Of a stretch of DNA of 64,000 nt, positions 1 to 64,000 are shown one piece after another. Within the stretch, counting starts at the first letter, position 1. Each line of letters begins with the position of its first letter. The stretch is taken from contig CM000436.1 in assembly GCA_000165345.1 (NCBI GenBank), positions 1,184,001 through 1,248,000 of the forward strand, written 5' to 3'. The translations under genes were made by a program, and so were the position numbers. The notes beneath the pieces are model-generated. The model saw nothing but the letters and a program-made list of their open reading frames with translations, was not told where the DNA came from and did no database searches.

Positions 1-1
1 C

Positions 2-2065
2 AATTGTATAGCCAAGATAGATTCTCCGTGGTCTCCTATACATATACTTTTAACAACGAGTATTGAGAATGAAATAAACTTTGAATTTTTAAATCTTGCA
101 AATACTTCATCAGATCCAAAATTCTGTAACTCTTTATGCACTTTGCCATTTCCAGGTAATGATAATTGGTTACTCAGAAGAGCCTTCCTTCCAGAAGTGG
201 TGGTCCAAAGAGTGGCATTTTGCAAAGAGTATGGTCTTATTGCCATTATTGTTGGAATTCCTGATAATGCAAAGCACCATTTAAATGGGTATCATATTCG
301 TCAAATGGCTTTCTATAGATATCTAAGATGTCTAGAAGCTGGAGGAAAAGAAGCTCAAACTATCTTACTTAACCAAGATCTCATTAGAAACCCCGACAAG
401 TGCTTTGAAAAGTCTTTAGCAAGTATTCCAGATTTAGATATTCCTCCTGCAAATTTCGACTCAGAAACATATTTTGACACTCTTCCTCCTGGGATAGAAA
501 TTGGAGAATCTCTTCCTAAAATATTCTATCAGTCTAATATGATAAACGAAAAAGCCAGAAAATTAGGGTTTTCTAACCAATCTTCCACATGCAGTCATTC
601 CGAGACAGAAAATGGGGCGCCCAACGGTGCATGCAATGGTTTTGAGCGGGAACAATTCGGAATATTAATGGACCCAAATATAATGCGTAACGAGTTATTA
701 ATATATTCATTTGAAGATTTATTTCCACATTTAAGACCATCAGTGCCACTTTCAGGGCAAAGCCTTGATAGTTTTCCGAAGCCAAAAGGAAGATATGCTT
801 TTGGAGCTTGGGAGGTGGGTCTGAGTATGAAGTTTGGACAAGATTCCAAAGGCCAGCAAGTTTTAATTATTGGTACAGGCACAAACCCAACTCATTACTA
901 TGAAGCAGAGGGAAGGCTACTGATGTTTAAAGTAAAGCAATTGGTTTCTGTAAATGAGGAAGATGGGAATATTGTAGGAGGAACAACAGGAAATGGAACA
1001 GAAGTTGAAAGTAAAAGAGAAGTAGTAGTAGGAACAACAGGAGTTCGAGTAAATAATACAAAATGGACAAATATGTTAAAATATTGGCCATCCAGATTTT
1101 CAAAGCAGCTATATCATGATAATGTACAAGAGTTGGATATTTGTTTTCAAAGTATGTATAGGGGTCCTGTAACAAGTGTTGATCTAATTAACCTACCAGC
1201 AACAACAGCTCCAATTGCACCAGCAATACCAGCTTTAGCAGCTTATCCAATAATACAGAATAATTCTATTGTCAGAGCTCCAAATTCTAATGTTACCTAC
1301 ATTGCTCATACATTTGGATATAGACTTTATATACATGAACTAAGAGAAAATAACGAGGGGAACTTTACTAAAGGAACTTTTATGGATACTCCTTTAGGTA
1401 TTAGTTCAGTTTCTAATTATAAAGCTTTATTTTTCTTGGGAGACATAAGAAGAGGAATTCATTTTGGAATGCTTAGAACTGATGCTTCCAGAGGATCTCA
1501 AACAATGGTTAAATTTGCTAGATCTCATCCTCTTTGGAAATTTACATGTACATCTGCTCAAGCTATTGTTCAAGATAAAGATCTTGCAATTCTAGTATCT
1601 GACAACAATAATAATCTATTTACTTTTGAACCTAACTTTAATGCAACGCAAATAATTGACAAGGAAACACTTAAACCAACATCACATACAAGCCTTTCTA
1701 CATCCTTCGTACATATGAGAACTGTGGAATCAGATAATTATCGTTATGTCATTGCTAGTGGAAGAAATGGTTCCTTCTTCTCTATAAAGCTCACAAATAA
1801 ATTACAACACGAACATCTTTCACATGTTGAGAAATTACTCTGTTGCAATATTCCTTCATTTTTAGGAATATCTCCTAATTCCTCTCTGCCTATTAATCCA
1901 AATCTTACCAGCATCCCACAATTCATTCAAAATCTATATCCTACTGATAAAATCATATTTCTTAAACATCTAAATTACCTTAAATACTTATCTGATCCAA
2001 TCTTACAATCCATTTTCAAAAACACAAATATATCACTTTCGCGCATTCACCAATTTATAGTTTGA
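2..2065 (+). CDS. 3' part of a gene truncated by the window edge; C-terminal beta-propeller region resembling the CPSF160/SF3b130/DDB1 (CPSF_A) family
   Basis: Frame 2 is open from nt 2 to the TAG at 2063-2065. The track 'M' at 143 is a TTG, not a real start. Motifs GRLLMFKV, YRGPVTSVDL and LFTFEP resemble the C-terminal propeller of CPSF160-type proteins. Confidence 0.45.
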   Translation, partial: NCIAKIDSPWSPIHILLTTSIENEINFEFLNLANTSSDPKFCNSLCTLPFPGNDNWLLRRAFLPEVVVQRVAFCKEYGLIAIIVGIPDNAKHHLNGYHIRQMAFYRYLRCLEAGGKEAQTILLNQDLIRNPDKCFEKSLASIPDLDIPPANFDSETYFDTLPPGIEIGESLPKIFYQSNMINEKARKLGFSNQSSTCSHSETENGAPNGACNGFEREQFGILMDPNIMRNELLIYSFEDLFPHLRPSVPLSGQSLDSFPKPKGRYAFGAWEVGLSMKFGQDSKGQQVLIIGTGTNPTHYYEAEGRLLMFKVKQLVSVNEEDGNIVGGTTGNGTEVESKREVVVGTTGVRVNNTKWTNMLKYWPSRFSKQLYHDNVQELDICFQSMYRGPVTSVDLINLPATTAPIAPAIPALAAYPIIQNNSIVRAPNSNVTYIAHTFGYRLYIHELRENNEGNFTKGTFMDTPLGISSVSNYKALFFLGDIRRGIHFGMLRTDASRGSQTMVKFARSHPLWKFTCTSAQAIVQDKDLAILVSDNNNNLFTFEPNFNATQIIDKETLKPTSHTSLSTSFVHMRTVESDNYRYVIASGRNGSFFSIKLTNKLQHEHLSHVEKLLCCNIPSFLGISPNSSLPINPNLTSIPQFIQNLYPTDKIIFLKHLNYLKYLSDPILQSIFKNTNISLSRIHQFIV

Positions 2066-2066
2066 C

Positions 2067-2095
2067 TTTCCCGCTCAAAAAATGGGCGGTAAGTG
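2067..2095. promoter_or_regulatory. GC-rich promoter element TTTCCCGCTCAAAAAATGGGCGG (E2F-like GGCGG/CCCGC pair) ~400 bp upstream of the 2486 gene
   Basis: An isolated GC-rich island in an AT-rich spacer. It shares CCCGCTCAAAA with the element at 63925. Confidence 0.5.
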
Positions 2096-2171
2096 GGGTA
2101 ACTGAATAATTTTATAGAATATTTATAATAATAAATATATAAAATAAATAATACATTTAATTATGGACTTG

Positions 2172-2191
2172 TTTTTTTTTTTTTTTTTTTT
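2172..2191. repeat. poly(T) homopolymer (~20 nt)
   Basis: Directly visible. Confidence 0.9.
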
Positions 2192-2485
2192 AATAATTTT
2201 TTTTTTTTAGAATAAATTAATCTTCTTGAATATTGAAGTTCACATTTTCAATTATTATTTATCTCTGACTATGTATATATAGTTTTATTTTGTGTTTAGT
2301 CTTAAAAAATATATATCAAATTAGTCTGGGCTTGATTATATAGATTTAACAGTAATATTTAGATCCTCACAATATGTCATGTTAGCAATATAAAATGAAA
2401 TTTTGATTTGAATGTAATTGAAAATTAGTTGAATAAAATAAAATAAAATTAAAAAAAAAAAATGTATTGTAATTATTTGCAATAA

Positions 2486-5400
2486 ATGATAATTCCATTA
2501 GTAAATAACGTAAGAACATATGATGGTTTTGTTAATGGTGAAATAATTGGATCAAAAATAAGTCCATGCGAAAATTACTTGGCAATAATTACAAAAGATT
2601 CTCTTCAAATAGTTAGTAATCGTCATAATCGAATACTAATTTCCAGATTTATATTAAACAACAATAATAAAGAAAAAATTGATGAAACTTTTAGTGGAAA
2701 TTTAGAATGGAGTAATAATAGTAAATTGTTAATCTTAGGATCTTCAAGTTATCAACATGTCTTTGTTTTCCGTCTTCATCTGCATTCTCCTCTTGAAATT
2801 TCAAATGAAAATGGATATTTGAGTGAATCAGAATCTAATTTTGAAGATTCTAGTAATGAAAGTAATGAATTTGATGATAATGATGTTGATGATAATAATA
2901 ATAATAAGGATAATAATGAAAATAAATATCAAACAAATAAACAGGAAAACTTTTTTATTATAAGTGATTCTGTTTCAAAAGTTAATAATAATGAAAGATT
3001 TGTTTTTATTACTGAAGAGCTTGAAAATGGATTAATTAATATTCCAAGTGTTAATGTTCCTGATGAAATCTTTGATAGCTTTCAAGAAGATCTGTTATCT
3101 TTTCAGTTAATTAGTGAATATGGAACTTTGACAGAAAAAAATGAAAAGTCAAATATAGAAACTGAAATTGAATTCTCAACATCTTATGCAAAATTGGATT
3201 TAATTGGAATGATTAATGTATTTTATAAATTTGATTCCTTTCTTCTTATTTTTGACCAAAATATTAATGAATATGTTTTATTATTTTCTTTAAATGAATT
3301 TCCAATACTAATTTTAATAACAATTTCCAACTCAAGCTTCAAAATAAGAAGAAATATATTCTTAACAGATTTAATTTCTTTAAAAGGTATTGGAGATGAA
3401 TTTAAAAACAATTTTCAAACTTGTTCATTTTCTTCATTAGATCCTATTTATAACTTTGATTTAAATAAAAGAAACTTTTTTAGTGGATATTTGGATTTAT
3501 CCATTATAAATAAAGAAATTAAATTGGAAAATTTGGAAAGATTAAAAATATCCTCTCAAATTCAAGAAAATATTAAAGAATTATCAACTTCAGCCAATTC
3601 TTATTACCAAAATGGTTTAAGTTTAATGGAAACTTTAATTAATAATAGTAATAAAGATTTTGATTTTAGTTTGCAAAATAAACCAAATTTCTTAGGATTT
3701 GGAATTAGAAATTTGGAATATAATGAAATTCATGATTGGTTAACATTAATAGTTAAACCAATCAATTCTCTTTTATTATTTTCTTGGAATTCACCATTAA
3801 CTTTAAATGGAAATCATAAAGATTATGATCAAAGTAAAAATATTCAAAGATCTCCATTTGGATTTATTATTAAGCCAAGTGGTATTTTGAGATCAAAAAT
3901 TCTCAATCGATATCGTAGAATTGTTACAATTTGTGACGAATCATTTGAACTTACAGAAGAAATTGGAATTGAATTTGAATTATGTAATGATTATATTGAT
4001 AATGAATCCACTTATAATTTTGATGATAATAATAATAAATCAATTAATGATTCAGAAATTAACATTTCTAACTCATTTAACCAAAAAGAATTGTTTATTA
4101 GAATTCTTTCATTTGAAGAGATGATATTTATTCAGCCAGAAAATAATCATAAAACTGCTGAAAATAATATAATTTTTGATAAACCCAAAATTAATTGTAT
4201 ATTTAGTTTAAAACTTTCAGAAATGATCTCCAATATGAGCTTATTCTCCAAAGTCCCATATATGAGTGTAACCAATAGTGATATGTATATTACTATAACT
4301 TTGGAAGAATATGGAATATTTATAATTGATAGTCTTTCTGGTAAAATTTACTTTAAAATTAATAAAGATATATCCAAAATTCAGAATTCCATTATATTTA
4401 AACATGCTATTATTATTTCAAATGATTTTTCAATGTTGTACCAAGTAAAGATTAAAACAAATGATAATGATCAAGAAAGATTATATTTGATAGAACTTCC
4501 AATTTATAAATTAGTGGAAACAAGATCATCTTTTTGTAGGCTTTCAAATAATGATCAAAGTCTTCCTTCATGTGAAAATTTGGTTTTTCTTGGAATAGAA
4601 AGCATTGGAATATTACAATGTAATTACAGAAATTTTCAATTAGATTTTGATTTAGAATCCAATAACTTTAATGATTTGAAGGAAAGTAATAAAATTGAAA
4701 AAGATTCCATTAAAGAATTAAGTTTCAAAAATGAACATTTTAGTTACAATTATGATAATAATATTAAAAATAACCAAAGAATTACCCCAGATTCTAGTGG
4801 AATAATATCATCTTGTGTTGAATTCCAAACAGATTTAGTTTTGAAAAGTATACCAATTCCTCCTTCCATATATATTAATCATAACTGGCCAATTAATATG
4901 GCATATGTTAACAAAAGTGGAAATTATATACTAGTAAGTGGTTATAGGGGATGTGCAATTTATGATTTAATTAACTCAAGATGGAGATTATTTTGTGATT
5001 TAAATCATGAACTTCTTTTATGTAAACCAAATTTACCATTTGGATGGATTAATGAATGGGTTTTCTTCTTATCAGTGGATTCCTCTTTGCTTTTAAATAC
5101 TTTTCATGATTTAATTACAAGTAATGATGATTTATGGGAAATATCAGCATTTGAGAAGAATAAATTATATGAAACTTATATCCGATCTTTAAATAGAAAA
5201 TTGAAATCCAGAAATATTCAAAATCAAATAAATAAAAATGACGAAAGTTGTATTGTATTTTTCGATATCCGAAATTCTCTTGATATAAGAAATATTATTG
5301 GAATAATTCCGTTTTGCTCTTCTAATCCATTATTAGTGGTTAATAGTATATCTAAACCAGAAGATGATCTTTTTATTTTGTATACTGATGATTTTGTTCT

Positions 5401-7810
5401 TACAGCTTACGAAGATGAAAATTTATCAAATTCTTCACGTATACCTTCAGAAGTTAAATGGCTTGTTGATCTTTCAGAAATTTGGAATGAGCATCCTGTA
5501 GAAATTTTATTAATCAATATATGTATTGAATTCTGTATATTTCTTATATTACAAAAAGATTGGAAATTATATAAATTAACAGTATATTACCAACCAAGTG
5601 AAAATATATTAAATAAAAAATGTGAATTTAAACTTGAACCAATTAACAAATCATGTATTGAATTTGATGAGAATTTGTTTTATTATAATAATTCAAATAT
5701 CATAAAATTTGGATATATGGAATTTTGTTCAAATAATAAAGGGATTAAAAAATCCTTTGAATCTTTAGAAATTACTTCTTCCTTAAATAAAGCTCAGTCA
5801 AAATGCAGAATGAATCCAAATATCTCAAATTTTGATAATATTTTGAAAGATGCATTAAATTTACTTGAAAATGAATATAATAAATCAGCTGAAAATGATA
5901 TATTTGAATTTTTAAAAAACGATGATCTCAGAAAGTTTATAAATAATTGTTTGAATCAAAATATAAATATAATTTCAGATAAGCTTCCATTATACTGGGA
6001 AAATATTGAAGAATTAGTCATTTCTGGTATTATTTGGTACTTAACAGAATCTCAAGAAATATTTTTGCTTCCATTAATTGATGAAATGAGTTATAAAGAA
6101 AACCAAAAGTGCTTACAACTTAATCCAATACTTGTACAATCATTTCAAACAAAAATTAATCATACTCAAATTGTGAATTTTTTTCCTGGTCTTGCTTCAT
6201 TTTTACTTTTGGAAACATATCCAAACAAAAAAAGAATTAATAATGAATTTAATTCTGAATCAAATATTAGTAAAAGCCTTAGTTCTTTAGTTAATGAGTC
6301 GAGAATTATATTAACAATATGTCAAAGCTTATCTCCAGTTTTACAAGATTTGATTAACATTCCAAATAAATTTTTGAGATCCAAGATTATAAGAGAATTT
6401 TTATTTCCAATCACGAGTTATATTAAATTTTACCCTTTAGAGAATATACTTAAAATTCTGATAAATATTTTTGAAAATATGATTTTCTCCACTTTAAAAG
6501 ATTCATGTAAAGAGTATAAAAAAATTTTGAATGAGATGATTGAGAAAATGGTATCATTTTCCAAGCAAAATGATCTTATAAATAAAAATGTTACTGATGA
6601 ACTTATTAATAATTATTTGAAAGAAATCTTTTATATTGTTGGACCAAATATGAATATATGCAACGAAAGTTGTTGTGACCATAACAAAGATTCTAGTATC
6701 ATTGAGTTAATTCAATCAAAAATTATAAAATCTTCACCGAAAATACAAGAAATGATACAATTAATGGAAATAATTGAAGAATCTCTCGATATAGTACATA
6801 TAAATATATCTTCAATGGAATCATTATCTCAAATTGGAAGTAATAGTACAGAATCAAATATATTTACTTTTCTTGTTATTTCAATAATCAGAAAGATTGA
6901 TCCAGTAATTGTTCCATGTATAATTTTTCCAATAATTGGTCGAAATCCAAATAATCTTTTTCAAGAATGCATTAGGAATAAAAATTTTTCAAATGCAATG
7001 CTTTACCTAACAGTTTTACAATCTTTTCTTGGACCATATTATGTTAGATATGAACATTCTCTTTTATTACTACATAATATTTTATCAAATACAAATATTA
7101 CCAATTATTATCAACTTTTTTCTATGGCAAGTCAAACCATTAAATTCATCTTTATTATTTTCAAACCAAATAATTTATCTATAAATACGCCATTATCTAA
7201 AATTACTGAGCCAGTTTCAATTGTTGGAATAAATAATTGCAATAATTTAGAATTGGATTGTCTTGTTTTTTTAAATAAAATAGATAGTATACTTGAATTC
7301 CATTTTTTATCTAAACTTATACAAATTGAATGGTTGTATATAATTATTATGTGCAAAAGTTTGGGAATGAACTTTAATTCTTGGTTCACACATTGTTTGC
7401 AAAAATACTTTCCATTATGGTTTAGTGACGAGGATTTGGATTCTTTTTCTTATTTAAAATCTACTAACTTTGTTAATTTGGTTATCTCAGTCCAACATAA
7501 ATTTAACCTTTTTAATATAGAAGAAAATTCTATTTGTCTTTTTGATGAAACATTCCAACAAAATTCATCATCCAAAGTATTGAATAATATTAACCATAAT
7601 TTTCTTTCAAATATTCACAAAAATAATTCAGAAATTTTTTCTCAACATTTTTCTATACAAAAGAACTTTATTGTTATTCAAGTAATTAAACAATTTTTTA
7701 AAGCATTTTTATCCAATTCTTTCCCTTTACCGGCATTAGCTATTGCATATGCATGCAATGACGTGTATTCTGTCCACAAAGTTCTGCATGACTTTCCAAA
7801 TATTAAATAA
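2486..7810 (+). CDS. very large (1774 aa) Asn/Ile/Lys-rich protein, possibly a RIC1-like (Rab6 GEF subunit) WD-type protein
   Basis: Uninterrupted ORF with a real ATG at 2486. The segment MAYVNKSGNYILVSGYRGCAIYDLINSRWRLFCDLNHE aligns by eye with the RIC1 block VAVNSKTGAVAVAGRRGLAHYSLFTRKWKLF. The rest is low complexity. Confidence 0.5.
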   Translation: MIIPLVNNVRTYDGFVNGEIIGSKISPCENYLAIITKDSLQIVSNRHNRILISRFILNNNNKEKIDETFSGNLEWSNNSKLLILGSSSYQHVFVFRLHLHSPLEISNENGYLSESESNFEDSSNESNEFDDNDVDDNNNNKDNNENKYQTNKQENFFIISDSVSKVNNNERFVFITEELENGLINIPSVNVPDEIFDSFQEDLLSFQLISEYGTLTEKNEKSNIETEIEFSTSYAKLDLIGMINVFYKFDSFLLIFDQNINEYVLLFSLNEFPILILITISNSSFKIRRNIFLTDLISLKGIGDEFKNNFQTCSFSSLDPIYNFDLNKRNFFSGYLDLSIINKEIKLENLERLKISSQIQENIKELSTSANSYYQNGLSLMETLINNSNKDFDFSLQNKPNFLGFGIRNLEYNEIHDWLTLIVKPINSLLLFSWNSPLTLNGNHKDYDQSKNIQRSPFGFIIKPSGILRSKILNRYRRIVTICDESFELTEEIGIEFELCNDYIDNESTYNFDDNNNKSINDSEINISNSFNQKELFIRILSFEEMIFIQPENNHKTAENNIIFDKPKINCIFSLKLSEMISNMSLFSKVPYMSVTNSDMYITITLEEYGIFIIDSLSGKIYFKINKDISKIQNSIIFKHAIIISNDFSMLYQVKIKTNDNDQERLYLIELPIYKLVETRSSFCRLSNNDQSLPSCENLVFLGIESIGILQCNYRNFQLDFDLESNNFNDLKESNKIEKDSIKELSFKNEHFSYNYDNNIKNNQRITPDSSGIISSCVEFQTDLVLKSIPIPPSIYINHNWPINMAYVNKSGNYILVSGYRGCAIYDLINSRWRLFCDLNHELLLCKPNLPFGWINEWVFFLSVDSSLLLNTFHDLITSNDDLWEISAFEKNKLYETYIRSLNRKLKSRNIQNQINKNDESCIVFFDIRNSLDIRNIIGIIPFCSSNPLLVVNSISKPEDDLFILYTDDFVLTAYEDENLSNSSRIPSEVKWLVDLSEIWNEHPVEILLINICIEFCIFLILQKDWKLYKLTVYYQPSENILNKKCEFKLEPINKSCIEFDENLFYYNNSNIIKFGYMEFCSNNKGIKKSFESLEITSSLNKAQSKCRMNPNISNFDNILKDALNLLENEYNKSAENDIFEFLKNDDLRKFINNCLNQNINIISDKLPLYWENIEELVISGIIWYLTESQEIFLLPLIDEMSYKENQKCLQLNPILVQSFQTKINHTQIVNFFPGLASFLLLETYPNKKRINNEFNSESNISKSLSSLVNESRIILTICQSLSPVLQDLINIPNKFLRSKIIREFLFPITSYIKFYPLENILKILINIFENMIFSTLKDSCKEYKKILNEMIEKMVSFSKQNDLINKNVTDELINNYLKEIFYIVGPNMNICNESCCDHNKDSSIIELIQSKIIKSSPKIQEMIQLMEIIEESLDIVHINISSMESLSQIGSNSTESNIFTFLVISIIRKIDPVIVPCIIFPIIGRNPNNLFQECIRNKNFSNAMLYLTVLQSFLGPYYVRYEHSLLLLHNILSNTNITNYYQLFSMASQTIKFIFIIFKPNNLSINTPLSKITEPVSIVGINNCNNLELDCLVFLNKIDSILEFHFLSKLIQIEWLYIIIMCKSLGMNFNSWFTHCLQKYFPLWFSDEDLDSFSYLKSTNFVNLVISVQHKFNLFNIEENSICLFDETFQQNSSSKVLNNINHNFLSNIHKNNSEIFSQHFSIQKNFIVIQVIKQFFKAFLSNSFPLPALAIAYACNDVYSVHKVLHDFPNIK

Positions 7811-8230
7811 AATTTGCATGCAATTACATAGTTTCAAATACGTTTATATATTTTATTTAATTTTTTTTTTCAGTATGAAATTACTTTTAATATTTATAAA
7901 AAAAAATAAATTTGTTTGAAAGGAGAAGTTTATTATATTTACATTTTTCTCTTTTCACAACCCCATATTTTTTTTTATTTTATTTGAATAGACAATAAGT
8001 TTTATTTATTTTCAGTTAATAAATTAATATTACTAAATATTTTTATCTTTACTGTTTTAATCTATTCCATTCTTTTTCTCTAAATATAAAATAAAATTTC
8101 TTTTATTATCAGTATCTTTCTTTTTATTTGCTTTATTGTTTAATATTTGCTCACACAATTCTTCTGCTAGTAGAATGCATTTGAAAAAAAAAAAAAATCA
8201 TTCATGACATTTTGTTATTAAAAATTTTAT

Positions 8231-8250
8231 CGGCCGCCTGACTTTGGCGG
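8231..8250. promoter_or_regulatory. GGCCGCCTGACTTTGGCGGG E2F-like inverted pair upstream of the 8460 gene
   Basis: GGCCGCC...GGCGGG, ~210 bp upstream of the ATG. Confidence 0.5.
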
Positions 8251-8459
8251 GTATGTTTGTAATTATAATTTAATTTGAGGGAATATAAATATTAATATAA
8301 TTGGATAAATAATAAAATTTATTATTGTATAAGGACCAAAAAATAAAGTAAAGTATAAATAGGTTATAAAATCTTAAAGGTGGTCTTTGAGCACTGGTAT
8401 TACAATATAGTCTATTGATATAATTAGTGAAAAGAAAAAGTAATTCATTTGGTTAAAAT

Positions 8460-8726
8460 ATGGAAAATAGTTACAAGATGGGAGTTAAAAATATTGTATT
8501 GTTATTTGCCACATTTCTATTAAGTGTTTTAGCAGAAGATCAAAAGGATGGAGAAATTTTAGCAGTAACTCCAAGAGATTTAAATTTGACTCCTTTTAAT
8601 TTATCAGCTTTAATTTTAGTTTCTTTTTTTACTATGTTGATTATTTTTATTGTTGGATTAACTATTGATACTGATACTCCAACTAGATTTGAAGAGAAGA
8701 TGCCACCTATTATGAAGGAATATTAA
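8460..8726 (+). CDS. small type-I membrane protein (signal peptide, one TM, short acidic tail)
   Basis: ATG at 8460. Hydrophobic N-terminus MGVKNIVLLFATFLLSVLA, a second hydrophobic span LILVSFFTMLIIFIVGL, then DTDTPTRFEEKMPPIMKEY. No homolog recognised. Confidence 0.4.
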   Translation: MENSYKMGVKNIVLLFATFLLSVLAEDQKDGEILAVTPRDLNLTPFNLSALILVSFFTMLIIFIVGLTIDTDTPTRFEEKMPPIMKEY

Positions 8727-9222
8727 GATATTATTTAACTTGGTTATATAAGAAAAAAATAATAAGTATAATTCAGCTCAATAATTTATTTTAATATTAC
8801 TTCAAGTAATATTATCATTTCTAAAATCAAAATCATTATAAATACTATAATTATTCTTTTTAGCAAATATTATTTTTGTTTTCTTTAAAAATTACATAAT
8901 AATTTTTTCTAAGATTTTTATTTAATAAAGAAATTCTTTATTTCTTTACTTAATATTAATACTCAATAATTTTAGCACTATTAATACATATTTTTCTTCA
9001 AAAAAAGTTTTTTTATTTTAGAATTTTCCTTTTTGCTTTTATTTATTAAGAAAAAGTTAATAATTTACTTCAAATTTAAAGAACAATAATGAAATGAAGG
9101 AATATTAAAAGAAAAAAAAAAAAGTCAATTGAATCAATATAAAAAGTTACAACTAATAATAAAAATGTTAACAATCATTAGTGATTGCTAAATATTAAAT
9201 AAAAATCATCAAAATAAAACAT

Positions 9223-9768
9223 TTATTTTGAAGGGAAGTCAGCAAGCGAAAGTTGATAAAAACCAACAATCATTCCAAATAAACCCAAAGCACCGGCAAA
9301 AATTTCAACAACCAACATCTTAGAAAATAATTCTCCTCTTTGAGCATCAGCAAGAGCTGTTGAACTACCAGTAATTCCAACACTAATACCAGAAAATAAA
9401 TTTGATAAACCAATTGTTAGTCCAGAACAGAGCAAAATCCATGAAGATTTGACTATCTGTACCTCCCAAGCATCCTTTGGTTGACCAGAAATTATATCAA
9501 TATCCGGAAGTGATCTTATTTTAGACATTAATAAAAATGTTGCAATTACACCATAAATTGCAGTAGCTTCACAAAAAATTACTGAAATCAAATTCTTTGA
9601 ACGAATTCTTGGAGATCTAAGAGCTGCTCCAACTAAAGAATTACCAGTTGTGAAAATACCCCAGCCTGCTCCAAATGTTGAAAGAACTATGCATAATACT
9701 ACTCCAAGATATGCAAAATGTAATGGAGGAATTGATAAGAAAATCTCTGAATATGTTTGATATGCCAT
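9223..9768 (-). CDS. VMA16: V-type H+-ATPase V0 proteolipid subunit c'' (ATP6V0B/VMA16 family)
   Basis: GAGWGIFTTGNSLVGAALRSPRIRSKNLISVIFCEATAIYGVIA and GLTIGLSNLFSGISVGITGSSTALADAQRGELFSKMLVVEIFAGALGLFGMIVG align almost residue for residue with human ATP6V0B. The proton-binding Glu is present in FCEA. The protein starts at the helix matching human TM2, so it is either a 4-TM form or an upstream exon is missing. Confidence 0.85.
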   Translation of the reverse strand: MAYQTYSEIFLSIPPLHFAYLGVVLCIVLSTFGAGWGIFTTGNSLVGAALRSPRIRSKNLISVIFCEATAIYGVIATFLLMSKIRSLPDIDIISGQPKDAWEVQIVKSSWILLCSGLTIGLSNLFSGISVGITGSSTALADAQRGELFSKMLVVEIFAGALGLFGMIVGFYQLSLADFPSK

Positions 9769-10161
9769 CTTATCTCTTAAAATTTACCACTATAATATAA
9801 TACAATATAATATATATTTTTATATTTATTTATAAAAAAAAATAAGATAATGTTTTGATTAGTTTCACAATCTTGTCTATTAATTACTATTATTTTCAAT
9901 ATAAATTTTTAATCTTGAAGTATAATCAAGATATTCGTGGTCCTTGAAAATTAATATGGAAAGCTAATCAATTCTGCTTATTAATTTACTTAATCTCCTC
10001 TTAATTTAATTGAGAAACTTTAAGTTAAATTATTTTCTTTTTTTTTTTCCTTTTTGCTCCCAATCTTATTTTAATTAATTCAGTAATGGCTTCACTAATA
10101 TTTATTTAGTTTATCCATTACATTAATTTATTCCTATATTATAATCAATGCAAACACAAAG

Positions 10162-10185
10162 TTCCCGCCTGATTTTCCCGCCATT
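10162..10185. promoter_or_regulatory. tandem CCCGCC boxes (TTCCCGCCTGATTTTCCCGCC) upstream of the V-ATPase c'' gene (minus strand)
   Basis: Two copies 13 nt apart, ~400 bp 5' of the ATG at 9768. Confidence 0.5.
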
Positions 10186-11860
10186 GTCTAATAATTGTCA
10201 TTTATTTAATAGTTGATTGTGAAGTGTTAAAAAAAGTTGTTTTAATTAAAATAAATTCATAATTTTCACACAGTACAAACACTACTCTTAAAGTTCGATT
10301 TTTAGTTTCTCACTATTAGTTATTTATATAATTGTACCTAAACTCTTAAACTATTAGAGTTTGAATATCTAGATAAGCTGTCTCTTTAAGAAATTATCAA
10401 GTTTAAGGAAAATGAGATCTAAAGTATATGTTAATATCAATTATATCTTTAATTATATAATTTGAGGCTGCTACTACTACTACAAATACTACCAATACTA
10501 CCACTTATACTGCCATAAATACTAGAACTAATACTACTAATACCACTGCAAAGCCAACAAGCATTATTACCACCATTACTACTTTAATACCTCTAATAAT
10601 ACAATAATATTGCGATTTTAACATTGCTCGTACTTTTTTCTCTTTCCTCTCTTTGAACTCAATATCAATTCTCAGTTTTTATTTTTGTATCAGATTCGTT
10701 TGAGATTATTCAAGAACTATATATATACGATATTTTGAAAGTGGAAGAAAAAAGAAAAGTGGATCATGCATATTACATTCAAATATATAACTAGGAACTA
10801 GTAGGAAGTGAATGAAGAAAATAGATTTAGTTAAATGAAGAGAGAAAAAAAGAACAAAATAGGAAATATGCCTGTTAGATATTATATTCACTAAATCTTT
10901 CATATATTTCAATAATTAACAACATAATATCTTACATTTAATAATATTAAAAATATAGATAAGCATGTATATATATATATATTCATCTACTTATTTACAA
11001 TTTATTATCTATTTAAATATTAGTAATTATTATCATTCGAAATTATGTCATTTAATAATTACATATTAATGCATGCATTAATATTGTTGCCACCAACTTA
11101 ACTATTATAGTTTCATCAGATAACATTACATAATTCAATATTGAAAATCTATTTAAAAAATAAATAATTAAAACCAAATTTAAATAAATTTTTAATAACT
11201 TATTCAATATTAAATTCTCTCATTATCACTAATCATTTTATTATTTTACCCCAAATCAATTAATATTTAATTATTCAACCCCACCTTATATGGCGCTTAC
11301 CAGAACCCCTCCTATAATATAAATTTTTAACTGCTCGTGACTTTGGGAAGGCGCCAAAATCTGAACACACAAATTAGAAAATATTTTTATTTAATATAAT
11401 GAAAGGCATTTAAGAATTCCCCCTCTCGGAGAATAATAGCAAAAGCTAGAAATATCAAAATCTGTGATAGAAGAGCTTTGTAATTAGTGAATAGGATAAG
11501 AGCTTATGAGATAAGCAAAGGAGTTAGGAACACGACTTTTGTATGTACAAAGCCTGGAGAATTTGAATAAAAAAGCCGGGCAAGGAATTATCTGAATGTT
11601 AAATTAAAGTTCTTAAAAATATATATATTTTGCTAATAAAGGAAAGGGAAGGAAAAAAGGAAGCTAGGTAGAGTAATTTGTATTAAAAAAAAAATTAAGA
11701 GAAAATAACTATCAAGAAGATAATATTGATACAAAATCTCTAGTTGGTTTCCATAAAACTTCCAATTCAAAGTTTAAGTAAACTCTGATAGGTAAATAGA
11801 AGTAAATATATTTATGTATTTTGATTGTAAAAGTCAAAGTTTGAGTGATTGGTATAATTG

Positions 11861-11900
11861 AGAGTGAGAGAGAGAGAGAGAGAGAGAGTGAGTGAGTGAG
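11861..11900. repeat. (GA)n / (GAGT)n microsatellite
   Basis: agagtgagagagagagagagagagagagtgagtgagtgag. Confidence 0.9.
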
Positions 11901-12275
11901 AAAGAGAGATAAATAGAAAGAGTGTGAGAGTGAAGGAAGGGTTAAAAAAACATCTTGGAAGGTTTGTTTTCGAAATCTTCTTGGATACGGGAATTAAAAT
12001 ACATATAGTCAAGGTTTTGTTGTACCACTAAATAAATCACAGAGCTAAAGATTGGAAGTTATATTTATTCTTGATAAGATTTTGAAATAATAGGGGTTTC
12101 TGGTCTTTAAGGCACTAGTAACAACTGAAAGGTTTGGATAACTTACAGTTTGATAATATTATTTGCCTTAAAGAGAGATTTTACTTCTTTTATCTAATAT
12201 AATAATCCAATTCTTCTGTCGTTTATTCTATAAATTGTGAATAATAAAAGGTTTGGCTGAATTAGTATCATCGAG

Positions 12276-14618
12276 ATGAGCCTTGAAAGGGTTAATTCAA
12301 GTATAGAAATGCGAGAAGATAGCCCTACAAGAGATAATACCATCACTCAAGTAGATGTTAGACAGAATTCTGATCTCCTACAAGACTATCCTTCAATGAG
12401 AGTTCCGAGTCTTATAGTATTTGGACAAGGCCAAAGCCAAAATCATACTCAAGGCCATACACATGGATATATTCAAACTAATCAAACTAACCAAGTTACT
12501 CAAATAGGGGAGGGAACTGATCCATCTCTAATAAGAATAGCAAGAGGAGGAACAACAACAACTTCTTCTTCTTCAGGAAATAGTATTGAGAATTTACCAA
12601 ATCCACTTTTAGAAGAAGGAGGACAAAGTTTAATTATAGAAACAACAACATGGTCTAGAGATTCGCATGAACTTTTTGATTATGAAGCACAACATATTAA
12701 TAATAAAAAGTTTCTTGTGAGTAAAAATAGCAAAATCTTTCGACAAAATACAGAATGTATGATTGTTGGTGATGAGGAAGAGCTTCCAACACAAGGAGAC
12801 TATTTATTATCTATAAAAACCACTTCAGATGGGAAATTTGTAGCTTTTCCTGCAGATAGAAGTTTGGGAGCGTGTAGTGAAAGGCAGCTAATTCCTAAGA
12901 AGGTTTGGTTAATTGTTCGAGATCTGCCTAGTAAATCATATGCTTTACAACAAAACGATATGGTTAAGCTAGGAAGATTTAAATTACGTGTTAAACAATT
13001 GGTTAAAAATGAAGATCAAATTCCAGAGCTTAGGCTTGATGAAATGGAAACAAATATTATTGAGCCAACTTTAGAGGAATCTATAACAATGCAATGCAGA
13101 ATTTGTCTCACTGAAGGAGAGCAAGAAGATGATCCTTTGCTTTGTCCATGTCAGTGCAGAGGATCTATTAAGTTTGTTCATTTAGAATGTTTAAGACATT
13201 GGATTAATGGAAGGCTCAATCTGGCCAACGAAAATGGGTCCGGAGATACCTTCTTCTTTAGGCAGTTACAATGTGAGCTTTGTAAGAGTCCTCTTCCTTC
13301 TTCAGCTTCTATTAAAGGCTCTAGAGTCAATATTGTTAAAGTACCTCAAGCTAAACCTCCATTTATTGTTTTGGAGAATATTTATGGGAATGTTCATAGA
13401 GGAGTGCATGTAGTAAGTATGGCTGAAAAGAAGGATTTGAAACTTGGTAGAGGTCATGAATCAGATGTAAGAATTTCTGATGTAAGTATATCTAGATATC
13501 ATGCAACTATTAGATATAGAAATGATAACTTCATGCTTGAAGATCATGATTCCAAATTTGGTACTCTTGTTTCAGTCAGGAGACCACAAGCCATAGATAA
13601 TTGTCATAATTTAGCTCTCCAAGTAGGAAGGACTGTAGTTAATTTGAGACTTTCAGAAGAGCCATGTTCTCCTAGTATTGGTATAAAAGAGTTACCTGTG
13701 AGCAATTCTCCAGATTTCCTTTTAGATCCTGAGCAAAATAATAACCAAAATGGAGGAGCTAGTGGAAATAATGGAAGTGGTAATGGTGGTGTATCTGGAG
13801 TAAACCGAAGATCTAGTGGCTTAAATGCAAACTCGGATGTAAATGGTATGAATCATCAGAATTCTCAAGGTGATTTCCATTGCTTACATAATAAAATGAG
13901 CCAAAATTTAAGATTAGCAGCTCCTGCTACACTTTCCAAAGTAATTGAACATTCTCAGAATATTCCTTCTTTTTTGGATATTCAAGAATCTGACACAAAA
14001 AGTGGCCAAGAAAACGATAATACAAATATTAGAAAAGGAGCTATTCAGAATGTTTCTGAAGATAAATCAACGTTTTTGTCATCTTTGGTTTCCTCTTTAT
14101 CACCACTATCATCAACATCGTCATCTTGTTCATCATCATCATCTTCTTCATCATCTTGTTCATCTCTACTATCTACCTATACTCAACTTTCTACCTCTAC
14201 TATTCCTACTCATTCTCTTGAAGAGATAGCAAATAAAGGAGTAGAAGTTAAAAACAATGGTATTCAATCAATTAATGGGTTAAAACTGGAGAATATTAAT
14301 ATTCAAAATAAGATAGAATTTTTTGGAGATGAAAAAAAGAAGCAATCTGAACAAGATTACTTAGAAATTAAAGAATCAAAAAATAACATCTATAGAAGTG
14401 GAAAATTACTAGTTTCTGAAACCTTTGGTGATGGTGGTTTTGTGGCCCCTCCTTCTAAAGATTCAGATCATTTCTTGGACTGCTCCAAAAATATGAACTC
14501 TCTCATTTACAATAACATTAACCACTGTAAAAGCAACCACAGAATTAGTAACAAGACTTCATTACGGTTACCTTGTTCATCTTTAACATTTTGGATTGAA
14601 AAAAATCAATCAACTTGA
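12276..14618 (+). CDS. RING-CH (MARCH-type C4HC3) zinc finger + FHA domain protein with Ser-rich low-complexity C-terminus
   Basis: ATG at 12276. CRICLTEGEQEDDPLLCPCQCRGSIKFVHLECLRHW is a RING-CH finger. LKLGRGHESDVRISDVSISRYHATIRYRNDNFMLEDHDSKFGTLV is an FHA domain. (TCA/TCT)n codon repeats lie at 14100-14170. Confidence 0.85.
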   Translation: MSLERVNSSIEMREDSPTRDNTITQVDVRQNSDLLQDYPSMRVPSLIVFGQGQSQNHTQGHTHGYIQTNQTNQVTQIGEGTDPSLIRIARGGTTTTSSSSGNSIENLPNPLLEEGGQSLIIETTTWSRDSHELFDYEAQHINNKKFLVSKNSKIFRQNTECMIVGDEEELPTQGDYLLSIKTTSDGKFVAFPADRSLGACSERQLIPKKVWLIVRDLPSKSYALQQNDMVKLGRFKLRVKQLVKNEDQIPELRLDEMETNIIEPTLEESITMQCRICLTEGEQEDDPLLCPCQCRGSIKFVHLECLRHWINGRLNLANENGSGDTFFFRQLQCELCKSPLPSSASIKGSRVNIVKVPQAKPPFIVLENIYGNVHRGVHVVSMAEKKDLKLGRGHESDVRISDVSISRYHATIRYRNDNFMLEDHDSKFGTLVSVRRPQAIDNCHNLALQVGRTVVNLRLSEEPCSPSIGIKELPVSNSPDFLLDPEQNNNQNGGASGNNGSGNGGVSGVNRRSSGLNANSDVNGMNHQNSQGDFHCLHNKMSQNLRLAAPATLSKVIEHSQNIPSFLDIQESDTKSGQENDNTNIRKGAIQNVSEDKSTFLSSLVSSLSPLSSTSSSCSSSSSSSSSCSSLLSTYTQLSTSTIPTHSLEEIANKGVEVKNNGIQSINGLKLENINIQNKIEFFGDEKKKQSEQDYLEIKESKNNIYRSGKLLVSETFGDGGFVAPPSKDSDHFLDCSKNMNSLIYNNINHCKSNHRISNKTSLRLPCSSLTFWIEKNQST

Positions 14619-15273
14619 CCTATTTATACAAATCAGAACTACACTATCCAAATATAATAAGGTATCGGATGCCATTAATATATTTTTCTTTTAATACATA
14701 AAGACTATTTGGGTGTAAAAAAAGATTTCCAGCCATGTTCCAAGATGTGTTGATAAAGTAGGTATTAGCAGTCNCGAGTGATGTATTTTCGAGTAATGCC
14801 CACGAGTTGTCAACAGGAATTGACTCTTTACTGAAGTATGCTGTTAATCAATATTCAAAGACTCAGGCATCCCCCTTATATACTTATATAAAAATATCAG
14901 ATCCAAGCCAATAAAAATAAAAAAAAAAAGAAAACAGTTTTATCTTCACTATATTATCACTAATATTAGATTATTATTGTTATTATTGTTATTGTTATTA
15001 TTATTAATATATACTTATAAATATATATAAAATTTTCTAATATTTCTAATCTTTGACACAATTACAGTATTAATTTCAACGCTTGTTGAAGAACCTTTGG
15101 TCAAGCCACTTGCCTATGTTTCCACTACAATCCAGCTTTATTGCTAATTGAATTATACCGACGGATACATTTTTGGTTTGAGATCTTACCTCTAGTTTAA
15201 TAACTAATACTAATTTTTCTATTAATTTAATTTTCTTTAATTTTTGTAATATATTCAAATACTTATTTAAATG

Positions 15274-15326
15274 GGCGCCTGCATGTTTGCATGCATATAT
15301 AAGTTCAATTTGAGCGCCACATGCAT
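15274..15326. promoter_or_regulatory. GGGCGCC + TTTGCATGCAT + GAGCGCCACATGCAT composite element
   Basis: Located in the 14618-16120 intergenic region. It combines the E2F-like GGCGCC with GCATGC and CATGTG. Confidence 0.5.
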
Positions 15327-15690
15327 TTTGGAAAATTATGTTTGTGAAAACTATAAATAGAAGATGATTTTGTTTCTATTAAGTCTTTTTTTGTAATTTT
15401 TAGAAATATTTGTACATCTTCAAAATGCTTATTCTTTGACAATTTTTTTGTTCATAATGGAATTAACGAATATAGAAAAGTTAAATTTTTTATTTTTTTT
15501 TACTGATTTAATATTTAAAAATTGACATTTAGAAATCTATTTCTAACTAATTTAGTAATTTTCCAAAAATATAAATACTACTCTTTATTAAAATATATCA
15601 AAATAATTATCATTTTTTATATTTAAACCCAAGTTTAATCAAATTTATTAATTTTTCTTTTTTTTCTAGTTTTATACTTTATATTTAAAT

Positions 15691-15729
15691 ACGTGGTTTT
15701 ACCGCCGCCCCACGTAAGGTACCGGTATT
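15691..15729. promoter_or_regulatory. ACGTGG-N13-CCACGT inverted repeat enclosing ACCGCCGCCC, followed by GGTACCGGTATT; ~400 bp upstream of FCP1
   Basis: A perfect 6-bp inverted repeat flanks a GC-only core. Confidence 0.45.
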
Positions 15730-16119
15730 ATTAATTAAATATAATAAAAAATATACTTTAATAATATAAGTATGAAAGAAATTTATATATTTAAATTTAT
15801 AATAATGTTAAACATAAATATTTTGTGAGAGAAATAAAGAAATAGAGAAGAATAAGAAGGGGTGAGGAAAAAAAGTAAATAAAAAAAAGAATTACAAGAT
15901 CTTAAGAAAGTAATATGTAATAAATAAGATAATTGTAAAAATATAGGTTAAAATTTTGCTAGTAGAATTAAGTAATTTGATTAAATTTTATTCAAGTATT
16001 TATAAATTAATATACAAGACAAGATTTAGATCATTCTTTTAAATAATAAAGATTAAATTAAACTAATTATTATTATTCCTAATATTAATATAGGTATATA
16101 ATCAATATAATAACTTGAT

Positions 16120-18408
16120 ATGAGTGAGGATGAGAAAATACAAATTAAATGTTTAACTGAAATATTTAAGAATCCAGTTAAAATAGAATGGAAAAAGTAT
16201 TTAAATGATAAAATAAAACCTGGAGAAGTTATTTTAGATATTTCAGATTTGAATAATGGTCAATTAGTTACAAGAATTAAATCAATATGTCATGGAAAAA
16301 TATCAAGTTGTTTAACTCCAAAAATATGTGAAATCATTTCAGTAATAAAACAAAATAATAATGAACATATTTCAGAATTTGAAATTAAAGATTTAACGAA
16401 TGAAAGTTTTGAGAAATCAATTTTATATATTAAACAAGAAAATCCAAATAGTCATAATAATAGATATTATTTTGGTTATTATTTATGTGATCATACTACA
16501 TTTTTAAGTAATATATGTGTAGAATGCGGATTTATACTCGAAGGAAAAAGTGAATTTTCTAATAATAATAAATCAATTAAAAGAGTTAAAGCTGGAAATA
16601 ACAATAATGAGATAGCAGAAATTGAATCTACTAATATAAGTAGACGTGATCATAAAACAGGTAACTATCATGAAAATGATAGAAATGAAAGAATGTTAAT
16701 AAATGCAGGTTTTCTTTCAAATAATAATGATATTAAATTTAATAAGAATTATGTAGATGAACAAGAAAAATCTTTTATATTTGAACTATTATATATAAAG
16801 AGAAAGTTAAGCTTAGTTTTAGATTTGGATAATACATTAATACATGCATCTTCAACTTTACCAGAAATTAAAAAAAATGATGAATTTATTGAAATTAAAG
16901 AAATTATGGAAAATGAAATTACTGAAGAAATTTATAATAAGTATTATGGTAGTGTTGTAATGCTTGGAAATAAACCACAAAGTAATGAATTACTTCCAAA
17001 AGGAATTGATCATTTTCCTCATTATAATAATGATACAGATTCAAATATTGAAATTTATTTTAAATTATTAGAAAGTTTGATATTTTGTATTCCATTTGGC
17101 AATTCTTTAAATTCTGGAATAGAAAGACAATCTAGAAATAGCTCAAATTGGAGTTTTGGATATTATAAATTAAGACCTGGTGTAATTAATATGTTGAGAA
17201 CTCTTTCTAAAGATAAATATGAAATCTATATGTATACTATGGGAACAGAATATCATGCATATACTTCACTTCGAATTTTGGATCCAGAATTACGTTTTTT
17301 CCATTCAAAGAGAATATTTTATAGAAATAATGGATTTAAAGAGACTTCAATTAAAAGTTTAAATACTTTATTTCCATATGATCATCGTACTTTAGTCATT
17401 TTGGATGATATTGAACAAGCTTGGACTGATATTAATTCATTATTAAAAGTTTATCCATATAATTTTTTTCCAAGTAATTCAATTCCAAATGATTCATCTA
17501 GTTTTTCTAGATATATTTCACAAATTAGAACAAACAATAAATGGAGTCAATTAATAAAAAAGAAAAGAACTAGAAATGATCAAATATCTGAGAATGATTG
17601 TAAAGAAAAGGATGAAATAGATCAAAATAAAATTGATAAAGAAATAACAAAGGAACAATCTTGTATTGATATTATCAAAGAAATCATTAGATCAGAAAAA
17701 GATTATCAGTTATTGATATTCCAAAAGTTATTAATAGCTTTACACGATGCATATTTTAAAGAATTTGATTTAACTTTAAGTAAAAAAGGAGAATTTCATG
17801 ATGAAGATTCATTGGTTTATATAATTTATAGAGATGCACCAAATATTTCCAATATTATTAAGATTATGAGAAGAGGAGTACTTAAAGATTGTAATTTACA
17901 ATTTACTGGTTTCAATAATAAATTCTTTTATAACTTTGTAGATTCAGATTTATATAAATGGTGTAGATATTTTGGTTCAAGTATATTGGATAATAATACA
18001 AAGAATTACTCAGAGAAATTAATTGCTACTCACTGTATATGTGAACAATTATTTACAGAAAAGTATCATCATGCAAAAGAAAAAGGAATTCCATGTATTA
18101 ATATTTTATGGCTTGAAACTATTATTTATACATGGATTAGCCCTTTAAAGATTAATATAAATAATCCATTATTTTGTGATCCTGTTAATTCAGATTATTA
18201 TTCCCCTTTTGAAAGTTTAAATTTGAAAGATAAAGAATCTCCAGACTACTTTGACTTTGATAATTACAGTTATTCCTATCTTTATTCTACAAATACAAGC
18301 GAATCACTTAAGGAACAACTTTGGGAAGAAGCTTTTAACGATATCTCATTTTCTATGGGAGAAGAAGATGATGATGGCGAAGAAGAAGAAGATGATGATG
18401 ATGATTAA
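16120..18408 (+). CDS. FCP1: RNA polymerase II CTD phosphatase FCP1 (FCP1-homology/NIF phosphatase domain + BRCT domain, acidic tail)
   Basis: LSLVLDLDNTLIHAS is the DxDxT catalytic motif of the FCP1/SCP family. The C-terminal LQFTGFNNKFFYNFVDSDLYKWCRYFGSSI...IATHCICEQ is BRCT-like. The tail is EEDDDGEEEEDDDDD. Confidence 0.85.
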   Translation: MSEDEKIQIKCLTEIFKNPVKIEWKKYLNDKIKPGEVILDISDLNNGQLVTRIKSICHGKISSCLTPKICEIISVIKQNNNEHISEFEIKDLTNESFEKSILYIKQENPNSHNNRYYFGYYLCDHTTFLSNICVECGFILEGKSEFSNNNKSIKRVKAGNNNNEIAEIESTNISRRDHKTGNYHENDRNERMLINAGFLSNNNDIKFNKNYVDEQEKSFIFELLYIKRKLSLVLDLDNTLIHASSTLPEIKKNDEFIEIKEIMENEITEEIYNKYYGSVVMLGNKPQSNELLPKGIDHFPHYNNDTDSNIEIYFKLLESLIFCIPFGNSLNSGIERQSRNSSNWSFGYYKLRPGVINMLRTLSKDKYEIYMYTMGTEYHAYTSLRILDPELRFFHSKRIFYRNNGFKETSIKSLNTLFPYDHRTLVILDDIEQAWTDINSLLKVYPYNFFPSNSIPNDSSSFSRYISQIRTNNKWSQLIKKKRTRNDQISENDCKEKDEIDQNKIDKEITKEQSCIDIIKEIIRSEKDYQLLIFQKLLIALHDAYFKEFDLTLSKKGEFHDEDSLVYIIYRDAPNISNIIKIMRRGVLKDCNLQFTGFNNKFFYNFVDSDLYKWCRYFGSSILDNNTKNYSEKLIATHCICEQLFTEKYHHAKEKGIPCINILWLETIIYTWISPLKININNPLFCDPVNSDYYSPFESLNLKDKESPDYFDFDNYSYSYLYSTNTSESLKEQLWEEAFNDISFSMGEEDDDGEEEEDDDDD

Positions 18409-18844
18409 GATGAAGATGGAGATGATGATGATAAATACAATGATTACGATAATGATGATAATGACGAAAATCTATATATTTCAGATTCTAATTACTCAAA
18501 GAATTCTTAATTTGAAAAAATTTCAGAATTAGAATTCACTTTGACATCAGAATATTAGATAATTACTGATGACTCTCATTTATTGTCATTTCTTAGAATG
18601 GCGGGCTCAATTTTTGTTTCTTTTCCTCAATTTAATACACTGAAAATATGAAATAGCATCTAGTTCTTCATATAAAATTTCAATTAAAGTCTATAATACA
18701 ATATTGTTATTTATGAATGATTTACTAGACTAGATAAAAATTCTTGATTTATGATTTAATACTAAGGGATAATTAAGAAATATTATGTGTAAATAAGAAT
18801 GACTTTACATTTAGAAATAAAATAGCAATTTTATTTTTGCTTTC

Positions 18845-18864
18845 GCATGCGGAAAATGGCGCCA
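18845..18864. promoter_or_regulatory. GCATGCGGAAAATGGCGCCA, ~90 bp upstream of the zinc-ribbon gene ATG
   Basis: The TGGCGCCA palindrome plus GCATGC. Confidence 0.5.
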
Positions 18865-18951
18865 TTAAATAAATATTTCTATAGTAATTAATAATAATAA
18901 TAATAATAAAATTGGAATAAGAAAGACTGGAATAAATATAAATGGTTATAA

Positions 18952-19555
18952 ATGTCAGGAAATAGTAAGCAGTTATCCAAGTCAGAATTGGTTAAGATAT
19001 TGAAAAAGTCTACAAGCAGTACTAGGGAGAAGAATTTGGCAATAAAGCAATTAAAGAAGTTTCCACCAAATCAAAAAGATGAACTGGATAAGAATTTGGA
19101 AGGTTTAAAATTTAAAGTTAACAAGAATAAGTTATTTCATTTTTTGTAAGTTTTGAATGATGAGAATTTGGATTATGAAATTTTGTTGAATTATTTTAAA
19201 GAATTCAACAAAAATCATTCCAAAAAAAAATATTAAATATAAATTAATGTTAAAATTTAATATCTAAAAACAAAACAAAAAAAAAGATGTTTTAGATGCG
19301 ATAAGCCTAAACAGTCTAATATTCAAGTATTGTGTAAGCTTAAAGGTAAGTAATTTAATTTATTAAAAGAAAAAAATTAATTAAATTATTAAACATGAAA
19401 ATAATTAAAATTCAATGAATAACATTAATATTAATAATAATGATAAAATGATATTATACATTATAGATTCAGAATATACAATATGTCACTGTTGCTATCT
19501 TTCATTAGAAAGTAGTATTGAATTGAAAAGAATTAAAAGTTTGAATTTAAGATAA
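18952..19555 (+). CDS. small (~113 aa) spliced zinc-ribbon protein, 3 exons: 18952-19145, 19287-19345, 19467-19555
   Basis: Donors GTAAGT at 19146 and 19346. Acceptors aaaaaaaaag|A at 19286 and cattatag|A at 19466. The frame is kept across all three exons and unites CFRCDKPKQSNIQVLCKLK (exon 2) with DSEYTICHCCY (exon 3) into a C-x2-C...CHCC metal-binding module. TGGCGCCA and GCATGC sit ~90 bp upstream. Confidence 0.55.
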
Positions 19556-19556
19556 T

Positions 19557-20312
19557 TTAATTATTATTGCAATCAAGATCTTCATCATCATCATCATCGT
19601 CATCAATATCTTGGCCTAAATCTATATCACTATCTTGATTCATTTTTTCAGTTTCTGAATCATTCATTCTATTAACATTATTTATATCTTGACTCCAATT
19701 TGGAGTAATTGACATTTCATATTCTGTTGGTAACCAAATTTTTGAAACGCCTTTATTTGGAAACGTAGGTAAAGGTAAAGAGTTAATTTCACTAGATACC
19801 ATTTTATTTGCTATATTTGAATTTTGACTGGCTGTAATTGTTTCATAGTATTCTGAAATAGCAATTTTAGCATCACATTCTTGAATATTTGTTCTTGAAT
19901 CTATTCTTGCATATTCATTAGATTTAATGATCAAATCTTGGCTAAATGCTAATTTTTTTTTCAGATGAACATAATAATTATGTAAATTATGATATTTTAT
20001 AGTGATTGAAAAATAAAACTTACCGAATGCAGTATTTAATAATTGATCAATAATTCTTGGATCATAAGATTCTACTTTCATATCTTTTAGTAGTCTTCCA
20101 ATAGAAGCTACAGATTCTGGAATTACTTGAATATATTTTTTCTATTGTAATTATTGATTAATATTTAAAATAATAAATAGAAATAATTAAATATTTATTA
20201 CAAAACAAGAATATATTAAAACAATATATTAATAGATATAAAGAAGAAATAATTATATATTGATTCAAACTTTGCATATATTAATATGAAAATACTTAAC
20301 TTACTTCTTCCA
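19557..20312 (-). CDS. hypothetical protein with acidic C-terminus, 2 exons on minus strand: 20304-20312 (ATG GAA GAA) and 19557-20141
   Basis: The ORF stays open upstream of the track Met to the acceptor ttacaatag| at 20142. Donor GTAAGT at 20303-20298 follows a 9-nt first exon ATGGAAGAA. A TTTTGGCGGTAA motif lies ~140 bp upstream at 20445-20457. The C-terminus is DIDDDDDDDEDLD. Confidence 0.55.
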
Positions 20313-20704
20313 TATATTTGAAAAAAAAATAATTGTTTTCTTTTTTTCCTTACTTTTCTTTTGTCAATTTGTGAAATTCTCGTGTTTTTTCATTTATTAT
20401 AATTAATAAAAAATAATATTTATTTTGGGTATATTACCGCCAAAACTTTTATATTCATAAAAATTTATTATTAATAACTAAATATATGATAATTTTTTTA
20501 AATTAGCAATAGAATATAATAAATGTGAAATATTTAAAAATAAAACATAAAATTTTTACTTATAATTATAACATAAAACTAATAATACTTTAAAAAAACA
20601 AATAAATAGATAAAATACATTCTCACATATATTGAATTGATTTTATTATCGTTATCAGTAAATAAATATTGATTTGGCAAAAAAATTTTCTATGTGGACA
20701 AATA

Positions 20705-20755
20705 AATGCATGCAGTGCATGTGGCGCATAAAGGTGCAGATAATGCATGCATTTA
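20705..20755. promoter_or_regulatory. ATGCATGCAGTGCATGTGGCGCATAAAGGTGCAGATAATGCATGCAT in the divergent promoter between the minus gene (ATG 20312) and the Kazal-mucin gene (ATG 21101)
   Basis: Two ATGCATGCA copies flank CATGTGGCGC. Confidence 0.5.
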
Positions 20756-21100
20756 TTTTGTTTTTTTTTTTTAATATTGAAATTCTGAGTTGAGGGGTGA
20801 TGTGTGAAGGAATATTTTATATTATATATTGTGGGAGATGACAAATTTATAATATAATATGTGCTCGTATTCGTGTATAAAATAAAGTATAAAAAAGAAG
20901 ACATACCGTTTATAATTAATAGTTTGTCTCAATAAGAAATACTTATATAATAAATAAAGTGTATTAAAATGCATCATAAGATTATTAATTATTAATTTAA
21001 GATAAAATTAAATTAAAAGGGAAACAAATTTGAGATATATAACTCAAATAGTAATAATTACATCAAACGCATCAATAAATATAAATATAATAGTGGAGAA

Positions 21101-22528
21101 ATGTTTATTAAAAGGAATATATTGAGTTTAGCAACATTATTAGTTGGAGCTTCAGCAAGTGGTATATTTAGACAATTTGGTGATAAAATAACCCAACAAG
21201 CAAATCCATGTCATATTACATGTCCAAGAGAATATGCTCCAGTATGTGCAACAGATGCAGAAACTTATGAGAATTTATGTTTATTTGGAGTAGCAAAATG
21301 TATGAATAGAGATCTTCAATTGGTAGCAAATGTAACATGTCCAGATTTATTAATACATTTAACACATTTAGCACAGAAAGGTATGGTAGAAAGTATGAAT
21401 GCAATAGATTCAACATATCAAACATTTGGTAATATAACAAAGGGAACAGCAGAAATGATATCATCTACTTTAGATTCTGTACCATTAATAAAATTACCAA
21501 ACTTTAATCTTCCAATATTTGGAATACCACCAATTCCACCACAAGTTTTGAAAACGACTTCAACTTCAACTTCAACTTCAACTACTACTACTACTACTAC
21601 ATCAACATCAACTTCAACAACTGAAAATACAAGTACAAATTTTGAATCAGATTCTTCATCTGAATCAACATCAGAATACACATCCACATCCACATCCACG
21701 TCATCGACTATTACATCAGATATTGAGCCTACATCTACATCTACATCCACATCTGCATCTACATCTACATCTACATCTACATCTGCTTCTACATCTGCTT
21801 TGCCAACATCTACAACTACCATTGCTACTTCAACAAAATCTTCAAGAAAATTAATAGAGATTCCAAGTTTAGAACAAGGAGCAAGTGGAGTAATAGCACA
21901 GGTAACTAAGACTATACAATCAGCACTAAGTGGATCTGGAGTTAGTGGTTCATCACCAACAACATCATCATCAGCAGCATTGGGATTAAATAATTTGGAT
22001 GATGCAAGAACAACAATTGAGGGTATGGTAAAGACTATTCCATATACGCCAGGAAAGAATTCTAGTAATATATTATTAGTAGATGGAGTTTCACAAATAG
22101 TAAAATTACCAAATGGAAAAGAAAGTAAGAATTTACTTTCAAATATTACATCAACAGAATCATTTAATTTACCCAATATTACAAATTTAACAAATGGTTC
22201 ATTAAGTAATATTACAGAAAAAATTACAAGTAGAAATATTACATTAAATGGTGAAAATTTAATATCTAATCCAAATTTTCAATCTTTGAGAAATTTAACT
22301 TCATCAACATTGGATAATAATAATATTAGTAATACGACTGCTATTAATGGCACAAATAGTGGTTTAAATATTAATGGTACTTCTTTATTAACAGATTCTA
22401 AATTTAATAAATTGGTTAATGGTAGATTTAATACAACTGATATTTTTAAAGGAATTGGAAATACAATAAATAATATTACAAAGAATATTAAGGAGCAAGT
22501 AGAAAATGAAATTGAAAATATTAATTAA
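21101..22528 (+). CDS. secreted mucin-like glycoprotein with N-terminal Kazal-type protease-inhibitor domain
   Basis: Signal peptide MFIKRNILSLATLLVGASA. CHITCPREYAPVCATDAETYENLCLFGVAKC is a Kazal motif. A long (Thr/Ser)n tract, encoded by ACT/TCA/ACA repeats, spans 21560-21840. The tail carries many N-x-S/T sites. Confidence 0.8.
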   Translation: MFIKRNILSLATLLVGASASGIFRQFGDKITQQANPCHITCPREYAPVCATDAETYENLCLFGVAKCMNRDLQLVANVTCPDLLIHLTHLAQKGMVESMNAIDSTYQTFGNITKGTAEMISSTLDSVPLIKLPNFNLPIFGIPPIPPQVLKTTSTSTSTSTTTTTTTSTSTSTTENTSTNFESDSSSESTSEYTSTSTSTSSTITSDIEPTSTSTSTSASTSTSTSTSASTSALPTSTTTIATSTKSSRKLIEIPSLEQGASGVIAQVTKTIQSALSGSGVSGSSPTTSSSAALGLNNLDDARTTIEGMVKTIPYTPGKNSSNILLVDGVSQIVKLPNGKESKNLLSNITSTESFNLPNITNLTNGSLSNITEKITSRNITLNGENLISNPNFQSLRNLTSSTLDNNNISNTTAINGTNSGLNINGTSLLTDSKFNKLVNGRFNTTDIFKGIGNTINNITKNIKEQVENEIENIN

Positions 22529-22640
22529 ATCTTTAATATTAAGATTTAGTTAATATTTTTTTTCCTCTCTTTTTCTTCTTCTTCATGAATCATAATTATC
22601 ATCCAAACCAAATATTCAGAGTAGAAATAGCCCATAGATT

Positions 22641-23054
22641 ATGAGAAAAGAAAGAGTAATTCCTTATTTTCTTCTTTTTCTTCAACTTAATGTTATTATT
22701 GGAATTTTTATTAAAAAAAAAAAATTAATAATAATATCAAAGGAGAATCACTTTCTTTCTTTCTCTAATCATTTTGTGACTTTAAAAGAAAAAAGGATTT
22801 CAACAACCAGTTCTACCACTTTATTTATAACAAACAACCATTTCCACCACATAATCTTCAATAAAAATTTGCAAAAACCAAAACAACCTTGAGTAACATA
22901 ATTACGACAACTTCTACTAATGATCTTATTAATAACTATTACTACTACTGTTACTACTGATACTACTACTACCACTACTACTACCACTACCATCACTAAC
23001 AATACAACTTCTAAAATAAACACTAATATTGTTATTGCTAATATTTATAACTAA
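22641..23054 (+). pseudogene. possible degenerate small mucin-like gene: signal-peptide ORF, then a Thr-rich tract in the same frame, interrupted by TGA (22890) and TAA (22899)
   Basis: ATG at 22641 gives MRKERVIPYFLLFLQLNVIIGIF. The same frame continues after two stops into TITTTVTTDTTTTTTTTTITNNTTSKINTN to the TAA at 23052-23054. I could not find a convincing intron that removes the stops. Confidence 0.25.
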
Positions 23055-23828
23055 TCACTATTACTGCTATTAATACTAGTATTAATATTATTATTAGTAT
23101 TATTATTACCACTACTACAATGGCATTACAATATTGCTACATTTAAGTTTATATGAATGTTGTAATAATCAATTGGTTCTAAATCAAAATGGTGAAAAAC
23201 TAATGTATAAACAGACAGACAAATAAAGCAGACAGATGAATAAACAGAGAAATGAATAAGCAAAAAGATGAATAAATCTACAAAAATAAGAAAGAAAGGA
23301 AAAAAAAAAAGAAAAGGAAGAAATAGACTAAAGAATACTGAGAAAAGTTCTTTATTGATAAGGAATGGGAGGGAAAGAGAAAAAAAAAGTTAAGTTTTCC
23401 AATATGTTGAAATAATCTTTTTCTCTTATTAACTAAGTAATAAGATTTAAATAAAAAAAAATATATTATAATGAACTCGTATAATTGTTTAATCTAAATA
23501 AATTAATTAAATCTTTTATTGATATATCCCAACTTAAAAGAAATATATAAACTTTCTTAAATATACATCAAATAATATTTGGATATTAACAATAATTGAC
23601 TAGAAGAAAAGCAATTGGTGATTATTTTCTTTTTTCTTTTCCACATCTTTATTTATTATTTATCTTTAATATTAATGAGTATAATGGGGAAAAAAAAGAG
23701 AAATTTACACAAAATATTAAACAAATACAGGAATAGATAAGTTATGATTTCTTAATATTTGAATTATAAAATAAGAATAAATCAATTAATTAAAAACAAT
23801 AATATAACATTATTAACAAACGTTGTAA

Positions 23829-23838
23829 NNNNTNTNTT
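23829..23838. other. run of ambiguous bases (nnnntnt); single N also at 14774, 23951, 24437 and 24812
   Basis: A low-quality or gap region in an extremely AT-rich spacer. Confidence 0.9.
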
Positions 23839-24245
23839 AATGTTTTTCTATCATATTTATTTATTTTCCTTTTAGAAAATTTATTAATATAAAAAAATAA
23901 TAATAATAATAATAATAATATTAAAAGTTATTAGAAAATAAGTCAAATTTANTTTTGTAAATTTAATTGTATTATTTGTAATATAATTATAACAAAAAAG
24001 TGTTTTTTTTTTTAAATAAATATATTAATAGCATGTACTATTAATTATTACTAATTTATAAAGATTACAATGAGTAATTGTCAAAAATAAAGCATAAAAA
24101 TTAATAAAAATAATAAGCTTTTGTTTATATATATTATTTAAGTTAATTGATACTAAATGAAACTAAAATTTATTTAGAAAAAAAAAGAAGAAAATTCAAT
24201 TTATAAATTATATTCAAATAGTAGATAATAATTAATATTATATTA

Positions 24246-24287
<42 letters not shown>

Positions 24288-24304
24288 AATATTGTATTAA
24301 TTTT

Positions 24305-24331
24305 TTTGGCGGGAAAAGAATTTGCATGCAA
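24305..24331. promoter_or_regulatory. TTTGGCGGGAAAAGAATTTGCATGCAA, a textbook E2F site plus GCATGC, sitting in a convergent 3'-3' gap
   Basis: An exact TTTGGCGGGAAA consensus ~200 bp beyond the stop of the giant minus-strand gene. No annotated gene starts nearby. Confidence 0.4.
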
Positions 24332-24519
24332 TAGCCATTTAAATTCCTTACACGTAATAAATAATTAAATAATTTTTTTAAAGTTAAAGGGAAAAGAGTG
24401 GAAAAAAAAAGATTGTTAATAAATATAGTTATTTAGANAGAAAGTTATGAAAAGTTATTAATATAAATAGATAGAAAATGATTAATTCTTTTCTTCGTGT
24501 ATTTATTAATTAAATTTAT

Positions 24520-27500
24520 TCACTCCTTTTTAGGAATTTCTTGATTTAAATTCACATTCTTTAAACTATTATTATTGTTTGTTGGATCTTGAATTGGATT
24601 TCCAATTGTTGTCCCTCCTTTATTTATTCCATTAAAGCCAACTAATGGGTTTCCAATATGTTGTTGAAATTGTTGTTGCTGAAGTTGTTGCTGTTGTTGT
24701 TGTTGTATTATTAAACTCAACATATCTCCTCCAATGGAATTTCTATTTAATTGTTGTCGACTTTGAAAATTAAAAGGGATTGTATTTGCTAGAAACTGTT
24801 GTTGCAGTTGTNGCAATTGCAGTTGTTGTTGCTGCTGTTGCAGTTGTTGTAGTTGTTGAAGTTGTTGTTGTTGTTGTTGTTGTTGCTGTTGTTGTTGTTG
24901 TTGCTGCTGCTGCTGCTGCTGCTGTTGCTTTAACTGTAGCTGCAATTGAAGTTGAAGTTGTAGCTGTTGATTGTGTTGTTGCTGCAGTTGCTGTTGTTGT
25001 TGATGTTGTTGCTGTTGTTGCTGTTGCAATAACTGTTGTTGGAACAAATGTTGAAGTTGGAAAAAGTTAGGAAATGCTTGGGGTTGTGTTTGCAAAGAGG
25101 TTTGTGAAAAAAGTCCATTTCCAACCCCGAATTCATTTCCAACTCCAGCTTCAATTCCAGCTCCAGTTCCAATTCCAGCTCCAGTTACAACTCCAACTCC
25201 ACCACTTCCAGCTCCAGCATCAATTCCAGTTCCAGCTCCTACACCAACTCCAGATCCAACTCCAGCTCCTACGCCAACTCCTACACCAACTCCAGATCCT
25301 GCTCCAGCTCCAGATCCAGCTCCAGCTCCAGCTCCAGCTCCAGCTCCAGCTCCAGCTCCAGCTCCAGCTCCAGCTCCAGCTCCAGCTCCAGCTCCTACTG
25401 AATTCAAAGTTGCAGAATCAAATATTCCTGGAACTATAACACCTTTATTTGAGCTATTTTCTGTTTTTGAATTAAATCCTCCTTCTCCGCCTTCTGAGGC
25501 TCCCATTGTTATTTTACTTGAAATTTCAACAACCTCACATGACTTCTCTCCGTCTACTATCGCTTCCTTAGCTAAAACCATACTCTTACTATTATCGTAA
25601 TCCCCTACTTTAGTAGAATCTCCAACTAATACCTCATTCTTGTCCTCATTCTTCTCCTTCTCTGTCTCTTTCTGCTCTTCTTTTCCATATTGATCATTTA
25701 CTGATATTCCTTCTACTAATCCAGAAACCATCTCTGCTTTCAAATCCGTAATCAGAGTTTCAGATTCAGGTTTGAGCTTAGTTTCAGGTCCAGGTTCAGA
25801 CTCAAGATTGGGTTCAGTTTCAGGATTAAGATCCCGCTCTTTTAACTCTGTAGAATCTTTAGTTGTTGAATTATTTACAGAAGTTGGATTAGGACTTGTA
25901 GTGATACCTGCAGTATAATTACTACCGCCAACAATTCCACCACTTCCCAATAATGTGTTCATTATCATCTGATTTAAAGGATTTGCCAATCCTCCAACAA
26001 ATCCAATCTGTTGAGAATTTCTCATTTGTTCTTGTAATGTTTGCTGAAAAACCAACTGTTGTTGTAAGTATTGATTCATTAATATACTATTCCAAGTCTG
26101 ATTGTGATTGCTCTGGGAATTAATATTTGTTGAATCACTTGTACTATTATTAACACTGCTTGTTGTATTAACACCATTATTCACAGGATTTATAGATATG
26201 GGATTCTCTGTTGCTCCTACTGCTCCTGATACCGATCCTGATTCTCCTATTCCTGTTCCTCCCACTCCTCCTGCTACATTATGCTGTCCAAGATTAGACC
26301 CCAAGCCTCCAAATAATAATCCAGAAGGATACCCCACTCCTGTTGCTCCTGTTGCTCCTGTTGCTCCTGTTGCTGCTCCTACTCCTACCCCTGCTCCTCC
26401 TACTCCTGTTACTCCCATTCCTATCCCTCCTCCTCCTCCTAATCCCAACCCTCCTATACCAGGAATTCCCCCCTTAGCCATTCCAGGTATACCAGATATG
26501 CCTCCTATACGAGGTATTCCTCCTAAATTTTGTAGTCCTCCCATACTTTGTAGTCCACCCAAACCCTGAAATCCTCCTATACCTTGTAGTCCTCCAAGCC
26601 CTGACAAATCTTGAATGCCATTACCGCTCCCACTACAACTATTACTACTGCTACTGTTATTAATATCATTACCACCACTTCCTCCTACATCACCAACAGC
26701 ATTTTCCACTCCCATTCCAGAATAAATACCTGTATTTGATACTTGGCAAGGCTTTAATGGATTCACTTGAGATGTAACATTTCCACATGAATTAATAATT
26801 GATGGAAAACCACCTGATAAAATTGGTATAGAATTATCATTAACTTTAGGTAATTGTAATCCAAAATTTACGTTACCCATATTCATATTTAATAATGAAT
26901 TTGGCTGTAATTGACTTAGTCCAGGAATTGAATTATCTGAAATAAAGTAGTTTGCTAGAATTCCATTATTATTTAATAATAGTAAGTTATTAATATTATT
27001 GGATGATGATGATGTTTCTATTTTACCATTTAATACTTTATTATTACTATTTCCTTTCATATACTCATCCATCAATTTTGGTATCTTTCTATTCATACTC
27101 TCTTCATTATATTCATTTAAACCAATATTATTACCATTTCCACTACTCATTAGTATATCATTACTGTTCGTATCACTAACTTCCTTGCTATTTAACAATC
27201 CTACTACTCCTGTTACACCTGATCCTGGCCCTGATCCTGGCCCTGATCCTGATCCTGACCCTGATCCTGACCCTCTCTTACGTCTTCCTTGCCTTGGCTT
27301 CTCATTCATTGATGATTTTTGTAATACCGAATTACTATTTATATTATTAACTATTTCCAAATTTCTTAATTTACCTTTACCTGTCTCTGTTGATGGAACA
27401 TTTGAGACATAATTTGAAATATCTGAAGATAATGAATAATCTTGCTTATTTGATGGAGATATTGTCAAAGAATGTAATAAAGAATTACTACCATTTATAA

Positions 27501-30500
27501 CTCCTCCTAATTCTCCCATTATATTATCCATAAACTGATTCAAATATAAATATACCGATACCTTTAAATCATTTATTGATATATTTGGATCCAAATATGA
27601 CATATTCAAAGATTCTTGATCTTTATATTCTTTATGATCAAATATTATTGGTATATTACTTGGTAATTGTATATTTGAATTTCCTTGCTTATTTTGAATA
27701 TTTATATTATAAAAAGGAGAAATTAATGCATCCATATCTTTTGGTAATATATATCCATTACTTAAGTTATCCATTGTATATCTTTTATTTGTATTTAAAT
27801 GAGAATCATCATGTTTTCTAAATAAAAACTTATATATTAAATCATCATATAATCCCCATTCTTCTTTCTTTTCTATTCCTATCATATTATTATTCATTTC
27901 TCTTCTTTCAATTATTGGAAGCCTAAATAATGTTGATGGTCTATTTAACATTCTTCTTAAAGATGATCTTGAAAGAAGTCTCTCTGTATACATATTCATA
28001 TTACCAAGACTACTAAAACATGATCTCTTATAAAAATCTCTCATAAAATGATTATATGTTGATTCAATTGTTAAAGTATTCAATATTTCATCAATTAAAA
28101 GCTCCCTATATGAATGTTTCTTATATTTAATAATCTCCATACATCTTATAGTACTAATAAGACTATTCCAAAATATACTCTTATCTTTTTTTATTTGTAT
28201 ATTATCATCATCTTGAGAATCTTTAATAATTCTTTGAATATTTTCTTCTGTATCATCTTTTGTATGAATTGAAGATGATATTATTTCATCATCATTCATT
28301 ATATTATGATCTTTTTGATCATAATGATGATTCATATTAATTTGATTCTTATTATGATTTCCTTTAAAATAATATACTAATCTTAAAATCCTTTTAAATC
28401 CTAATGTATATTTATATTTGTAATAAAAATCTATACAATCTTTAATAGTCTTATATTCCATAAATGATGCTATCCTTCTGAAATCTTTTGGATACATTAA
28501 ATACTTTTCTATAAACATTCTTATTTCTGAATAAGTCCATATAGTATTTCTATTCCTTTCTTGATCAGTTGGATTGATTACTTGATTATTCTTATTAATA
28601 TAAATAAATTTCACAGGTTTAATAGGATCTTGATCATAAACATTAAATTCAATTTCTGCAGGAAATCTAAAAATACTATTCTCAAACCATAGTGGAGATG
28701 GACCTATAAAACTGGATGATGAACTAGTCATTTGCATCCATTCTCTTTGAGCTTGTTTTTGATGTACTATTCCTTTTTCTCTTTCTCTATTTTTTTGTAT
28801 ATTCAATCCAATATCTTTTTCTTTATCTTTTTCTTTATTAGAAATAGGTATTTCTTTATAATTTTTAGTTACCCCGATACCTAATGTTGTAGTACCAGAA
28901 GAACCAAATGATAAAGAATTACAACTATTAGAATGAGAAGGATTAGATTGTGATGTAGAAGTGATATTATTTCCTGTTAAAATATTTCCAATTGATGGTT
29001 GAGAATCATTTTTCATAACTGATGCAAATTCATTAGAATAATTTGTAGATCCAGGTACCCCTCCAGTTTTAACCAAATTAAGAAATGATAAAGATGCATT
29101 GCCTGTATTTGATGACATAGAATGATCTTCATTTCCAATAATATTATTGGAAGAATGATAATTATCATTAGAATTTCTTGTCCTTCTTGATCTTGTAGAA
29201 TTTAATTCAAAGGTACCGACATCAATTCCTCCAGTTCCTCTTTTTCTTCTTGTATTACTAACAGTATTAAGTGTTTCATTTGTTGAATTAGAGATATTAT
29301 TTATATCATGAGTATTCCGATTAATACTTTCAGAATGATTTTGTTCAATATTTCCAATATGATCACTTCCTTTTAATATACCTCCTTTTGTTTGAATATT
29401 ATATAACTTTTGATTATTATTAGTATTAGTAGAATCAATATTATCACCAAATACAAGAGCTCTATTAGAATTAGTAAAAAGTATTGGTGTTTGAATATTT
29501 TGTAAAGACATCATATAAGTTTTTGATATATCATTATTTCTACATTCAGGTAGAAGATCTAGAAATTTATGATATACTTTAAACCTAAAATCATGTTTAA
29601 AATAACCAATAGGTAAAGGTACCAATTGATCAGGATGATCAATTGCTCTTAAAGGTAAACAACCCCAAGTAAAATTCAGATCTCTTTCACTATTTAACAT
29701 TTCATTATATGCAACATATCTTTTATAACGATGATATATAAAATGTAAAGATCTTTTAATATTTGATATTTCATTTCTAATCATGATCTTTTTTCTTTTA
29801 ATATGTTTTCTTACTCTTTGAATTTTTGAAGAATAACCAAGTAAATTAATAGGATGATAAAAATCACCATTAATTGGTCTTAAAATATCTTTAATAACTT
29901 TTAAAGCAAACTTATTATGATCTTGTATTGGATAACAAAGACTAGTATAGTATGGCATTAAAGATACATATTCTGGTATACCAAGTATAACTTCAATATA
30001 ATCTTGTATTTCTCTATCAATAACTAAATCATCCTGATAGATTTTAATAATTTCAAGAGTATGATCATCTTTACTTTCTTCTAAAATAGATTCTAATAAC
30101 TTAATTTCATCCATTAAATAGTTAAATGTTGATATAAGAAATGGAATATGATCACCAGTATTTTTTTGATGATTATCGATAGTAATGATCTCATTAATTT
30201 TATCCTTTAAAACTTTTAAAGAATTTAATTTCTCAATATTTTCTTCTTTGAGTTTTTGTAAAGATTCTGTAATTCCAAAATCATTATTAATATGAGAAGA
30301 AGAATTAGAATCTTGAGAATTTTTATTTTCATTAATAAATCGTATTCGGTACCTTTTTAGATCTTTATTATTTGTATCAATTTCACTATTAATAAATTGA
30401 TCCAACTCTTTAATTCTACCAGGCAAAACACAAATCTTAACTTTTTGTCTTGCAGTTCTAAAAGCCTGACTTGTATTTTCCATAACTGAAGCCAAGTAAT

Positions 30501-31749
30501 TATAATTATGATCATTTTCTTCTAAATTATTATTAATTTCAGAGTTTCCCGCCTTTTCTGTAAAGAATGAGCAAGAATCTGAAATATTGTTAGAATTAGA
30601 AGAATCAATATAAAGATTTTCGAATGCCGTATTGGTATGTTCATCTTCAACTTTTTTTAGTGTGAGATTAGATAGATTGAAATCTGGAGTTAGAAATTCA
30701 ATAGCTCCTAGTAGTCCTTGTTTGTAATTAATAGACTTTTTGTGATTATAATCAGTAAGTCCAGCACAAGATGATGATTCATAAGAGGTACCTAAAGTAA
30801 TTTGAGAAGTTTCTTGAGATCTTTTAACAAGATTAACTTGATAAATATGATATATTTTACATAAATCATTCAAGAATTGACCATTTTCTCCATAAGTTGA
30901 GCTATTAACTGAATTAATCTTTTTAATGTTTCTAATATTTCCCAAGCTTAAATTTAAGTATGGACCTCTTCTATGATCTTGTGCTATTGGTAGTTGTTGT
31001 AAATTGTAATTCTCCAGTTCTCTACCTCCTTTATCATATAAATCTTTCAAGTAATATTTACAAGCTAAAGTAAAAATATCCAAAGGAGTTCTTGATCTTA
31101 ATATCTTTTCTGTTTCATCTATCTCAGTCTTTTCCTTGGAGCTAGTGTTCTTCCTTCTAAAGTATCTTCTATGAGTTTTCTTCTTTTTTGTGTTTATAGC
31201 TTTCAAATCTTTTGTAGAAGAGGAGCATGAATTATTAATATTACTATTGTTATTAGTTGCATTTAAACCAGAACTTGAGCCTAAATTAGCTCCTGAATCA
31301 AAATCTAGAGCCTCACATATCTCTTCTCCTTCTCCATCATCTAAATCATCATCCATAATAGAAGTTGTTAAACAATTTTCATTAAAGTTAATACTATTTG
31401 CCTCGATATTTCTTCTTTCTTGTTCCTTTTTTAATTGTTCCAACTCTAAATTAATTCTCAGTATCTCATCCTGAAGGTATAATACTAAATTATGATCCTT
31501 TAAAATATTTACATTACCAAAAATCATCTTATCTTGAATCTTCTCTTCATCTATTATTGGCTCATATAGAAATTCATCCTTGAATAAATTATCTTTCAAT
31601 CCTCCACCTTCACTAAAATCAGAAACTTGCTTCAAATATTTATCCACTAATTTCTCAAATTCATCAGCTTCCTTAACATTTTTAACTTTTCTACATCCAT
31701 TAATTATGCTTCCCAGCAAAATCTCGTTATATTCAGTTTCTTTATCCAT
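24520..31749 (-). CDS. giant (2409 aa) nuclear low-complexity protein with an N-CoR-type SANT domain; poly-Q, (AG)n, (GS/GP)n and LQ repeat tracts
   Basis: ATG at 31749-31747. WTYSEIRMFIEKYLMYPKDFRRIASFMEYKTIKDCIDFYYKYK matches the SANT consensus. The C-terminal third is encoded by microsatellites: (TTG/CTG)n at 24800-24960 and (GCTCCA)n at 25319-25396. An ambiguous base at 24812 falls inside the ORF. Confidence 0.75.
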   Translation of the reverse strand: MDKETEYNEILLGSIINGCRKVKNVKEADEFEKLVDKYLKQVSDFSEGGGLKDNLFKDEFLYEPIIDEEKIQDKMIFGNVNILKDHNLVLYLQDEILRINLELEQLKKEQERRNIEANSINFNENCLTTSIMDDDLDDGEGEEICEALDFDSGANLGSSSGLNATNNNSNINNSCSSSTKDLKAINTKKKKTHRRYFRRKNTSSKEKTEIDETEKILRSRTPLDIFTLACKYYLKDLYDKGGRELENYNLQQLPIAQDHRRGPYLNLSLGNIRNIKKINSVNSSTYGENGQFLNDLCKIYHIYQVNLVKRSQETSQITLGTSYESSSCAGLTDYNHKKSINYKQGLLGAIEFLTPDFNLSNLTLKKVEDEHTNTAFENLYIDSSNSNNISDSCSFFTEKAGNSEINNNLEENDHNYNYLASVMENTSQAFRTARQKVKICVLPGRIKELDQFINSEIDTNNKDLKRYRIRFINENKNSQDSNSSSHINNDFGITESLQKLKEENIEKLNSLKVLKDKINEIITIDNHQKNTGDHIPFLISTFNYLMDEIKLLESILEESKDDHTLEIIKIYQDDLVIDREIQDYIEVILGIPEYVSLMPYYTSLCYPIQDHNKFALKVIKDILRPINGDFYHPINLLGYSSKIQRVRKHIKRKKIMIRNEISNIKRSLHFIYHRYKRYVAYNEMLNSERDLNFTWGCLPLRAIDHPDQLVPLPIGYFKHDFRFKVYHKFLDLLPECRNNDISKTYMMSLQNIQTPILFTNSNRALVFGDNIDSTNTNNNQKLYNIQTKGGILKGSDHIGNIEQNHSESINRNTHDINNISNSTNETLNTVSNTRRKRGTGGIDVGTFELNSTRSRRTRNSNDNYHSSNNIIGNEDHSMSSNTGNASLSFLNLVKTGGVPGSTNYSNEFASVMKNDSQPSIGNILTGNNITSTSQSNPSHSNSCNSLSFGSSGTTTLGIGVTKNYKEIPISNKEKDKEKDIGLNIQKNREREKGIVHQKQAQREWMQMTSSSSSFIGPSPLWFENSIFRFPAEIEFNVYDQDPIKPVKFIYINKNNQVINPTDQERNRNTIWTYSEIRMFIEKYLMYPKDFRRIASFMEYKTIKDCIDFYYKYKYTLGFKRILRLVYYFKGNHNKNQINMNHHYDQKDHNIMNDDEIISSSIHTKDDTEENIQRIIKDSQDDDNIQIKKDKSIFWNSLISTIRCMEIIKYKKHSYRELLIDEILNTLTIESTYNHFMRDFYKRSCFSSLGNMNMYTERLLSRSSLRRMLNRPSTLFRLPIIERREMNNNMIGIEKKEEWGLYDDLIYKFLFRKHDDSHLNTNKRYTMDNLSNGYILPKDMDALISPFYNINIQNKQGNSNIQLPSNIPIIFDHKEYKDQESLNMSYLDPNISINDLKVSVYLYLNQFMDNIMGELGGVINGSNSLLHSLTISPSNKQDYSLSSDISNYVSNVPSTETGKGKLRNLEIVNNINSNSVLQKSSMNEKPRQGRRKRGSGSGSGSGSGPGSGPGSGVTGVVGLLNSKEVSDTNSNDILMSSGNGNNIGLNEYNEESMNRKIPKLMDEYMKGNSNNKVLNGKIETSSSSNNINNLLLLNNNGILANYFISDNSIPGLSQLQPNSLLNMNMGNVNFGLQLPKVNDNSIPILSGGFPSIINSCGNVTSQVNPLKPCQVSNTGIYSGMGVENAVGDVGGSGGNDINNSSSSNSCSGSGNGIQDLSGLGGLQGIGGFQGLGGLQSMGGLQNLGGIPRIGGISGIPGMAKGGIPGIGGLGLGGGGGIGMGVTGVGGAGVGVGAATGATGATGATGVGYPSGLLFGGLGSNLGQHNVAGGVGGTGIGESGSVSGAVGATENPISINPVNNGVNTTSSVNNSTSDSTNINSQSNHNQTWNSILMNQYLQQQLVFQQTLQEQMRNSQQIGFVGGLANPLNQMIMNTLLGSGGIVGGSNYTAGITTSPNPTSVNNSTTKDSTELKERDLNPETEPNLESEPGPETKLKPESETLITDLKAEMVSGLVEGISVNDQYGKEEQKETEKEKNEDKNEVLVGDSTKVGDYDNSKSMVLAKEAIVDGEKSCEVVEISSKITMGASEGGEGGFNSKTENSSNKGVIVPGIFDSATLNSVGAGAGAGAGAGAGAGAGAGAGAGAGAGSGAGAGSGVGVGVGVGAGVGSGVGVGAGTGIDAGAGSGGVGVVTGAGIGTGAGIEAGVGNEFGVGNGLFSQTSLQTQPQAFPNFFQLQHLFQQQLLQQQQQQQHQQQQQLQQQHNQQLQLQLQLQLQLKQQQQQQQQQQQQQQQQQQQQQQLQQLQQLQQQQQQLQLXQLQQQFLANTIPFNFQSRQQLNRNSIGGDMLSLIIQQQQQQQLQQQQFQQHIGNPLVGFNGINKGGTTIGNPIQDPTNNNNSLKNVNLNQEIPKKE
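24800..24960. repeat. (TTG/CTG)n trinucleotide tract inside the giant SANT gene, encoding poly-Gln on the minus strand
   Basis: gttgttgttgttgctgctgctg; includes the N at 24812. Confidence 0.9.
25319..25396. repeat. (GCTCCA)13 hexanucleotide repeat inside the giant SANT gene, encoding (AG)n on the minus strand
   Basis: A perfect tandem hexamer. Confidence 0.95.
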
Positions 31750-32111
31750 AATTCTACCAAATTTTTCTTCAAAACTTATTTATTTAATCAGTTTCAACTT
31801 GATTATTTGCCTTTATATATACATATATATATATATAAACATATAAACATATATATATATAAGCAAATATATATATTTATGATTTACTATATTCTCCATA
31901 AATATATTTATATTTATATAAATATATACACTATCTATTCAAATAAACTCTTTCTAACTTATTTAACCTTTGTTCGCTTTCCAAGCTTCTTTCTCTAATA
32001 ACTCCAATCCATTAAGTCCTATCATAAAGTTCTTTTATTTTTATTACTTTACTATTAATTTGTTTTTCTTAAAATTTCTTTTTTTTCTCATCGATATAAA
32101 AATATTACCAC

Positions 32112-32155
32112 TTTGGCGCCAAATCATTCGATACCATATTAATAATGCCGGTATG
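32112..32155. promoter_or_regulatory. perfect palindrome TTTGGCGCCAAA plus GCCGGTATG, ~360 bp upstream of the giant SANT gene (minus)
   Basis: A 12-bp palindrome in the 536-bp head-to-tail spacer. Confidence 0.55.
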
Positions 32156-32285
32156 TAAAAAAAAATTGTAACGGTATCATGTCTCGAGATCTAAAAATTT
32201 TACAAAATAAAATAAGCAAAATAAAAATAAAGAATATTAATAAAATACAAAAAAATTAAACTGAATTAAACAAAATATGATTTTT

Positions 32286-35200
32286 CTATTCATGTCTACC
32301 AATTGTATCTGAAATATCTGGAAAATCTTCTTTAGCTTCTTGTTTATGTGTTGTAATATTTTGAGATTTTGTGTTGTCAATTTTACATATCTCTGAATCC
32401 TTGTGTGAATTTTCAACACTTGTTTGAGATAAAAACGCTGTTTCATTTCCTTGAAATACCACAGAATTACTTTCAAAAGTTAAATTAGAGTTATTATTAT
32501 TGTTTTTTATTGTTGAAGGAGTGTAATTGCCTAATGTAATATCTCCAACTGAAATATTATTCCCATCGTTTATATTCAAATTAGAATTCATATTAGAATT
32601 TGAAGTAGAAATAGTGTTAGAATTTGACTGATTGTTTGAAAATCTATAAGTATTGGTTACAGGATTAGAATGGAGTTTGAAATTAAGGTTTTTTTGAAAA
32701 AATAAGTTTTCATCCAGTAATATACTATTTTTAGGACTTGCATTGCTACTTTGAGAATAAGATTTAAAGAATTGTAAGGTATTATGAAGTCTTCTTTTTA
32801 ATGAAATATACTTTTTAAATAGAATTATCTGAGAAATAAATAAAGTAGTAAAAAGTAATGCAATAATTAAAGTCTGGAAATGATTATAAAAGTAACCAAA
32901 TAAATTTAGTATTGATAACCTTATACTTTCAAATAGTTGTGTTAAATAGGTTATTGCTTCACCTGAATAATATTTTCCAAGAAATCTTTCAAGGTAACTT
33001 CCTACTAAATTTAAACTTTGGATTAAATAAATATCTCCCAATTTTAAAAATTTGATCTGATCTGTATCATTTTGTTCATTTTCTGTATTATTCATATTAG
33101 AACCCAATAGTATATCTTGGAGAAATTTTACTGAATTTGAAAGTCTATATATTGAATCATTTATATCATCAAAAGAAGAGTTAAAATCTGCAATAATTGC
33201 TCTTCTTTCAAGCTTCACTGTATCCAATTGTTTCTCTAAAATCTTAACTCTATCTATTAGAGATAATAATGGATGTGATTTTGAATTTGTAAAATAACGA
33301 CCATTTATTGATTCTAAATGATCTTCAAAAATTTCTCTCTTATCAATATACTTATCCTTTTCTTGATTCTTGATTAATAAACTCCTACTTTCTGATCTTT
33401 TAACCTCAAATGCTCCAAGCATATCATCATCTTTTCTTTTTTTATTATTTGTACCTGTATTAAAATTACTAGAATTAAAATACATTATTTGTGGTTTCTG
33501 ATCATTTATTGTTTCATGTATATCTCTTTCAATATCTCTTTTCCAAAGACGATTCTCTACATCTTTAACACTCTCTTCCATCTCTGACATTGAAATAGAA
33601 CTTCTTCTATCACCTCCTCCCATCTCAACCTCTAATCTATTAATTACATTATTTCCAAAAATTTGAATCCTATTTAAATGACAATAATAATGTCCTTCTT
33701 CATAATATGATATTGCTCTCACTCTAATATAACGAACCCAACATGGATTTGAACCATGAACTAAGTTATTCTCCTTAATATGGCCACCAGAAATAATAGA
33801 ATCTTTTCTAATACCAGATACTGATTGATCTCTATTATTTCTATGATCTATTTTATCAGATGCTTTACTTAAGGTATTATCTTCTTTAATATCAGATACT
33901 CTAGATCCTTTTAAACTGGTATGAATATGATCATGATCATCAATATTATAGACTAAATGATCAAAAAGATGATTTCCTTCATCATGTTTTACACATAAAG
34001 TCTTTAAATCAAACATTTCTTTTGGTAATATTTGATTTCTTCTTAATATACCGATAGGTATCCATTGTTTAGTTGGATATATTAAGCTACCAGAAATTTC
34101 AATTTCTCTAAAAGATGATGAAAAATATTCAAGAGAAAATAATGCAATATATTCAAGAAATATATCTTCTTGAAATCCTATAACAAACCACATTGGCTTA
34201 TTACAAGGTACTAATAGATATGAATCTGGATTAGAAGATTGAACAGATTTTGGACGTAATACTCCTTCACTCCAAGATAAAACTTTACTATTAGAAGAAC
34301 TTGATGCATAATCATAATGTAGAGCTGCTAATTGGCTTACATAAGGTGCTCCTTGAATAACTTTTAATTTACTTTTCTCATCCATTTTATCTTCTCTAGA
34401 AACTTTGATTTCAACCTCTTCTTTCTCTTCCAATCTTGTATTCTTATGTTTAATAGTTTCTAAACTACCACATATATGTAAATCAGGATTTGGACTTCCA
34501 TCATTTCTTAACATAATCATACTATCCAAAAATGGTGGAATACATTTATTTTGGGGAGAAATATGGGAAGATCCTAATGTAGAAGATAAATTTGAACCAA
34601 CAGAAGTTCCTATTGTTGTTGAAATACAAGAACTATGTGATCCTGAAGATGTTGGAATCTTAATAATATCTTTATTAAGTATACTTTCTTCAAAATTATT
34701 GGACTGTTCTTTTGAAACCTTAAAAGGTTCATAGTATTCACCAGATATTTTCCTCTTAAAAGATAATTTAAAGGATTTATCACTATTTGAAGTAGTAGAA
34801 TCTGATTCTAACTCCAAACTTTTATATATATTCAACATAGACTTTGAAACAGCTTTAAGCTTAGCAGAAATTTCCAAATTTTGTTTAATTGGATGCCAAG
34901 AACACTTAAATAGAAATTGTGAAGGATGACAAGAGCTAATTTTTATACCAACTTTACGTAAATCGTCTAACATTAGCTCAAAAATTCCTCCAAGAAGATA
35001 TAAAGGAAAATTTTCTTTCCTTCTTAACTTTGTTCTAGCTACTAAACTTGATAAGCTTGTAATATAATTACTAGTAATACCATCAAAGTTTGTTAACTTT
35101 TTATCTTTAATTGAAAAAATGATCTCTCGTATAATGGAATTGAGTTTTGAATCTTTTTTTAATATTAGACATAACTTATTATCTAATTGAGAATTTACTC

Positions 35201-35762
35201 TTTTTATTTGTCTATGTAGAATTGGGGAAACCCATATTGGTAAACTGTCAAGTCTAGAATCATTACAACCTTTACAATAAGGGCATGGTTTTCTAGAAGA
35301 AAGTATATCAACAAGTTGAATAAGTCGATCAAATGATTCCATTACAGATACTGAAACTCTTGAAATTTTGATTTTGTGTCTTCTTAGAATATTAATTCTA
35401 CAATCAGCAGGATTTAAGTTTGTGAAATAACTTCTTCTTTGAGAATATGTCTTATAGATACTGTTTTCATCTTTTAAATATTCAAGATTTGGTTGATTTT
35501 GGATTTCTCTCTGATTATTAATAGAATCAAGTGCATTAAAATATTTTTTTCCAATGATTATTTGCTTATTATTTTCATTTCTTTTGTCTCTTTTGGTAAT
35601 TTCCTCATTTTTATTATATAGTTTCTCAATAACTCTGACGTAAATTTCATGAAATTCATGGTTTTCACAATATCCTATATATTGGATAGTTGAGCATAGA
35701 GTGATTGCATAGAAAATACCAAAAATGACTAAAAATGTCGGAAAAACTTTACATTTTATCAT
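32286..35762 (-). CDS. SLP1/SUCO-type SUN-domain membrane protein (N-terminal signal/anchor, luminal SUN-like domain, coiled coil, C-terminal TM, Asn-rich tail)
   Basis: ATG at 35762-35760. The N-terminus FPTFLVIFGIFYAITL is hydrophobic. The block ending EEGHYYCHLNRIQIFG matches the SUN-domain C-terminus consensus (CLYRFRVHG). A TM FTTLFISQIILF lies near the C-terminus. Confidence 0.6.
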   Translation of the reverse strand: MIKCKVFPTFLVIFGIFYAITLCSTIQYIGYCENHEFHEIYVRVIEKLYNKNEEITKRDKRNENNKQIIIGKKYFNALDSINNQREIQNQPNLEYLKDENSIYKTYSQRRSYFTNLNPADCRINILRRHKIKISRVSVSVMESFDRLIQLVDILSSRKPCPYCKGCNDSRLDSLPIWVSPILHRQIKRVNSQLDNKLCLILKKDSKLNSIIREIIFSIKDKKLTNFDGITSNYITSLSSLVARTKLRRKENFPLYLLGGIFELMLDDLRKVGIKISSCHPSQFLFKCSWHPIKQNLEISAKLKAVSKSMLNIYKSLELESDSTTSNSDKSFKLSFKRKISGEYYEPFKVSKEQSNNFEESILNKDIIKIPTSSGSHSSCISTTIGTSVGSNLSSTLGSSHISPQNKCIPPFLDSMIMLRNDGSPNPDLHICGSLETIKHKNTRLEEKEEVEIKVSREDKMDEKSKLKVIQGAPYVSQLAALHYDYASSSSNSKVLSWSEGVLRPKSVQSSNPDSYLLVPCNKPMWFVIGFQEDIFLEYIALFSLEYFSSSFREIEISGSLIYPTKQWIPIGILRRNQILPKEMFDLKTLCVKHDEGNHLFDHLVYNIDDHDHIHTSLKGSRVSDIKEDNTLSKASDKIDHRNNRDQSVSGIRKDSIISGGHIKENNLVHGSNPCWVRYIRVRAISYYEEGHYYCHLNRIQIFGNNVINRLEVEMGGGDRRSSISMSEMEESVKDVENRLWKRDIERDIHETINDQKPQIMYFNSSNFNTGTNNKKRKDDDMLGAFEVKRSESRSLLIKNQEKDKYIDKREIFEDHLESINGRYFTNSKSHPLLSLIDRVKILEKQLDTVKLERRAIIADFNSSFDDINDSIYRLSNSVKFLQDILLGSNMNNTENEQNDTDQIKFLKLGDIYLIQSLNLVGSYLERFLGKYYSGEAITYLTQLFESIRLSILNLFGYFYNHFQTLIIALLFTTLFISQIILFKKYISLKRRLHNTLQFFKSYSQSSNASPKNSILLDENLFFQKNLNFKLHSNPVTNTYRFSNNQSNSNTISTSNSNMNSNLNINDGNNISVGDITLGNYTPSTIKNNNNNSNLTFESNSVVFQGNETAFLSQTSVENSHKDSEICKIDNTKSQNITTHKQEAKEDFPDISDTIGRHE

Positions 35763-36293
35763 AAATATTGTGATTTTTTACTATTTTTTATATAATTTTT
35801 CATTTTCATTGAAACCCCGCTATAATTTATTTTTCCTATACCGGTAATACGTGTACATGCAAATTAGTAATAAATTATATTAAATTAAATTTAATAAATA
35901 AAAAGAAATTAAAACTAGTAATTTATATAGAAATTGGAGAATTATATAAGAAAATTGATTGACTTTGAGCAAATAAGAATTCAATCTATAATTAAATATT
36001 TACTATACTTTACAGATTTGTATGAATATTGTTTTATTATTACTTTGAATTTTGTCCACTTAAAATTGAATTTTGCATAATATATTTTTATCTAGTTATA
36101 TATTTATCCTATAGGTTTTTAAAAAGAGGAAAAAAAAATGTTTTAATCTATGATTATCTAGTTAACATAGTTGAGTAAATATAAAAATTAAATTAAACTT
36201 AACTTAATTCTCGTTAAATAAATAAAGTAAATAGAGTTATTAGAGTTTTCTTAATTTATTAAATCTTTAATATTAATATTAATAATATAATTA

Positions 36294-38384
36294 ATGCTTC
36301 AAAAAGGTGTTCAGGGAAATACAAACTTTAATCAATGGAATTTATTGATTTTATTATTACATTTGCAATTACTAATAGTAAGTGTAAGGTCAAATGGTGA
36401 TGATGAGTTTTATAATCAAGTAGTTCCAGAGGATCACTCTAAAGCAATAATTGACGCATTAAAAAGTAATTTAAATAATAATCCACAATTGAATGGAGAT
36501 TTTAAAGATTTGATTGGAAATTTAAATAATATGAATGGTTATCAGAATCAATATTATTCAGATGGAAGCTTAATAAATATGAATCCAACAGTGAGTTCAA
36601 ACTATAATTCAAATTTTGGTAGTTTTGCTCAATCACAGAGTTATGGTTTAAGAAGTGAAATGAATACTTATTTAGATCCTCAGAATAGTAGAAATCGAGT
36701 AGATTCTAACGATAATACTTATCATATAATTTACTCAAATAATGAAGAAAGAAAAGTGCCTTTATTTTTGTCAAAATCACCCTTGGTGGTAAATAGTGGA
36801 GGAGGAGGAGGAGGAGGAGGAGGATATTCAAGACAAAGCTATAATGTAAATAGTCGACAAGAAATTAACAAATATTTTTCTCCGTATTCTTCAATTCACT
36901 ACTTAACATCTTCAGAAATTCCAAATAATGAAAATTCTAGATGGACTTGGAACCGCATTGAGAAGCCTATATTTAGAACAAACACTGCAAGGCCCATAGA
37001 GTTTAAGCATAAGATCCCAAGTAAGGATGAAGCTTGGTGGAATGTATCATACAATGTAAGAAAGGAGCCCAGAAGAATGGATTATTCAGAGAATTTAGGG
37101 CAGAATGAACTGGTTCAAATCCAAAATACAGCTTTAGGAAATGGAATTGAAATATCTGATCCAAACCTTAGTAATGATTTTGGATCAGTAGCTACTAACG
37201 AAGCTATTGAACAAATTCAAAGCCAGAGCCAAAGCCAAGAACAAAACCAAAGTCAAATACAAAGCCAAGACCAAGGCCAAATTCAAAGCCAAAACCAAGG
37301 ACAAAAACAAGGACAAAACCACCACAGCCAACACTATCATAAACATGGCCACGGCCATAAGCACAAACACAGTAATAACCACAAAGATCAAAACAATAAA
37401 GATGAAGAAGGACACATAGAAGATGAGATTGTAAAGTCTACAACAGTTGGAGACATAGTAAATTTGACTCGGTTGGAATTACCTAACCCATATGATAGAA
37501 AAGTTGCGGTGGATCAGCTTATTTCAACTTCATTAAATAACTTAAAACAAGAAAACTGGTCAATTCCTGTTGAAGAAATAATCAATGCAACTTTTATATA
37601 TCCTGGAACTCAACAACCAGATCTTGTTCCAAATCAAATGGGACCTAAAGTAAAAGTTCAAGACTTTTATTGTAATCCTCAGATTCACAAATGCACCAAT
37701 CTTAAAGAAGTTGGAGTTGCTATTGGTGAACCTATTTGGAAGATTTATAATACTTCTACAATTGGACGAGCTCAAAGAAGAATTAGTAATTTTCTTGATG
37801 ATACGGAGGTAAGTAAAGCTTTTGATTTTATTTTGAAATTTAACCTAAAATTATTTCCTAAAGGATCACCTAACAATGGGACTTACTCAAACCTTTATTG
37901 ATTATATTGAACAAGAGCCAACAGTAAGTTTAATTTAAATATCCATTTTTCAATTTAATTATCCAATTTCTTATAATAATCATTATGTTTTATTAATTAT
38001 TTTTAGATTGAATTATTAGAATCTATTGGAAAAGCTCCATCTAATATATTTCAAATTCCAGAAAATGGTTCAATTAATCAATTCTATGATAATGCAACCA
38101 GAATTGGAGTATTTCAGACTTCAGAATTTATTAGTCCTCTTCCACAAAATGTAAGTTTATTATTATTAACAATAATATTCAATTATATTTAATCTTAACA
38201 AAAATAGAAAACTGATCAAAAATTTGCTAATGCTCTAAAAAAAGCTGCAATTGATTGTTTACTTTCAAATTTCACTTTACCAAATTGTCAAATTCCAGAA
38301 AATAATACTATAAACGAACAAATATATGGAAATAATTCTATATATCAACTTTTTAAAGATCCAAAAGATAAAAAATTATATTAA
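36294..38384 (+). CDS. secreted His/Gln-rich protein, 5 exons: 36294-37808, 37864-37923, 38007-38150, 38208-38384
   Basis: Signal-like N-terminus LLILLLHLQLLIVSVRS. (QSQ/QNQ)n and HYHKHGHGHKHKH tracts. Three GTAAGT donors at 37809, 37924 and 38151, with acceptors tttcctaaag|G, atttttag|A and aaaaatag|A, all frame-consistent. The read-through ORF instead ends in low-complexity junk at 37901. Confidence 0.6.
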
Positions 38385-38696
38385 TTTCTAATTCTAAAAC
38401 TTACTTACTTATTAGTATCTTTTTCTTTTAATTACATAATTCTCTAAGCTAGGAGCTTTTATTAATTCACACAAATAAGAAACTGAAATTATTCAACTAA
38501 TTAGTTAATTTTATTATAAAAAATCAAAAAAAAAAATTCTATAGATATTTTATACCAATAAAAATCTAAACATCCAAATCACTACCTTATACCTTTTTCA
38601 AAATACAAAAACTCTAATATATAATGTATATATTATATATTTATACACACTCATTTTTGTTCTTCAACTTTATTCTTATACTAATTTTTATTATTT

Positions 38697-38747
38697 ACAT
38701 GTGGCGCCATCCAACGTAGTAAAGGATCCTGACTTTTGGCGCCATAG
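38697..38747. promoter_or_regulatory. ACATGTGGCGCCAT ... TTTTGGCGCCAT pair, ~190 bp upstream of UTP23
   Basis: Two GGCGCCAT boxes 26 nt apart, the first fused to CATGTG. Confidence 0.55.
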
Positions 38748-38934
38748 TCTATAAAGGACAAATAAATATAAAAGAAAAAATGGAAAAAGATAAATAATAG
38801 ATTAGTAGGAAAAAGATTAAGAAAGAAAGAGTGGAAAGGTTGTTTGTATAAATATATGATTGATTAAAATAGAAAAAGAATATTAAAGTTTAATGATTTA
38901 TGATTTGATGAAACTAAATTAATTATTTTAAAAA

Positions 38935-40138
38935 ATGAAGATTAATAGAAAGAAACAGATTAAGCGTATATTAAAGTATTATAAAATAAACTATGGCTTT
39001 GAGGAGCCATATAGACTTTTAAGTAAGTTTAAAATAACTTTGGAAGAATAGAAAAAGATAAGAAGAGTTAAAAATATTAAACTCTAGAAGACCAAAATTA
39101 TTAGATAGAGGTAAATCATAATTATTGAATAAAAGAGTTATACAATAATATTATTTATTTACTAACATTTGCCTCTAATAAAACTATTACTTCTAATAAA
39201 TTCTACTTTTTTCTTTCTTCCAAAGATGAGTTATTATTTTTCCTAATAATTTGAATCTATTTTCTAGTTGATGGTACTTTTATTATGGCAGCTCTTAAAA
39301 ATAAAATACATATAAAAGAACAGTTTCCAAAGATTTTGAATGGGAAAACTACTCCCATTATAACTGATTGCATATACAAAGAGATTGAAATGCTTAATAA
39401 TTTGGAAAGTAAAAAAGCAGATTTTTCTGGTGCAAAACTAATAGCTAGAGGATACTTCAGGCATAAATGTGGTCATACTTACTGTAATGAAAATATCTCT
39501 AATATTGAACATAAGATTTCTCTTATAACAAACAGTCAGGATATTTCTTCTGATCAAGAAGATCAAACTGAAAAAGATACTATTTCTGAAGTTAATAATG
39601 CAGGAAATCAAAATATTCCACGTACATTTGATTCTTTTAGATGCATTTTAGATGTTATTTCAAAAGATAATAATTCTAAAAAATTCATTGTTGCTTCTCA
39701 AGATCCTCTTTTAAGAAAGAAACTTCATAAAGTTCCTGGAGTTCCTTTGATTTATTTAAATAATCAAGTTCCTATATTGGAACAACCATCTACTGCATCT
39801 TATAATCACAAGTTTGCATCTGAAGAACACAGAATGGGGCCTCAAAAGTGGGAATACTCTTTAATTCCATCATTAAAGAGCTTAATTCAGAATAATAATA
39901 ATCTTGATAATAATGAGAGCCAAGAATCAAAGTAAGTTTTAATTCTTTATCATTTTTCATAAATATTTCACCTTTTAATTTCAGAACTAAGAAAAAGAAA
40001 AAGAAAAATCCAAATCCTCTTTCTTGTTTGAAAAAGAAAAAGAAACAAAACACTACCAAGAAATCTTCTGAGCTTAAAGATTCTGAGAAAAAAAAAAGAG
40101 TAAGAACTAAAAGAAAGCAATCCCTAACTAATAATTGA
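38935..40138 (+). CDS. UTP23: rRNA-processing protein UTP23 (Fcf1/Utp23 PIN-domain family), 3 exons: 38935-39022, 39268-39931, 39985-40138
   Basis: Exon 1 encodes MKINRKKQIKRILKYYKINYGFEEPYRLL, the hallmark N-terminus of Fcf1/Utp23. Splicing (GTAAGT 39023, ttttctag 39267) joins it to IDGTFIMAALKNKI...TDCIYKEIE (PIN core). The second intron (GTAAGT 39932, ttcag 39984) adds the Lys-rich tail KTKKKKKNPNP...KKKRVRTKRKQS. Confidence 0.8.
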
Positions 40139-40227
40139 ATTCTATATACTACTAATTATAGCTTTACTATCTTTTCTATATTTCTTTTTTTTCTCTATTT
40201 TTATTTCAACTATATTATTCTCTTTCT

Positions 40228-40304
<77 letters not shown>

Positions 40305-40828
40305 TCCTTACATTATTAAATTCTATCAAATTCTTAACACTTTAATATTGATTTCAAAATTCTAGAAATCCTAAAAACATAAAACCTAAAACTCCAGTAA
40401 AATATCTTTTTTTCTTTTAATAAAAATGTTCATCAAACTTGCAAATATGCAATTTTACAAGTATCGGCAAAAATTGTAATGTTTAGGCGGGAAATAATTT
40501 TAAGATATTTATTAGCCTTTAGAGGGAAAGTATATTAAATATTTAATAAATGTTTAATATTTGAGGAAATAAAAAGAAAAAATAATAATAATTTAGATAG
40601 AAGAAAAGAGGAAGAAAATTAACTAGTTGAATATAAAATTTCAGAAAATTATTTCTATATTTTAAAGATTTATTAATTAATTGTTTGATCATTTAAATCA
40701 GGATTGGAATTTAATAGACAAACTTAATTAACGATAAATATATATAAATATATATATTTATATTTTTATTAAAAACACCAAGTAAATAAGTAATTAATTG
40801 CATTTTTTTAAAAAAATTTGTGATCAAG

Positions 40829-42116
40829 ATGTTTAAAAGAGGAGTTATTACTGCTAATTTGGCAAATTTGGTAATTGCTATACTGGTAAGTTTAAAGATT
40901 AGAGTCTAATAAGTTAGATTAGCATTTTCCTAATCTGACTTGATTTGAGTGGTAATTAGTGACATTAACTTTTTCTTCTTTAACAAAAAAAAAGCTTTCA
41001 GGATGTGCGTTTGGAGGGGTAATGTTAGTTCAAAATTGGACTATGTTTGATGGAGTTATTCTATCATGGGAATTGACACCAAGCCAGCTTTACATTACTT
41101 TAAACTGTTCATCTAGAAGCAAAAGATTTTTAGGATTTTGTGTAAATGGTATTAAAGAAATTCATGGTAGCTTTGCTAATGTTGTTCAGGCAATTTGTAA
41201 CCCTTCAGAAAAGTATAAATTCTTAACAAATTCTTGCGAAGATGCAATTTCTTTGACTAATTATTTAAATATTATATACTTTGTTTTATTAGCTTCAGCA
41301 TCCGTTTCTATATTTGGGGTGGCATTCTTAATGTTGTATAGCAGAAGTTTCAAGGTTGAAGATAATAAGACAAATTGTAAAACATCTGAAGTAATTTTAA
41401 AATCTAAACCAAGAATTGGTTTAGCAGTTGTATCAATTCTATTCAGTATTTTGGCTTTATTAGGAGTCAGCTTTTGCAGTGTATTAGTTATTTATTTGAG
41501 CCAATCTTTACAGGATATACTATCATTTAGTTCTGATGTTCCAATATTTACAATTGAACCTTTCAAAGGTTCACTAGGATGGGGATTCTATTTACTTTTA
41601 TTGGCCAATTCTCTATTAATTGTACATATATTGGCTCTTGTAGATTCAACAAGAATGGCAAAAAATCTTTGGTTATTTAGTCAAGAAATTATGGAAAGTA
41701 ATGCAGCAAAACAACATTCTGAGATTGTGATTAAGAATACTAATAAAGTACCAGAGAAATTTTTTGTTCATAGTTTTCCACCATCTTCAATTGAAACTCA
41801 AGGACTTCAAAACACTGGATCCACTTTTCTACCAAATTCAGGAGTTGTTGGAAGTCGTATCCAAGTTCCTATTACTAGTGAAGATCAGTCTCATTGCCAG
41901 TATATGCCTTTAGTTCAAAATCAACAATTATATCCAAAGATTAGTAATACTCCATCAACAAGGTCAGTATGGGGATTTTTCCCAGTTAACTTACTTCCTC
42001 GTTTTAATCCATACAACTCTGGAATGCCAAATTTTATGAATAACTATGGAGATCATCACTGTCATAGACATCAAGGATGTAACCATCATCATCATCACCA
42101 TCATCATCATAATTAA
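40829..42116 (+). CDS. polytopic membrane protein with C-terminal His-rich tail, 2 exons: 40829-40885 and 40995-42116
   Basis: Real ATG at 40829 (MFKRGVITANLANLVIAIL). Donor GTAAGT at 40886 and acceptor aaaaaaaaag|C at 40994 join it in frame to LSGCAFGGVML. The track start at 40959 is a GTG. At least 4 hydrophobic spans. The tail is HHCHRHQGCNHHHHHHHHHN. Confidence 0.6.
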
Positions 42117-42401
42117 CTAGTAATTCTTTTGTAATAATTCGAAAAGAATTGTTATAACAAAAAAGTGACAAAAATCCTGAATTGGGGTGTTATCTATTTA
42201 TATATATTTATAAATAAATTCATACTAAGCCCCCTATATTTATTGCAATATATTAATCATTATAGACTTGAATATGTTTTATTAAAATATAACTATAAGA
42301 TAAGATCTATTAGTAAAAATTATAAATTATATCAAAAGATTTGAATAATTCATATTAAATCAATGAATTTCTCTGTAATTCTTTTTCTACTATCTTGAAT
42401 A

Positions 42402-43070
42402 TTAGTATCTAAATTCATCTTTCTTAATTAAACTTGTAACTCCGTGATCTCTTCTTTCTATAGTGTCAGAATGATCAATTCTGCAATCAAGACAATCAAT
42501 TGCTTCAATTCTAATCTTTTGATTTGCTCCTAATTGAATATTAGTAGGAATCACACCACCTGTCTGAGTCCTCCTCATTCTAAAGATTTTTGTTTTGCTA
42601 GAATCTATATACATTTTCCATTTTCGCTTATGGAATCTATGAAATATCATCTTCCCTTCAATATTTAAATCAGAATCTAAGTATAAAGGAGAATTTCTTT
42701 TTACTCCAGAAAATCTATTAGATGTATCAAGAATTTCATGCATCGCTTCACATGAATTCTCTAGTATTTGTTTTGCAATATTTGATCTTATGAACTTCTC
42801 CTAAAGATTAATAATATAGAAGATAAGCGTATTTTATTCAATTTAATTAGTTATTTTTCATGAATTGTTTTTTTTAATCAAGAATTAAAATAAACTTACA
42901 TTTTGTAATTGGTTAAGGACTTCTGAAAGACACTGTTTTTAATTTTAAGAATACAGAAAAAAAAAATAACAATGAATAGTAACTTCATCTTTAATCTTAA
43001 GCTATCCCATTTCCTATGGGAATTCTGAACTTACATGTATAACTCTAGTCTTCAACAATGCATCCTTCAT
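42402..43070 (-). CDS. small (~155 aa) hypothetical protein, 3 exons on minus strand: 43035-43070, 42900-42932, 42402-42800
   Basis: Exon 1 ATGAAGGATGCATTGTTGAAGACTAGAGTTATACAT|GTAAGT. Exon 2 aaaacag|TGTCTT...ACAAAAT|GTAAGT. Exon 3 taatctttag|GAGAAG continues in frame into the track ORF. A CCCGCC + CATGTGGGGGG element lies ~150 bp upstream at 43216-43236. Confidence 0.5.
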
Positions 43071-43332
43071 AGCTCCTTAATAAGAAAATTCTTGAAAAAA
43101 ATGTTATACCCAATTGGTCTCAACCAATAGATTTAATGAAACCAAATTTGAAAAAGATTATTACCTACGTAAATATTAATTAAACCCAAAATAAACCCTG
43201 TATAAGAATACATAACCCGCCTAAACATGTGGGGGGAATAATTAAAAATGACTAAAAAAAAAAGGGAAATTAAAAGAGAGAAAAAAAGAGCAAAAATTTC
43301 ATATAAAATAATTCATAGAACTTGCGATTGAA

Positions 43333-44083
43333 TCTACTTTTTCACAGACATAATCATTGAATTAATATCGTCATTGCTCTGTGAGGCTTTTTCTAAAAGA
43401 CTCATATACTGCATTATATTTGATTTATTAGTTTCTGCAATTCTTCCACACATAATAATTTCCTCAATAATTATGTGAGCCTTATCCAAATTAAACATAA
43501 TATCCAGTTCACACTAATAATGATTTAGTTAGAATCGAATTTTTAAATGTAATTGATTTAATTAAAAAAAAACTTACCACATTCTCAAAATATTTATCTA
43601 AAGTCTCTACAATAAAGTGTATAAGTTCATAATATGATAGTTCATTCTAATACATTATTTAAAATGTATTGGAAAAGAATAATTTTTGATAGTAATTTTA
43701 TTAGGTGAAATTATGATAATATTATTAATGATGATAAAAGAAAAATAGTAAATAAAGATTTTATGTGTAAGTAGAAGAATAAAACTTACCACTGTGTTAG
43801 AATTCTCAAGTCCCATTATAAAATATAACGATGCATATCTCCTAAAAACAATCTATATTAATTATAGAGAAACATTTAAACTTGGGCAATTAAAACGAAA
43901 AAAAAATAAAACTCACCTTATAGTTATTAAACTCAATAAATGGGCATTGATTTTCCCCCTTTAATAAGCATTTTCTTATTAACTGTCCTTCTAGAATAAA
44001 TCTTTCCTCTTTTGAAACATGCGTATAGTACTGGCTTAGTCTGATCTGACCCTGCTTGTTGACGAGTAATAAGAACTTAAGCA
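43333..44083 (-). CDS. clathrin-adaptor (AP complex) sigma small subunit, 4 exons on minus strand: 43916-44083, 43789-43851, 43577-43645, 43333-43512 (±1 nt)
   Basis: The spliced product MLKFLLLVNKQGQIRLSQYYTHV...FIEFNNYK|IVFRRYASLYFIMGLENSNTV|NELSYYELIHFIVETLDKYFENV|CELDIMFNLDKAHIIIEEIIMCGRIAETNKSNIMQYM... (159 aa) is collinear with AP sigma subunits (MIKFVLL..QGK.RL.KWY, RRYASLYFC.CID, LE.IH.YVE.LD.YFG.VCELDI.FN.EKA). Donors GTGAGT/GTAAGT. The track's 43890-44084 ORF covers only exon 1, and its end is 1 nt off from my count. Confidence 0.85.
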
Positions 44084-44230
44084 TTCTTCACACAAATAAA
44101 TATATGAATAACAATTGATTAAGTTGAGATTTTTTGTTCTATTATCATTAAAAACTTAATTAAAAAAATTTCAATATTTTTCTTTAGTTAAAAATATGAA
44201 TTTTCTTGAATAAATTAATGACGCAATTAA

Positions 44231-44242
44231 CCCGCGCGCGGG
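44231..44242. promoter_or_regulatory. CCCGCGCGCGGG 12-bp GC-only palindrome in the divergent AP-sigma/PAN2 promoter
   Basis: It is flanked by GGTACAAGCCCCCTCACGGAG, between the minus ATG (~44083) and the plus ATG (44615). Confidence 0.5.
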
Positions 44243-44614
44243 TACAAGCCCCCTCACGGAGTTGGCAGAAAAGATGCGTAAATAAAAGGGATAAAGAAAA
44301 CTGAAGAAAAATAAATAATAGAAATTAGAAAAATAAAGAAGCATATATATAGATGCAAATATAAGAAAGGTTATTTGATTTAGGAAATATATTAGAATAT
44401 CTCAATACAGTTTCTGAGGAAGTTTATGCATTCAGAAAGTAGAAAAATATATGTATAAACATTGTGGGAACTTAATCAGAATTGAAAGACTCTGTAAAGT
44501 TCTTAGAGGGAGTAGATGAAAATTAATCTAACAATTCAAGAAGTTGATAAGAGCCTGGGAAAAAGGTAATGCAGTCCTGTGGGAAAAGATTAGATAGTCT
44601 GGAAGAAAAGATAC

Positions 44615-47600
44615 ATGCAGAACAGGCTATTATATTCAGAAGGAGACTATGAGGACTCTTTTTTAAGCGGAGTTGTTGGTCTAGATACCGGATCAAATGG
44701 TTCAGGCAATTCTTCTAGAAGAGCTAATCAAGGAGGAGCAGCAGGGGGAACTGAATCAGGAGGGATTGGACTTTATGACAGTAGAATTTCTAATAAAGGC
44801 GGCGCATATTATTCTTCAGAAATTAATCATGGATTAACAAGTATGAGTGGTGGTAGATCATCTGTTGGCTATTATGATCATTTTGGTGGGGTTGGATCGG
44901 GACATTTGGATAGTGGCTTAGGGGCTTTAGGAGCAGACTTGAGAGTTGGACAAGCTCCATGGGGATGGGAAACATATACGAGTTATAATATGATTGGCTT
45001 GTTTTCTTCCCATACTAATAATAAGAAAATTAGGCCTTTTATTTCTTCAATTTATTGTGATCCATTTTATGAGCTCCTTTGGCTTGGTTGGACAAATGGA
45101 TTTCTGAGTTCATTCAGATTTCCCCATTGTAGTAGATATACAGCATTTCCAGTAGGAATAGCTGATTCTGCAAGTGGGGGTGGACTTGTCAGAGATAATG
45201 TGATTTACATGGGATTTCCATCATCTTCGCACTTATATACAGTGACTAATAGTGGAATAGGTGTCTATTCCAGAGGAGGAGCACCAATATCTTCTCATTC
45301 ATATAATACACTAACCAATGAAAAGCAACAAAGCTCAAAAATACTGTGCTGTGATTCAAATAGATATCAGTCTTATATGATGAGTAGTCATCCAATCATT
45401 GGTATTGGAACAGGAAAAGGTGTGTCAATCCTAGATTTACAGCAAGTACGACCAATTCACAGTATTCCATATAGTGGAAGTATTAGCTGTATTAAAAGCT
45501 CAGCAAGTTCCTCAAGTTTTATTGTTGGAGGAGTAAATATGCTTGGAATTGCTGATACAAGACTTCCAAGATTAGGACATACTATTCAGATACATCCTAC
45601 TAATTCAGGACAAAATGAGACATTGGTTTCAGGATTAGCAGTTAATGAATACACAGTAGCAATAATTACCAGTACAATCTCAAATAGGAAGATATCGTCG
45701 GATGAACTTTTAAGTTCTGTTGGAGGAGTTTGTGGACTTCCTGTGCTTGATTTAATTAGAATCCATCCTGGAGAAGTTTCTACTTCACCAGAAATGATGG
45801 TTTATAAGAAGAACTTAGATTTGACAAACATGATGAGGGATTCTGTAGTTAGATTATATGATACCAGAAAATTCAGACCAAGGAAAAATATCTCATTTTC
45901 TCCAGGACCAATAAACATTGCTTGGAGTGATAATTCACTGGCCATTTCAGCAGGAACTGCTACTACACCTGATTTTGAGGATTTATACGTTATTGGAAAT
46001 AATGGACAGTGGCAAATTTACCACTCTAATATAGACCAAATGGAATTCTATGCTACTCCATCTGTTCCTTTATCAAATCTTAATTTTAGCTCGTCTAGCA
46101 ATTACCTAATATTGGCTGATACTTCTGGGTCAATCCACACCATGCAGAGGCCTCATACAAATGGAGGAATAACTTCCTCATCTTCAATTCAACCAAATAC
46201 TTCATCAAACACGAATATTAGTACAAGCAACACAAAACTAGAACAGCAACAAATCACAGGTTCAGGAATTTCTGGAGGTGGTGTTGGTGGAGGAATGGGT
46301 TCAAGTTCGGCTTATAATCACCAAAATCATCAACACTCTTTTAGTGTCTTCCATTCTTATCCTCTTCCTAATTTAAATATACCGGGAGCAAGCATTGGAG
46401 GAGGTTACAACAGACAAATGAATACTTCTCTATATAATTACTCATATGTGAAGTCAATTCAAACTCTAATGGGAATTGCCTCCAATCCTGTAACTAAGCC
46501 TATCACTCATAATGTTGGACACCCAACAATACCTAACCTTACAGTCGCACTCAGATATCTTCAAGGACGTCCTGTTGTTGCTTACGATTCTCTAAATTCA
46601 GTTGGAATTCCTCCTATTCTTGAGAAACTACATAATGGAAAGCTTAATATTAAAGAAGATAACCTACTTAGCTTTAACAACAAGTTTGATATTGACCAAA
46701 TTCGTAAAATTCAAACAGAATTTGGTTGGAATACCTACAAATCATCTGATGAGCTCCCACACGGACTTACTATAGTTAAAGCTAGAACAATTCCCCGACA
46801 AACAGATTCTTCACTTGGTCTCAATATTAGCACATCCAATCTCCCTGGACCTCAGAACTCTGCCATAAGGAGCCCGCCTAACGTGGGAGACATGCAAGGT
46901 TTAGTGCATGCAATGGGGGGCATTAATAAGCAGAGTGGAATTCAGTCAAACACGAGGGAACACAATGAAGGTGGAGAGGCCCGACATGGTCACTCTAGCG
47001 GAGCTTTGGCATTTTCTGTGGAGTATATCCGTGAAGTTCGACCAGAGATGGACCATTATAAACTAAAAGCATTGGATTTTAGAATGGTTGACTTTATAAA
47101 GGCTGCTATTAACCCTGATACGACTAAATACAGAAACAATAACTTGGTTTATGGTATCCCTCTCCTTTGTCTTAGAGGTTCTATGCCAATTTGGTACTAT
47201 CGCAAGAAGAAGAATATGTCTCTTTATGCATTTGGAGGTACTCAAGGCTCTTCAGGTGAACATTCTCACACAAAAAGCCTTTCCTTAGTCCCCGTTAAAT
47301 TCCATTATAAACCAAGATTGAACCCGAATAGGCGGGAAAAAATGAAGAACAGAAGGATGATGGGTGGAGGAACTTCAATTGAGAATTCAACTGCAGGAAC
47401 TTCGGGCCAAGGTGTCGCTCATACAGCAGGAGCTTTGGGAAATATGAGTACTAGCTCATCCCTTCCAAATGGAGGGGATGCTCAGACAGTTTCGAGAGCA
47501 GAGGATGATCAATCTTCAATTGGAGAAGGTCTGGTTTCAATAGAATTTGATAACGATACTTTGGACTTTACTCAGCCATTCTTTATGTTACTTTCTTTTA

Positions 47601-50425
47601 TTCCAAAGCTTTCATATGACATCCTTCTTGCTCATGTACCAGGCTGTACCTCAGAATTTTGTCTTGCTTGTGAGCTTGTTCATCTAACATTTATGTTGTA
47701 CAGTTGCAAGTTTAATTTAAAGAATGGAAAAGGACGAAATCCCGACTTATTTCCATGCGTAATACTCAATTCAATCTATACATTAAACATGTTAAGAACT
47801 GTTAGGCATATACCAGAAATAAAACAGCTTGGGATAGATTCCGAGGATAGTCAACAAAGTCTAGTAGGGGCTCCTGGAATTGGAGGAGGATCTGTGAATA
47901 GTAATGGCTCTTTGGGAGGTACTGGGGTTGGGGAATTAAAATTTGGAGGAGTTGGATCAGGAGTTGGATCAGGAAGTCCAACTGGTGGATTCGATGATAT
48001 TAACTTTAATGGAATGTCTTTATTGAGTCACTTACCTCAAGCAGCTTTCAACCAGATTCGGAAGACCGAGATCTTTTGGAAGTTCTTCTTGGAGAATTTG
48101 AAAGTTGATATGATGAATAAAACAAATTTTAATCCAAATACTGAAAGGATAATCGATGAGCAAGAAACAAGTACTCCTGGCCAGTTTGGAGGTACAAATG
48201 AGAATTGTATTTTTGAAAAGTTGATAGATTCTCTTTTCAATATTGAGGTTACAACAATCAGTAGTTGTGTACAAGCTAAACACGCATTTAAATCAACGCA
48301 GATTGTCACGTATTTAGATATACCAGCAAATCATTTATTAGCACAGAATTCTATGCCGATAGGCCAGAAGTTGGATACATCTTCCAAAATGGGTCAGAAG
48401 GATGACCTAATTCTATCCCAGAAGCTGAAATCTGAGAAATTTTTGAAGGCCTTGAATTCTAACTTACTGAGGATCATTGCCGGAAGAAGCTTCTGTAAGG
48501 AATGTGGAACTTCAACTGCTTGTCAGCATGTTAGATGTATCACAAAGCTCCCTCAGCTTCTTGTTCTTTCTTGCAATATCCAGTCACTAAAACACTGGAA
48601 TGAATATGGAGGTATGTCTCCTGAAGAACATGAAGAATTTGTCAAAAAGAGCCAGGGAATAAGTGGAAGTGGCTCTGGAACCAACCACGAACAACTTCCA
48701 AATACAGAATATTCAATACCTTTCGATATTCGATTCTCAAAGTTAAGAAAAGGGTTCAGTTCTCAGAATGGACGTGCCACTGGAGAGACATCAGGCGGAA
48801 TAGATATTATCCAGGTTGATAAGACTACTGTATTTACAGAGGGTAGTATTGGACATAATGGTGAACGAGATAAAGAATCCAAGTTAGACAACGAAAATCC
48901 CAATATGGGAGGAAACTACCAAGAATATGAGTTAGTTGCATTGATATTTGGAGTTTATCAAGGTTGTTCAATTCAGCTTCCATCCGGTACCCATTTTTGT
49001 ATGTATGTTAAGCATAAGTTATTATTTAACGAAATGAATAATACACAAGATAAATGGTACATGATCAATGGATCTTCAATTCTTCCAGTGAATAACAAGA
49101 ACGAGATTATTAATTTTACATCTTGTTGGAAACTTCCTACTTTCTTATTCTATTCAGACAAGAAAGGGAATTTATTGAATTACTTATTCAATAAATATCC
49201 ATGTTTAGAATTTCAACTTGATTTGGCCCAAAGTGACTTGGATCTTTTAGTAAGAAAGGTTTCTGGTACTGATAATGATGATGAAGAATGCATTGATCAA
49301 GAAAATGAGAAAGATTCTCTTAGTAAAGACAAAGTAATACCTGATCAAAGCCCTGATAATAATTCAGAAACTAACACCAATCTTGAATCAAGTCATTTAA
49401 CCCAGAATATTTCTGAAATGGATATTTTAGATATTCATGGTATTAAATTTAAGATACCTTGGAAGTATCCAAAAATAATACATGAGCACGTAATACAACA
49501 ATTGGAATCAATAATAAAGCTAATTAAGAACGAAAAGAATCTTTCAGAAAATCCGGATCCAAGTCAGATCAATGATCAGTCTCCATTCACAACTAGAGAA
49601 CTTTCAAATCTTTGCTTAAATTACTTTGTAAGATATCCATTTTCTAAAGGACTTTTGAAGAAACCAAAAGAAATTAATGAAAGATTTATAAATACTCCTA
49701 GTCATTCAGAATTTATTCAAAATTCTCCAATGATTGTTGCACTGGATTCAGAGTATGTTGCTTTAGATGTTGAACAATCTGTTGTAAGATCTGATGGAAC
49801 AAAAGAAATCTTGAAAAAATCTCAATTGTCTTTAGCAAGAGTTTCAATTGTACGTTGTGGAAAGATATCATTAACGGGAGCTAATGATAATGTTGAAATT
49901 GATAACAAAAAAGGACTGATAATGGACCATTATGTATCTTACGGATCAAATAGTCAGCAACCTAGAGATTATTTGACAAAATATTCAGGAGTGAGACCTG
50001 GAGATTTGGATCCTAAAACTTCATCTCACTTTCTTACCAGTAAATCCTGTATACTTAAGAAACTTCAGTTCTTGGTAGATGCTGGTGTAGTATTTATTGG
50101 ACACGCACTCCCAAGTGACTTTAAAATAATTAATATTTATGTTCCTCCATTTCAAATTATTGATACTGTTGAGATTTACAGACTCCCTGATGAAAGATAT
50201 ATCAGTCTTAAATTTTTGGCTAAATTTGTACTCAACAAGAATATCCAAACTGAGGTCCATGATTCTATCGTTGATGCTAAAACTGCACTCGAGCTTTTCT
50301 TAAAGCACCTTTCTTTAAAGAAGAGCGGATCTTGGAATGATTTCCTTAGTTTCCTTTATTCAAAGGGTCATTCTGTTGATTGGAAGATTGAAGCTATTGA
50401 AAACTCAAATTTTGAGCATAATTAA
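44615..50425 (+). CDS. PAN2: PAN2, catalytic subunit of the PAN2-PAN3 poly(A) deadenylase (pseudo-UCH domain + DEDDh exonuclease), with large low-complexity insertions
   Basis: The C-terminus IVALDSEYVAL...SLARVSIV...DHYV...DYLTKYSGVRPGDLDP...GHALPSDFKIINIYVP...IDTVEIY...SLKFLAKFVL...HDSIVDAKTALELF matches the PAN2 DEDDh exonuclease. CKECGTSTACQHVRCITKLPQLLVLSCN is the inactive UCH-like fold. ATG at 44615. Confidence 0.85.
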   Translation: MQNRLLYSEGDYEDSFLSGVVGLDTGSNGSGNSSRRANQGGAAGGTESGGIGLYDSRISNKGGAYYSSEINHGLTSMSGGRSSVGYYDHFGGVGSGHLDSGLGALGADLRVGQAPWGWETYTSYNMIGLFSSHTNNKKIRPFISSIYCDPFYELLWLGWTNGFLSSFRFPHCSRYTAFPVGIADSASGGGLVRDNVIYMGFPSSSHLYTVTNSGIGVYSRGGAPISSHSYNTLTNEKQQSSKILCCDSNRYQSYMMSSHPIIGIGTGKGVSILDLQQVRPIHSIPYSGSISCIKSSASSSSFIVGGVNMLGIADTRLPRLGHTIQIHPTNSGQNETLVSGLAVNEYTVAIITSTISNRKISSDELLSSVGGVCGLPVLDLIRIHPGEVSTSPEMMVYKKNLDLTNMMRDSVVRLYDTRKFRPRKNISFSPGPINIAWSDNSLAISAGTATTPDFEDLYVIGNNGQWQIYHSNIDQMEFYATPSVPLSNLNFSSSSNYLILADTSGSIHTMQRPHTNGGITSSSSIQPNTSSNTNISTSNTKLEQQQITGSGISGGGVGGGMGSSSAYNHQNHQHSFSVFHSYPLPNLNIPGASIGGGYNRQMNTSLYNYSYVKSIQTLMGIASNPVTKPITHNVGHPTIPNLTVALRYLQGRPVVAYDSLNSVGIPPILEKLHNGKLNIKEDNLLSFNNKFDIDQIRKIQTEFGWNTYKSSDELPHGLTIVKARTIPRQTDSSLGLNISTSNLPGPQNSAIRSPPNVGDMQGLVHAMGGINKQSGIQSNTREHNEGGEARHGHSSGALAFSVEYIREVRPEMDHYKLKALDFRMVDFIKAAINPDTTKYRNNNLVYGIPLLCLRGSMPIWYYRKKKNMSLYAFGGTQGSSGEHSHTKSLSLVPVKFHYKPRLNPNRREKMKNRRMMGGGTSIENSTAGTSGQGVAHTAGALGNMSTSSSLPNGGDAQTVSRAEDDQSSIGEGLVSIEFDNDTLDFTQPFFMLLSFIPKLSYDILLAHVPGCTSEFCLACELVHLTFMLYSCKFNLKNGKGRNPDLFPCVILNSIYTLNMLRTVRHIPEIKQLGIDSEDSQQSLVGAPGIGGGSVNSNGSLGGTGVGELKFGGVGSGVGSGSPTGGFDDINFNGMSLLSHLPQAAFNQIRKTEIFWKFFLENLKVDMMNKTNFNPNTERIIDEQETSTPGQFGGTNENCIFEKLIDSLFNIEVTTISSCVQAKHAFKSTQIVTYLDIPANHLLAQNSMPIGQKLDTSSKMGQKDDLILSQKLKSEKFLKALNSNLLRIIAGRSFCKECGTSTACQHVRCITKLPQLLVLSCNIQSLKHWNEYGGMSPEEHEEFVKKSQGISGSGSGTNHEQLPNTEYSIPFDIRFSKLRKGFSSQNGRATGETSGGIDIIQVDKTTVFTEGSIGHNGERDKESKLDNENPNMGGNYQEYELVALIFGVYQGCSIQLPSGTHFCMYVKHKLLFNEMNNTQDKWYMINGSSILPVNNKNEIINFTSCWKLPTFLFYSDKKGNLLNYLFNKYPCLEFQLDLAQSDLDLLVRKVSGTDNDDEECIDQENEKDSLSKDKVIPDQSPDNNSETNTNLESSHLTQNISEMDILDIHGIKFKIPWKYPKIIHEHVIQQLESIIKLIKNEKNLSENPDPSQINDQSPFTTRELSNLCLNYFVRYPFSKGLLKKPKEINERFINTPSHSEFIQNSPMIVALDSEYVALDVEQSVVRSDGTKEILKKSQLSLARVSIVRCGKISLTGANDNVEIDNKKGLIMDHYVSYGSNSQQPRDYLTKYSGVRPGDLDPKTSSHFLTSKSCILKKLQFLVDAGVVFIGHALPSDFKIINIYVPPFQIIDTVEIYRLPDERYISLKFLAKFVLNKNIQTEVHDSIVDAKTALELFLKHLSLKKSGSWNDFLSFLYSKGHSVDWKIEAIENSNFEHN

Positions 50426-50805
50426 AACAAAGCATGTTATCGTCATTTAAAAATCCAATTCAGCCTGAGATTGGATTAAGTAGAATAAAGACACAATACA
50501 GGTTATGCTACGTTTTGTTTTAATAGGCTCAACAATTTAACTTATTTTTATTACGATTCTTTACTCTAAATCATTAATTTTTGACTGGAAAATTGTCTCA
50601 AGCATAATTTAGTAGTCGTCATATTGGCTTTATTGATTTTAATAATTATGACCAATTTACTTTCAAATCTTATTAATTTAGTCTTTATATCTTATATTAA
50701 TTAAATATAAACCTATTTAAATTATTGATTTCTTTCTTTTTTTATTTCTTCCTTTTTTCTTTCTTTAAGTTATTGTTAAAAATAACACCTATACCGTCCT
50801 TTGTA

Positions 50806-50847
50806 ACCACATGCATCGCAAAGTGGCGCCAATATGCGCGCGGAAAT
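50806..50847. promoter_or_regulatory. CCACATGCATCGCAAAGTGGCGCCAATATGCGCGCGGAAA, ~150 bp upstream of the WD40 gene
   Basis: GGCGCCAAT plus GCGCGCGGAAA (E2F-like) plus CATGCAT. Confidence 0.5.
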
Positions 50848-50995
50848 TTGTTAGTCATTTTGGACTTGGAGGAGGGGAGGAAAAAAAGTGATTATTGCAA
50901 GATTAAAAAGAATGTATAATTTGATCAATAAAAAGCAAGATAAAAGGAATTGAGATTAAGTAAAAGTAATAGAGCTGGCTTAAGGTGAGAAACAA

Positions 50996-51934
50996 ATGAA
51001 AAGTAAGGGAAAAGGATTAATAAGTGAAGAAAATGAAGAGGTTCCAGTAATATTATTAAGAAAACTAACAAAAAATGAGACAATTTTAAGCTTAGAATTT
51101 ATCAAGGATGATAGTCATTTAATATCTGGAAATATTTCCGGAGTTTTGGATATTTGGGATTTAGAGATCATGAGATGTTCTTCAAGTATAAATATGAAAT
51201 TTGATTCACCTATTATTAAAACTATTTATGATGAAAAAAAGGAAATTATATATGTACAAAATAGAAAAGGTGAGATTTATTTAGTAGATAATACTGAAAA
51301 TTTTAAAAAATTGGATTTAAATGGTATTTACTATTCACTTGCAAAAATGATCATTCTTCCTACTAGAGAAAGTATAATTTTTCCAAGAGAAAATGATCTT
51401 TTATTAAAAAATATTAACAATTCGAAACATGATGATATTCAATTCAATTATCCAACTGAAAAAAGTGACAAACTTATTGAAGTTGAATCTCTTAATGATC
51501 ATTCTGTATTATTAGGTTTTGAATCAGGAAATGTTGTCATTTGGGATTTAAGAAAACCTGATTCTCATGTATATATGAACAATGTAACACAAAATTCTCC
51601 AATATTATCTATGAAAAGATCTTTTAATCGTATTTGGATATCTACCTTTGATTCAAAACTTCGTGTTTTTAATAGAAATTGTTTTGATCATCCAATTAAA
51701 GAAATTGACTCTTTAAATGTTGTTGATAAAATTTCTATACGTTCAGATTCTCTTATTACAGTTACATCCAATACACTTAATACAAACATGGATATTTTTG
51801 AAAATAAATCTTTAAATTATATTAAAACATTCAAATTTCATTCCACAGAAGTTAGTTCTATACAATTCTCAAACTCTTCAAATTTATTTGCTGCTTCATC
51901 AAATACTATTTCAATATGGGATTTACTATCGTAG
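50996..51934 (+). CDS. WD40-repeat protein (312 aa), specific family not recognised
   Basis: ATG at 50996. Repeated blocks SGNISGVLDIWDL, GFESGNVVIWDLRK and SSNTISIWDL are WD repeats. Confidence 0.7.
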   Translation: MKSKGKGLISEENEEVPVILLRKLTKNETILSLEFIKDDSHLISGNISGVLDIWDLEIMRCSSSINMKFDSPIIKTIYDEKKEIIYVQNRKGEIYLVDNTENFKKLDLNGIYYSLAKMIILPTRESIIFPRENDLLLKNINNSKHDDIQFNYPTEKSDKLIEVESLNDHSVLLGFESGNVVIWDLRKPDSHVYMNNVTQNSPILSMKRSFNRIWISTFDSKLRVFNRNCFDHPIKEIDSLNVVDKISIRSDSLITVTSNTLNTNMDIFENKSLNYIKTFKFHSTEVSSIQFSNSSNLFAASSNTISIWDLLS

Positions 51935-52311
51935 TTACTAACCTCAATACTATAACTATAACTATTACTACCAAATTAAAACCAATATTTATATTAACAT
52001 CACTATTAATATTACCGTCACTATTTCTATTCCTGTCTATATTTCTACTACCGTCGATATTTCCATTAATATTCACCATCTAATTTAATTCTCAAAACTA
52101 CCCAAAACCCCTTAATCCGTTAAAATCTCTAAAACACACATTCTAAAGCTCTTATAACCTAAGCCTTATTTTGATTCATTTAAAATAAATTAAAAGAAAA
52201 AGAAATCAAATATTCACAAATAACAACGGAAATTTTTAAAAAAAAATTATTTAAATAAAAAACAAGCTTCCTCTCACTTTTCTTGCTACTATTAATTGTA
52301 ATTAATATTCA

Positions 52312-54180
52312 TTAAAAATTTGCCACGTCATTTGTACCGCCATTCCCCACATGTGGCGCCTCTTCCGTTGTATTGGAAATTAAATTAAATATAGAGTTTT
52401 TATTATGTCTATAATTAAAATCATCATAATCAAAATTTGATAAAAGTTCAAGTTGTTTAATTATTTGATTAATTTGTAAACTTGATGGTCTGGAATATGA
52501 GTTAATATCTGAATTATAATTTGAAGCTACTTTTGAATTTTTTGGTTTATGTACGAGGCAAGGAAATAAATCAATTGTATGAGATTCATTCATCTTCTCT
52601 TCAATTATATCCAAATTGTTTAAATCTTCTGAATTCTTTAATTCTTTTAATTCATCTTTTATGTTATAATAATCTAAAAGAAGTTCTTGATCTTGACTTG
52701 GAAGTTGTTCTTCTGATAGAAAAACTAAAATCATCCAGTCAAATTCTGCTTGAATCTCTTTTAATCTTCTTTTAAAATTATTAGATTTTTGATTTATTAA
52801 ATTATCCTCATTATTATATTTACTATTATTATTTCCATTCTTACTTTCAAATTCCTTCTTTGCTAAATTTAAAAATTTTGTCCATCCTTGTTTACTTTCA
52901 CAAAATATTATCCCAAAAGTATCATTTAATGATGATTTATTTCTAAATGTATTTAATAAACTTACTGAATCTTTATTTATTACAAGATTTTTTGGATTTG
53001 AACCAATTATTTGAATATTTGTAAAACTATCTATTTTTAACTTTGTATTTTGTAAATTATTATAATTATTTACAAGTCTTGAAAATAATCCCTTCTTTAA
53101 ATTTGGTAAACATTTATCATTTATTAAATTTGAATCAATTGAATCCAAATTCATTACTATTGGATTCTCAAACAAATTTTTTGGCATACTTAATAACTTT
53201 TTTAAATATGTATATGAATTATTTATTAATATTTTATAATTTGTTATTGATATATTCATTGCAGGTAAATCCCTTAATTCAATACTATTCTTATTCAATA
53301 TTGGCTTAAAAAATAAATAAATTAATAATTCTTGCCAAAAAAATTCCCATTCTGATTCATTATTTAAACATTTATTATTATTAATATTTATATTTATTTC
53401 ATTATTATTCGATAATTTTGTTTCAAATATACCTTTCATCTCATTCCAATGATCTAAAAATCCATATTTTAAAATATCATCACCATATTCATCATAAACT
53501 TCTTTTTTATTTGGATTACTTAAAAATTCATAAGATTCTTGAACTTGTCTAAATTTTATTAAACTCTTTTCTTTTTGTTCATCATTCTCTGATCTTTGTT
53601 TATCAGGATGTAATTTAGAAGCTTTTTTTCTATATGCTTTCTTAATATTTTCTATACTACTTCCAGGTTGAAGTTCTAATATATCATAATATTTATGAGA
53701 AATTAAAACTCTTCTATTTAATATTTTTAATTCATCATTTTCTAAATAATTATCTTTTATTTTATTTCTTTTCTTATATTTATCTTGATTATCATCTTCA
53801 TCATTTTCTTCTTCATCAGATATTATTAATTCCCTTCTTTTTAATACACTATTTTGACTTCTTAATGTTTTAACATAATCTGATTTTGTCTTTGAATCAT
53901 TACTAACAATGCTTGGTGAATAACTTATTTTACTTAAAATATCATCTTGTTTACTTTTATTATTTATACTATTATTACTATTACTACTACTAGTACTTGT
54001 AATACTAGCTAAACTTTTATTATTTAATTCTTCTGTAATATCATTATTTTTGTAAAATCTACTAATTCCTATTTCAAATTCTTTAAATTTTTTACTTTCT
54101 TTATTTAATATATTCTCAAAATTATTCTTTTCAACATTTCTAGATTTTTGATAATCTTTTAGTCTCTTTGTAAACATCAT
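52312..54180 (-). CDS. J-domain (DnaJ/Hsp40 co-chaperone family) protein, 622 aa, Ser/Asn-rich N-terminus
   Basis: DYYDILELQPGSSIENIKKAYRKKASKLHPDKQ...FRQVQESYEFLSNPNKKEVYDEYG is a canonical J domain with HPD. ATG at 54180-54178. Confidence 0.8.
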   Translation of the reverse strand: MMFTKRLKDYQKSRNVEKNNFENILNKESKKFKEFEIGISRFYKNNDITEELNNKSLASITSTSSSNSNNSINNKSKQDDILSKISYSPSIVSNDSKTKSDYVKTLRSQNSVLKRRELIISDEEENDEDDNQDKYKKRNKIKDNYLENDELKILNRRVLISHKYYDILELQPGSSIENIKKAYRKKASKLHPDKQRSENDEQKEKSLIKFRQVQESYEFLSNPNKKEVYDEYGDDILKYGFLDHWNEMKGIFETKLSNNNEINININNNKCLNNESEWEFFWQELLIYLFFKPILNKNSIELRDLPAMNISITNYKILINNSYTYLKKLLSMPKNLFENPIVMNLDSIDSNLINDKCLPNLKKGLFSRLVNNYNNLQNTKLKIDSFTNIQIIGSNPKNLVINKDSVSLLNTFRNKSSLNDTFGIIFCESKQGWTKFLNLAKKEFESKNGNNNSKYNNEDNLINQKSNNFKRRLKEIQAEFDWMILVFLSEEQLPSQDQELLLDYYNIKDELKELKNSEDLNNLDIIEEKMNESHTIDLFPCLVHKPKNSKVASNYNSDINSYSRPSSLQINQIIKQLELLSNFDYDDFNYRHNKNSIFNLISNTTEEAPHVGNGGTNDVANF

Positions 54181-54364
54181 TATATAATAATAGCCTTATT
54201 TTTTTTTTTTATTCATAACTCACATTATTAGATTTTTCATTTGTTATAAAATTATTATTATTATTACACTTATTTCATAATATTTATATATTATTATATC
54301 TCTTTTTTACTTTTTCCCTCCTTATCCCCATTTTTTCTTACTTCATATTAACATGCTCTTTTTT

Positions 54365-54419
54365 GTGCATCGCCGTCTCGTCTCGTCTCGAAAAGTTGCA
54401 TACCGGTATTTAAGACAAA
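54365..54419. promoter_or_regulatory. GTGCATCGCCGTCTCGTCTCGTCTCG ... GCATACCGGTATT in the divergent DnaJ/TPS promoter
   Basis: (GTCTC)3 repeat plus the ACCGGTA palindrome. Confidence 0.4.
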
Positions 54420-54888
54420 AAATTTTTTTTTTACAAAAAAAAAAAATTCAAGTTAATTGAATGCAAATAAATAAATATTAATATAAATATATATATGTAT
54501 TTGTATTGTATATGTATGAAATATATATATATATATTTATACATATTTATATATTATATGTTTATGCATAAATATATGTGTTTATATGTTTGAAGTTAAT
54601 GCATGCATATATATGATACTAAAGTGAGGAAATAAAGGAATAAATAGAAAGAAAGTAAATAATATTAGATATTGGGGTTATATAAGTAAAGGATTAAAGG
54701 TGATAATTTGGTAAATAATTCCAATAAAACACGGAATTTGTAGGATCTTTTCTTTTTTTTTTTTTTAAAAATAAAAAAACTGTAATGGAGTTCAATTATG
54801 TATAGAATATATTAATCATTGAAAAAAAAAGAGAAATTATTTAATTTAATATTATAATTAGAGTTTTTCTTAATTAACTAAATATAAA

Positions 54889-59142
<4,254 letters not shown>

Positions 59143-59232
59143 ATATATTGTGAAATTTTTATTAAAATATACCAATTTTTATTATTACTTTGCGTTCTAA
59201 TTCATTAATTGAATATTTTTATAGATATATAA

Positions 59233-62200
59233 TTATATACTTAGTTTGCTCTTCATTATCTCTTTAAAACTTTCGTTACAAATCTCCAAAACTACAAAAT
59301 ATGGTATACTCTTAAATTTACCCCATAACTTCGAAGAAATCACGTCATTACTATCCAAATAATCCTTCTTAAGACCACCTTTAACCTTATGAGAGTATCT
59401 AAAAGATGTAACTCCAACCAGAATTCTAGCAATATCTGCTGGAAAAATTACATCAAATTCTTCAAACCCTACATAATGTCCAAAATCTTGTCTTAAGGTT
59501 GCTTCTTCCTGTTGGGTATCGTCTTTTTTTCTTCTTTTAAAATCTTTTTGAAACTTGGAAGAAAAGTGAGATATTATTCTCTCTGTTGAAATTCGATAAG
59601 TTTCCCATTGTACTGGACTTAAATCATTAAGATAATTGCTTAATAAACTATTTATACCTGACTTTATACAAGAACTTATCTTCTGATATGCTTCCCTAAT
59701 TTCCTTTCTTTCACTTAATCTTGTATTAATATCTTCATTTTGAAAATCTGATAATTGTGATCTCTCTTGTTTCAAAATTTCTATTGAATCTTTATCCTCT
59801 TCAACTTTTTTACTTATATCTTGACTTCCTATTAAAGAATCTAATTGAACTAACTCTCTCCCTCCCAATGCAAGATCTTGTAATAATTCCTGATTCCATT
59901 TTGTAATCCAAATTTCCTGTATCATCATTTCAAAGGTATTATCTCCAAATGATTTATTATTAGAATTTCCAAAAATTAATTCTTTAATAAAACCACTAGA
60001 AATACCTTCTAAACCTTCATTTGAAATTGATTCTGAATTTTGATATTCATTCACCTCTTGATCAAATAGCTTAATATAAAGCTCAGATCTTTTATTAGCA
60101 AAATATGATTCAATAATAGAATCCTTACAACTTTTATCCATTCCAAATTTTTGAAATGAAAAATAAGCAATATCCAACTTCCAAAGTTCATTAGAATTAC
60201 GATAAACCAACTCTTTATGTAAATCTTCAACTAAAATATCCAACCAATTTTCTTTAATTATTTCTGAATCAGATTCTAAAAATAAAGATTTAAAATCTCT
60301 TCTAGATTTAAATTCTTCCATATCTACAATATATTGTGAATTGTCTTTAATTAAACTTTGACCTAAAATTATACATTGTTTATTTGTTAATCTTTCCACA
60401 GAAATCTTCCAAGTACTTTTTTCATTCTCAACTTCATCCTCCAATTCTTCTAAACTCTTTTCTAAAAACATAGATGCCTCTAAAAGATTAATAGTAATAA
60501 CACCAGAATTCTCTGTTGAAAATCTTGATAATGAACTAAAAAAATCACTCTTCTCTTTAATCTTGGAAAAATCTTCATCAAAACATCTGATTTTTAAATA
60601 TGGACTCCCTCTTATATAACTAGACCAACTAGCTTTAATATTCTTTCCTTTATATTTTATTCCTAATAAATAATCCATATATAGCTTTAAATTATATAAT
60701 AAAGTCTCAATTTCTTCCATTTGTTTCACATTTAAAATAATCTTGAAAAATTCCATTGGGAAAATTTCCAATTCTATTTTTTTCTTTTCAAAATCATTAT
60801 TTATATCCATTATATGATTATTACTAAAATCATATCTACCAAGTATTACATGTAATAAACATCTTAAAGCTGTTTTATCTATTAATGAAGCTGAAATAAT
60901 TTGTCTCTTATTTCTATAATCTTCATCAGATAATAACATTAAACATATTCCCAACTTATCCAATTGCCTTGCACATCTTCCAGTTTCTTGTATATATTGT
61001 TCTAAAGAATTTGGCATATTCCAATGTATTACTGCATCAACATCTTTTTTATCAATTCCCATACCAAAAGATGTTGTTGCTACAAATATATTTGTCTTAT
61101 TATCAATAAATGATTTTTGTACCATTTCTCTCTCGCTATTACTCATCATTCCATGATAATATAAAGCATTTGCTCCTTTTGTTCTTAAGTAATTTGTTAC
61201 AGCTTCCACTTCTGATCTTTGCCAGACGTAAATCAATATATTTCTACATTTTGACCAAACTTCTCTCCTTGTTTTCTTTTTCTCATGTAATTGAGATTCT
61301 ACTTGAGTACTATTATTTGGATTATGATTACCATTCAAAGAATATTTAATGTGATCCCATAATAAAGAGTAGTTATTGTACATTTTTGGTACTTTTGTAA
61401 TATTCAAACTTAATCCTCTATTAAAATCTTGTAATGCTTTTTTTTTCATAGAATCCAGATGCAAAACTTTACAATGAAGATTTTCCCTTTGTATTTTTTG
61501 GTTAGAATATGGTTGTATAACCTCTCCCACTTTAAGCAAAGATTTGAGTTCTTCTAACATACCAGAAGGAGCAGTAGCAGTAATTCCTAATATTCTCTCA
61601 ACTTTAAAGTTATTTATTAAATGTCCAATAGAAGAGTAATAACTTGGTCTGAATGAATGTCCCCATTCACAAACACAATGTGCTTCATCTACACATAGTA
61701 ATGCAATTTTGTTCTTTGACAAATCCAATCTAGCCATTCTAATTTCATGTTGATCTTGATTAATTTCTAACAATCCTTTTGTTAAAAATGTTGAAAACAT
61801 ACTTTCTGGTGTAACAAATAAAATATCCAAACTACCCTCTTGAATTAACTTTATAATAGACTTCTTCTCTTCTACTGATACACTTGAATTCCAGATTGCT
61901 CCTCTAATTCTTTTACTTAAAGTCCTTAATTGATCTTGCATTAAAGATATTAAAGGCGTAATTACTATTGTAACTTTCCCAAACCACATATTTAATAACA
62001 ATGATAAGTATTGGAAACACAAACTTTTTCCATATCCTGTTGGAAGAATTAAAATACTTCCTTTTTTAAAACTCTTATTTTCTTTACCACTTAATAGTAT
62101 CGAATATATTGCTTCCAGTTGGCCTTCTCTAAAATCACCATATCCAAAATTTTCTTCCAAAAACTGTTTACATAAATTTCCTAAAACCTGACAATTATTT

Positions 62201-63498
62201 CCAGAATTACTTTCATTCTTCTTATCATTATCAGCTTGATAAATTAAAGAATCAACTTCTTCTTTTATCTTTTTAGATAATTCCAAAGATGGTCTATCCA
62301 AAAGAGAGATTTCTTCTCTGAAGCAATCTTTACAACCTTGAGAAAAGTTATTAGACCATTTTCTTGGGTCATTTAATATATCACTTTCTTGTAACTTTAG
62401 ACTCTCGTGATTTCTTCTCTCATTATTACTCTTGTTCTTCAATAAATACTTGTTGAACTTGACTTCATTTCTCTTTTCTTCTATCCTTTCCCATTTCTTC
62501 AAATTCCGAACTTGTTCACCACCATTATTCATCATATTTTCTTTCCCTTCTTCAATTGTATTTTCAGATTCAATTTCCTTATCTTTGTTGACTCTCACTC
62601 TACCATTACTATTATAAGTTCTTTTTCTAACTGCTCTAACTGTTGATACTCCACTAATATACCTATTCTTGCTCTTGGGGACGGTTTTTGGACCCCAAAG
62701 CTCAGAAGAACCCTTTTCTTTTTGCTGTCTCTTTCGACCTTTCCTATTTTCCTCATTCACCTTACTGACTTCTTCTGTAGATACTTCTCGTACTTCGCTC
62801 TCTCTGATTTGAATATTTTTAGTTTCTTGATCTAAATTATTCTGACTTTCATTACTAATATCTCCCTCATCCAATTCTCCTATATCTTTGTGTTTCTTGT
62901 TATTAATAGAATTTGTCTCTTTTTTCATATTATCTAAATCATTATCCAATCTAGAATCTTCTTGTGATGGCTTATTTTCAGAAACTAATAATCTTGGTAA
63001 TAGCCTTGAGCCTATCTTTCTACTATCCAATATTATCTTTGAAATCTTATCTTTGAACTTTAGCCAATAATCCCTCATCTCATTTGGAGGCTGATTAAAC
63101 TCCTCCCATTTAGTATAATAATGATCATTTTTCCACTTTATAAAGCATTCAAGTATATCAGATTTACTTTCCTCCAATTGAATTATTTCCAAGTATACAC
63201 CAAAGTATTTGTCTTGTTTGATTTGGTCACTTATCACCTCTTTTTGTTCTTTAGAGTCACTTTTGCTCGTCCAAGTATTTCTAATTCGTTCCAAAATATC
63301 TTCAAGGTTCAATTTTTCCTCCTCTTTATCTAACTGATCTTGAACTAATAACTTTAAATCTGATAATGCTTTGTCCAACTTTTGTTTATAAGGCAAAAAT
63401 TGCTCACTATATGGAGTTAGTGGCAAATTTAATACTACATCTGAAAGGTCTGTACCATTATATATTTGTCTTATTGTTCGCTTGTTTCCAGTACTCAT
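59233..63498 (-). CDS. RecQ-family DNA helicase (1421 aa)
   Basis: GDFREGQLEAIYSILLSGKENKSFKKGSILILPTGYGKSLCFQYLSLL, VTIVITPLISLMQDQ, LLCVDEAHCVCEWGHSFRPSY and the later FVATTSFGMGIDKKDVDAVIHWNMP are RecQ helicase motifs I, Ib, II and V-VI. ATG at 63498-63496. Confidence 0.85.
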   Translation of the reverse strand: MSTGNKRTIRQIYNGTDLSDVVLNLPLTPYSEQFLPYKQKLDKALSDLKLLVQDQLDKEEEKLNLEDILERIRNTWTSKSDSKEQKEVISDQIKQDKYFGVYLEIIQLEESKSDILECFIKWKNDHYYTKWEEFNQPPNEMRDYWLKFKDKISKIILDSRKIGSRLLPRLLVSENKPSQEDSRLDNDLDNMKKETNSINNKKHKDIGELDEGDISNESQNNLDQETKNIQIRESEVREVSTEEVSKVNEENRKGRKRQQKEKGSSELWGPKTVPKSKNRYISGVSTVRAVRKRTYNSNGRVRVNKDKEIESENTIEEGKENMMNNGGEQVRNLKKWERIEEKRNEVKFNKYLLKNKSNNERRNHESLKLQESDILNDPRKWSNNFSQGCKDCFREEISLLDRPSLELSKKIKEEVDSLIYQADNDKKNESNSGNNCQVLGNLCKQFLEENFGYGDFREGQLEAIYSILLSGKENKSFKKGSILILPTGYGKSLCFQYLSLLLNMWFGKVTIVITPLISLMQDQLRTLSKRIRGAIWNSSVSVEEKKSIIKLIQEGSLDILFVTPESMFSTFLTKGLLEINQDQHEIRMARLDLSKNKIALLCVDEAHCVCEWGHSFRPSYYSSIGHLINNFKVERILGITATAPSGMLEELKSLLKVGEVIQPYSNQKIQRENLHCKVLHLDSMKKKALQDFNRGLSLNITKVPKMYNNYSLLWDHIKYSLNGNHNPNNSTQVESQLHEKKKTRREVWSKCRNILIYVWQRSEVEAVTNYLRTKGANALYYHGMMSNSEREMVQKSFIDNKTNIFVATTSFGMGIDKKDVDAVIHWNMPNSLEQYIQETGRCARQLDKLGICLMLLSDEDYRNKRQIISASLIDKTALRCLLHVILGRYDFSNNHIMDINNDFEKKKIELEIFPMEFFKIILNVKQMEEIETLLYNLKLYMDYLLGIKYKGKNIKASWSSYIRGSPYLKIRCFDEDFSKIKEKSDFFSSLSRFSTENSGVITINLLEASMFLEKSLEELEDEVENEKSTWKISVERLTNKQCIILGQSLIKDNSQYIVDMEEFKSRRDFKSLFLESDSEIIKENWLDILVEDLHKELVYRNSNELWKLDIAYFSFQKFGMDKSCKDSIIESYFANKRSELYIKLFDQEVNEYQNSESISNEGLEGISSGFIKELIFGNSNNKSFGDNTFEMMIQEIWITKWNQELLQDLALGGRELVQLDSLIGSQDISKKVEEDKDSIEILKQERSQLSDFQNEDINTRLSERKEIREAYQKISSCIKSGINSLLSNYLNDLSPVQWETYRISTERIISHFSSKFQKDFKRRKKDDTQQEEATLRQDFGHYVGFEEFDVIFPADIARILVGVTSFRYSHKVKGGLKKDYLDSNDVISSKLWGKFKSIPYFVVLEICNESFKEIMKSKLSI

Positions 63499-63920
63499 TT
63501 CATCCTATTTTAAGCTTAATTATTACTAATACTTTAACAGTTAATTATTATTATTATTATTATTATTTTACCAAAGAGAAATTCAAGTTATTGTAAGGTC
63601 TAGTATAGTTAATCAATGAGAATATATTATGGTTTTTAACTCTTCAAAAAGTCAAATGTACCACTAGCAAATCCCAATTCTTTATATAATCTACTCAGCT
63701 TTCTTCTCAAAATTCTTTGATTATATTCCACCTGATACTATTACTCTATTTCCAAATCCAATTTTTCCAACCTCTTTTGTCATCTAATTCTTTATATATA
63801 ATGCTAACATTCAACCGGATAATACATGTTACTGATGTTTTTCCTTTTTGGCTATTTTCTTTTTCTTTTTTTCCCTTTGCTACCTTTTTGTTACATTTAA
63901 CTCTTGGGAAAGTGTGGGGA

Positions 63921-64000
63921 AGATTGCCCGCTCAAAATTGCATGTATTAAGCTCCGGTAAAATGTTCATGTAGTTTTGCAATACCGGTATGCCTGCATGC
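63921..64000. promoter_or_regulatory. TTGCCCGCTCAAAATTGCATG ... CTCCGGTAAAATG ... AATACCGGTATGCCTGCATGC, upstream of the RecQ gene (minus)
   Basis: CCCGCTCAAAA (as at 2069), two CCGGTA copies and a terminal GCATGC. Confidence 0.45.

Follow-up and report, generated by a model that had tools for sequence, protein, structure and literature searches.

The window analyzed here, the whole stretch of 64,000 nucleotides, contains 21 genes, which are carried on both strands at a density of about one per 3 kb. In the following gene map, "exact" denotes a database protein that is identical residue for residue.

1-2065, + strand: 3' part of a CPSF_A/DDB1-like gene (Pfam CPSF_A, 1.7e-17), frame open from base 2; the protein has 1965 aa in the public annotation and its start lies left of the window
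2486-7810, + strand: Ric1-like protein, 1774 aa (cgd8_4780; exact EAK89610.1; PF25440 Beta-prop_RIC1_2nd)
8460-8726, + strand: small gene of 88 aa, called in all C. parvum assemblies and at orthologous positions in other species; Pfam search of the product without match
9223-9768, - strand: V-ATPase proteolipid subunit c'', 181 aa (exact EAK89611.1; PF00137), identical in sequence in C. meleagridis and C. tyzzeri
12276-14618, + strand: SSM4-like RINGv plus FHA protein, 780 aa (exact only EAK89613.1/XP_627364.1)
16120-18408, + strand: FCP1-type RNA polymerase II CTD phosphatase, 762 aa (cgd8_4810; exact EAK89614.1; PF03031 NIF)
18952-19555, + strand: gene of 110/113 aa, introns 19146-19295 and 19346-19466 (both GTAAGT); the splicing fits the annotated lengths
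19557-20313, - strand: TAF9 (TFIID 31 kDa; PF02291), intron 20142-20304 (GTAAGT)
21101-22528, + strand: secreted Kazal-domain mucin-like protein, 475 aa (exact EAK89616.1; Kazal_1, 1e-08), with a Ser/Thr-rich tract
24520-31749, - strand: low-complexity protein, 2409 aa, rich in repeat tracts (poly-Q and Gly/Ala)
32286-35762, - strand: SUN (Sad1/UNC) domain protein, 1158 aa (exact EAK89618.1; PF07738, weak)
36294-38384, + strand: secreted protein, 631 aa, introns 37809-37863, 37924-38006 and 38151-38207 (all GTAAGT); a single splice solution matches the annotated length
38935-40138, + strand: Fcf1/Utp23 rRNA-processing protein, 301 aa (cgd8_4870; spliced product exact F0X477_CRYPV/QOY40255.1), introns 39023-39267 and 39932-39984 (GTAAGT donors)
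40829-42116, + strand: membrane protein, 392 aa, one intron 40886-40994 (GTAAGT)
42402-43070, - strand: gene of 155 aa, introns 42933-43034 and 42801-42899 (GTAAGT)
43334-44084, - strand: AP complex sigma subunit, 158 aa (spliced product exact EAZ51488.1/A3FQ07_CRYPI; Clat_adaptor_s, 1.5e-42), introns 43853-43916 (GTGAGT), 43647-43792 (GTGGTA, with an alternative GTAAGT at +3 nt) and 43514-43577 (GTAAGT)
44615-50425, + strand: PAN2-type poly(A) nuclease, 1936 aa (exact EAK89620.1; UCH_1 and RNase_T)
50996-51934, + strand: WD40 protein, 312 aa (exact EAK89621.1)
52312-54180, - strand: DnaJ-domain protein, 622 aa (exact QOY40261.1 and others; PF00226)
54889-59142, + strand: bifunctional trehalose-6-phosphate synthase/phosphatase (TPS/TPP), 1417 aa (Glyco_transf_20, 2.3e-103; Trehalose_PPase, 1e-45)
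59233-63498, - strand: RecQ4-type superfamily II helicase, 1421 aa (exact EAK89623.1; DEAD and Helicase_C)

A preliminary description made from the letters had depicted the window as AT-rich and compact, with eukaryotic proteins encoded on both strands, and the gene map and base composition agree with this picture. The GC content is 27.5% for the whole window and 29.2% for the gene spans (21.0-36.6% for individual genes), while the intergenic DNA, which makes up 23% of the window, has 21.5% GC. Its "AT-only spacers" were overstated, since the GC content of individual spacers is 13-29% and no pure A/T run exceeds 63 nt. Pfam bore out the TPS/TPP, PAN2, RecQ, AP-sigma and Kazal mucin genes that had been named. 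Introns were inferred by splice enumeration against the annotated product lengths, and two of the spliced products (AP-sigma and Fcf1) matched database proteins exactly. In total, 14 introns of 53-245 nt were inferred in 7 genes; 12 of them start with GTAAGT, one with GTGAGT and one with GTGGTA, 3 nt downstream of which a GTAAGT is located, in agreement with the short introns and GTAAGT donors described earlier. TAF9 converges on the 110/113-aa gene with 1 bp between them.

Scans of the whole window for tRNAs and Rfam families gave no match. When the spacers 9769-12275 and 22529-24519 were searched for hidden protein genes, only short low-complexity ORFs of at most 84 aa were found. An antisense ORF of 252 aa (21418-22176) was discarded, since it mirrors the Ser/Thr codon repeats in the gene for the Kazal mucin.

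The origin of the window was determined by protein identity, DNA identity and synteny. Eleven proteins match C. parvum entries residue for residue, nine of them read from ORFs and two from spliced models; among the long ORF products, 9 of the 10 tested had exact C. parvum matches (EAK89610-EAK89623). At the DNA level, the window aligns colinearly, at 99.64-100% identity, with four C. parvum assemblies of chromosome 8, as determined by megablast against 12 C. parvum loci, which covered positions 6114-61934 (about 56 kb). In these four assemblies the window spans approximately 1.176-1.240 Mb of a chromosome of about 1.34 Mb, and it takes in the gene region from cgd8_4770 to about cgd8_4920. In the left third of the window, gene order and orientation are the same in C. 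tyzzeri, C. meleagridis, C. ubiquitum and C. bovis, and for the rest they are shared with C. meleagridis and the chipmunk genotype I. Among the genes that the preliminary description had singled out for homology and synteny comparison, PAN2, RecQ and AP-sigma are exact C. parvum matches, and gene order is kept within the genus. Its assignment of the DNA to a Cryptosporidium-type apicomplexan chromosome is thus supported by the 11 identical proteins, the 99.6-100% DNA identity and the genus-wide synteny, and its reasoning was largely sound, with three corrections.

That the DNA comes from C. hominis, C. tyzzeri or C. meleagridis, close sister species of C. parvum, is very improbable, even though the orthologues of these species fall into the same 90%-identity protein clusters and their gene order is identical. 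The exact-sequence matches are C. parvum entries, while the C. hominis, C. tyzzeri and C. meleagridis orthologues are separate cluster members and often differ in length: RecQ4 has 1422 aa compared to 1421 aa here, PAN2 1932/1929 compared to 1936 aa, and FCP1 789/784/769 compared to 762 aa. Likewise, the DNA identity of 99.6-100% to C. parvum contrasts with 95.8-97.6% to C. tyzzeri and 89% to C. meleagridis, the two sister species included in the DNA comparison; C. hominis was compared by its proteins only. AT-richness, short introns and a compact layout are not unique to Cryptosporidium, and E2F/DP has been reported in gregarines (PMC6157590). Nevertheless, the idea that the DNA comes from another AT-rich protist that has kept E2F/DP, such as a gregarine, a ciliate or Dictyostelium, and merely resembles Cryptosporidium is refuted by the 11 residue-identical C. 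parvum proteins and the 99.6-100% DNA identity over 56 kb, and its probability is practically nil.

Within C. parvum, the sequence agreement indicates that the window most probably stems from the Iowa II reference assembly. The proteins are residue-identical to those of Iowa II chromosome 8 (1,344,712 bp; EAK89610-EAK89623, cgd8_47xx-49xx) and the gene order is the same, and the sole exact match of the 780-aa RINGv/FHA protein is the Iowa II entry on that chromosome 8 record. The window has 10 ambiguous bases, and its scattered single Ns are in keeping with an older assembly made from Sanger reads. For the TPS product in the form read here, the protein collection contains no exact-sequence entry. 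None of the four chromosome-level assemblies compared is base-identical to the window. The later C. parvum assemblies CP044415.1, CP029787.1, CP141125.1 and CM109968.1 are colinear with it and have the same called genes, but differ by small indels and substitutions, mostly in low-complexity or intergenic tracts. Protein lengths also differ between C. parvum assemblies (PAN2, 1936 or 1941 aa; TPS, 1417 or 1418 aa; repeat protein, 2405-2409 aa), and the strain-variable repeat protein has 2128 aa in C. meleagridis.

We next consider the short GC-rich boxes and GCATGC sites of the window. Compared to the numbers predicted from base composition, GGCGCC (9 observed, 0.24 expected), GGCGGG (10 and 0.57) and GCATGC (12 and 2.9) are all over-represented in the whole window. 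In intergenic DNA, 16 GGCGSS boxes were observed where 0.42 were expected, and 9 GCATGC sites where 0.40 were expected. Sixteen of the 22 GGCGSS boxes are intergenic, and 7 of the 9 intergenic GCATGC sites are the full TGCATGCA palindrome. The individual sites are as follows.

616-634: conserved GGCGCC and TGCATGCA pair inside the CPSF_A coding sequence
10162-10182, - strand: twin pair of E2F-like boxes (both TTCCCGCC, spaced by 13 bp), located some 400 bp ahead of the start codon of V-ATPase c''
11278-11385, + strand: deeply conserved putative promoter module, located some 920 nt ahead of the start codon of the RINGv/FHA gene, with the G-boxes CCCCACC and CCCCTCC, a TATA-like run, E2F-like TGGCGC and GGCGCC (11350), and CACACA
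15274-15294, + strand: GGCGCC with TGCATGCA adjacent to it, 846 bp ahead of the start codon of FCP1
18845-18863, + strand: GCATGC with TGGCGCCA adjacent to it, 94 bp ahead of the 110-aa gene
24305-24332, + strand: orphan TTTGGCGGGAAA and TGCATGCA pair in a 2-kb spacer of convergent genes, upstream of no annotated gene
38703-38743, + strand: twin boxes, both TGGCGCCA, spaced by 35 bp and located some 200-230 bp ahead of Fcf1
40486: GGCGGGAAA box, 343 bp upstream of the 392-aa membrane protein gene
43216: CCCGCC box, 146 bp upstream of the 155-aa gene
50825: TGGCGCCA box, 171 bp upstream of the WD40 gene
54600: TGCATGCA, 288 bp upstream of the TPS/TPP gene

The boxes had been described as lying next to GCATGC upstream of almost every gene. 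Their enrichment was confirmed, but their near-universality was not. For 11 of the 20 genes whose starts lie within the window, the upstream spacer contains a GGCGSS box, and the number of genes with an E2F-like box rises to 13 under the published SGCGCS core because CCCGCGCGCGGG at position 44231 fits SGCGCS. GCATGC is found in the upstream spacers of 10 of the 20 genes; 16 have at least one of the two motifs (GGCGSS, GCATGC) and 5 have both. Since 7 of the 20 genes are without any E2F-like box upstream even when the SGCGCS definition is applied, the boxes are not a universal promoter element. The spacers between CPSF_A and Ric1 and between the SUN and 631-aa secreted protein genes contain no boxes. 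Direct adjacency, with GGCGSS and GCATGC at most 30 bp apart, holds upstream of two genes (15274/15289 and 18845/18858) but not elsewhere upstream of genes; two further adjacent pairs are located in the convergent spacer (24308/24324) and inside the CPSF_A coding sequence (616/629).

To a large extent the E2F-like boxes are conserved between species. Of the 16 intergenic hexamers, 14 are unchanged in C. meleagridis, compared to a background of 39% for intergenic hexamers, which was determined on no more than the window's first 20 kb (binomial P ~1e-4). In these first 20 kb alone, 7 of 9 boxes are conserved relative to C. meleagridis, which is only modestly significant (P = 0.02). Several E2F-like sites are also retained in C. 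ubiquitum, C. bovis and the chipmunk genotype I, while at this locus conservation in C. ubiquitum and C. bovis is lower for the GCATGC sites than for the E2F boxes. The V-ATPase c'' gene has both of its upstream boxes, at the same spacing and position, in five species including C. bovis. The twin boxes ahead of Fcf1 have the same spacing in C. meleagridis and the chipmunk genotype I, in both of which the box at 40486 is conserved as well; the box at 50825 is conserved in C. meleagridis and reads GGCGGG in the chipmunk genotype I. The pair at 18845-18863 is unchanged in C. tyzzeri and C. meleagridis, and a GGCGCC box is kept in C. ubiquitum. In the pair upstream of FCP1, the C. meleagridis box is GGCGGC and GCATGC is kept, and the orphan pair at 24305-24332 is conserved in C. 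meleagridis.

Within the module at 11278-11385, 53-75% of the alignment columns are invariant in five species, compared to 0-30% elsewhere in the spacer, and all five, C. bovis among them, retain the GGCGCC at 11350. The block consists of known DNA motifs. A structured non-coding RNA was rejected for this region, as RNAalifold covariation was about zero, with 0 compensatory pairs on one strand and 2 on the other, and Rfam returned no match for the 2.5-kb spacer (9769-12275) that includes the module even at E<=1.

Judged by their sequence, the GC-rich boxes (GGCGCC, GGCGGG and SGCGCS) are of the E2F/DP promoter element type that has been described genome-wide for C. parvum, and by the same measure GCATGC corresponds to the AP2_1 (TGCATGCA) site of ApiAP2 factors. 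Among the motifs over-represented upstream of C. parvum genes, the E2F-like DTTGSCGCCH and TTTGGCGGGAAV rank first (PMC3734150). The boxes found here have the same core and flanks as these motifs (motifs 3 and 4 of Oberstaller et al., 2013), and are likewise upstream-enriched, present on either strand at variable distance and sometimes paired (PMC3734150). Nothing at this locus is materially different from that report, to which positional conservation across five or six species is added. Similarly, 7 of the 9 intergenic GCATGC sites have the full palindrome of the AP2_1 motif BGCATGCAH/TGCATGCA, which is bound by the ApiAP2 proteins cgd2_3490 and PF14_0633. According to the literature, E2F/DP heterodimers would bind the GC-rich boxes, and ApiAP2 proteins the GCATGC sites, 100-900 bp upstream of the start codons; the boxes, often situated in shared divergent spacers, would thereby mark open-chromatin promoters that drive transcription.

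We also considered that the boxes only resemble E2F sites and are bound by a different factor, or that they serve a structural purpose, for example by excluding nucleosomes or marking replication origins. C. parvum lacks most E2F partner proteins, and the boxes at 11278-11385 are embedded among G-box and CACACA motifs, so that several factors may act there. On the other hand, C. parvum encodes both E2F and DP proteins, and E2F motifs dominate the open chromatin of sporozoites in ATAC-seq, where they are the top motif (bioRxiv 10.1101/2025.01.17.633476). In addition, the positions of the boxes are conserved across the genus, and they fit the canonical E2F consensus, a core of SGCGCS/GGCGGG with T-rich and A-rich flanks. 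This consensus is matched by TTTGGCGGGAAA, which occurs once in the window (24305), and TTTGGCGCCAAA (32112), and also by TGGCGCCA, present five times, and TTCCCGCC, present twice. Sites of another factor or a structural role are therefore unlikely, and E2F/DP-type elements are the preferred reading. Taken together, the 64-kb window is almost certainly a segment of C. parvum chromosome 8 with 21 packed genes, the GC-rich boxes of which are E2F/DP-type elements that have already been described.

The combination of E2F-type motifs with GCATGC had been put forward as a mark of Cryptosporidium. Its E2F-like part holds, as E2F/DP1 is missing from the other apicomplexans studied (PMC4117751). In contrast to the E2F-like boxes, GCATGC/AP2_1 is not specific to Cryptosporidium, being well documented in Plasmodium, Toxoplasma and Eimeria (PMC3734150), and since this motif is widespread in Apicomplexa, only the E2F-like boxes point to Cryptosporidium. 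Because gregarines keep E2F/DP, the motif argument alone is unable to exclude a gregarine, which is excluded by sequence identity.

Two of the modules, 24305-24332 and 11278-11385, lie far from start codons, and it is possible, although we propose it only tentatively, that they drive transcripts absent from the protein-coding annotation. At 24305-24332, where the 2-kb spacer contains no ORF of note, the candidate may be an lncRNA that runs antisense to the gene of the 2409-aa repeat protein at its 3' end, and at 11278-11385 it may be a long 5' leader or an lncRNA ahead of the RINGv/FHA gene. The pair at 616-634 in the CPSF_A coding sequence could be an internal promoter. Recent lncRNA-inclusive annotations may already cover all three sites. 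If real, the unannotated transcripts would extend the known antisense/lncRNA programme of C. parvum and would not represent a new kind of system.

C. parvum is a diarrhoea parasite. Both the genome segment and the promoter motifs analyzed here are already published, and the biology goes no further than the published genome and motif surveys, to which the site-by-site conservation of E2F-like boxes in five or six Cryptosporidium species at this locus is a small addition. The lineage was read correctly from composition, gene content and promoter motifs, showing that E2F-type boxes in AT-rich spacers are usable as a signature of Cryptosporidium, with the caveat that E2F/DP persists in gregarines. 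Our finding that twin boxes keep their spacing as far as C. bovis lends support to E2F/DP being a major regulator of promoters in Cryptosporidium, as has been published.

The preliminary description had proposed a Cryptosporidium-type apicomplexan chromosome, and comparison with public sequences upheld this proposal and narrowed the source to C. parvum chromosome 8. Of ten long ORF products that were tested, nine matched C. parvum proteins (EAK89610 to EAK89623) exactly over their full length; the chromosome 8 location of the matched proteins follows from their locus tags, for example 8g4780 and 8g4810. For the DNA comparison, 12 loci covering positions 6114-61934 were drawn from six C. parvum assemblies, four of them chromosome-level and two read-set; all 12 loci were colinear with the window at 99.64-100% identity, placing the window at ~1.176-1.240 Mb on a chromosome of ~1.34 Mb. 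Nucleotide identity was 95.8-97.6% to C. tyzzeri and 89% to C. meleagridis, and the orthologues of C. hominis, C. tyzzeri and C. meleagridis fell into the same 90% clusters as separate members and frequently differed in length. Gene order and orientation were kept from CPSF_A to TAF9 in C. tyzzeri, C. meleagridis, C. ubiquitum and C. bovis, from Kazal to RecQ4 in C. meleagridis, and from SUN to DnaJ in chipmunk genotype I. The outcome named beforehand as speaking against the proposal, with the best match falling in a ciliate, Dictyostelium or a gregarine, did not occur. For the 780-aa SSM4-like RINGv/FHA protein, the sole exact match was the Iowa II entry EAK89613.1/XP_627364.1, located on a 1,344,712-bp contig, and the sequence of this protein differs slightly in later assemblies; the source assembly is most probably Iowa II.

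The window is AT-rich as described, with a GC content of 27.5% and ten ambiguous bases, each isolated. A gene map that combined long ORFs with the gene calls of matching public contigs gave 21 protein-coding genes on both strands at a density of ~1 per 3 kb. Gene spans occupy 77% of the sequence and contain 29.2% GC (21.0-36.6% per gene) compared with 21.5% in intergenic DNA. The earlier description of the spacers as AT-only does not hold: their GC content is 13-29%, and pure A/T runs reach at most 63 nt. The genes named in the preliminary description were all confirmed by Pfam:

Genes confirmed by Pfam
Trehalose-6-phosphate synthase/phosphatase (TPS/TPP): Glyco_transf_20 (2.3e-103) and Trehalose_PPase (1e-45)
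PAN2: UCH_1 and RNase_T
RecQ-type helicase: DEAD and Helicase_C
AP-sigma: Clat_adaptor_s (1.5e-42)
Kazal-domain mucin-like protein: confirmed by Pfam

Two convergent pairs lie very close together, the 110-aa gene and TAF9 with ends 1 bp apart (19555-19557) and TPS and RecQ4 with ends 90 bp apart (59143-59232); the 3' UTRs of both pairs must overlap on opposite strands. A 2409-aa protein (24520-31749, minus strand), for which no Pfam domain is on record, consists mostly of repeat tracts (poly-Q, Gly/Ala and Gly-rich). It measures 2405-2409 aa among C. parvum assemblies and 2128 aa in C. meleagridis, and an X in its poly-Q tract stems from the ambiguous base at 24812. A 252-aa antisense ORF (21418-22176, minus strand) was rejected as an artefact that arises from Ser/Thr codon repeats in the Kazal mucin gene on the opposite strand.

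In seven genes the annotated product was shorter than the gene span. GT-AG introns were enumerated for these genes and kept if the restored open frame matched the annotated length exactly. The best solutions comprised 14 introns of 53-245 nt, and the predicted short introns with GTAAGT donors were indeed found in 12 of the 14, the remaining donors being GTGAGT and GTGGTA, the latter with GTAAGT 3 nt downstream. The procedure is validated by two spliced products, AP-sigma (158 aa) and Fcf1/Utp23 (301 aa, cgd8_4870), which match database proteins residue for residue. For intron 2 of AP-sigma there are two candidate donors, separated by 3 nt (GTGGTAAGT; 43784-43792, minus strand); the annotated 158-aa product corresponds to the GTGGTA donor, while the GTAAGT donor would insert one extra valine. 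The gene at 38935-40138 is entered in Iowa II as a 216-aa 'tRNA synthetase class II, partial'; its three-exon 301-aa product is the Fcf1/Utp23 rRNA-processing protein, exact to later annotations.

The abundance of the E2F-like boxes (GGCGSS) and of GCATGC, the AP2_1 core, is far above chance. Against dinucleotide-preserving shuffles of the whole window, GGCGCC was observed 9 times (0.24 expected), GGCGGG 10 times (0.57) and GCATGC 12 times (2.9). Most of these motifs fall between genes: intergenic DNA, 23% of the window, contains 16 GGCGSS boxes (22 in total) and 9 GCATGC sites (12 in total), against 0.42 and 0.40 expected from shuffles of the spacers alone. The upstream spacers of the 20 genes with a start codon inside the window contained the following:

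Motifs in upstream spacers
GGCGSS box: 11/20 genes
E2F-like box under the published SGCGCS core, which adds CCCGCGCGCGGG at 44231: 13/20 genes
GCATGC: 10/20 genes
Both GGCGSS and GCATGC: 5/20 genes
At least one motif: 16/20 genes
Both motifs at most 30 bp apart: 2/20 genes (15274/15289 before FCP1; 18845/18858 before the 110-aa gene)

Thus the reported enrichment stands, but not its extent "upstream of almost every gene", and the GC-rich boxes are not generally "next to" GCATGC. Both motifs are absent in C. parvum from two promoter-bearing spacers, the divergent one between SUN and the 631-aa gene (35763-36293) and the tandem CPSF_A/Ric1 spacer (2066-2485). In C. meleagridis and C. ubiquitum, the CPSF_A/Ric1 spacer does carry a TTTCCCGCC/GGGCGGGAAA box. 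The genes flanking these spacers may use other elements or be co-transcribed.

Orthologous DNA of other Cryptosporidium species was aligned to the window. Fourteen of the 16 intergenic E2F-like hexamers in the whole window were unchanged in C. meleagridis, with matching start-codon distances, against a background, taken from the first 20 kb only, of 39% unchanged hexamers at 81% intergenic identity (binomial P ~1e-4). The twin GGCGGG ~400 bp upstream of the V-ATPase c'' proteolipid gene kept its 13-bp spacing and position in each of the five species, as far as C. bovis. For the twin TGGCGCCA before Fcf1, the 35-bp spacing was unchanged both in C. meleagridis and in chipmunk genotype I. GCATGC sites were retained in close species and mostly lost in C. 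ubiquitum and C. bovis.

These motifs are known. The E2F-like DTTGSCGCCH and TTTGGCGGGAAV are the top over-represented C. parvum upstream motifs, AP2_1 (BGCATGCAH) and the G-box are also listed, and GCATGC together with GGCGGG had been reported earlier upstream of glycolysis genes (Oberstaller et al., 2013, PMC3734150). E2F is the dominant motif of sporozoite open chromatin (Xiao et al., 2025, bioRxiv 10.1101/2025.01.17.633476). E2F/DP1 is lacking in all studied apicomplexans but Cryptosporidium (Oberstaller et al., 2014, PMC4117751), while TGCATGCA is a well-established motif of Plasmodium, Toxoplasma and Eimeria (PMC3734150). Of the combination put forward as a Cryptosporidium pattern, only the E2F component is therefore distinctive, GCATGC being widespread in Apicomplexa. 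Since E2F/DP has been reported in gregarines as well (PMC6157590), the motif argument alone is unable to exclude a gregarine. Following the cited literature and general knowledge of these factors, SGCGCS and GGCGGG cores would be bound by E2F/DP heterodimers and TGCATGCA by ApiAP2 factors, which may jointly define promoters, often bidirectional, 100-900 bp upstream of start codons.

A block of ~110 nt (11278-11385) surrounds the GGCGCC at 11350 and lies ~920 nt ahead of the RINGv/FHA start codon. Across five species 53-75% of the block is invariant, compared with only 0-30% in the remainder of its 2.5-kb spacer. It contains two G-boxes, a TATA-like run, two E2F-like boxes and CACACA, all previously known from Cryptosporidium upstream regions. 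An RNA gene was considered and rejected, as the block has no Rfam match, shows no covariation on either strand and is made of known DNA motifs; for the same reasons we read it as a putative DNA-level promoter module. Conservation in four species is moderate over the next 300 nt downstream, a pattern that suggests a long 5' leader or a transcript missing from the annotation.

The single perfect TTTGGCGGGAAA in the window, at 24305, lies 16 bp from TGCATGCA (24305-24332) within the 2-kb spacer, free of ORFs, that separates the convergent Kazal and 2409-aa genes, ~190 bp past the stop codon of the latter and upstream of no annotated gene. The pair is kept in C. meleagridis, and a (TTA)n microsatellite lies directly upstream (24247-24290). 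The pair is probably the promoter of an unannotated, perhaps antisense, non-coding transcript, and is readily explained in this way because many lncRNAs have E2F and AP2_1 motifs at most 100 bp upstream (Li et al., 2021, PMC7840661). GGCGCC and TGCATGCA are also adjacent within the CPSF_A coding sequence (616/629; 616-634), where the codon GCG (Ala) is used. This pair is retained as TGGCGCCAAA in C. tyzzeri and C. meleagridis despite changed flanking codons, and could be an internal or antisense promoter or reflect plain coding constraint.

Everything of substance at this locus has already been published, and the leads are limited to the two conserved promoter-like modules distant from annotated starts and the conserved CPSF_A coding pair, which could mark unannotated transcripts.

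Follow-up and report, generated by a model that had tools for sequence, protein, structure and literature searches.

A 10-mer present four times in a chromosome 8 window of Cryptosporidium parvum: a possible flank-specific form of the E2F/DP motif

Four copies of the 10-mer and the modules around them

The window (the whole stretch of 64,000 nucleotides that was analyzed) belongs to chromosome 8 of Cryptosporidium parvum Iowa II (cgd8_47xx-49xx), as assigned from exact protein matches, and had a GC content of 27.5%, in keeping with the ~27% given in a preliminary description. Four exact matches to CATGTGGCGC were present, compared to 0.01 expected from dinucleotide-preserving shuffles, and no one-mismatch variants of the word were detected in the window. 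The four 10-mers are thus real and non-random, as first claimed, and the coordinates originally assigned to them consisted of the true sites plus a few flanking bases. The hexamer GGCGCC occurred nine times (0.24 expected), and GCGC was nearly always intergenic and located within GGCGC(C). The window contains 15 oriented TGGCGC half-sites, and CATG directly preceded four of them (binomial P = 1.9e-8, given the intergenic CATG frequency of 0.0019); because this value is conditioned on TGGCGC, the excess of CATGTGGCGC is not explained by the known enrichment of GGCGC. GTGGCGC was found five times, four of them within CATGTGGCGC, and TGTGGCGC ranked second among the enriched 8-mers of the window, behind TGGCGCCA. 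Three of the four copies are intergenic and the fourth is situated at a convergent 3' junction. The copies, their partner motifs, and three related elements are as follows.

15314-15323, minus strand: copy 1 of CATGTGGCGC, with the minus-strand reading aaaaTGCATGTGGCGCt
15274..15295: partner motifs of copy 1, GGCGCC (15274-15279), TGCATG, and TGCATGCA (15288-15295)
20718-20727, plus strand: copy 2, cagTGCATGTGGCGCa, in the spacer separating a TAF9-like gene (minus) from a divergently oriented Kazal-domain gene (plus)
20692..20758, plus strand: module of copy 2, with ATGTGGAC(AA) at 20692-20701
20700-20714 and 20744-20758: inverted repeat on either side of copy 2, AAATAAATGCATGCA and TGCATGCATTTATTT
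38698..38708, plus strand: copy 3, atttaCATGTGGCGCCa (10-mer at 38698-38707), upstream of UTP23 (cgd8_4870)
38734..38744, plus strand: a further E2F site, of canonical type, TTTTGGCGCCA, located ~30 nt 3' of copy 3
52350..52360, plus strand: copy 4, CATGTGGCGCC (10-mer at 52350-52359), within the final 15 codons of a DnaJ ORF (52312-54180, minus)
52337..52351, minus strand: rest of the copy 4 module, CCGCC (52337-52341) and CCCCACA (52345-52351)
585-592, minus strand: related element GCATGTGG, with GGCGCC (616-621) and TGCATGCA (628-635)
43216..43236, plus strand: related element, CCCGCC (E2F-like, GGCGGG on the minus strand), a 3-nt gap, and ACATGTGGGGGG (G-box-like ATGTGGGG)
50807-50815, minus strand: related element TGCATGTGG, 8 nt from GTGGCGCC (50823-50830), upstream of a WD40 gene

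Copy 1 lies ~700 nt past a RING-FHA gene and ~800 nt ahead of the FCP1 ATG, and site 1 is a distal module adjoining conserved non-coding DNA. Sites 2 and 3 occupy ordinary promoter positions, those of the Kazal/TAF9-like gene pair and of UTP23: copy 2 is 374 nt ahead of the Kazal ATG, and the C. meleagridis counterpart of copy 3 is 228 nt before the annotated UTP23 start. Sites 1 and 2 read TGCATGT-GGCGC, and each has a full copy of TGCATGCA at 12-25 nt from the 10-mer, while sites 3 and 4 read ACATGT-GGCGCC. The CAT of site 3 also belongs to TTTACAT (published unknown motif 9, YTTACAT), and the CA of site 4 terminates a G-box that is read from the opposite strand.

The broader word RCATGTGG was present eight times in the window (0.94 expected). 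All of these copies had an E2F-like site within ~31 nt, a zone that accounts for just 2.8% of the window. At the three loci where RCATGTGG is not fused to the core, the distances are 8, 18, and 31 nt. Similarly, GCATG was within 30 nt of 6 of the 13 GGCGC loci, versus 0.8 expected. One of the related elements contains the similar word CATGTGGGGGG at 43226, which the preliminary description had correctly reported, and the element at 585..635 is within the coding sequence of a gene for a 1965-aa protein with a CPSF_A domain.

Conservation of the core and of its CATG flank

We compared orthologous loci from five other Cryptosporidium species, which provided 14 site comparisons. The GGCG core (word positions 6-9) matched in 14/14 comparisons and position 5 in 13/14; for the CATG flank, the CA matched in 11-12/14 and the middle TG in 8/14. 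With a mean background identity of 0.63 (0.82, 0.66, 0.51, and 0.44 by species), the flank as a whole had 39/56 matches, versus ~35 expected. These alignments indicate that the E2F core is under purifying constraint and that changes in the CATG flank accumulate at roughly the neutral rate. The 9-mer CATGTGGCG was kept in all three species compared only at site 2, where two of the three also retain the full 10-mer. The fused 10-mer is not constrained as a unit, save at site 2, where it is part of a larger conserved block. The putative TGCAT-type element was kept at site 2 and at 50807, partly at site 3, and was lost at sites 1 and 4.

At individual sites, the orthologs of copy 1 read AATGTGGCGC in C. 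meleagridis, CAGGTGGCGC in chipmunk genotype I, and CTAATGGCGC in C. ubiquitum, and GCATGCAT in the same module was kept in all five species aligned. Conservation of the block around copy 2 extended to four species; TGCATGTGGCG is conserved there in C. meleagridis, chipmunk genotype I (ending GGCGA), and C. ubiquitum, and 26 nt upstream of the copy is ATGTGGACAA, a reverse-complemented form of the previously described lncRNA-upstream motif 5, TTGTCCACATK. Copy 3 corresponds to CATGTGGCGCC in both C. meleagridis and Logan species L007, CATATGGCGCC in the chipmunk genotype, and CATG-GGCGCC in C. ubiquitum; the TTTTGGCGCCA site beyond it is at equal spacing in all five species. Among the related elements, TGCATGTGG(CG) was conserved in four species both at 20717 and at 50807, CCACATGCA at the latter was kept in C. 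meleagridis, chipmunk genotype I, and C. ubiquitum, and the RCATGTGG of the 43216 element was retained in C. meleagridis and chipmunk genotype I.

Copy 4 is located at a convergent 3'-3' junction, 416 nt past the stop of the WD40 gene, with no ATG downstream; its orthologs read CAGTTGGCGCC, TATATGGCGCC, CACATGGCGCC, and CACGTGGCGCC. On the minus strand its module reads GGCGCCA-CAT-GTGGGG-AAT-GGCGGTA, corresponding to E2F, G-box, and E2F-like motifs. The GGCGCCA..GGGG..GGCGG scaffold was kept in five species, with the rare codons GCG, GGG, and GGC; GTGGGG was found in four species and the chipmunk genotype has TATAGGGGA. In C. ryanae the peptide tail of DnaJ is absent, yet an E2F-like TGGCGCGC is present within a 28-nt spacer. 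Coding constraint was rejected as the reason for copy 4 because synonymous positions in five species retain rare GC-rich codons and because the C. ryanae site persists without the peptide. The module is probably an antisense promoter; C. parvum lncRNAs start mostly at the 3' ends of sense genes, and E2F-driven antisense lncRNAs have been reported to start at this type of junction. In the available portions of the Li 2021 supplements, searches by gene id and by sequence revealed no lncRNA annotated next to site 1 or at the 3' end of DnaJ.

Relation to published Cryptosporidium motifs

The GGCGC(C) core is the E2F/DP motif of C. parvum, 5'-TGGCGCCA-3' (PMC3734150; PMC12246861), which is the commonest promoter motif of this organism and the dominant motif of its open chromatin. 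Motifs over-represented upstream of genes include E2F (TGGCGCCA; DTTGSCGCCH), AP2_1-like (BGCATGCAH, ACATGY), and G-box-like (DTGTGGGG) sequences, and E2F and ApiAP2_1 (ANTTGCATGYA) are the top two motifs within the 100 nt upstream of lncRNAs (PMC7840661). Consistent with the E2F/DP motif ([A/T][C/G]GCGC[G/C][A/T], usually TGGCGCC(A)), TGGCGC is found in all four copies and TGGCGCC in copies 3 and 4, the setting is intergenic and often that of a bidirectional promoter, AP2_1 and G-box motifs cluster nearby, and the core does not vary between species. The copies differ from it in that CATG-T replaces the T-rich flank (TTTGGCGCC / GGCGCCAAA) on one side and in that the palindrome is reduced to its half, GGCGC[T/A], at sites 1 and 2. 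The T-rich 5' and A-rich 3' flanks of E2F/DP sites (TTTGGCGCCAAA) were absent at all four copies, where the sequences 3' of the core are TCAAAT, ATAAAG, ATCCAA, and TCTTCC.

The flank resembles the ApiAP2_1 family (TGCATGCA; BGCATGCAH; ACATGY; ANTTGCATGYA), with TGCATGT at sites 1 and 2 and ACATGT at sites 3 and 4; unlike that family's sites, the palindrome is broken, with the 3' half replaced by TGG(CGC). AP2 domains defined by protein-binding microarrays (PBMs) bind the TGCAT core; the other sequence that AP2 domains have been shown to bind is G[T/C]GGGG rather than GTGGCG. The TGCAT core is present in copies 1 and 2, whereas the ACATGT of copies 3 and 4 fits only the looser motif 7, ACATGY. 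An ATGTGG stem is shared with the G-box-like motif and lncRNA motif 5, followed in the 10-mer by CGC rather than GG or ACAA; the GGGG run after TGT that typifies a G-box is absent from the 10-mer, which reads TGTGGCGC, and a true G-box-like CATGTGGGG is confined to 43226 and to the strand opposite copy 4. No description of RCATGTGG as a recurrent word was found in the Cryptosporidium motif literature examined. As in other composite or overlapping sites of compact eukaryotic promoters, two recognizable sites are juxtaposed at zero-base spacing; here, however, the fixed spacing is not conserved between species.

Competing explanations and implications

On balance we lean toward the view that the four 10-mers represent a flank-specific subclass of the known E2F motif, overlapped by an AP2-type CATG element. 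According to this proposal, an AP2_1-like RCATGY element (TGCATGT at sites 1 and 2, ACATGT at sites 3 and 4) would abut the E2F core and share its first T, which would account for the identical 5' extension. The element would be part of the enriched RCATGTGG, E2F-adjacent at 0 to ~30 nt, with the 10-mers as the zero-spacing case. Motif resemblance suggests one of the E2F/DP dimers on the core and a TGCAT-type ApiAP2 protein on CATG; given the overlapping footprints, independent binding at the fused sites would be less likely than competition or tight cooperation. Sites 3 and 4 contain ACATG rather than the PBM-defined TGCAT core, which weakens the AP2 assignment there, and the derivation of one 10-mer from three different neighbors is an uncomfortable coincidence for this explanation. 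A single extended specificity would be equally compatible with the missing one-mismatch variants and with the further copies of ATGTGGCGC elsewhere in the genome. It is also possible, and more tentative, that RCATGTGG is the site of a distinct factor with E2F/DP as its obligate partner at short, variable spacing. A candidate would be the ApiAP2 protein cgd1_3520, for which PBMs showed binding to TGCAT as well as to the G-box; these two motifs could be halves of TGCATGTGGGG. Since the footprints overlap in CATGTGGCGC, occupancy would then be mutually exclusive, providing an AP2/E2F stage switch at the same promoter.

Rather less likely, in our estimation, is that a single factor reads (A/C)ATGTGGCGC as one extended site, a distinct word marking a small regulon; this factor could be an E2F/DP dimer preferring a non-T-rich flank (there are two E2F and two DP genes) or an uncharacterized protein. 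Four exact copies with zero one-mismatch variants agree with this idea, as do the four occurrences of ATGTGGCGC in ~400 kb of published C. parvum lncRNA sequence (~0.5 estimated from composition), a MEME consensus of GGCGCCACATAGGGGCAGG in one Oberstaller 2013 expression cluster, the presence of C. ubiquitum ATGTGGCGCC at two more orthologous E2F sites where C. parvum has ATGGCGC, and the retention of CATGTGGCGCC before UTP23 in the 47%-GC Logan species, with flanks just 46% identical. However, word positions 3-4 evolve neutrally, the full word is lost at three of the four sites in at least one close relative, and the leading C is missing from all four of the independent ATGTGGCGC copies. Furthermore, GCGCCACA occurs in only 2 of the 31 GGCGCC-containing entries of the lncRNA-upstream motif table, close to chance; published consensuses for >100 expression clusters have E2F flanks that are overwhelmingly TT(T)/AA(A); and CATGTGGCGC was not found in 17 kb of C. 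parvum sequence adjacent to the window, where ~1 copy was expected at the window density. A full-text literature search for the sequence strings matched only primers and unrelated organisms. The 10-mer is not a new conserved regulatory word. The original proposal of a specific composite site stands insofar as two elements are juxtaposed, one being the site of the GGCGCC binder (E2F/DP) and the other fitting the AP2_1-like family; as a single constrained site it does not, with the CATG flank near the background rate and the leading C missing elsewhere.

That only the E2F core is functional and the four flanks are a local accident, aided by TG slippage (ATG-GCGC to ATGTG-GCGC) and by the choice of a striking window from a whole-genome scan, seems unlikely. 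The flank is not conserved above background overall, ATGGCGC, ATGTGGCGC, and CATGTGTGGCGC interchange at orthologous sites, and the adjacent 17 kb is devoid of copies, but the P value holds after correction for ~140 windows x 256 flanks, RCATGTGG shows enrichment of its own as well as conservation at two loci (one not fused to GCGC), and retention of CATGTGGCG at site 2 in three other species has a neutral probability of ~1e-5, as estimated from the identities. A bHLH factor bound to an E-box (CANNTG) and cooperating with the GGCGCC binder, as initially suggested, is very improbable. CATGTG does fit CANNTG, orthologs often read CANNTG-GCGC (CATGTG, CAGGTG, CACGTG, CAGTTG, CATATG, CACATG), and the CA is better kept than the variable middle NN. 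TG opens the E2F core TGGCGC, however, so that only the CA is extra information; its excess over background is marginal, CATG is the sole CANN flank at TGGCGC within C. parvum, and copy 4 is upstream of no ATG. Apicomplexan genomes are not known to encode bHLH proteins. The term bHLH is absent (zero text matches) from a 2025 review of transcription factors in Cryptosporidium (PMC12246861). Exact repetition alone speaks for remnants of a dispersed repeat or mobile element, or for part of a structured RNA gene, and we give these almost no credence: copy 4 is within a coding sequence, and a dispersed repeat was rejected because the 40-nt flanks of the four copies are unrelated (7-17/40 identical, typical for unrelated AT-rich DNA). 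No tRNA or Rfam family was detected in the window, permissive Rfam scans around sites 1 and 2 returned sub-threshold matches only, and the positive (penalizing) RNAalifold covariation term for the conserved spacer by site 1 argues against a convincing RNA structure there.

The finding mostly rediscovers two motifs already known, E2F and AP2_1, together with their established co-occurrence, and its practical value is modest because the exact 10-mer lacks conservation as a unit and is apparently rare outside the window. The E2F/DP family distinguishes Cryptosporidium from other Apicomplexa, and functional validation of any property of Cryptosporidium transcription factors is almost entirely lacking. 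The promoters of UTP23, the Kazal/TAF9-like pair, and the WD40 gene would provide a small set for testing competition or cooperation between E2F and ApiAP2 proteins.

Occurrence and genomic setting of the 10-mer

Exact matches to the 10-mer CATGTGGCGC, which joins a CATG flank to the half-site TGGCGC, occur at four sites in the window.

Exact copies of CATGTGGCGC and neighboring genes
Site 1: 15314-15323, minus strand; RING-FHA protein and FCP1 CTD phosphatase
Site 2: 20718-20727, plus strand; TAF9-like gene and Kazal-domain secreted protein, divergent
Site 3: 38698-38707, plus strand; UTP23
Site 4: 52350-52359, plus strand; WD40 protein and DnaJ protein, convergent

The window (27.5% G+C) is dense in long, intron-poor ORFs, and three of their products are identical to GenBank entries from Cryptosporidium parvum Iowa II: UTP23/Fcf1 (cgd8_4870), a V-ATPase proteolipid, and a TAF9-like protein (cgd8_4820). 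These matches place the window on chromosome 8, around cgd8_47xx-49xx. Scans of the whole window for tRNAs and Rfam families gave no matches. Ten scattered N bases are present (14773, 23828-23836, 23951, 24437, and 24811), and one N base lies inside a conserved non-coding block near site 1.

The four copies compare with 0.01 expected, and a search allowing one mismatch found no additional copies in the window. GGCGCC itself is frequent (9 observed versus 0.24 expected); however, CATG precedes 4 of the 15 oriented TGGCGC half-sites (binomial P = 1.9e-8, using a CATG frequency of 0.0019 from intergenic DNA of the window), so the excess of CATGTGGCGC is not a mere by-product of that frequency. 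The claim of the preliminary description that four exact copies are beyond chance was thus borne out. The 10-mer accounts for four of the five GTGGCGC occurrences, and TGGCGCCA and TGTGGCGC rank first and second among over-represented 8-mers of the window.

Three GGCGCC sites were present in 17 kb of C. parvum DNA on either side of the window, but no TGTGGCGC, of which about one was expected at the density of the window. The C. parvum lncRNA sequences that Li et al. 2021 (PMC7840661) deposited, ∼400 kb in total, contained no CATGTGGCGC and five TGTGGCGC. Four of these five are ATGTGGCGC (about 0.5 expected by our own composition estimate), three of the AATG- type and one of the GATG- type. Two of the 31 GGCGCC-containing entries in the lncRNA-upstream motif-instance table of that study carry GCGCCACA. 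In the per-cluster consensus list of Oberstaller, the E2F flank is TT(T)/AA(A) nearly throughout, and the consensus of cluster 157 is GGCGCCACATAGGGGCAGG. Among the Oberstaller clusters, UTP23 falls in cluster 100 and FCP1 in cluster 99. From these counts, ATGTGGCGC seems to be a genuine, though minor, class of E2F-site flank; the leading C of CATGTGGCGC is particular to the window.

Component motifs and their conservation

Nearly all GCGC in the window lies within GGCGC(C), in intergenic DNA. This sequence is the published C. parvum E2F/DP motif (TGGCGCCA; DTTGSCGCCH). Of 200 expression clusters, 114 show an excess of this motif in the DNA preceding their genes (PMC3734150); it is also the dominant motif of sporozoite open chromatin, for which Xiao et al. 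2025 give 984 ATAC-seq peaks, and the top motif upstream of C. parvum lncRNAs (PMC7840661). Copies 1 and 2 read TGCATGT-GGCGC and fit the ApiAP2_1 family (TGCAT core, BGCATGCAH, ANTTGCATGYA); the ANTTGCATGYA instances of Li et al. 2021 (PMC7840661) include GTGCATGTT and TTGCATGTA. Copies 3 and 4 read ACATGT-GGCGCC and fit published motif 7, ACATGY. Of the 13 GGCGC loci in the window, 6 have a GCATG no more than 30 nt away (0.8 expected), and the E2F and ApiAP2_1 motif families are physically linked within it. The broader word RCATGTGG is also enriched (8 observed versus 0.94 expected in the window).

RCATGTGG loci outside the fused copies
43225: ACATGTGGGGGG, 3 nt from CCCGCC
50807, minus strand: TGCATGTGG, 8 nt from GTGGCGCC
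585, minus strand: ∼25 nt from GGCGCC and TGCATGCA

All three non-fused loci are at most 31 nt from an E2F-like site, a proximity that covers 2.8% of the window. Because RCATGTGG is enriched and adjoins E2F-like sites, the four 10-mers are best read as the zero-spacing case of this word beside an E2F site. The ATGTGG stem is seen again in ATGTGGACAA, which lies 26 nt upstream from copy 2 and is the reverse complement of published lncRNA-upstream motif 5, TTGTCCACATK.

The syntenic region was fetched from five other species: C. meleagridis (L008, L009), Cryptosporidium sp. chipmunk genotype I (L003, L005), C. ubiquitum (L001, L006), a Cryptosporidium from a Logan assembly (L007), and C. ryanae (L012). 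For C. felis (L002) and C. canis (L004), retrieval was limited to sites 1 and 2. L007 (Logan SRR31860986 contig 27107; 47% GC) encodes PAN2 and UTP23 that are each 71% identical to those of C. parvum.

Sequences orthologous to CATGTGGCGC of C. parvum
Site 1: C. meleagridis AATGTGGCGC; chipmunk genotype I CAGGTGGCGC; C. ubiquitum CTAATGGCGC
Site 2: C. meleagridis CATGTGGCGC; chipmunk genotype I CATGTGGCGA; C. ubiquitum CATGTGGCGC
Site 3: C. meleagridis CATGTGGCGC; chipmunk genotype I CATATGGCGC; C. ubiquitum CATG-GGCGC; L007 CATGTGGCGC
Site 4: orthologs CAGTTGGCGC, TATATGGCGC, CACATGGCGC, and CACGTGGCGC

Positions 6-9 (GGCG) match in all 14 ortholog comparisons, compared to a mean background identity of 0.63 in the surrounding 200 nt (0.82, 0.66, 0.51, and 0.44 in four species), so the E2F core is strongly constrained. 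Positions 5 (T) and 10 (C) match in 13 of 14 comparisons each, positions 1-2 (CA) in 11-12, and positions 3-4 (TG) in 8; CA marginally exceeds background, and the middle of the CATG flank is neutral. The whole flank (39 of 56 matches versus ∼35 expected) is indistinguishable from drift. The exception is site 2, where TGCATGTGGCG lies within a ∼45-nt block that four species share; conservation in four species also holds for TGCATGTGG at 50807. Two further orthologous E2F sites read ATGGCGC in C. parvum and ATGTGGCGCC in C. ubiquitum, which suggests that a TG indel may interconvert flanks easily. Depending on the species, the flank of the same E2F site reads ATGGCGC, ATGTGGCGC, or CATGTGTGGCGC, a TG dinucleotide having apparently been gained or lost (window 11292, 18857, and 38698 versus L001 5332 and 12664, L003 5236, and L006 4507).

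The site 4 module and other conserved blocks

Copy 4 does not precede a gene: it falls within the final 15 codons of the DnaJ ORF, 416 nt past the stop codon of the convergent WD40 gene. The minus strand reads GGCGCCA-CAT-GTGGGG-AAT-GGCGGTA, with a G-box between an E2F site and a second, E2F-like one, and the CA of the 10-mer is the end of the opposite-strand G-box.

The E2F / G-box / E2F-like module (GGCGCCA-N3-GTGGGG-N3-GGCGGKAAA) and its orthologs
C. parvum: window 52337-52360, minus strand
C. meleagridis: L008 ∼17612-17636
Chipmunk genotype I: L005 ∼17547-17571
C. ubiquitum: L006 ∼17430-17454
L007: ∼17562-17586

The scaffold GGCGCCA..GGGG..GGCGG is common to these orthologs, with variation confined to the spacer triplets, plus TATAGGGGA replacing GTGGGG in chipmunk genotype I. 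Its translation is a conserved DnaJ C-terminal tail, A-P-x-V/R-G-x-G-G-K, using GCG, GGG, and GGC codons, which are uncommon for a genome this rich in AT. The C. ryanae DnaJ protein lacks the tail, but TGGCGCGC is present in the 28-nt spacer between the convergent genes (L012 16828); the constraint therefore acts on the DNA. In C. parvum, antisense lncRNAs typically begin at the sense-gene 3' end, and E2F/DP1 motifs are enriched in the 100 nt before their start (PMC7840661). The site 4 module is probably an antisense-lncRNA promoter.

Other blocks are conserved as well. The ∼550 nt spacer at ∼14700-15260, from the RING-FHA gene to the site 1 module, retains long blocks in 4-5 species (e.g., GTAGGTATTAGCAGTC at 14758 and ATACCGACGGAT at 15155, the latter invariant in five species). 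ORFs of 61 aa or more and Rfam matches are absent from this spacer, and its consensus folding was not convincing; an unannotated lincRNA under control of the site 1 module and an extended 3' UTR are both conceivable. A ∼190-nt block (∼20833-21020; ...TATGCTCGTATTCGTGTATA...AAGAAGACATACCGTTT...TTTGTCTCAATAAGAAATACTTATA...AATGCATCA.AGGAT.ATTAATTATTAATTTAAGATAAAATTAAATTAAAA) upstream of the Kazal-domain ATG (21101) is kept even in GC-rich C. felis and C. canis. Its sole match was a sub-threshold C/D snoRNA (19 bits), and it could be a 5' UTR, leader exon, or non-coding RNA. Between the V-ATPase proteolipid and RING-FHA genes, a double E2F module (11279-11360) is laid out as CCCCACC-N-TGGCGC-N-CCCCTCC followed by AACTGCTCGTGACTT..GGCGCCAAAATCTGAACACACAAAT; its second half hardly varies among six species, 45%-GC ones included (orthologs at L001 5320-5400, L002 6205-6290, L003, L004, and L009). 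A cluster of GCATGTGG, GGCGCC, and TGCATGCA at 585-635, which falls within the coding region of a CPSF_A-domain gene (1965 aa; as annotated in L011), could be an internal or antisense promoter.

The palindrome TACCGGTA, which with ACCGGTAT ranks among the most enriched 8-mers of the window, has four copies, all of them in promoter-side spacers.

Positions of TACCGGTA
15720: before FCP1
35839: before the 1158-aa gene
54401: DnaJ divergent spacer
63982: before the helicase gene

The palindrome is similar to the ATACCGG portion of lncRNA motif 4 in the literature, and at 15684-15727 it accompanies TTTTACCGCC and CACGTAAGG in a block kept in five species. Alternating CG runs, very unusual for 27%-GC DNA, are found upstream of PAN2 (CCCGCGCGCGGG, 44229-44241) and beside the E2F site upstream of the WD40 gene (ATGCGCGCGG, 50834-50843); the latter is retained in C. 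meleagridis and expanded to GGCGCGCGCGCC in L007.

Interpretation of the 10-mer

Beyond the words observed here, with their enrichment, mutual association, genomic positions, and conserved bases, we lean toward the view that the 10-mer is an overlap of known E2F and AP2-type motifs. Motif identity and the literature suggest that the TGGCGC(C) core would be bound by E2F/DP dimers, and the RCATG part by an ApiAP2 protein of the TGCAT type. AP2 domains that bind TGCAT are those of cgd2_3490, cgd1_3520, cgd8_3230, and cgd5_4250. When the motifs are fused the footprints would overlap, and judging from this geometry, binding would therefore be either competitive or tightly cooperative. The preliminary description had suggested a specific composite site, perhaps for a bHLH/AP2-like factor cooperating with a GGCGCC binder. 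This is partly supported: the E2F core and an AP2-type match are indeed juxtaposed, but the drift-like behavior of the CATG flank across species does not favor the 10-mer as one specific, constrained site. A single extended specificity, e.g., one E2F/DP combination favoring ATGT over TTT, is rather unlikely, and we hold it slightly more doubtful that the CATG flank is functionless. The bHLH reading is very improbable, as the TG of the "E-box" belongs to the E2F core and bHLH proteins are absent from the text of a 2025 review of Cryptosporidium transcription factors (PMC12246861). We give practically no credence to an origin from a repeat or RNA gene, since the 40-nt flanks on both sides of the copies are unrelated, as befits a short word rather than a repeat family.

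The component motifs and their co-occurrence are already published; we found no description of the fused 10-mer or of RCATGTGG in the literature accessible for reading. The analysis shows that the 10-mer is a minor variant, labile in evolution, and does not amount to a new regulatory code. More curious are the by-products, namely a promoter-like module that is translated as a DnaJ tail and several deeply conserved non-coding blocks.

Follow-up and report, generated by a model that had tools for sequence, protein, structure and literature searches.

The closest described counterparts of the element reported here are found in oomycetes. M94 (TACCGGTA) is a promoter motif in P. infestans (Roy et al. 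2013), motif-9 (GTACCGGTA) is the identical palindrome (Seidl et al. 2012), and streme-5 (ATACCGGTAT) is the same palindrome in Plasmopara halstedii (2023). Most members of the motif set of Roy et al. 2013 were judged to be conserved in orthologous promoters. In oomycetes, the motif is tied to infection-stage and RXLR effector genes, and it is an orphan motif insofar as the accessible parts of these texts name no binding protein. Cryptosporidium has very few transcription factors and about six listed promoter motif families, dominated by two palindromes, TGGCGCCA (E2F/DP) and TGCATGCA (AP2_1).

We analyzed a 64-kb stretch of DNA (the window) from the C. parvum/hominis/tyzzeri group (GCA_031892065.1 is 100% identical). 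The palindrome TACCGGTA occurs four times, at 15720–15727, 35839–35846, 54401–54408, and 63982–63989, and searches for WACCGGTAW and ACCGGTA returned the same four places. With their flanking bases, the copies read GTACCGGTAT, ATACCGGTAA, ATACCGGTAT, and ATACCGGTAT. A sequence-only reading of the window had placed ACCGGTA-centered palindromes at six positions. Its coordinates are correct for 15718–15729 (GGTACCGGTATT) and 63981–63990 (ATACCGGTAT), whereas the segments 35830–35839 (TTTTTCCTAT) and 54410–54419 (TTAAGACAAA) each lie 9 bp off the true site, and 32147–32155 (GCCGGTATG) and 63952–63958 (CTCCGGT) belong to one-mismatch copies and do not contain ACCGGTA. The assignment to 5′ or divergent spacers holds, in that all sites fall outside ORFs of ≥150 amino acids and all exact copies are intergenic. 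The proposed GGCGCC or GCATGC box within 40 bp is present at three of the six positions (32146, gap 25; 63953, gap 34; 63982, gap 5) and missing at the other three (15720, gap at least 425; 35839, >2.8 kb; 54401, gap 192).

Like M94, the palindrome is over-represented 5′ of genes, here within the 64 kb of the window; both elements were found by computation, and they share an identical 8–10-bp palindrome. In dinucleotide shuffles of the 64 kb, 0.04 copies of TACCGGTA are expected, and none of 100 shuffles reached the observed four. Intergenic DNA makes up 18.4 kb of the window; there, the four copies compare with 0.036–0.053 expected (∼100-fold excess), and shorter or partial forms are also in excess: ACCGGTAT (6 versus 0.07–0.12), CCGGTA (10 versus 0.65–1.1), and CGGTAT/ATACCG (11 versus 1.6–2.2). 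Under first- to third-order Markov models, the p values for the TACCGGTA count range from 6e-8 to 6e-5. No exact copy was found in the coding DNA of the window or across ∼200 kb of sampled coding DNA, and all exact copies in the 12 loci analyzed are intergenic. The sites always lie 77–490 bp 5′ of a start codon, as judged from a small sample of five promoters in 74 kb, of which the orthologous loci are not independent.

The recurrence might instead be due to chance, to a compositional artifact, or to the copying of a repeat or mobile element, given that there are only four exact copies and that words containing CpG sometimes behave unexpectedly where a genome is AT-rich. This explanation is effectively refuted by the shuffles and Markov models, by the conservation of the same positions in as many as five species, and by enrichment in the compositionally different C. 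canis (46–49% GC versus ∼25% in the window), where intergenic DNA holds three copies versus 0.10 expected and coding DNA none. Over 30 bp on either side, the five window sites show no relation to one another, so that they are not repeat copies, a possibility that the sequence-only reading had named as fatal to its proposal.

Because coding trinucleotide repeats swamp a k-mer ranking of the whole window, we ranked intergenic and palindromic words only. Leaving aside the AT repeats ATATATAT and TATATATA, TACCGGTA takes third place among the 256 palindromic octamers in intergenic DNA, directly after TGGCGCCA (E2F) and TGCATGCA (AP2), and it belongs to the same ranking group in C. canis. It resembles these two palindromes in its length of 8 bp, its restriction to intergenic DNA, its strong over-representation, and its occurrence in the same promoters. 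It differs in sequence, in having fewer copies (four versus five to seven intergenic), and in not appearing in the published catalogues compared. Reportedly, the chromosome 6 motif paper of Bankier et al. (2003) describes only two abundant motifs. The palindrome is not among the 25 motifs of Oberstaller 2013, nor in Mullapudi 2007, nor in the motif or ApiAP2-specificity tables of a 2025 review (PMC12246861), in agreement with the sequence-only reading, which did not recognize it as a named apicomplexan motif. Motif discovery on sporozoite ATAC-seq data yielded E2F-type and poly-T motifs only, among the top three shown, and literature searches combining the motif with Cryptosporidium returned primer sequences only. 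The label “undescribed” is thus justified for the Cryptosporidium and apicomplexan catalogues compared and does not hold overall, the same word being known from oomycete promoters.

The orthologous spacers of six other species, including C. canis, retain the motif at matching promoter positions. Five promoter positions are conserved, each across two to five Cryptosporidium species, in line with the conservation in orthologous promoters described for oomycetes, and the distance from motif to ATG is similar between species. Moreover, the 8-mers common to the window and the C. canis spacers fall on motif islands, TACCGGTA included. The clusters conserved around it consist of recognized motif types (E2F-like, G-box, GCATG, CACGT, and CGAGAC), often with a T-tract alongside.

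The first copy (15720–15727) lies 400 bp 5′ of the ATG of an FCP1-like CTD phosphatase ORF (16120–18408, + strand) that carries NIF and BRCT domains. It is exact in C. ubiquitum (CCCACGTAAGTACCGGTATTATTA) and present as the variant TATCGGTA within the same conserved block in C. canis. Its conserved flank (15697–15719, + strand; alignment A2) comprises an E2F-like TTTTACCGCCGCC followed by CCACGTAAGG and is kept in both species. The sampled phosphatase spacers of C. ryanae and C. muris do not contain the motif.

Upstream of the ORF for an NCoR/SMRT-like SANT-domain protein (24520–31749, − strand), the window has a decayed copy at 32146–32153 (TGCCGGTA on the + strand, TACCGGCA on the − strand), 398 bp from the gene. 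Cryptosporidium sp. chipmunk genotype I (L010 13573) and C. canis (L011 13597) carry the full TACCGGTA at the corresponding position; no copy was seen at this promoter in C. felis or C. muris. A related proximal element, GGTATCGA (32128–32135, − strand), separates the decayed copy from the E2F site TTTGGCGCCAAA (32112–32123). In alignment A4, it reads GGTACCGA in chipmunk genotype I, GTACCGGA in C. canis, and GGTATCTG in C. felis, and MAFFT aligned the weakly resembling TATATCGC of C. muris to its position. Because the motif is absent at some orthologous promoters, it is either not genus-wide, perhaps being confined to the intestinal clade, or turns over.

The second copy (35839–35846) is located 77 bp 5′ of a SUN-domain ORF (32286–35762, − strand) and 448 bp 5′ of the ORF at 36294–37901 (+ strand). 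It is kept in four species and reads TTACCGGTATAGG in chipmunk genotype I and C. canis and TCACCGGTATAGG in C. felis. Alignment A3 and the 8-mers common to the window and C. canis define a conserved promoter module here (35812–35856, − strand), composed of GTACACGTAT, TACCGGTATAGG, a ∼16-bp spacer, and TAGCGGGGTTT (G-box type).

The fourth copy (ATACCGGTAT, 63982–63989) lies 484 bp 5′ of a RecQ-family helicase ORF (59233–63498, − strand; 243 bits against TIGR00614, cut-off 220), whose next upstream gene is in tandem orientation. The site is kept in four species, as ATACCGGTAT in C. ubiquitum and as CACCGGTAT in C. meleagridis and chipmunk genotype I. A one-mismatch copy, TCCGGTAA (63953–63960, + strand), sits 22 bp away; it is kept only in C. 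meleagridis (CACCGGAG, gene strand) and not in chipmunk genotype I or C. ubiquitum.

The third copy (ATACCGGTAT, 54401–54408) occupies the divergent spacer between a DnaJ gene (ATG at 54180, − strand; 221 bp) and a trehalose-phosphate synthase gene (ATG at 54889, + strand; 481 bp). It is unchanged in C. meleagridis, chipmunk genotype I, C. ubiquitum, and C. canis (five species with the window) and forms the gene-distal edge of a 96-bp block (54313–54408, − strand; alignment A1) that is nearly invariant in the five species and contains, in order, TACCGGTAT, GCAAC, TTTTCGAGACGAGACGAGACG, TGCAC, GAGCATGTTAA, and TGGGGATAAGGAGGG. The near-identity of this block could indicate that the conserved sequence acts as RNA, either a small non-coding RNA or a 5′-UTR element, which we regard as very improbable. 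As a consensus, the block folds only weakly (−6.9 kcal/mol), and covariation is not seen (covariation term +0.08). Scans of the whole window for tRNAs and Rfam families found nothing; no family reached its gathering score, and the best permissive match in the DnaJ spacer has E = 0.47. On the basis of the permissive scan and the alignment fold without RNA signal, a non-coding RNA reading of the block was rejected. Furthermore, self-folding is not possible for a perfect 8-bp palindrome, the five sites do not resemble one another in their flanks, and the block is made of recognized promoter motif types.

Taken together, intergenic-only over-representation and retention at orthologous promoter positions, although the spacers have otherwise diverged, support the proposal of a recurrent upstream cis-element. 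Judged from enrichment and conservation, TACCGGTA is very probably a real gene-control site. It is likely to be a selectively maintained cis-regulatory element of Cryptosporidium promoters, with the docking of a sequence-specific DNA-binding protein as its most likely role. No common function is clear among the five downstream genes, which are too few to conclude from.

A protein-bound site need not be mainly transcriptional. Yeast Reb1 and Abf1 sites keep promoters nucleosome-free, and TACCGGTA might similarly be a general chromatin-organizing, boundary, or origin-type site. Long T- or A-tracts often adjoin the sites, the promoters belong to functionally unrelated genes, and there is no fixed spacing to other motifs; in addition, the yeast Reb1 site CGGGTAA, bound by a Myb-like protein, resembles CCGGTAA. 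On the other hand, the sites were found only 5′ of genes, albeit with convergent spacers sampled over just ∼3 kb in total, and the present evidence fits binding of an ordinary activator or repressor equally well. A mainly chromatin-directed role seems quite unlikely to us, and we retain the gene-control reading.

Which protein would recognize the site is best approached by comparison with known specificities. An ApiAP2 protein, for instance one with a domain that gave no signal on protein-binding microarrays (PBM), is a candidate, since this family predominates among the factors and includes binders of further 8-bp palindromes, TGCATGCA being one. The array assays record four C. parvum AP2 proteins with the entry “does not bind DNA”, and C. 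muris, which like C. ryanae lacks the motif at the loci compared, is said to lack five AP2 domains (PMC12246861). However, none of the 18 tabulated C. parvum ApiAP2 specificities resembles ACCGGT. The sequence-only reading had suggested a comparison with ApiAP2 PBM motifs; made by eye against Table 4 of PMC12246861, it shows that TACCGGTA matches none of the PBM-derived AP2 specificities (AP2_1, AP2_2 GCACAC, G-box, GTGTGT, GCGTGCA, and AAAA), and none contains ACCGGT. The identical motif is also abundant in oomycetes, which have just two AP2 proteins, and the sole binder of an ACCGGT core in oomycete array data is a Myb protein. We consider an ApiAP2 binder possible, though unlikely. The E2F-like motif (TGGCGCCA/GGCGGGAA) has the core [C/G]GCGC[G/C]; GCGC is missing from TACCGGTA, and the E2F sites that these spacers also contain are separate from it.

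By analogy, our best guess for the binder is a Myb-type protein, over the ApiAP2 domains already assayed. In PBM data for P. infestans (supplement), the Myb protein PITG_08960 (NACCGGTC) is the only factor with ACCGGT in its top 8-mers; the main text of that array paper does not mention the motif. The MYB-related PsMyb37 of P. sojae binds the sister palindrome TACATGTA, which differs from TACCGGTA in the two central bases only, and 2R-Mybs bind CCGTTAC. The analogy is imperfect, as PITG_08960 prefers ACCGGTC, with C after ACCGGT, and not ACCGGTA. The canonical Myb core (YAACGG/CNGTTR) is not present in TACCGGTA, the TACCGG of which is one base off TAACGG. This mismatch lowers the case for a canonical Myb site and not that for recognition by a Myb-type protein. 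An exact YAACGG occurs only in the variant TAACGGTAT (32169–32177, + strand) of the SANT-gene promoter; by sequence it is one base from TACCGGTAT, and it is not kept as such in the alignment with chipmunk genotype I. The ACCGGT core is also shared with the Grainyhead/CP2 site AACCGGTT, which is palindromic and bound by a dimer, with outer bases AA...TT in place of the TA...TA found here. To our knowledge, the CP2/Grainyhead family has been reported from animals and fungi only. The only Myb-like ORF in the window (24520–31749) was considered as an autoregulating binder and rejected, its SANT domain being of the NCoR/SMRT type and unlikely to bind DNA.

It may be, as a further guess, that the binder is related to the reader of the identical oomycete motif. 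A more far-reaching reading, which we think rather improbable, would rank TACCGGTA third among the major palindromic promoter elements in Cryptosporidium and give it a reader, presumably a Myb-type factor, in common with oomycetes. Oomycetes are stramenopiles and Cryptosporidium is an alveolate, and the shared motif could be a coincidence rather than the result of common descent of a factor–site pair. If true, an ancient stramenopile–alveolate factor–site pair would have survived in the very reduced regulatory repertoire of Cryptosporidium, and it may control nuclear and genome-maintenance genes (CTD phosphatase, NCoR-like corepressor, SUN protein, and RecQ helicase). Since oomycete pathogens have the identical word as an abundant orphan motif, comparing the two lineages is worthwhile. 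A third palindrome under purifying selection would be an element that the assayed ApiAP2 or E2F specificities leave unexplained, and would point to a regulator outside the AP2 family, perhaps among the uncharacterized Myb proteins. PMC12246861 lists cgd6_4510, cgd3_2510, cgd3_1120, cgd5_110, and cgd6_2250 as DNA-binding Mybs of C. parvum. For affinity purification, with TAAATTTA as the mutated counterpart, TACCGGTA also offers a defined probe, and it could likewise serve promoter engineering in this parasite, for which controlled-expression tools are scarce.

Read toward the nearest gene, the sites take the form (T/C)ACCGGTAT, and a T follows in 17 of 19 oriented sites. Three of the five decayed copies read CACCGGTAT. 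Decay of the palindrome usually costs the gene-distal T, and the functional core therefore looks like ACCGGTAT or a CGGTAT half-site. The binder might be a monomer that takes one orientation on the gene-facing core ACCGGTAT or the half-site, or a dimer on the full palindrome. Promoter activity would probably be set jointly by this candidate factor, E2F, AP2-type proteins, and others. Two ATACCGT half-sites are likewise conserved in close relatives.

The palindromic octamer TACCGGTA, built around an ACCGGT core, occurs exactly four times in the window (15720, 35839, 54401, and 63982), against 0.04 copies expected from shuffles. Because coding trinucleotide repeats swamp k-mer ranking of the whole window, we computed enrichment on the 18.4 kb outside ORFs of ≥150 amino acids (intergenic DNA). 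In these 18.4 kb, CCGGTA is found 10 times (0.65–1.1 expected), ACCGGTAT six times (0.07–0.12 expected), TACCGGTA four times (0.04–0.05 expected), and CGGTAT/ATACCG 11 times (1.6–2.2 expected). The first three words rank immediately after those of two known abundant Cryptosporidium promoter palindromes, E2F (GCGCCA and TGGCGCCA) and AP2_1 (CATGCA and TGCATGCA). With AT repeats set aside, TACCGGTA is third among the 256 palindromic octamers, behind TGGCGCCA (E2F) and TGCATGCA (AP2_1). The 45.6 kb of coding DNA in the window contains no copy, the 9.5 kb following the window adds none, and all exact copies across the 12 loci analyzed are intergenic.

The ORFs of the window are long, intronless, and densely packed, in DNA of 22–40% GC. 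The DnaJ, SUN-domain, and CTD-phosphatase ORFs match cluster representatives labeled C. tyzzeri or C. hominis at 97–98% identity, and weaker orthologues were found in C. meleagridis, chipmunk genotype I, C. ubiquitum, C. canis, C. felis, C. ryanae, C. xiaoi, and C. muris. These matches, together with 100% identity over a 14.8-kb overlap with GCA_031892065.1 (record CP029787.1), bear out an earlier guess of an apicomplexan source; judged by sequence identity, the window belongs to the Cryptosporidium parvum/hominis/tyzzeri group. Non-ACGT ambiguous bases are present at 14774, 23829–23836, 23952, 24438, and 24812.

A start codon lies downstream of each exact copy and of a decayed copy at 32146. 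The copy at 15720 is 400 bp from the ATG of an FCP1-like CTD phosphatase, that at 35839 is 77 bp from the ATG of a SUN-domain protein, and that at 54401 occupies a divergent spacer, 221 bp from the ATG of a DnaJ protein and 481 bp from that of a trehalose-phosphate synthase (TPS). The copy at 63982 is 484 bp from the ATG of a RecQ-family helicase (DEAD/Helicase_C ORF 59233–63498, minus strand), which passes the NCBIfam RecQ-family cut-off of 220 with 243 bits, and the decayed copy is 398 bp from the ATG of a large protein with a SANT domain. The phosphatase ORF (16120–18408) spans 762 residues from its first ATG versus 789 in the nearest annotated homologue; its real start may lie upstream, which would place the 15720 motif closer to the start codon. 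This agrees with the placement in 5′ or divergent spacers noted by the sequence-only reading. Its six ACCGGTA-centered sites were less exact: two are correctly located, two are displaced by 9 bp, and two (32147 and 63952) are the one-mismatch copies GCCGGTA and TCCGGTA. A GGCGCC or GCATGC box within 40 bp, described there as usual, accompanies three of the six and is missing from the others.

Orthologous loci were gathered around three anchor genes. Their GC content is 25–31% in the window species, chipmunk genotype I, C. ubiquitum, and C. muris, and 46–49% in C. canis (loci L005, L007, and L011) and C. felis (L012), a compositional shift that the promoter motifs survived. The same palindromes top the intergenic ranking in C. 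canis, where TACCGGTA has three intergenic copies (0.10 expected) and is absent from 46 kb of coding sequence. The 8-mers common to window and C. canis spacers cluster in a few islands, namely TACCGGTA, AGCGGGG, TGGCGCCA, GAGACGAG, GCATG, and GGATAA. The DnaJ/TPS copy is unchanged in C. meleagridis, chipmunk genotype I, C. ubiquitum, and C. canis, and sits at the gene-distal edge of a 96-bp block (54313–54408, minus strand) that is near-identical in five species, whereas the remaining spacer is hard to align. Searches for an RNA structure or family that would explain the conservation of this block were negative. At the SUN site, chipmunk genotype I and C. canis have TTACCGGTATAGG, and C. felis has TCACCGGTATAGG. 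C. ubiquitum retains an exact phosphatase copy, and C. canis has TATCGGTA there, within a conserved block; the motif was not found in the orthologous promoters of C. ryanae and C. muris. For the RecQ copy, C. ubiquitum has ATACCGGTAT, and both C. meleagridis and chipmunk genotype I have CACCGGTAT. At the position of the decayed copy, chipmunk genotype I and C. canis carry a perfect TACCGGTA, indicating that the palindrome is ancestral and has decayed by one base in the window species; in C. felis and C. muris the orthologous promoters did not yield the motif.

When read in the direction of the nearest gene, the 19 sites, orthologous and paralogous together, follow the pattern (T/C)ACCGGTAT, and in 17 of them the octamer is followed by T. 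Since three of five decayed copies have lost the gene-distal T, the core looks like ACCGGTAT rather than a strictly symmetric site. ATACCGT half-sites lie ∼200 bp upstream of the ORFs at 21101 (20903–20912; kept at equal distance in C. ubiquitum) and 50996 (50790–50799; likewise in C. ubiquitum and C. meleagridis), and the latter spacer contains GGTACCGGTTTACGGGTACCG in C. canis. Another element, TATACCGACGGATAC (15154–15168, ∼960 bp upstream of the phosphatase ORF), is kept in C. ubiquitum and C. canis and reads like two inverted TACCG-type half-sites spaced more widely than in TACCGGTA.

The conserved neighbors vary by promoter: an E2F-like element with CACGTA; GCATG with CACGTA and a G-box; CGAGACG repeats with a G-box; or an E2F site. 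The SANT-gene promoter cluster comprises, in order, TAACGGTAT, TACCGGCA, GGTATCGA, and the E2F palindrome TTTGGCGCCAAA (32112–32123), the sole element of this spacer that reaches C. muris (there as TTGGCGCTAA). Three CGAGACG repeats adjoin the DnaJ copy (54374–54390) and GATCTCGAGAC adjoins the SANT-gene copy (32181–32191; both minus strand); both are kept between species and are similar to motifs 10 (RMGACG) and 17 (VYGTCBC) in Oberstaller et al. (2013). The divergent spacer between the SUN gene and ORF-36294 holds a block, CTATAGGATAAATATATAACTAGATAAAAATATAT (36080–36114, minus strand), near-invariant in the window species, chipmunk genotype I, C. canis, and C. felis, in which GGATAA and AGATAA look like GATA-factor sites.

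The motif is genuine, conserved, and not a product of chance. Around the five window sites the flanks are mutually unrelated, which excludes copies of a repeat family. TACCGGTA is enriched only in 5′ spacers, keeps its position between genomes of very different base composition, and is embedded in clusters of known motif types; together, these features suggest that it is most likely a transcription-factor binding site under purifying selection. The earlier interpretation as a cis-element was essentially right, if inaccurate in detail.

That the element is undescribed apparently holds only for Cryptosporidium and apicomplexans. TACCGGTA is absent from the 25 motifs of Oberstaller et al. (2013) and their supplement, from Mullapudi et al. 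(2007), from the main texts of the 2014 ApiAP2 paper and the 2025 ATAC-seq preprint, and from the motif table of a 2025 review (PMC12246861); literature searches pairing it with Cryptosporidium yielded primers only. The identical palindrome is published in oomycetes, as the orphan promoter motif M94 (TACCGGTA) of P. infestans, one of several palindromic motifs in Roy et al. (2013) and discussed there among the “high-confidence” set, as motif-9, described as an inverted repeat preceding 1,284 genes (Seidl et al., 2012), and as streme-5 (ATACCGGTAT), reported upstream of 206 Plasmopara genes (2023). This is a promoter motif apparently uncatalogued for Cryptosporidium yet known elsewhere, and the identity may reflect an ancient factor common to both lineages or may be coincidental.

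The 2025 review (PMC12246861) lists array specificities for all 18 ApiAP2 proteins of C. parvum, and none is ACCGGT-like. In P. infestans array data, the Myb protein PITG_08960 (NACCGGTC) is the only factor with ACCGGT in its top 8-mers, and 2R-Mybs bind CCGTTAC; in P. sojae, the MYB-related PsMyb37 binds the sister palindrome TACATGTA. TACCGG differs from the canonical Myb site TAACGG by one base, and several Myb proteins are present in C. parvum. On these grounds a Myb-type protein is our tentative guess for the binder, the main alternative being an AP2 domain outside the assayed set. The Pfam Myb match in the SANT ORF itself (24520–31749, minus strand, 2409 residues) corresponds to an NCoR/SMRT-type SANT domain, with best matches to the NCoR2/SMRT SANT domain and CoREST (E = 7e-10), and by this homology the product is probably a corepressor-type protein and not a DNA-binding Myb.

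Follow-up and report, generated by a model that had tools for sequence, protein, structure and literature searches.

A four-exon gene for an AP-4 sigma subunit in Cryptosporidium parvum and the placing of its second splice donor

Within the window analysed here, a stretch of Cryptosporidium parvum DNA 64,000 nucleotides long, the minus strand carries a small gene of which a track of open reading frames of at least 60 amino acids shows just one piece. An original prediction, made from the letters of the sequence, had joined four exons at this locus into a subunit of a clathrin adaptor. Two questions follow from it: to which adaptor complex does the product belong, and is the four-exon model correct down to the codon, given that the public model of the same gene encodes one residue fewer?

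Structure of the spliced gene and its prior annotation

The four-exon sigma model was rebuilt exactly from the raw sequence by scripted splicing of the minus strand. The coding sequence runs from 43334 to 44084, so the predicted limits of 43333 to 44083 were right in extent but one base low. Splicing also reproduced the intron lengths that had been predicted (64, 143 and 64 nt) together with the donors GTGAGT, GTAAGT and GTAAGT of introns 1, 2 and 3, and excision of these introns restores one open frame of 480 nt, or 159 amino acids and a stop. The parts of the gene are as follows, in window positions, with a slash for a cut:

43917 to 44084, minus strand: exon 1, with the ATG at 44084; 168 nt, 56 codons, MLKFLLLVNKQGQ...NNYK; length kept in seven species
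43853 to 43916, minus strand: intron 1, 64 nt, GTGAGT...ATATAG, phase 0; position kept in seven Cryptosporidium species, with lengths of 59 to 185 nt
43790 to 43852, minus strand: exon 2, 63 nt, 21 codons, IVFRRYASLYFIMGLENSNTV; its last codon, GTG at 43792-43790, would be Val77
43784 to 43792, minus strand: tandem donor GTG/GTAAGT; the public cut lies before 43792 (GTGGTA), the originally predicted cut before 43789 (GTAAGT)
43647 to 43789, minus strand: intron 2, 143 nt, GTAAGT...TATTAG, phase 0, GC content 0.17; 60 to 143 nt across species
43578 to 43646, minus strand: exon 3, 69 nt, 23 codons, NELSYYELIHFIVETLDKYFENV
43514 to 43577, minus strand: intron 3, 64 nt, GTAAGT...TATTAG, phase 0
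43334 to 43513, minus strand: exon 4, 180 nt, 59 codons and the stop TAG at 43336-43334; CELDIMFNLDKAH...SVKK

All three introns are spliceosomal (U2-type GT-AG) and in phase 0, and some 17 nt before the 3' end of intron 3 stands CTAAC, which resembles a branch point. The start codon is unambiguous, since a TGA stands in the same frame 6 nt before the ATG. GC content was found to be 0.23-0.33 in the exons and 0.16-0.22 in the introns, for which the published C. parvum values for comparison are 32% and 22% (Isaza et al., 2015; PMC4637869). Cryptosporidium introns have a median length of 61 and means of 82-99 (PMC4637869, PMC2483917), alongside the 64, 143 and 64 nt measured here. Judged from the sequence, the reconstructed match and frame are far beyond chance.

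The original prediction called the gene missed, which holds for the raw track of open reading frames and does not hold for public annotation, where the gene is present in C. parvum, C. hominis and C. meleagridis. Even in the raw track, the frame at 43890-44084 (64 aa) is the sole piece only at a threshold of at least 60 aa; with a threshold of 20 aa, further frames derived from exons appear at 43334-43498 (last exon, 54 aa) and 43655-43816 (part of exon 2). Both the gene and its assignment to AP-4 are already known from public annotation and from Woo et al. (2015). The public C. parvum protein (P0121 in this analysis; EAZ51488.1, A3FQ07_CRYPI, QOY40258.1, CPATCC_004365) is named 'clathrin assembly protein' and is identical to the predicted protein at 158 of 159 residues, the sole difference being Val77. 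It is encoded on the 1.38-Mb contig CP141125.1 of GCA_035232765.1, which matches the window at 100% identity along 6.75 kb. A comparison over 20.7 kb gave 0 mismatches and one 6-nt indel (at about 40236). These matches place the window on C. parvum chromosome 8, and because of the indel it is from a different, nearly identical C. parvum assembly.

Woo et al. listed the C. parvum AP4S as cgd8_4900, with 158 aa, in their supplementary file 4, along with the other AP-4 subunits AP4B (cgd6_4930) and AP4M (cgd8_950) (PMC4501334). According to the same study, cryptosporidia retain AP-1, AP-2 minus mu, a complete AP-4 and AP-5 minus sigma, with AP-3 absent (PMC4501334). The window contains no gene for the partner subunits epsilon, beta4 and mu4. 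For C. hominis the 2015 table gave raw contig coordinates only, so AP4S was unannotated in that species at the time (PMC4501334). The present locus is publicly known as cgd8_4900, an identification that goes by chromosome 8, length and family rather than by a direct cross-reference of identifiers. The name cgd8_4900 was not found in the main texts of papers and occurs in the supplementary table (PMC4501334).

Assignment to AP-4 and conservation of the spliced frame

The spliced protein was compared with Pfam and matched the family PF01217 (Clat_adaptor_s) at 142.2 bits against a cut-off of 22.5, with an E-value of 1.4e-41. Residues 1-143 align with positions 1-141 of the 142 in the profile, so that the full-length collinearity with clathrin-adaptor sigma subunits, which had been part of the original prediction, is borne out from end to end. 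The alignment against AP1S, AP2S, AP3S and AP4S proteins that it had proposed was then run, and both bit scores and tree assign the protein to AP-4. In a search of all solved structures, the best match was human AP-4 sigma-1 (PDB 9u9i_S) at 155.5 bits, followed by the sigma chains of AP-1 (118 bits), AP-2 (101 bits) and AP-3 (93 bits). In a search of 5.8 billion proteins, the closest matches were those of C. meleagridis, C. parvum and C. hominis (98% identity), C. bovis (78%) and C. andersoni (73%), followed after Cryptosporidium by proteins of alveolates and other eukaryotes. Every one of the top 120 database matches that a source assigned to a particular AP complex was an AP-4 sigma. A neighbour-joining tree, sampled with a single reference each for sigma1, sigma2 and sigma3 and leaving out C. 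parvum sigma1 and sigma2, separated these three from a group of human AP4S1, six Cryptosporidium proteins and named AP4S proteins in 193 of 200 bootstraps. The sigma2 and sigma3 references were verified against PDB chains.

These data support AP-4, by orthology to AP4S1, as the complex to which the gene belongs. A sigma chain of AP-1, AP-2 or AP-3, or a COPI zeta-like small chain, would have the Clat_adaptor_s fold in common with it and could hide behind public product names such as 'clathrin assembly protein' and 'AP19 small subunit', which are generic or misleading, but such a product is very improbable, as AP4S1 beats the best sigma1 by 37 bits, the bootstraps place the protein with sigma4, the complex-specific names among the top 120 matches are AP-4 sigma, and the published orthology table has cgd8_4900 as AP4S (PMC4501334). 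The locus is almost certainly the single-copy sigma4 gene of C. parvum, cgd8_4900 on chromosome 8, for the AP-4 complex of epsilon, beta4, mu4 and sigma4.

To place the spliced frame in an evolutionary setting, orthologous loci of C. meleagridis, chipmunk genotype I, C. canis, C. bovis, C. andersoni and a second isolate were compared. Seven Cryptosporidium species have the exon lengths of 168, 63, 69 and 180 nt in common, the last exon being 183 nt in the two deepest, and in all seven the ATG stands at the same place and opens an intact protein of 159-160 aa. Intron positions and phase are likewise kept in the seven species, with lengths of 57-185 nt, length differences that are not multiples of 3, and intron identity that falls to 29-55% between species. 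Substitutions at first, second and third codon positions in the six loci number 0/0/9, 3/1/25, 5/5/35, 19/4/82, 33/15/85 and 34/17/75, where 3/1/25 is the count against C. meleagridis and 19/4/82 that against C. canis. As substitutions concentrate at third codon positions, they provide strong evidence for purifying selection on exactly the spliced AP4S frame. A separate observation concerns the C-terminal tail NDDINSMIMSVKK, encoded by the last 13 codons (43334-43375), which is conserved across the genus and reads ...DNITSMNLDIRK in C. andersoni.

For the role of the gene, the following sequence of steps can be proposed. AP4S would be transcribed from the minus strand, starting in the divergent promoter region that it shares with a PAN2-like gene, and three short, AT-rich, phase-0 GT-AG introns would be spliced out of the transcript. 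The product would be a small chain, longin-like and about 159 aa long. From homology with the human AP-4 structure 9u9i and with work on Toxoplasma, sigma4 would pack against the epsilon trunk to give the AP-4 core, and the same two sources suggest that the complex would sort cargo leaving the trans-Golgi. C. parvum has been reported to have both AP-4 and tepsin, in a study that described the function in Toxoplasma with AP-4 co-immunoprecipitation (PMC12517565). Expression of AP4S, assembly of the complex and a trafficking role are what we infer for Cryptosporidium.

The tandem donor of intron 2

The difference between 158 and 159 aa arises at a tandem donor, ACA GTG GTAAGT, where the public splice falls three bases upstream of the predicted one (ACA/GTGGTA). 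In the public model intron 2 is therefore 146 nt long and the Val77 codon GTG is intronic. Several features of the sequence argue that the main donor is quite probably GTG/GTAAGT, giving 159 aa with Val77, and not the public ACA/GTGGTA. Irimia and Roy (2008) found that GTAAGT begins 84% of Cryptosporidium introns (PMC2483917). This published donor consensus was used here, intron enumeration for four neighbouring genes, worked out from gene span and product length, being ambiguous; GTAAGT recurs in those genes. When the downstream site is counted for intron 2, G stands at +5 in 21 of 21 donors of the seven orthologues, whereas the upstream alternative GTGGTA has T at +5. The 12-mer GTGGTAAGTTTT is identical at the donors of introns 2 and 3, and at intron 3 the downstream GT is used, because GTG there encodes the Val of the invariant FENVCELD motif and is hence coding. 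GTG followed by GT(A/T)AGT was found in seven of seven species, in the deeper of which the rest of intron 2 is unalignable. Such persistence beyond the alignable intron is expected of a 5' splice site and not of intron positions +4 to +9.

The protein sequence was also considered. Across species the residue before NEL is always V with the downstream donor, and T, M, K or S with the upstream one. Among the 121 closest homologues, 58, transcriptome-derived ones included, have V, I or M before NEL, and in the AP4S of Eimeria stiedai the V before NEL is encoded inside an exon. The loop before NEL has 9 or 10 residues among homologues, and because its length varies homology cannot decide the Val77 codon.

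The foremost alternative is that the public 158-aa model is right and that intron 2 is cut at the upstream GT (ACA/GTGGTAAGT, 146 nt). Eight public annotations have this cut, including an RNA-seq-informed re-annotation of C. parvum and that of C. muris RN66. Val77 is omitted in the models of C. parvum, C. hominis, C. meleagridis, chipmunk genotype I, C. bovis, C. xiaoi, C. muris and C. serpentis, and for C. parvum in several re-annotations, some of them RNA-seq-informed; it is present only in the public models of C. andersoni and C. canis. The models that omit it are probably not independent, models often being transferred by homology, and the number of concordant 158-aa models weighs little for the same reason. 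Isaza et al. changed a model only where expression evidence spoke against it, a point that counts against the public cut (Isaza et al., 2015; PMC4637869). The 9-residue loop that results from the upstream cut is as common among homologues as one of 10, and possible base-pairing between the GUAAGU of the downstream donor and a conserved ACUUAC, 12 nt further downstream, might make that donor less accessible. Set against this, most introns in the genus start with GTAAGT (PMC2483917), which GTGGTA matches very poorly, and none of the other donors among the 21 lacks G at +5. The upstream cut would also require the same 12-mer to be handled differently at introns 2 and 3, would leave the conservation of GT(A/T)AGT at +4 to +9 in all seven species unexplained, and would put a varying residue before NEL where the 159-aa model always has V. 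The public cut is thus unlikely to be the main one.

A less probable proposal is that both tandem GTs are used, producing two isoforms that differ by Val77 in a subtle alternative splicing of the GYNGYN type. Both GTs are kept in seven of seven species, independent annotators picked different sites, and the third position of the GTG is invariant, unlike that of the intron-3 Val codon, which may be GTG, GTC or GTT. The two sites, however, differ greatly in strength, and invariance of the GTG is also expected from a Val codon combined with the preference for G at donor position -1. Use of both sites is accordingly rated improbable, and the downstream cut as the main one remains the preferred reading.

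A further variant would make the genus-wide tandem donor a regulated splice choice, with ACUUAC masking GUAAGU in the C. parvum clade and two isoforms or conditional splicing as the outcome. It is rated more doubtful still, and if true would explain the disagreement among annotators over intron 2. At the 5' end of intron 2 (43767-43789, minus strand), base-pairing is possible between the GUAAGU donor and the ACUUAC that lies 12 nt downstream. The block TCTTCTACTTACAC shows no change among C. parvum, C. meleagridis and chipmunk genotype I, and is lacking from C. canis, C. bovis and C. andersoni. Folding of intron 2 gave a z-score of -2.8 and just two short hairpins, and the pairing may be due to chance or may form a local structure in which the 5' splice site is hidden. 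An Rfam scan of 42300-44700 for an intron-hosted snoRNA or other RNA returned only two sub-threshold chance matches.

Transcript-derived sequence was sought in two collections. An exact look-up of the 159-aa protein in a collection of 15 billion proteins found neither the protein nor a transcript-derived copy, and a search of JGI metagenome contigs for either spliced junction of exons 2 and 3 gave 0 matches. Returning to the downstream donor as the preferred cut, the widely propagated 158-aa model is probably one codon short, and this one-codon correction is the only point of the analysis that is possibly new.

Genomic surroundings, annotation and comparison with known systems

AP4S and the PAN2-like gene are divergent and have a 530-bp intergenic region in common, in which one conserved feature was noted:

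44231 to 44257, no strand assigned: conserved GC-rich block in AT-rich intergenic DNA, with the perfect palindrome CCCGCGCGCGGG at 44231-44242 and GTGAGGGGG at 44249-44257 on the minus strand

The block is kept in C. parvum, C. meleagridis, chipmunk genotype I and C. canis, and its flanks diverge. It is a candidate for a promoter element shared by AP4S and the PAN2-like gene, and may be akin to the E2F-like GCGC and G-box motifs known from upstream regions in Cryptosporidium. On the far side of this region, the leader of the PAN2-like gene (44516-44652, plus strand, with its ATG at 44615) has upstream ATGs at -99 and -46 that are kept in five intestinal-clade loci. The upstream frame at -46, MQSCGKRLDSLEEKIHAEQAIIFRRRL (44569-44652), overlaps the PAN2-like ATG out of frame, and its peptide is similar even in C. 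canis. The roughly 65 nt before the PAN2-like ATG show conservation equal to that of coding sequence. An upstream exon of the PAN2-like gene was considered as the cause of the conserved leader; no frame-compatible GT-AG solution was obtained, and the two conserved upstream open reading frames were found instead.

According to the original prediction, small housekeeping genes in this region are intron-rich. This stands for five adjacent genes at about 36.3-44.1 kb, and it fails for ten other fully checked genes of the window, which are intronless, one of them an 88-aa gene and another that of the V-ATPase c subunit (181 aa). Intron presence was judged by comparing gene span with product length in public annotation, and the count covers the window outside about 18.4-32 kb. 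The local cluster (about 36296-44084) consists of five consecutive intron-bearing genes, encoding a 630-aa protein, Fcf1 (301 aa), a 392-aa protein, a 155-aa protein and AP4S; for the 630-aa gene, the listed coordinates did not start on an ATG in the extraction. Two partly covered genes, one with a NIF domain (762 aa) and one with a Sad1/UNC domain (1158 aa), each equal a single window frame of the same length. Exact look-ups of the large window frames at 12276-14618 and 24520-31749 found none on record. Across the C. parvum genome, about 10.8% of genes have introns (about 89% are intronless), and the intron-bearing ones average 2.6 exons (PMC4637869). The four-exon AP4S is toward the intron-rich end for C. 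parvum and is not typical.

The related claim that annotation mishandles such genes fared better, given the omission in C. hominis and the faulty models of C. canis, chipmunk genotype I and C. andersoni. The C. canis model (P0089; locus L006, 1425-2100) is in the wrong frame and starts 76 nt downstream of the true ATG; it also has a wrong 5' exon, and its 3' end is fused to the next gene. In chipmunk genotype I (P0122; locus L007, 1501-3138), the model is spliced across the stop codon into the downstream gene and reaches 343 aa. The C. andersoni model (P0003; locus L004, 1501-2479) begins with a spurious exon, MPPFNY, where MIKFILLVNKQGQ belongs. The practical value of the reconstruction for annotation is modest, a single uniform four-exon model being suited to the seven species. 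Its biological weight is small, since Cryptosporidium AP-4 sigma is annotated and has been used already in comparative studies of adaptor complexes. The locus also demonstrates that short multi-exon genes can be reconstructed by a first-stage reader from raw sequence.

The nearest known counterpart is cgd8_4900 of C. parvum Iowa II, which is the same chromosome 8 locus: its DNA is identical throughout the gene region and is divided into the same four exons by the same three introns. What sets the public model apart is intron 2, which starts three nt upstream, and with it the missing Val77. Human AP4S1 (9u9i chain S) has 49% identity and 75% similarity over residues 1-146, and is collinear with a single 2-residue gap. 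Compared with the human protein, the Cryptosporidium protein has a genus-conserved C-terminal tail of about 13 residues (NDDINSMIMSVKK), and its loop before the NEL helix is 2 residues longer. AP-1 sigma1A (1w63_Q, 4p6z_S) has the same fold and Pfam family and aligns over its full length, yet it scores 37 bits below AP4S1, stands apart in the tree and belongs to another complex.

Among apicomplexans, Toxoplasma gondii likewise has an AP-4 complex, with sigma4 (TGME49_314418) and tepsin. An equivalent target compartment in Cryptosporidium is an assumption. The AP4S of Eimeria stiedai (P0019) is 65% identical and has the same ...V-NEL... motif, but its gene contains a single intron of 270 nt, at codon 61 in phase 2. 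As this intron lies at another site, Eimeria stiedai shares none of the three intron positions of Cryptosporidium.

Follow-up and report, generated by a model that had tools for sequence, protein, structure and literature searches.

Why would a cluster of promoter-type motifs lie inside the last 15 codons of a protein-coding gene, at a convergent 3′-3′ junction where it is upstream of no annotated gene? The locus that raises this question falls within a 64-kb window (the whole stretch of DNA analyzed), which appears to belong to C. parvum chromosome 8, and its genes are arranged in the order PAN2-like (+), WD40 (+), DnaJ (−), trehalose-phosphate synthase (TPS, +), and DEAD helicase (−). The DnaJ (J-domain, PF00226) gene at 52312–54180 on the minus strand encodes a 622-residue protein that matches C. 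parvum QOY40261.1 and its duplicates at every residue. Its convergent partner, a WD40-repeat gene at 50996–51934 on the plus strand, encodes 312 residues that match Q5CV95/CPATCC_004367 exactly and has a stop codon that is kept across species. The first-pass annotation had described this convergent arrangement and placed the motif string within the C-terminal DnaJ codons. Both descriptions hold: the string occupies 46 nt (52321–52366), and the minus-strand open reading frame ends in EEAPHVGNGGTNDVANF followed by the stop codon. Three explanations had been offered, namely a mis-modelled DnaJ 3′ end, the start of an unannotated transcript, and a 3′-end/termination or bidirectional regulatory signal. 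The first of these is not supported, as the 622-residue product equals the deposited C. parvum proteins and seven species share the reading frame of the tail. We also considered and rejected a hidden 3′ intron of the WD40 gene, with an additional exon, beginning from GTAGTTACTAAC after the stop: the TAG stop codon is conserved but not the GT (TCATAG and TCCTAG in other species).

The 46-mer has a GC content of 58.7% compared to a mean of 20.8% for the DnaJ gene, which makes it the maximum of the gene and places it in the top 0.4% of all 46-nt windows of coding sequence in the 64-kb window. On the DnaJ sense strand the cluster reads GAG GCG CCA CAT GTG GGG AAT GGC GGT ACA AAT GAC GTG GCA and lies 12–50 nt from the stop codon. 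It contains four elements, all oriented on the minus strand. The E2F/DP-type site AGGCGCCA (52354–52361) spans codons E607-A608-P609 (GAG GCG CCA) and fits both the E2F consensus and the core of the published motif 3 described below. The G-box-like motif ATGTGGGGAA (52343–52352), which includes ATGTGGGG (52345–52352), covers codons H610-V611-G612-N613 and matches motif 2. The second E2F-like core, AATGGCGGTA (52335–52344), carries the half-site GGCGG that forms the core of motif 4. The TGACGTGG element (52323–52330) spans codons N617-D618-V619-A620.

These elements correspond to motifs already described in the genus. The Cryptosporidium E2F consensus is [A/T][C/G]GCGC[G/C][A/T]. Among the predicted regulators of the genus, E2F/DP is the most abundant; Cryptosporidium is the only apicomplexan lineage to have kept it, and functional tests exist for almost none of its sites (PMC12246861). 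Motifs found upstream of C. parvum genes include motif 3 (DTTGSCGCCH), motif 4 (TTTGGCGGGAAV), and motif 2 (DTGTGGGG) (Oberstaller et al. 2013, PMC3734150), to which AGGCGCCA, GGCGG(GAA), and ATGTGGGG correspond, respectively. The E2F motif is also the dominant motif of sporozoite ATAC-seq peaks (bioRxiv 10.1101/2025.01.17.633476). Motifs of the ACGT type are unmentioned in the ApiAP2 binding paper. The DnaJ cluster resembles the published upstream motifs in sharing the same cores, in combining an E2F-like core with GTGGGG within 25 nt, and in pairing cores as the WD40 promoter does; it differs from them in its placement within the last 15 codons at a 3′-3′ junction, upstream of no annotated gene.

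Within the window, the association of these elements with promoters depends on the motif. GGCGCC occurs nine times against 0.24 copies expected from shuffling, with seven of the nine being intergenic, one (at 616) lying inside the open reading frame 143–2065, and the last being the DnaJ-tail site. Two of the intergenic sites fall in seemingly convergent gaps, where small open reading frames begin 94–214 nt downstream; judged by this sequence context, both behave as promoters. The combination of GTGGGG with an E2F-like core no more than 25 nt away occurs at three intergenic places (near 2093, 15708, and 43229) and in the DnaJ tail, and no such core lies within that distance of any of the other five coding GTGGGG sites of the window. 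ACGTGG is present in six copies against 1.5 expected, two of them in the promoter near 15700. CACGTC/GACGTG, on the other hand, lies in coding sequence at all seven of its sites in the window, as does GGCGG at 9 of 21. The earlier claim that the elements are promoter-specific elsewhere is thus correct for GGCGCC and for the composite but fails for CACGTC (7/7 coding) and GGCGG/CCGCC (9/21 coding). In unambiguous tandem contexts, GGCGGG is co-directional with its target gene in five cases and opposed in two, a weak bias from too few independent sites to guide the direction of a transcript, some of them being mutual orthologs.

To compare the junction across species, we aligned it in seven intestinal species: C. 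parvum, C. tyzzeri, C. meleagridis, chipmunk genotype I, C. ubiquitum, C. canis, and one species represented by an SRA assembly. C. bovis, C. ryanae, and C. muris were added later for comparison; C. felis, whose contig ends inside PAN2 before the DnaJ junction, and the Tara contig L009 stand outside it. Across the seven species, the best conserved DNA of the whole junction region is AGGCGCCA-nnT-GTGGGG-AAn-GGCGG. All eight bases of AGGCGCCA are invariant, forming one of the two longest invariant runs in the gene. TGTGGGG is kept in six of the seven species (TAGGGGA in chipmunk genotype I), and GGCGG is invariant in all seven, including the third-position C of GGC. The second E2F-like core appears as GGCGGGAAA in C. 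ubiquitum and chipmunk genotype I and as GGCGGG in C. canis, and fuller forms such as GGCGGGAAA match motif 4. TGACGTGG is present in five of the seven species, with TGACGTGT in the SRA-assembly species and CATGCATGC in C. ubiquitum, the latter resembling the TGCATGCA motif of ApiAP2. The TGA of TGACGTGG is itself the DnaJ stop codon in C. canis and chipmunk genotype I, so that the element stands in another frame there.

The genuine promoter of the WD40 gene provides a comparison. Its paired E2F cores (TGGCGCCA and GCGCGC; 50824–50843, plus strand) lie 159–171 nt before the ATG (155–172 nt across six species) and roughly 1.5 kb from the DnaJ-tail cluster. The position of the core is kept in six species while its sequence drifts among GGCGCC, GCGCGC, and GGCGGG, unlike the cores in the DnaJ tail, which are more strictly conserved.

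This conservation extends to silent positions. Third-codon positions are invariant across the seven species in 58 of 555 columns gene-wide (10.5%) compared to six of eight in codons 607–614. This block ranks first of 404 windows for third-position invariance, and the runner-up outside it reaches four; the binomial tail is by our arithmetic ~3e-5 per window, or ~0.01 after multiplication by 404. Among the 231 invariant residues with degenerate codons, 29 use a single codon in all seven species, including A608 (GCG), P609 (CCA), and G614 (GGC). The codons that compose the motifs are rare in usage (GCG, 2.2% of Ala; GGC and GGG, 5.2% and 7.5% of Gly; GTG, 9.5% of Val; GAC, 8.9% of Asp), and the usage fractions of the nine motif codons multiply, again by our arithmetic, to ~2e-9. 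Because identity at fourfold-degenerate sites is 0.38 between C. parvum and C. canis, neutral sites are near saturation over this range. Residue changes are located in the motif spacers (H/T/Y/C at 610 and N/K/E at 613; T616 is also variable), outside the cores. The pattern as a whole is one that selection on the nucleotide sequence would explain and selection on the peptide would not. AGGCGCCA combines a match to the consensus with conservation beyond the neutral rate, two of the features expected of an E2F/DP cis-element; an annotated gene or conserved open reading frame downstream, another such feature, is lacking. Conservation out to C. canis also makes it unlikely that the site is noise.

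The motifs reside in a 19-codon C-terminal extension (TTEEAPHVGNGGTNDVANF; 52315–52371, minus strand) without a counterpart in C. bovis, C. ryanae, and C. muris. The distant orthologs were found by a full HMMER search with a post-J-domain profile. Each of the three stops at the residues aligned with parvum ...LISN, approximately 19 residues short, and the rest of their C-terminal domain aligns. Since the three orthologs terminate earlier, the DnaJ tail is a clade-specific extension. Motifs of related types are found beyond the shorter reading frame in two of these species. In C. ryanae, where the spacer is ~55 nt, an E2F core (CGCGCC) begins one base past the DnaJ stop. In C. bovis, the first 90 nt past the stop contain a TGCATGCA-type cluster, with GCATGC twice plus several TGCAT repeats at 40–90 nt from the stop, and one ACGTG. 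Such motifs are absent after the DnaJ stop in C. muris, where three other genes separate DnaJ and WD40. The simplest history would be that a regulatory cluster stood just past the ancestral stop codon, which the common ancestor of the parvum-canis clade then lost, so that the frame now runs through the cluster. The first-pass annotation had proposed examining whether orthologs conserve the C-terminus. EAPxVGxGG is indeed kept in the seven species, and the tail is missing from the three more distant ones. The conservation of this peptide does not refute a DNA element because it tracks the DNA motifs, silent positions included.

The convergent spacer between the two genes (51935–52311, 377 nt) evolves quickly and contains no conserved open reading frame and no Rfam match. 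Its identity never exceeds the level of fourfold-degenerate sites (0.76 vs 0.85 between C. parvum and C. meleagridis). Neither strand carries an annotated gene or conserved open reading frame downstream of the cluster, and a 57-residue open reading frame at 51906–52079 on the minus strand was rejected as a target gene, being of low complexity and having lost its ATG in C. meleagridis. By tblastn, the WD40 and DnaJ stop codons of C. canis are separated by ~45 nt, and this gap is filled with TGACGTGG, TGCATG, TTTGGGCGGG, and GGGTGGGG, which leaves no room for a separate gene. As the spacer lacks such a gene, a transcript begun at the module must be antisense to either WD40 or DnaJ.

Transcripts of this kind are known in C. 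parvum. Its antisense lncRNAs are biased toward the 3′ end of the sense mRNA, at least 93 of them have an E2F motif within 100 bp upstream, and many of their promoters are apparently bidirectional (Li et al. 2021, PMC7840661). The DnaJ cluster fits this class in its position at a gene 3′ end and in its E2F motif; it departs from it in lying inside coding sequence, in being conserved to C. canis, and in having no lncRNA among the catalog sequences searched. Eighteen k-mers from the locus were absent from 324 of the 396 lncRNA sequences in that catalog, whereas a positive-control k-mer was found. A newer annotation (CpBGF) lists 766 lncRNAs.

Of the three explanations originally offered, the start of an unannotated transcript appears to be the best-supported functional reading, as the cluster matches published promoter motifs and is constrained at the DNA level. 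The 3′ bias of E2F-associated lncRNAs, the presence of E2F motifs in open chromatin, and the promoter-like grammar of the cluster make antisense or non-coding initiation the most likely form that this would take. We propose that the E2F/DP site, the G-box-like site, the second E2F-like core, and TGACGTGG may together constitute a compact cis-regulatory module at the DnaJ/WD40 junction, which would act at the level of DNA as a cluster for E2F/DP and a G-box-binding factor. In the parvum-to-canis clade, the DnaJ frame would extend ~19 codons over this module such that the same bases serve as codons and as binding sites, and the conservation of EAPxVGxGG would be largely a by-product of the overlap. 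The module would then most likely launch a non-coding transcript from the 3′-3′ junction, antisense to WD40 or DnaJ. The identity of the motifs, their constraint as DNA, the clade restriction of the tail, and the lack of a conserved open reading frame or Rfam family in the spacer are established here; that factors bind the module, that it acts as a promoter, and that a transcript exists and has a given direction are inferred from the sequence. Overall, a DNA-level E2F/G-box module that doubles as codons and probably starts an unannotated non-coding or antisense transcript is an interpretation that we hold with moderate confidence.

A similar dual use of bases is known from human studies, where transcription factor sites lie within coding exons as dual-use codons, or “duons”. 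The DnaJ tail is comparable in that its bases encode residues and carry a putative site, with synonymous positions under constraint. It differs in that the coding role looks secondary, the tail being a clade-specific read-through extension rather than an ancient exon. A cluster within PAN2, at 46871–46915, is a second candidate for regulatory cores of this kind inside coding sequence.

The third explanation originally offered, a 3′-end or bidirectional regulatory signal, is possible. In one rival reading, the bound factors would act as a 3′ boundary, roadblock, or termination aid, keeping the junction nucleosome-free and separating the convergent polymerases. In yeast, general regulatory factors bind 3′ nucleosome-free regions and bring about roadblock termination, and the present locus shares with that system a compact genome and a (here putative) factor-binding cluster at convergent 3′ ends. 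Such a function would suit the location of the module exactly at the convergent junction, the shrinkage of the spacer to 45–55 nt in C. canis and C. ryanae, the lack of constraint in the spacer itself, and the failure to find a lncRNA in the 324 of 396 catalog sequences searched. Against it, the other convergent pair at these loci, the helicase/TPS junction (90-nt spacer), is devoid of such a cluster in every species compared, indicating that the cluster is not a general feature of junctions. C. muris lacks the cluster as well, and the Cryptosporidium motifs are documented as upstream and open-chromatin elements, with a terminator role unreported and, in contrast to yeast, no evidence of one for E2F/DP. 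We consider a boundary or termination function unlikely. A broader version, in which E2F/DP and a G-box partner would have, beyond promoter activation, a general role in opening chromatin or setting boundaries, and in which strong selection on the cluster as a conserved 3′ boundary, roadblock, or terminator would have frozen the read-through codons, strikes us as slightly less probable again. Separately, AATGACGTG was considered as a general signal near gene 3′ ends, since further copies lie 50 nt before the stop of 2486–7810 and 108 nt before the helicase stop, and was rejected because conservation of the helicase copy does not extend past close relatives.

Constraint that operates on nucleotides independently of the reading frame would arise equally if the conserved sequence worked as RNA, for instance as a structural element or protein-binding site at the 3′ end of the DnaJ mRNA or, on the opposite strand, within a long WD40 3′ UTR, and conservation alone cannot separate an RNA from a DNA element. 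Other lines of evidence argue against RNA. At gathering thresholds the window gave no Rfam hit, and no credible one came from 51800–52500 (best E-value 1.7); RNAalifold on the motif block yielded a 4-bp helix of invariant pairs with zero compensatory changes. Moreover, the conserved blocks correspond to established DNA motifs whose copies are concentrated upstream of genes, and the distance to the WD40 stop ranges from ~45 to 420 nt. An RNA element is accordingly an improbable explanation.

Alternatively, EAPxVGxGG could serve the co-chaperone as a functional C-terminal peptide, its likeness to promoter motifs being a coincidence. Residues A608, P609, G612, G614, and G615 are invariant in the seven species and read in one frame, as such a peptide would require. 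This scenario does not explain why silent positions are fixed in the rarest codons or why TGACGTGG is kept beyond and across the stop, nor does it sit well with the loss of the tail in C. bovis, C. ryanae, and C. muris when the remaining C-terminal domain aligns, and we regard it as very unlikely. Gly, Ala, and Pro codons are necessarily GC-rich, but chance and mis-annotation are effectively refuted by the excess of GGCGCC (9 vs 0.24 expected), the first rank of 404 for third-position invariance, the conservation in seven species, and the exact protein match.

Both the motifs and, as a class, antisense promoters associated with E2F at the 3′ ends of genes were known already. What is new is a module located inside coding sequence at a convergent junction, with synonymous constraint reaching to C. 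canis, that appears to have shaped the C-terminus of a protein. Motif and peptide are separable at this locus, as synonymous recoding would destroy only the motifs and an early stop codon would remove only the peptide. If an antisense transcript fires from the module, the locus would supply a defined promoter with which to address why antisense RNAs accompany ~10% of C. parvum genes; if none fires, it would point to a non-promoter role of E2F sites at gene ends. Should the boundary function prove true, the DnaJ tail would offer a clear apicomplexan example, found in nature, of a protein whose C-terminus is dictated by regulatory DNA. In compact genomes such as these, the conservation of a peptide can be the shadow of regulatory DNA.

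At the 3′ end of the minus-strand gene at 24520-31749 (2409 aa), TTTGGCGGGAAAA is followed by TGCATGCA at 24300-24335, ~200 nt past the stop codon, and this arrangement is, judged by its motifs, a further promoter-type cluster. Convincing ORFs are absent from the 2 kb of sequence around it (22529-24519), and no lncRNA matching the region was found among the 324 of 396 sequences that were searchable in the C. parvum catalogue (PMC7840661). Two copies of TGCATGCA also flank the stop codon (7810) of the plus-strand gene at 2486-7810, within positions 7750-7823. The first lies 59 nt upstream and the second 6 nt downstream of the stop, with AATGACGTG situated between them.

A second coding-embedded motif cluster occurs at 46871-46915 in the plus-strand PAN2-like coding sequence (44615-50425), where CCCGCC, ACGTGG, TGCATGCA, and GGGGGG fall within 45 nt. 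The cluster is written in part with rare codons (AGC CCG CCT AAC GTG ... GTG CAT GCA ATG GGG GGC), and CCCGCC and TGCATGCA are each conserved in five of six species. It may act as an internal promoter within this 1936-aa gene, which is split in some annotations. GGCGCC and TGCATGCA, spaced 7 nt apart, likewise form a pair at 616-636 within the ORF at 143-2065. The frame reads as coding sequence without interruption (...NGAPNGACNG...); its gene model is uncertain because position 143 lacks an ATG start.

E2F-like cores are also found 94-214 nt upstream of two small plus-strand ORFs, one of 88 aa with a hydrophobic N-terminus (8460-8726) and one of 65 aa (18952-19149). The gaps that hold these ORFs otherwise resemble 3′-3′ junctions. 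Both ORFs are probably genuine small genes or first exons.

Three extra genes, encoding proteins of 556, 559, and 251 aa, separate DnaJ from WD40 in C. muris (positions 7749-12711 of its orthologous locus, L011), and gastric and intestinal species therefore differ in synteny at this junction. Two public records contain annotation problems: the C. canis WD40 gene (7831-8766 of locus L006), intact by tblastn, is represented by nothing more than an 88-aa fragment, and WD40 and PAN2 of C. ryanae (8000-13971 of locus L012) are merged as a single 2146-aa product.

The WD40 promoter contains two E2F cores (50824-50843 and the orthologous positions), located between -155 and -172 and separated by 12-14 nt. 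The paired cores are found in all six species compared, and the core variant differs by species among GGCGCC, GCGCGC, and GGCGGG. As read from this sequence comparison, the WD40 promoter cores exemplify binding-site turnover in which the position stays fixed.
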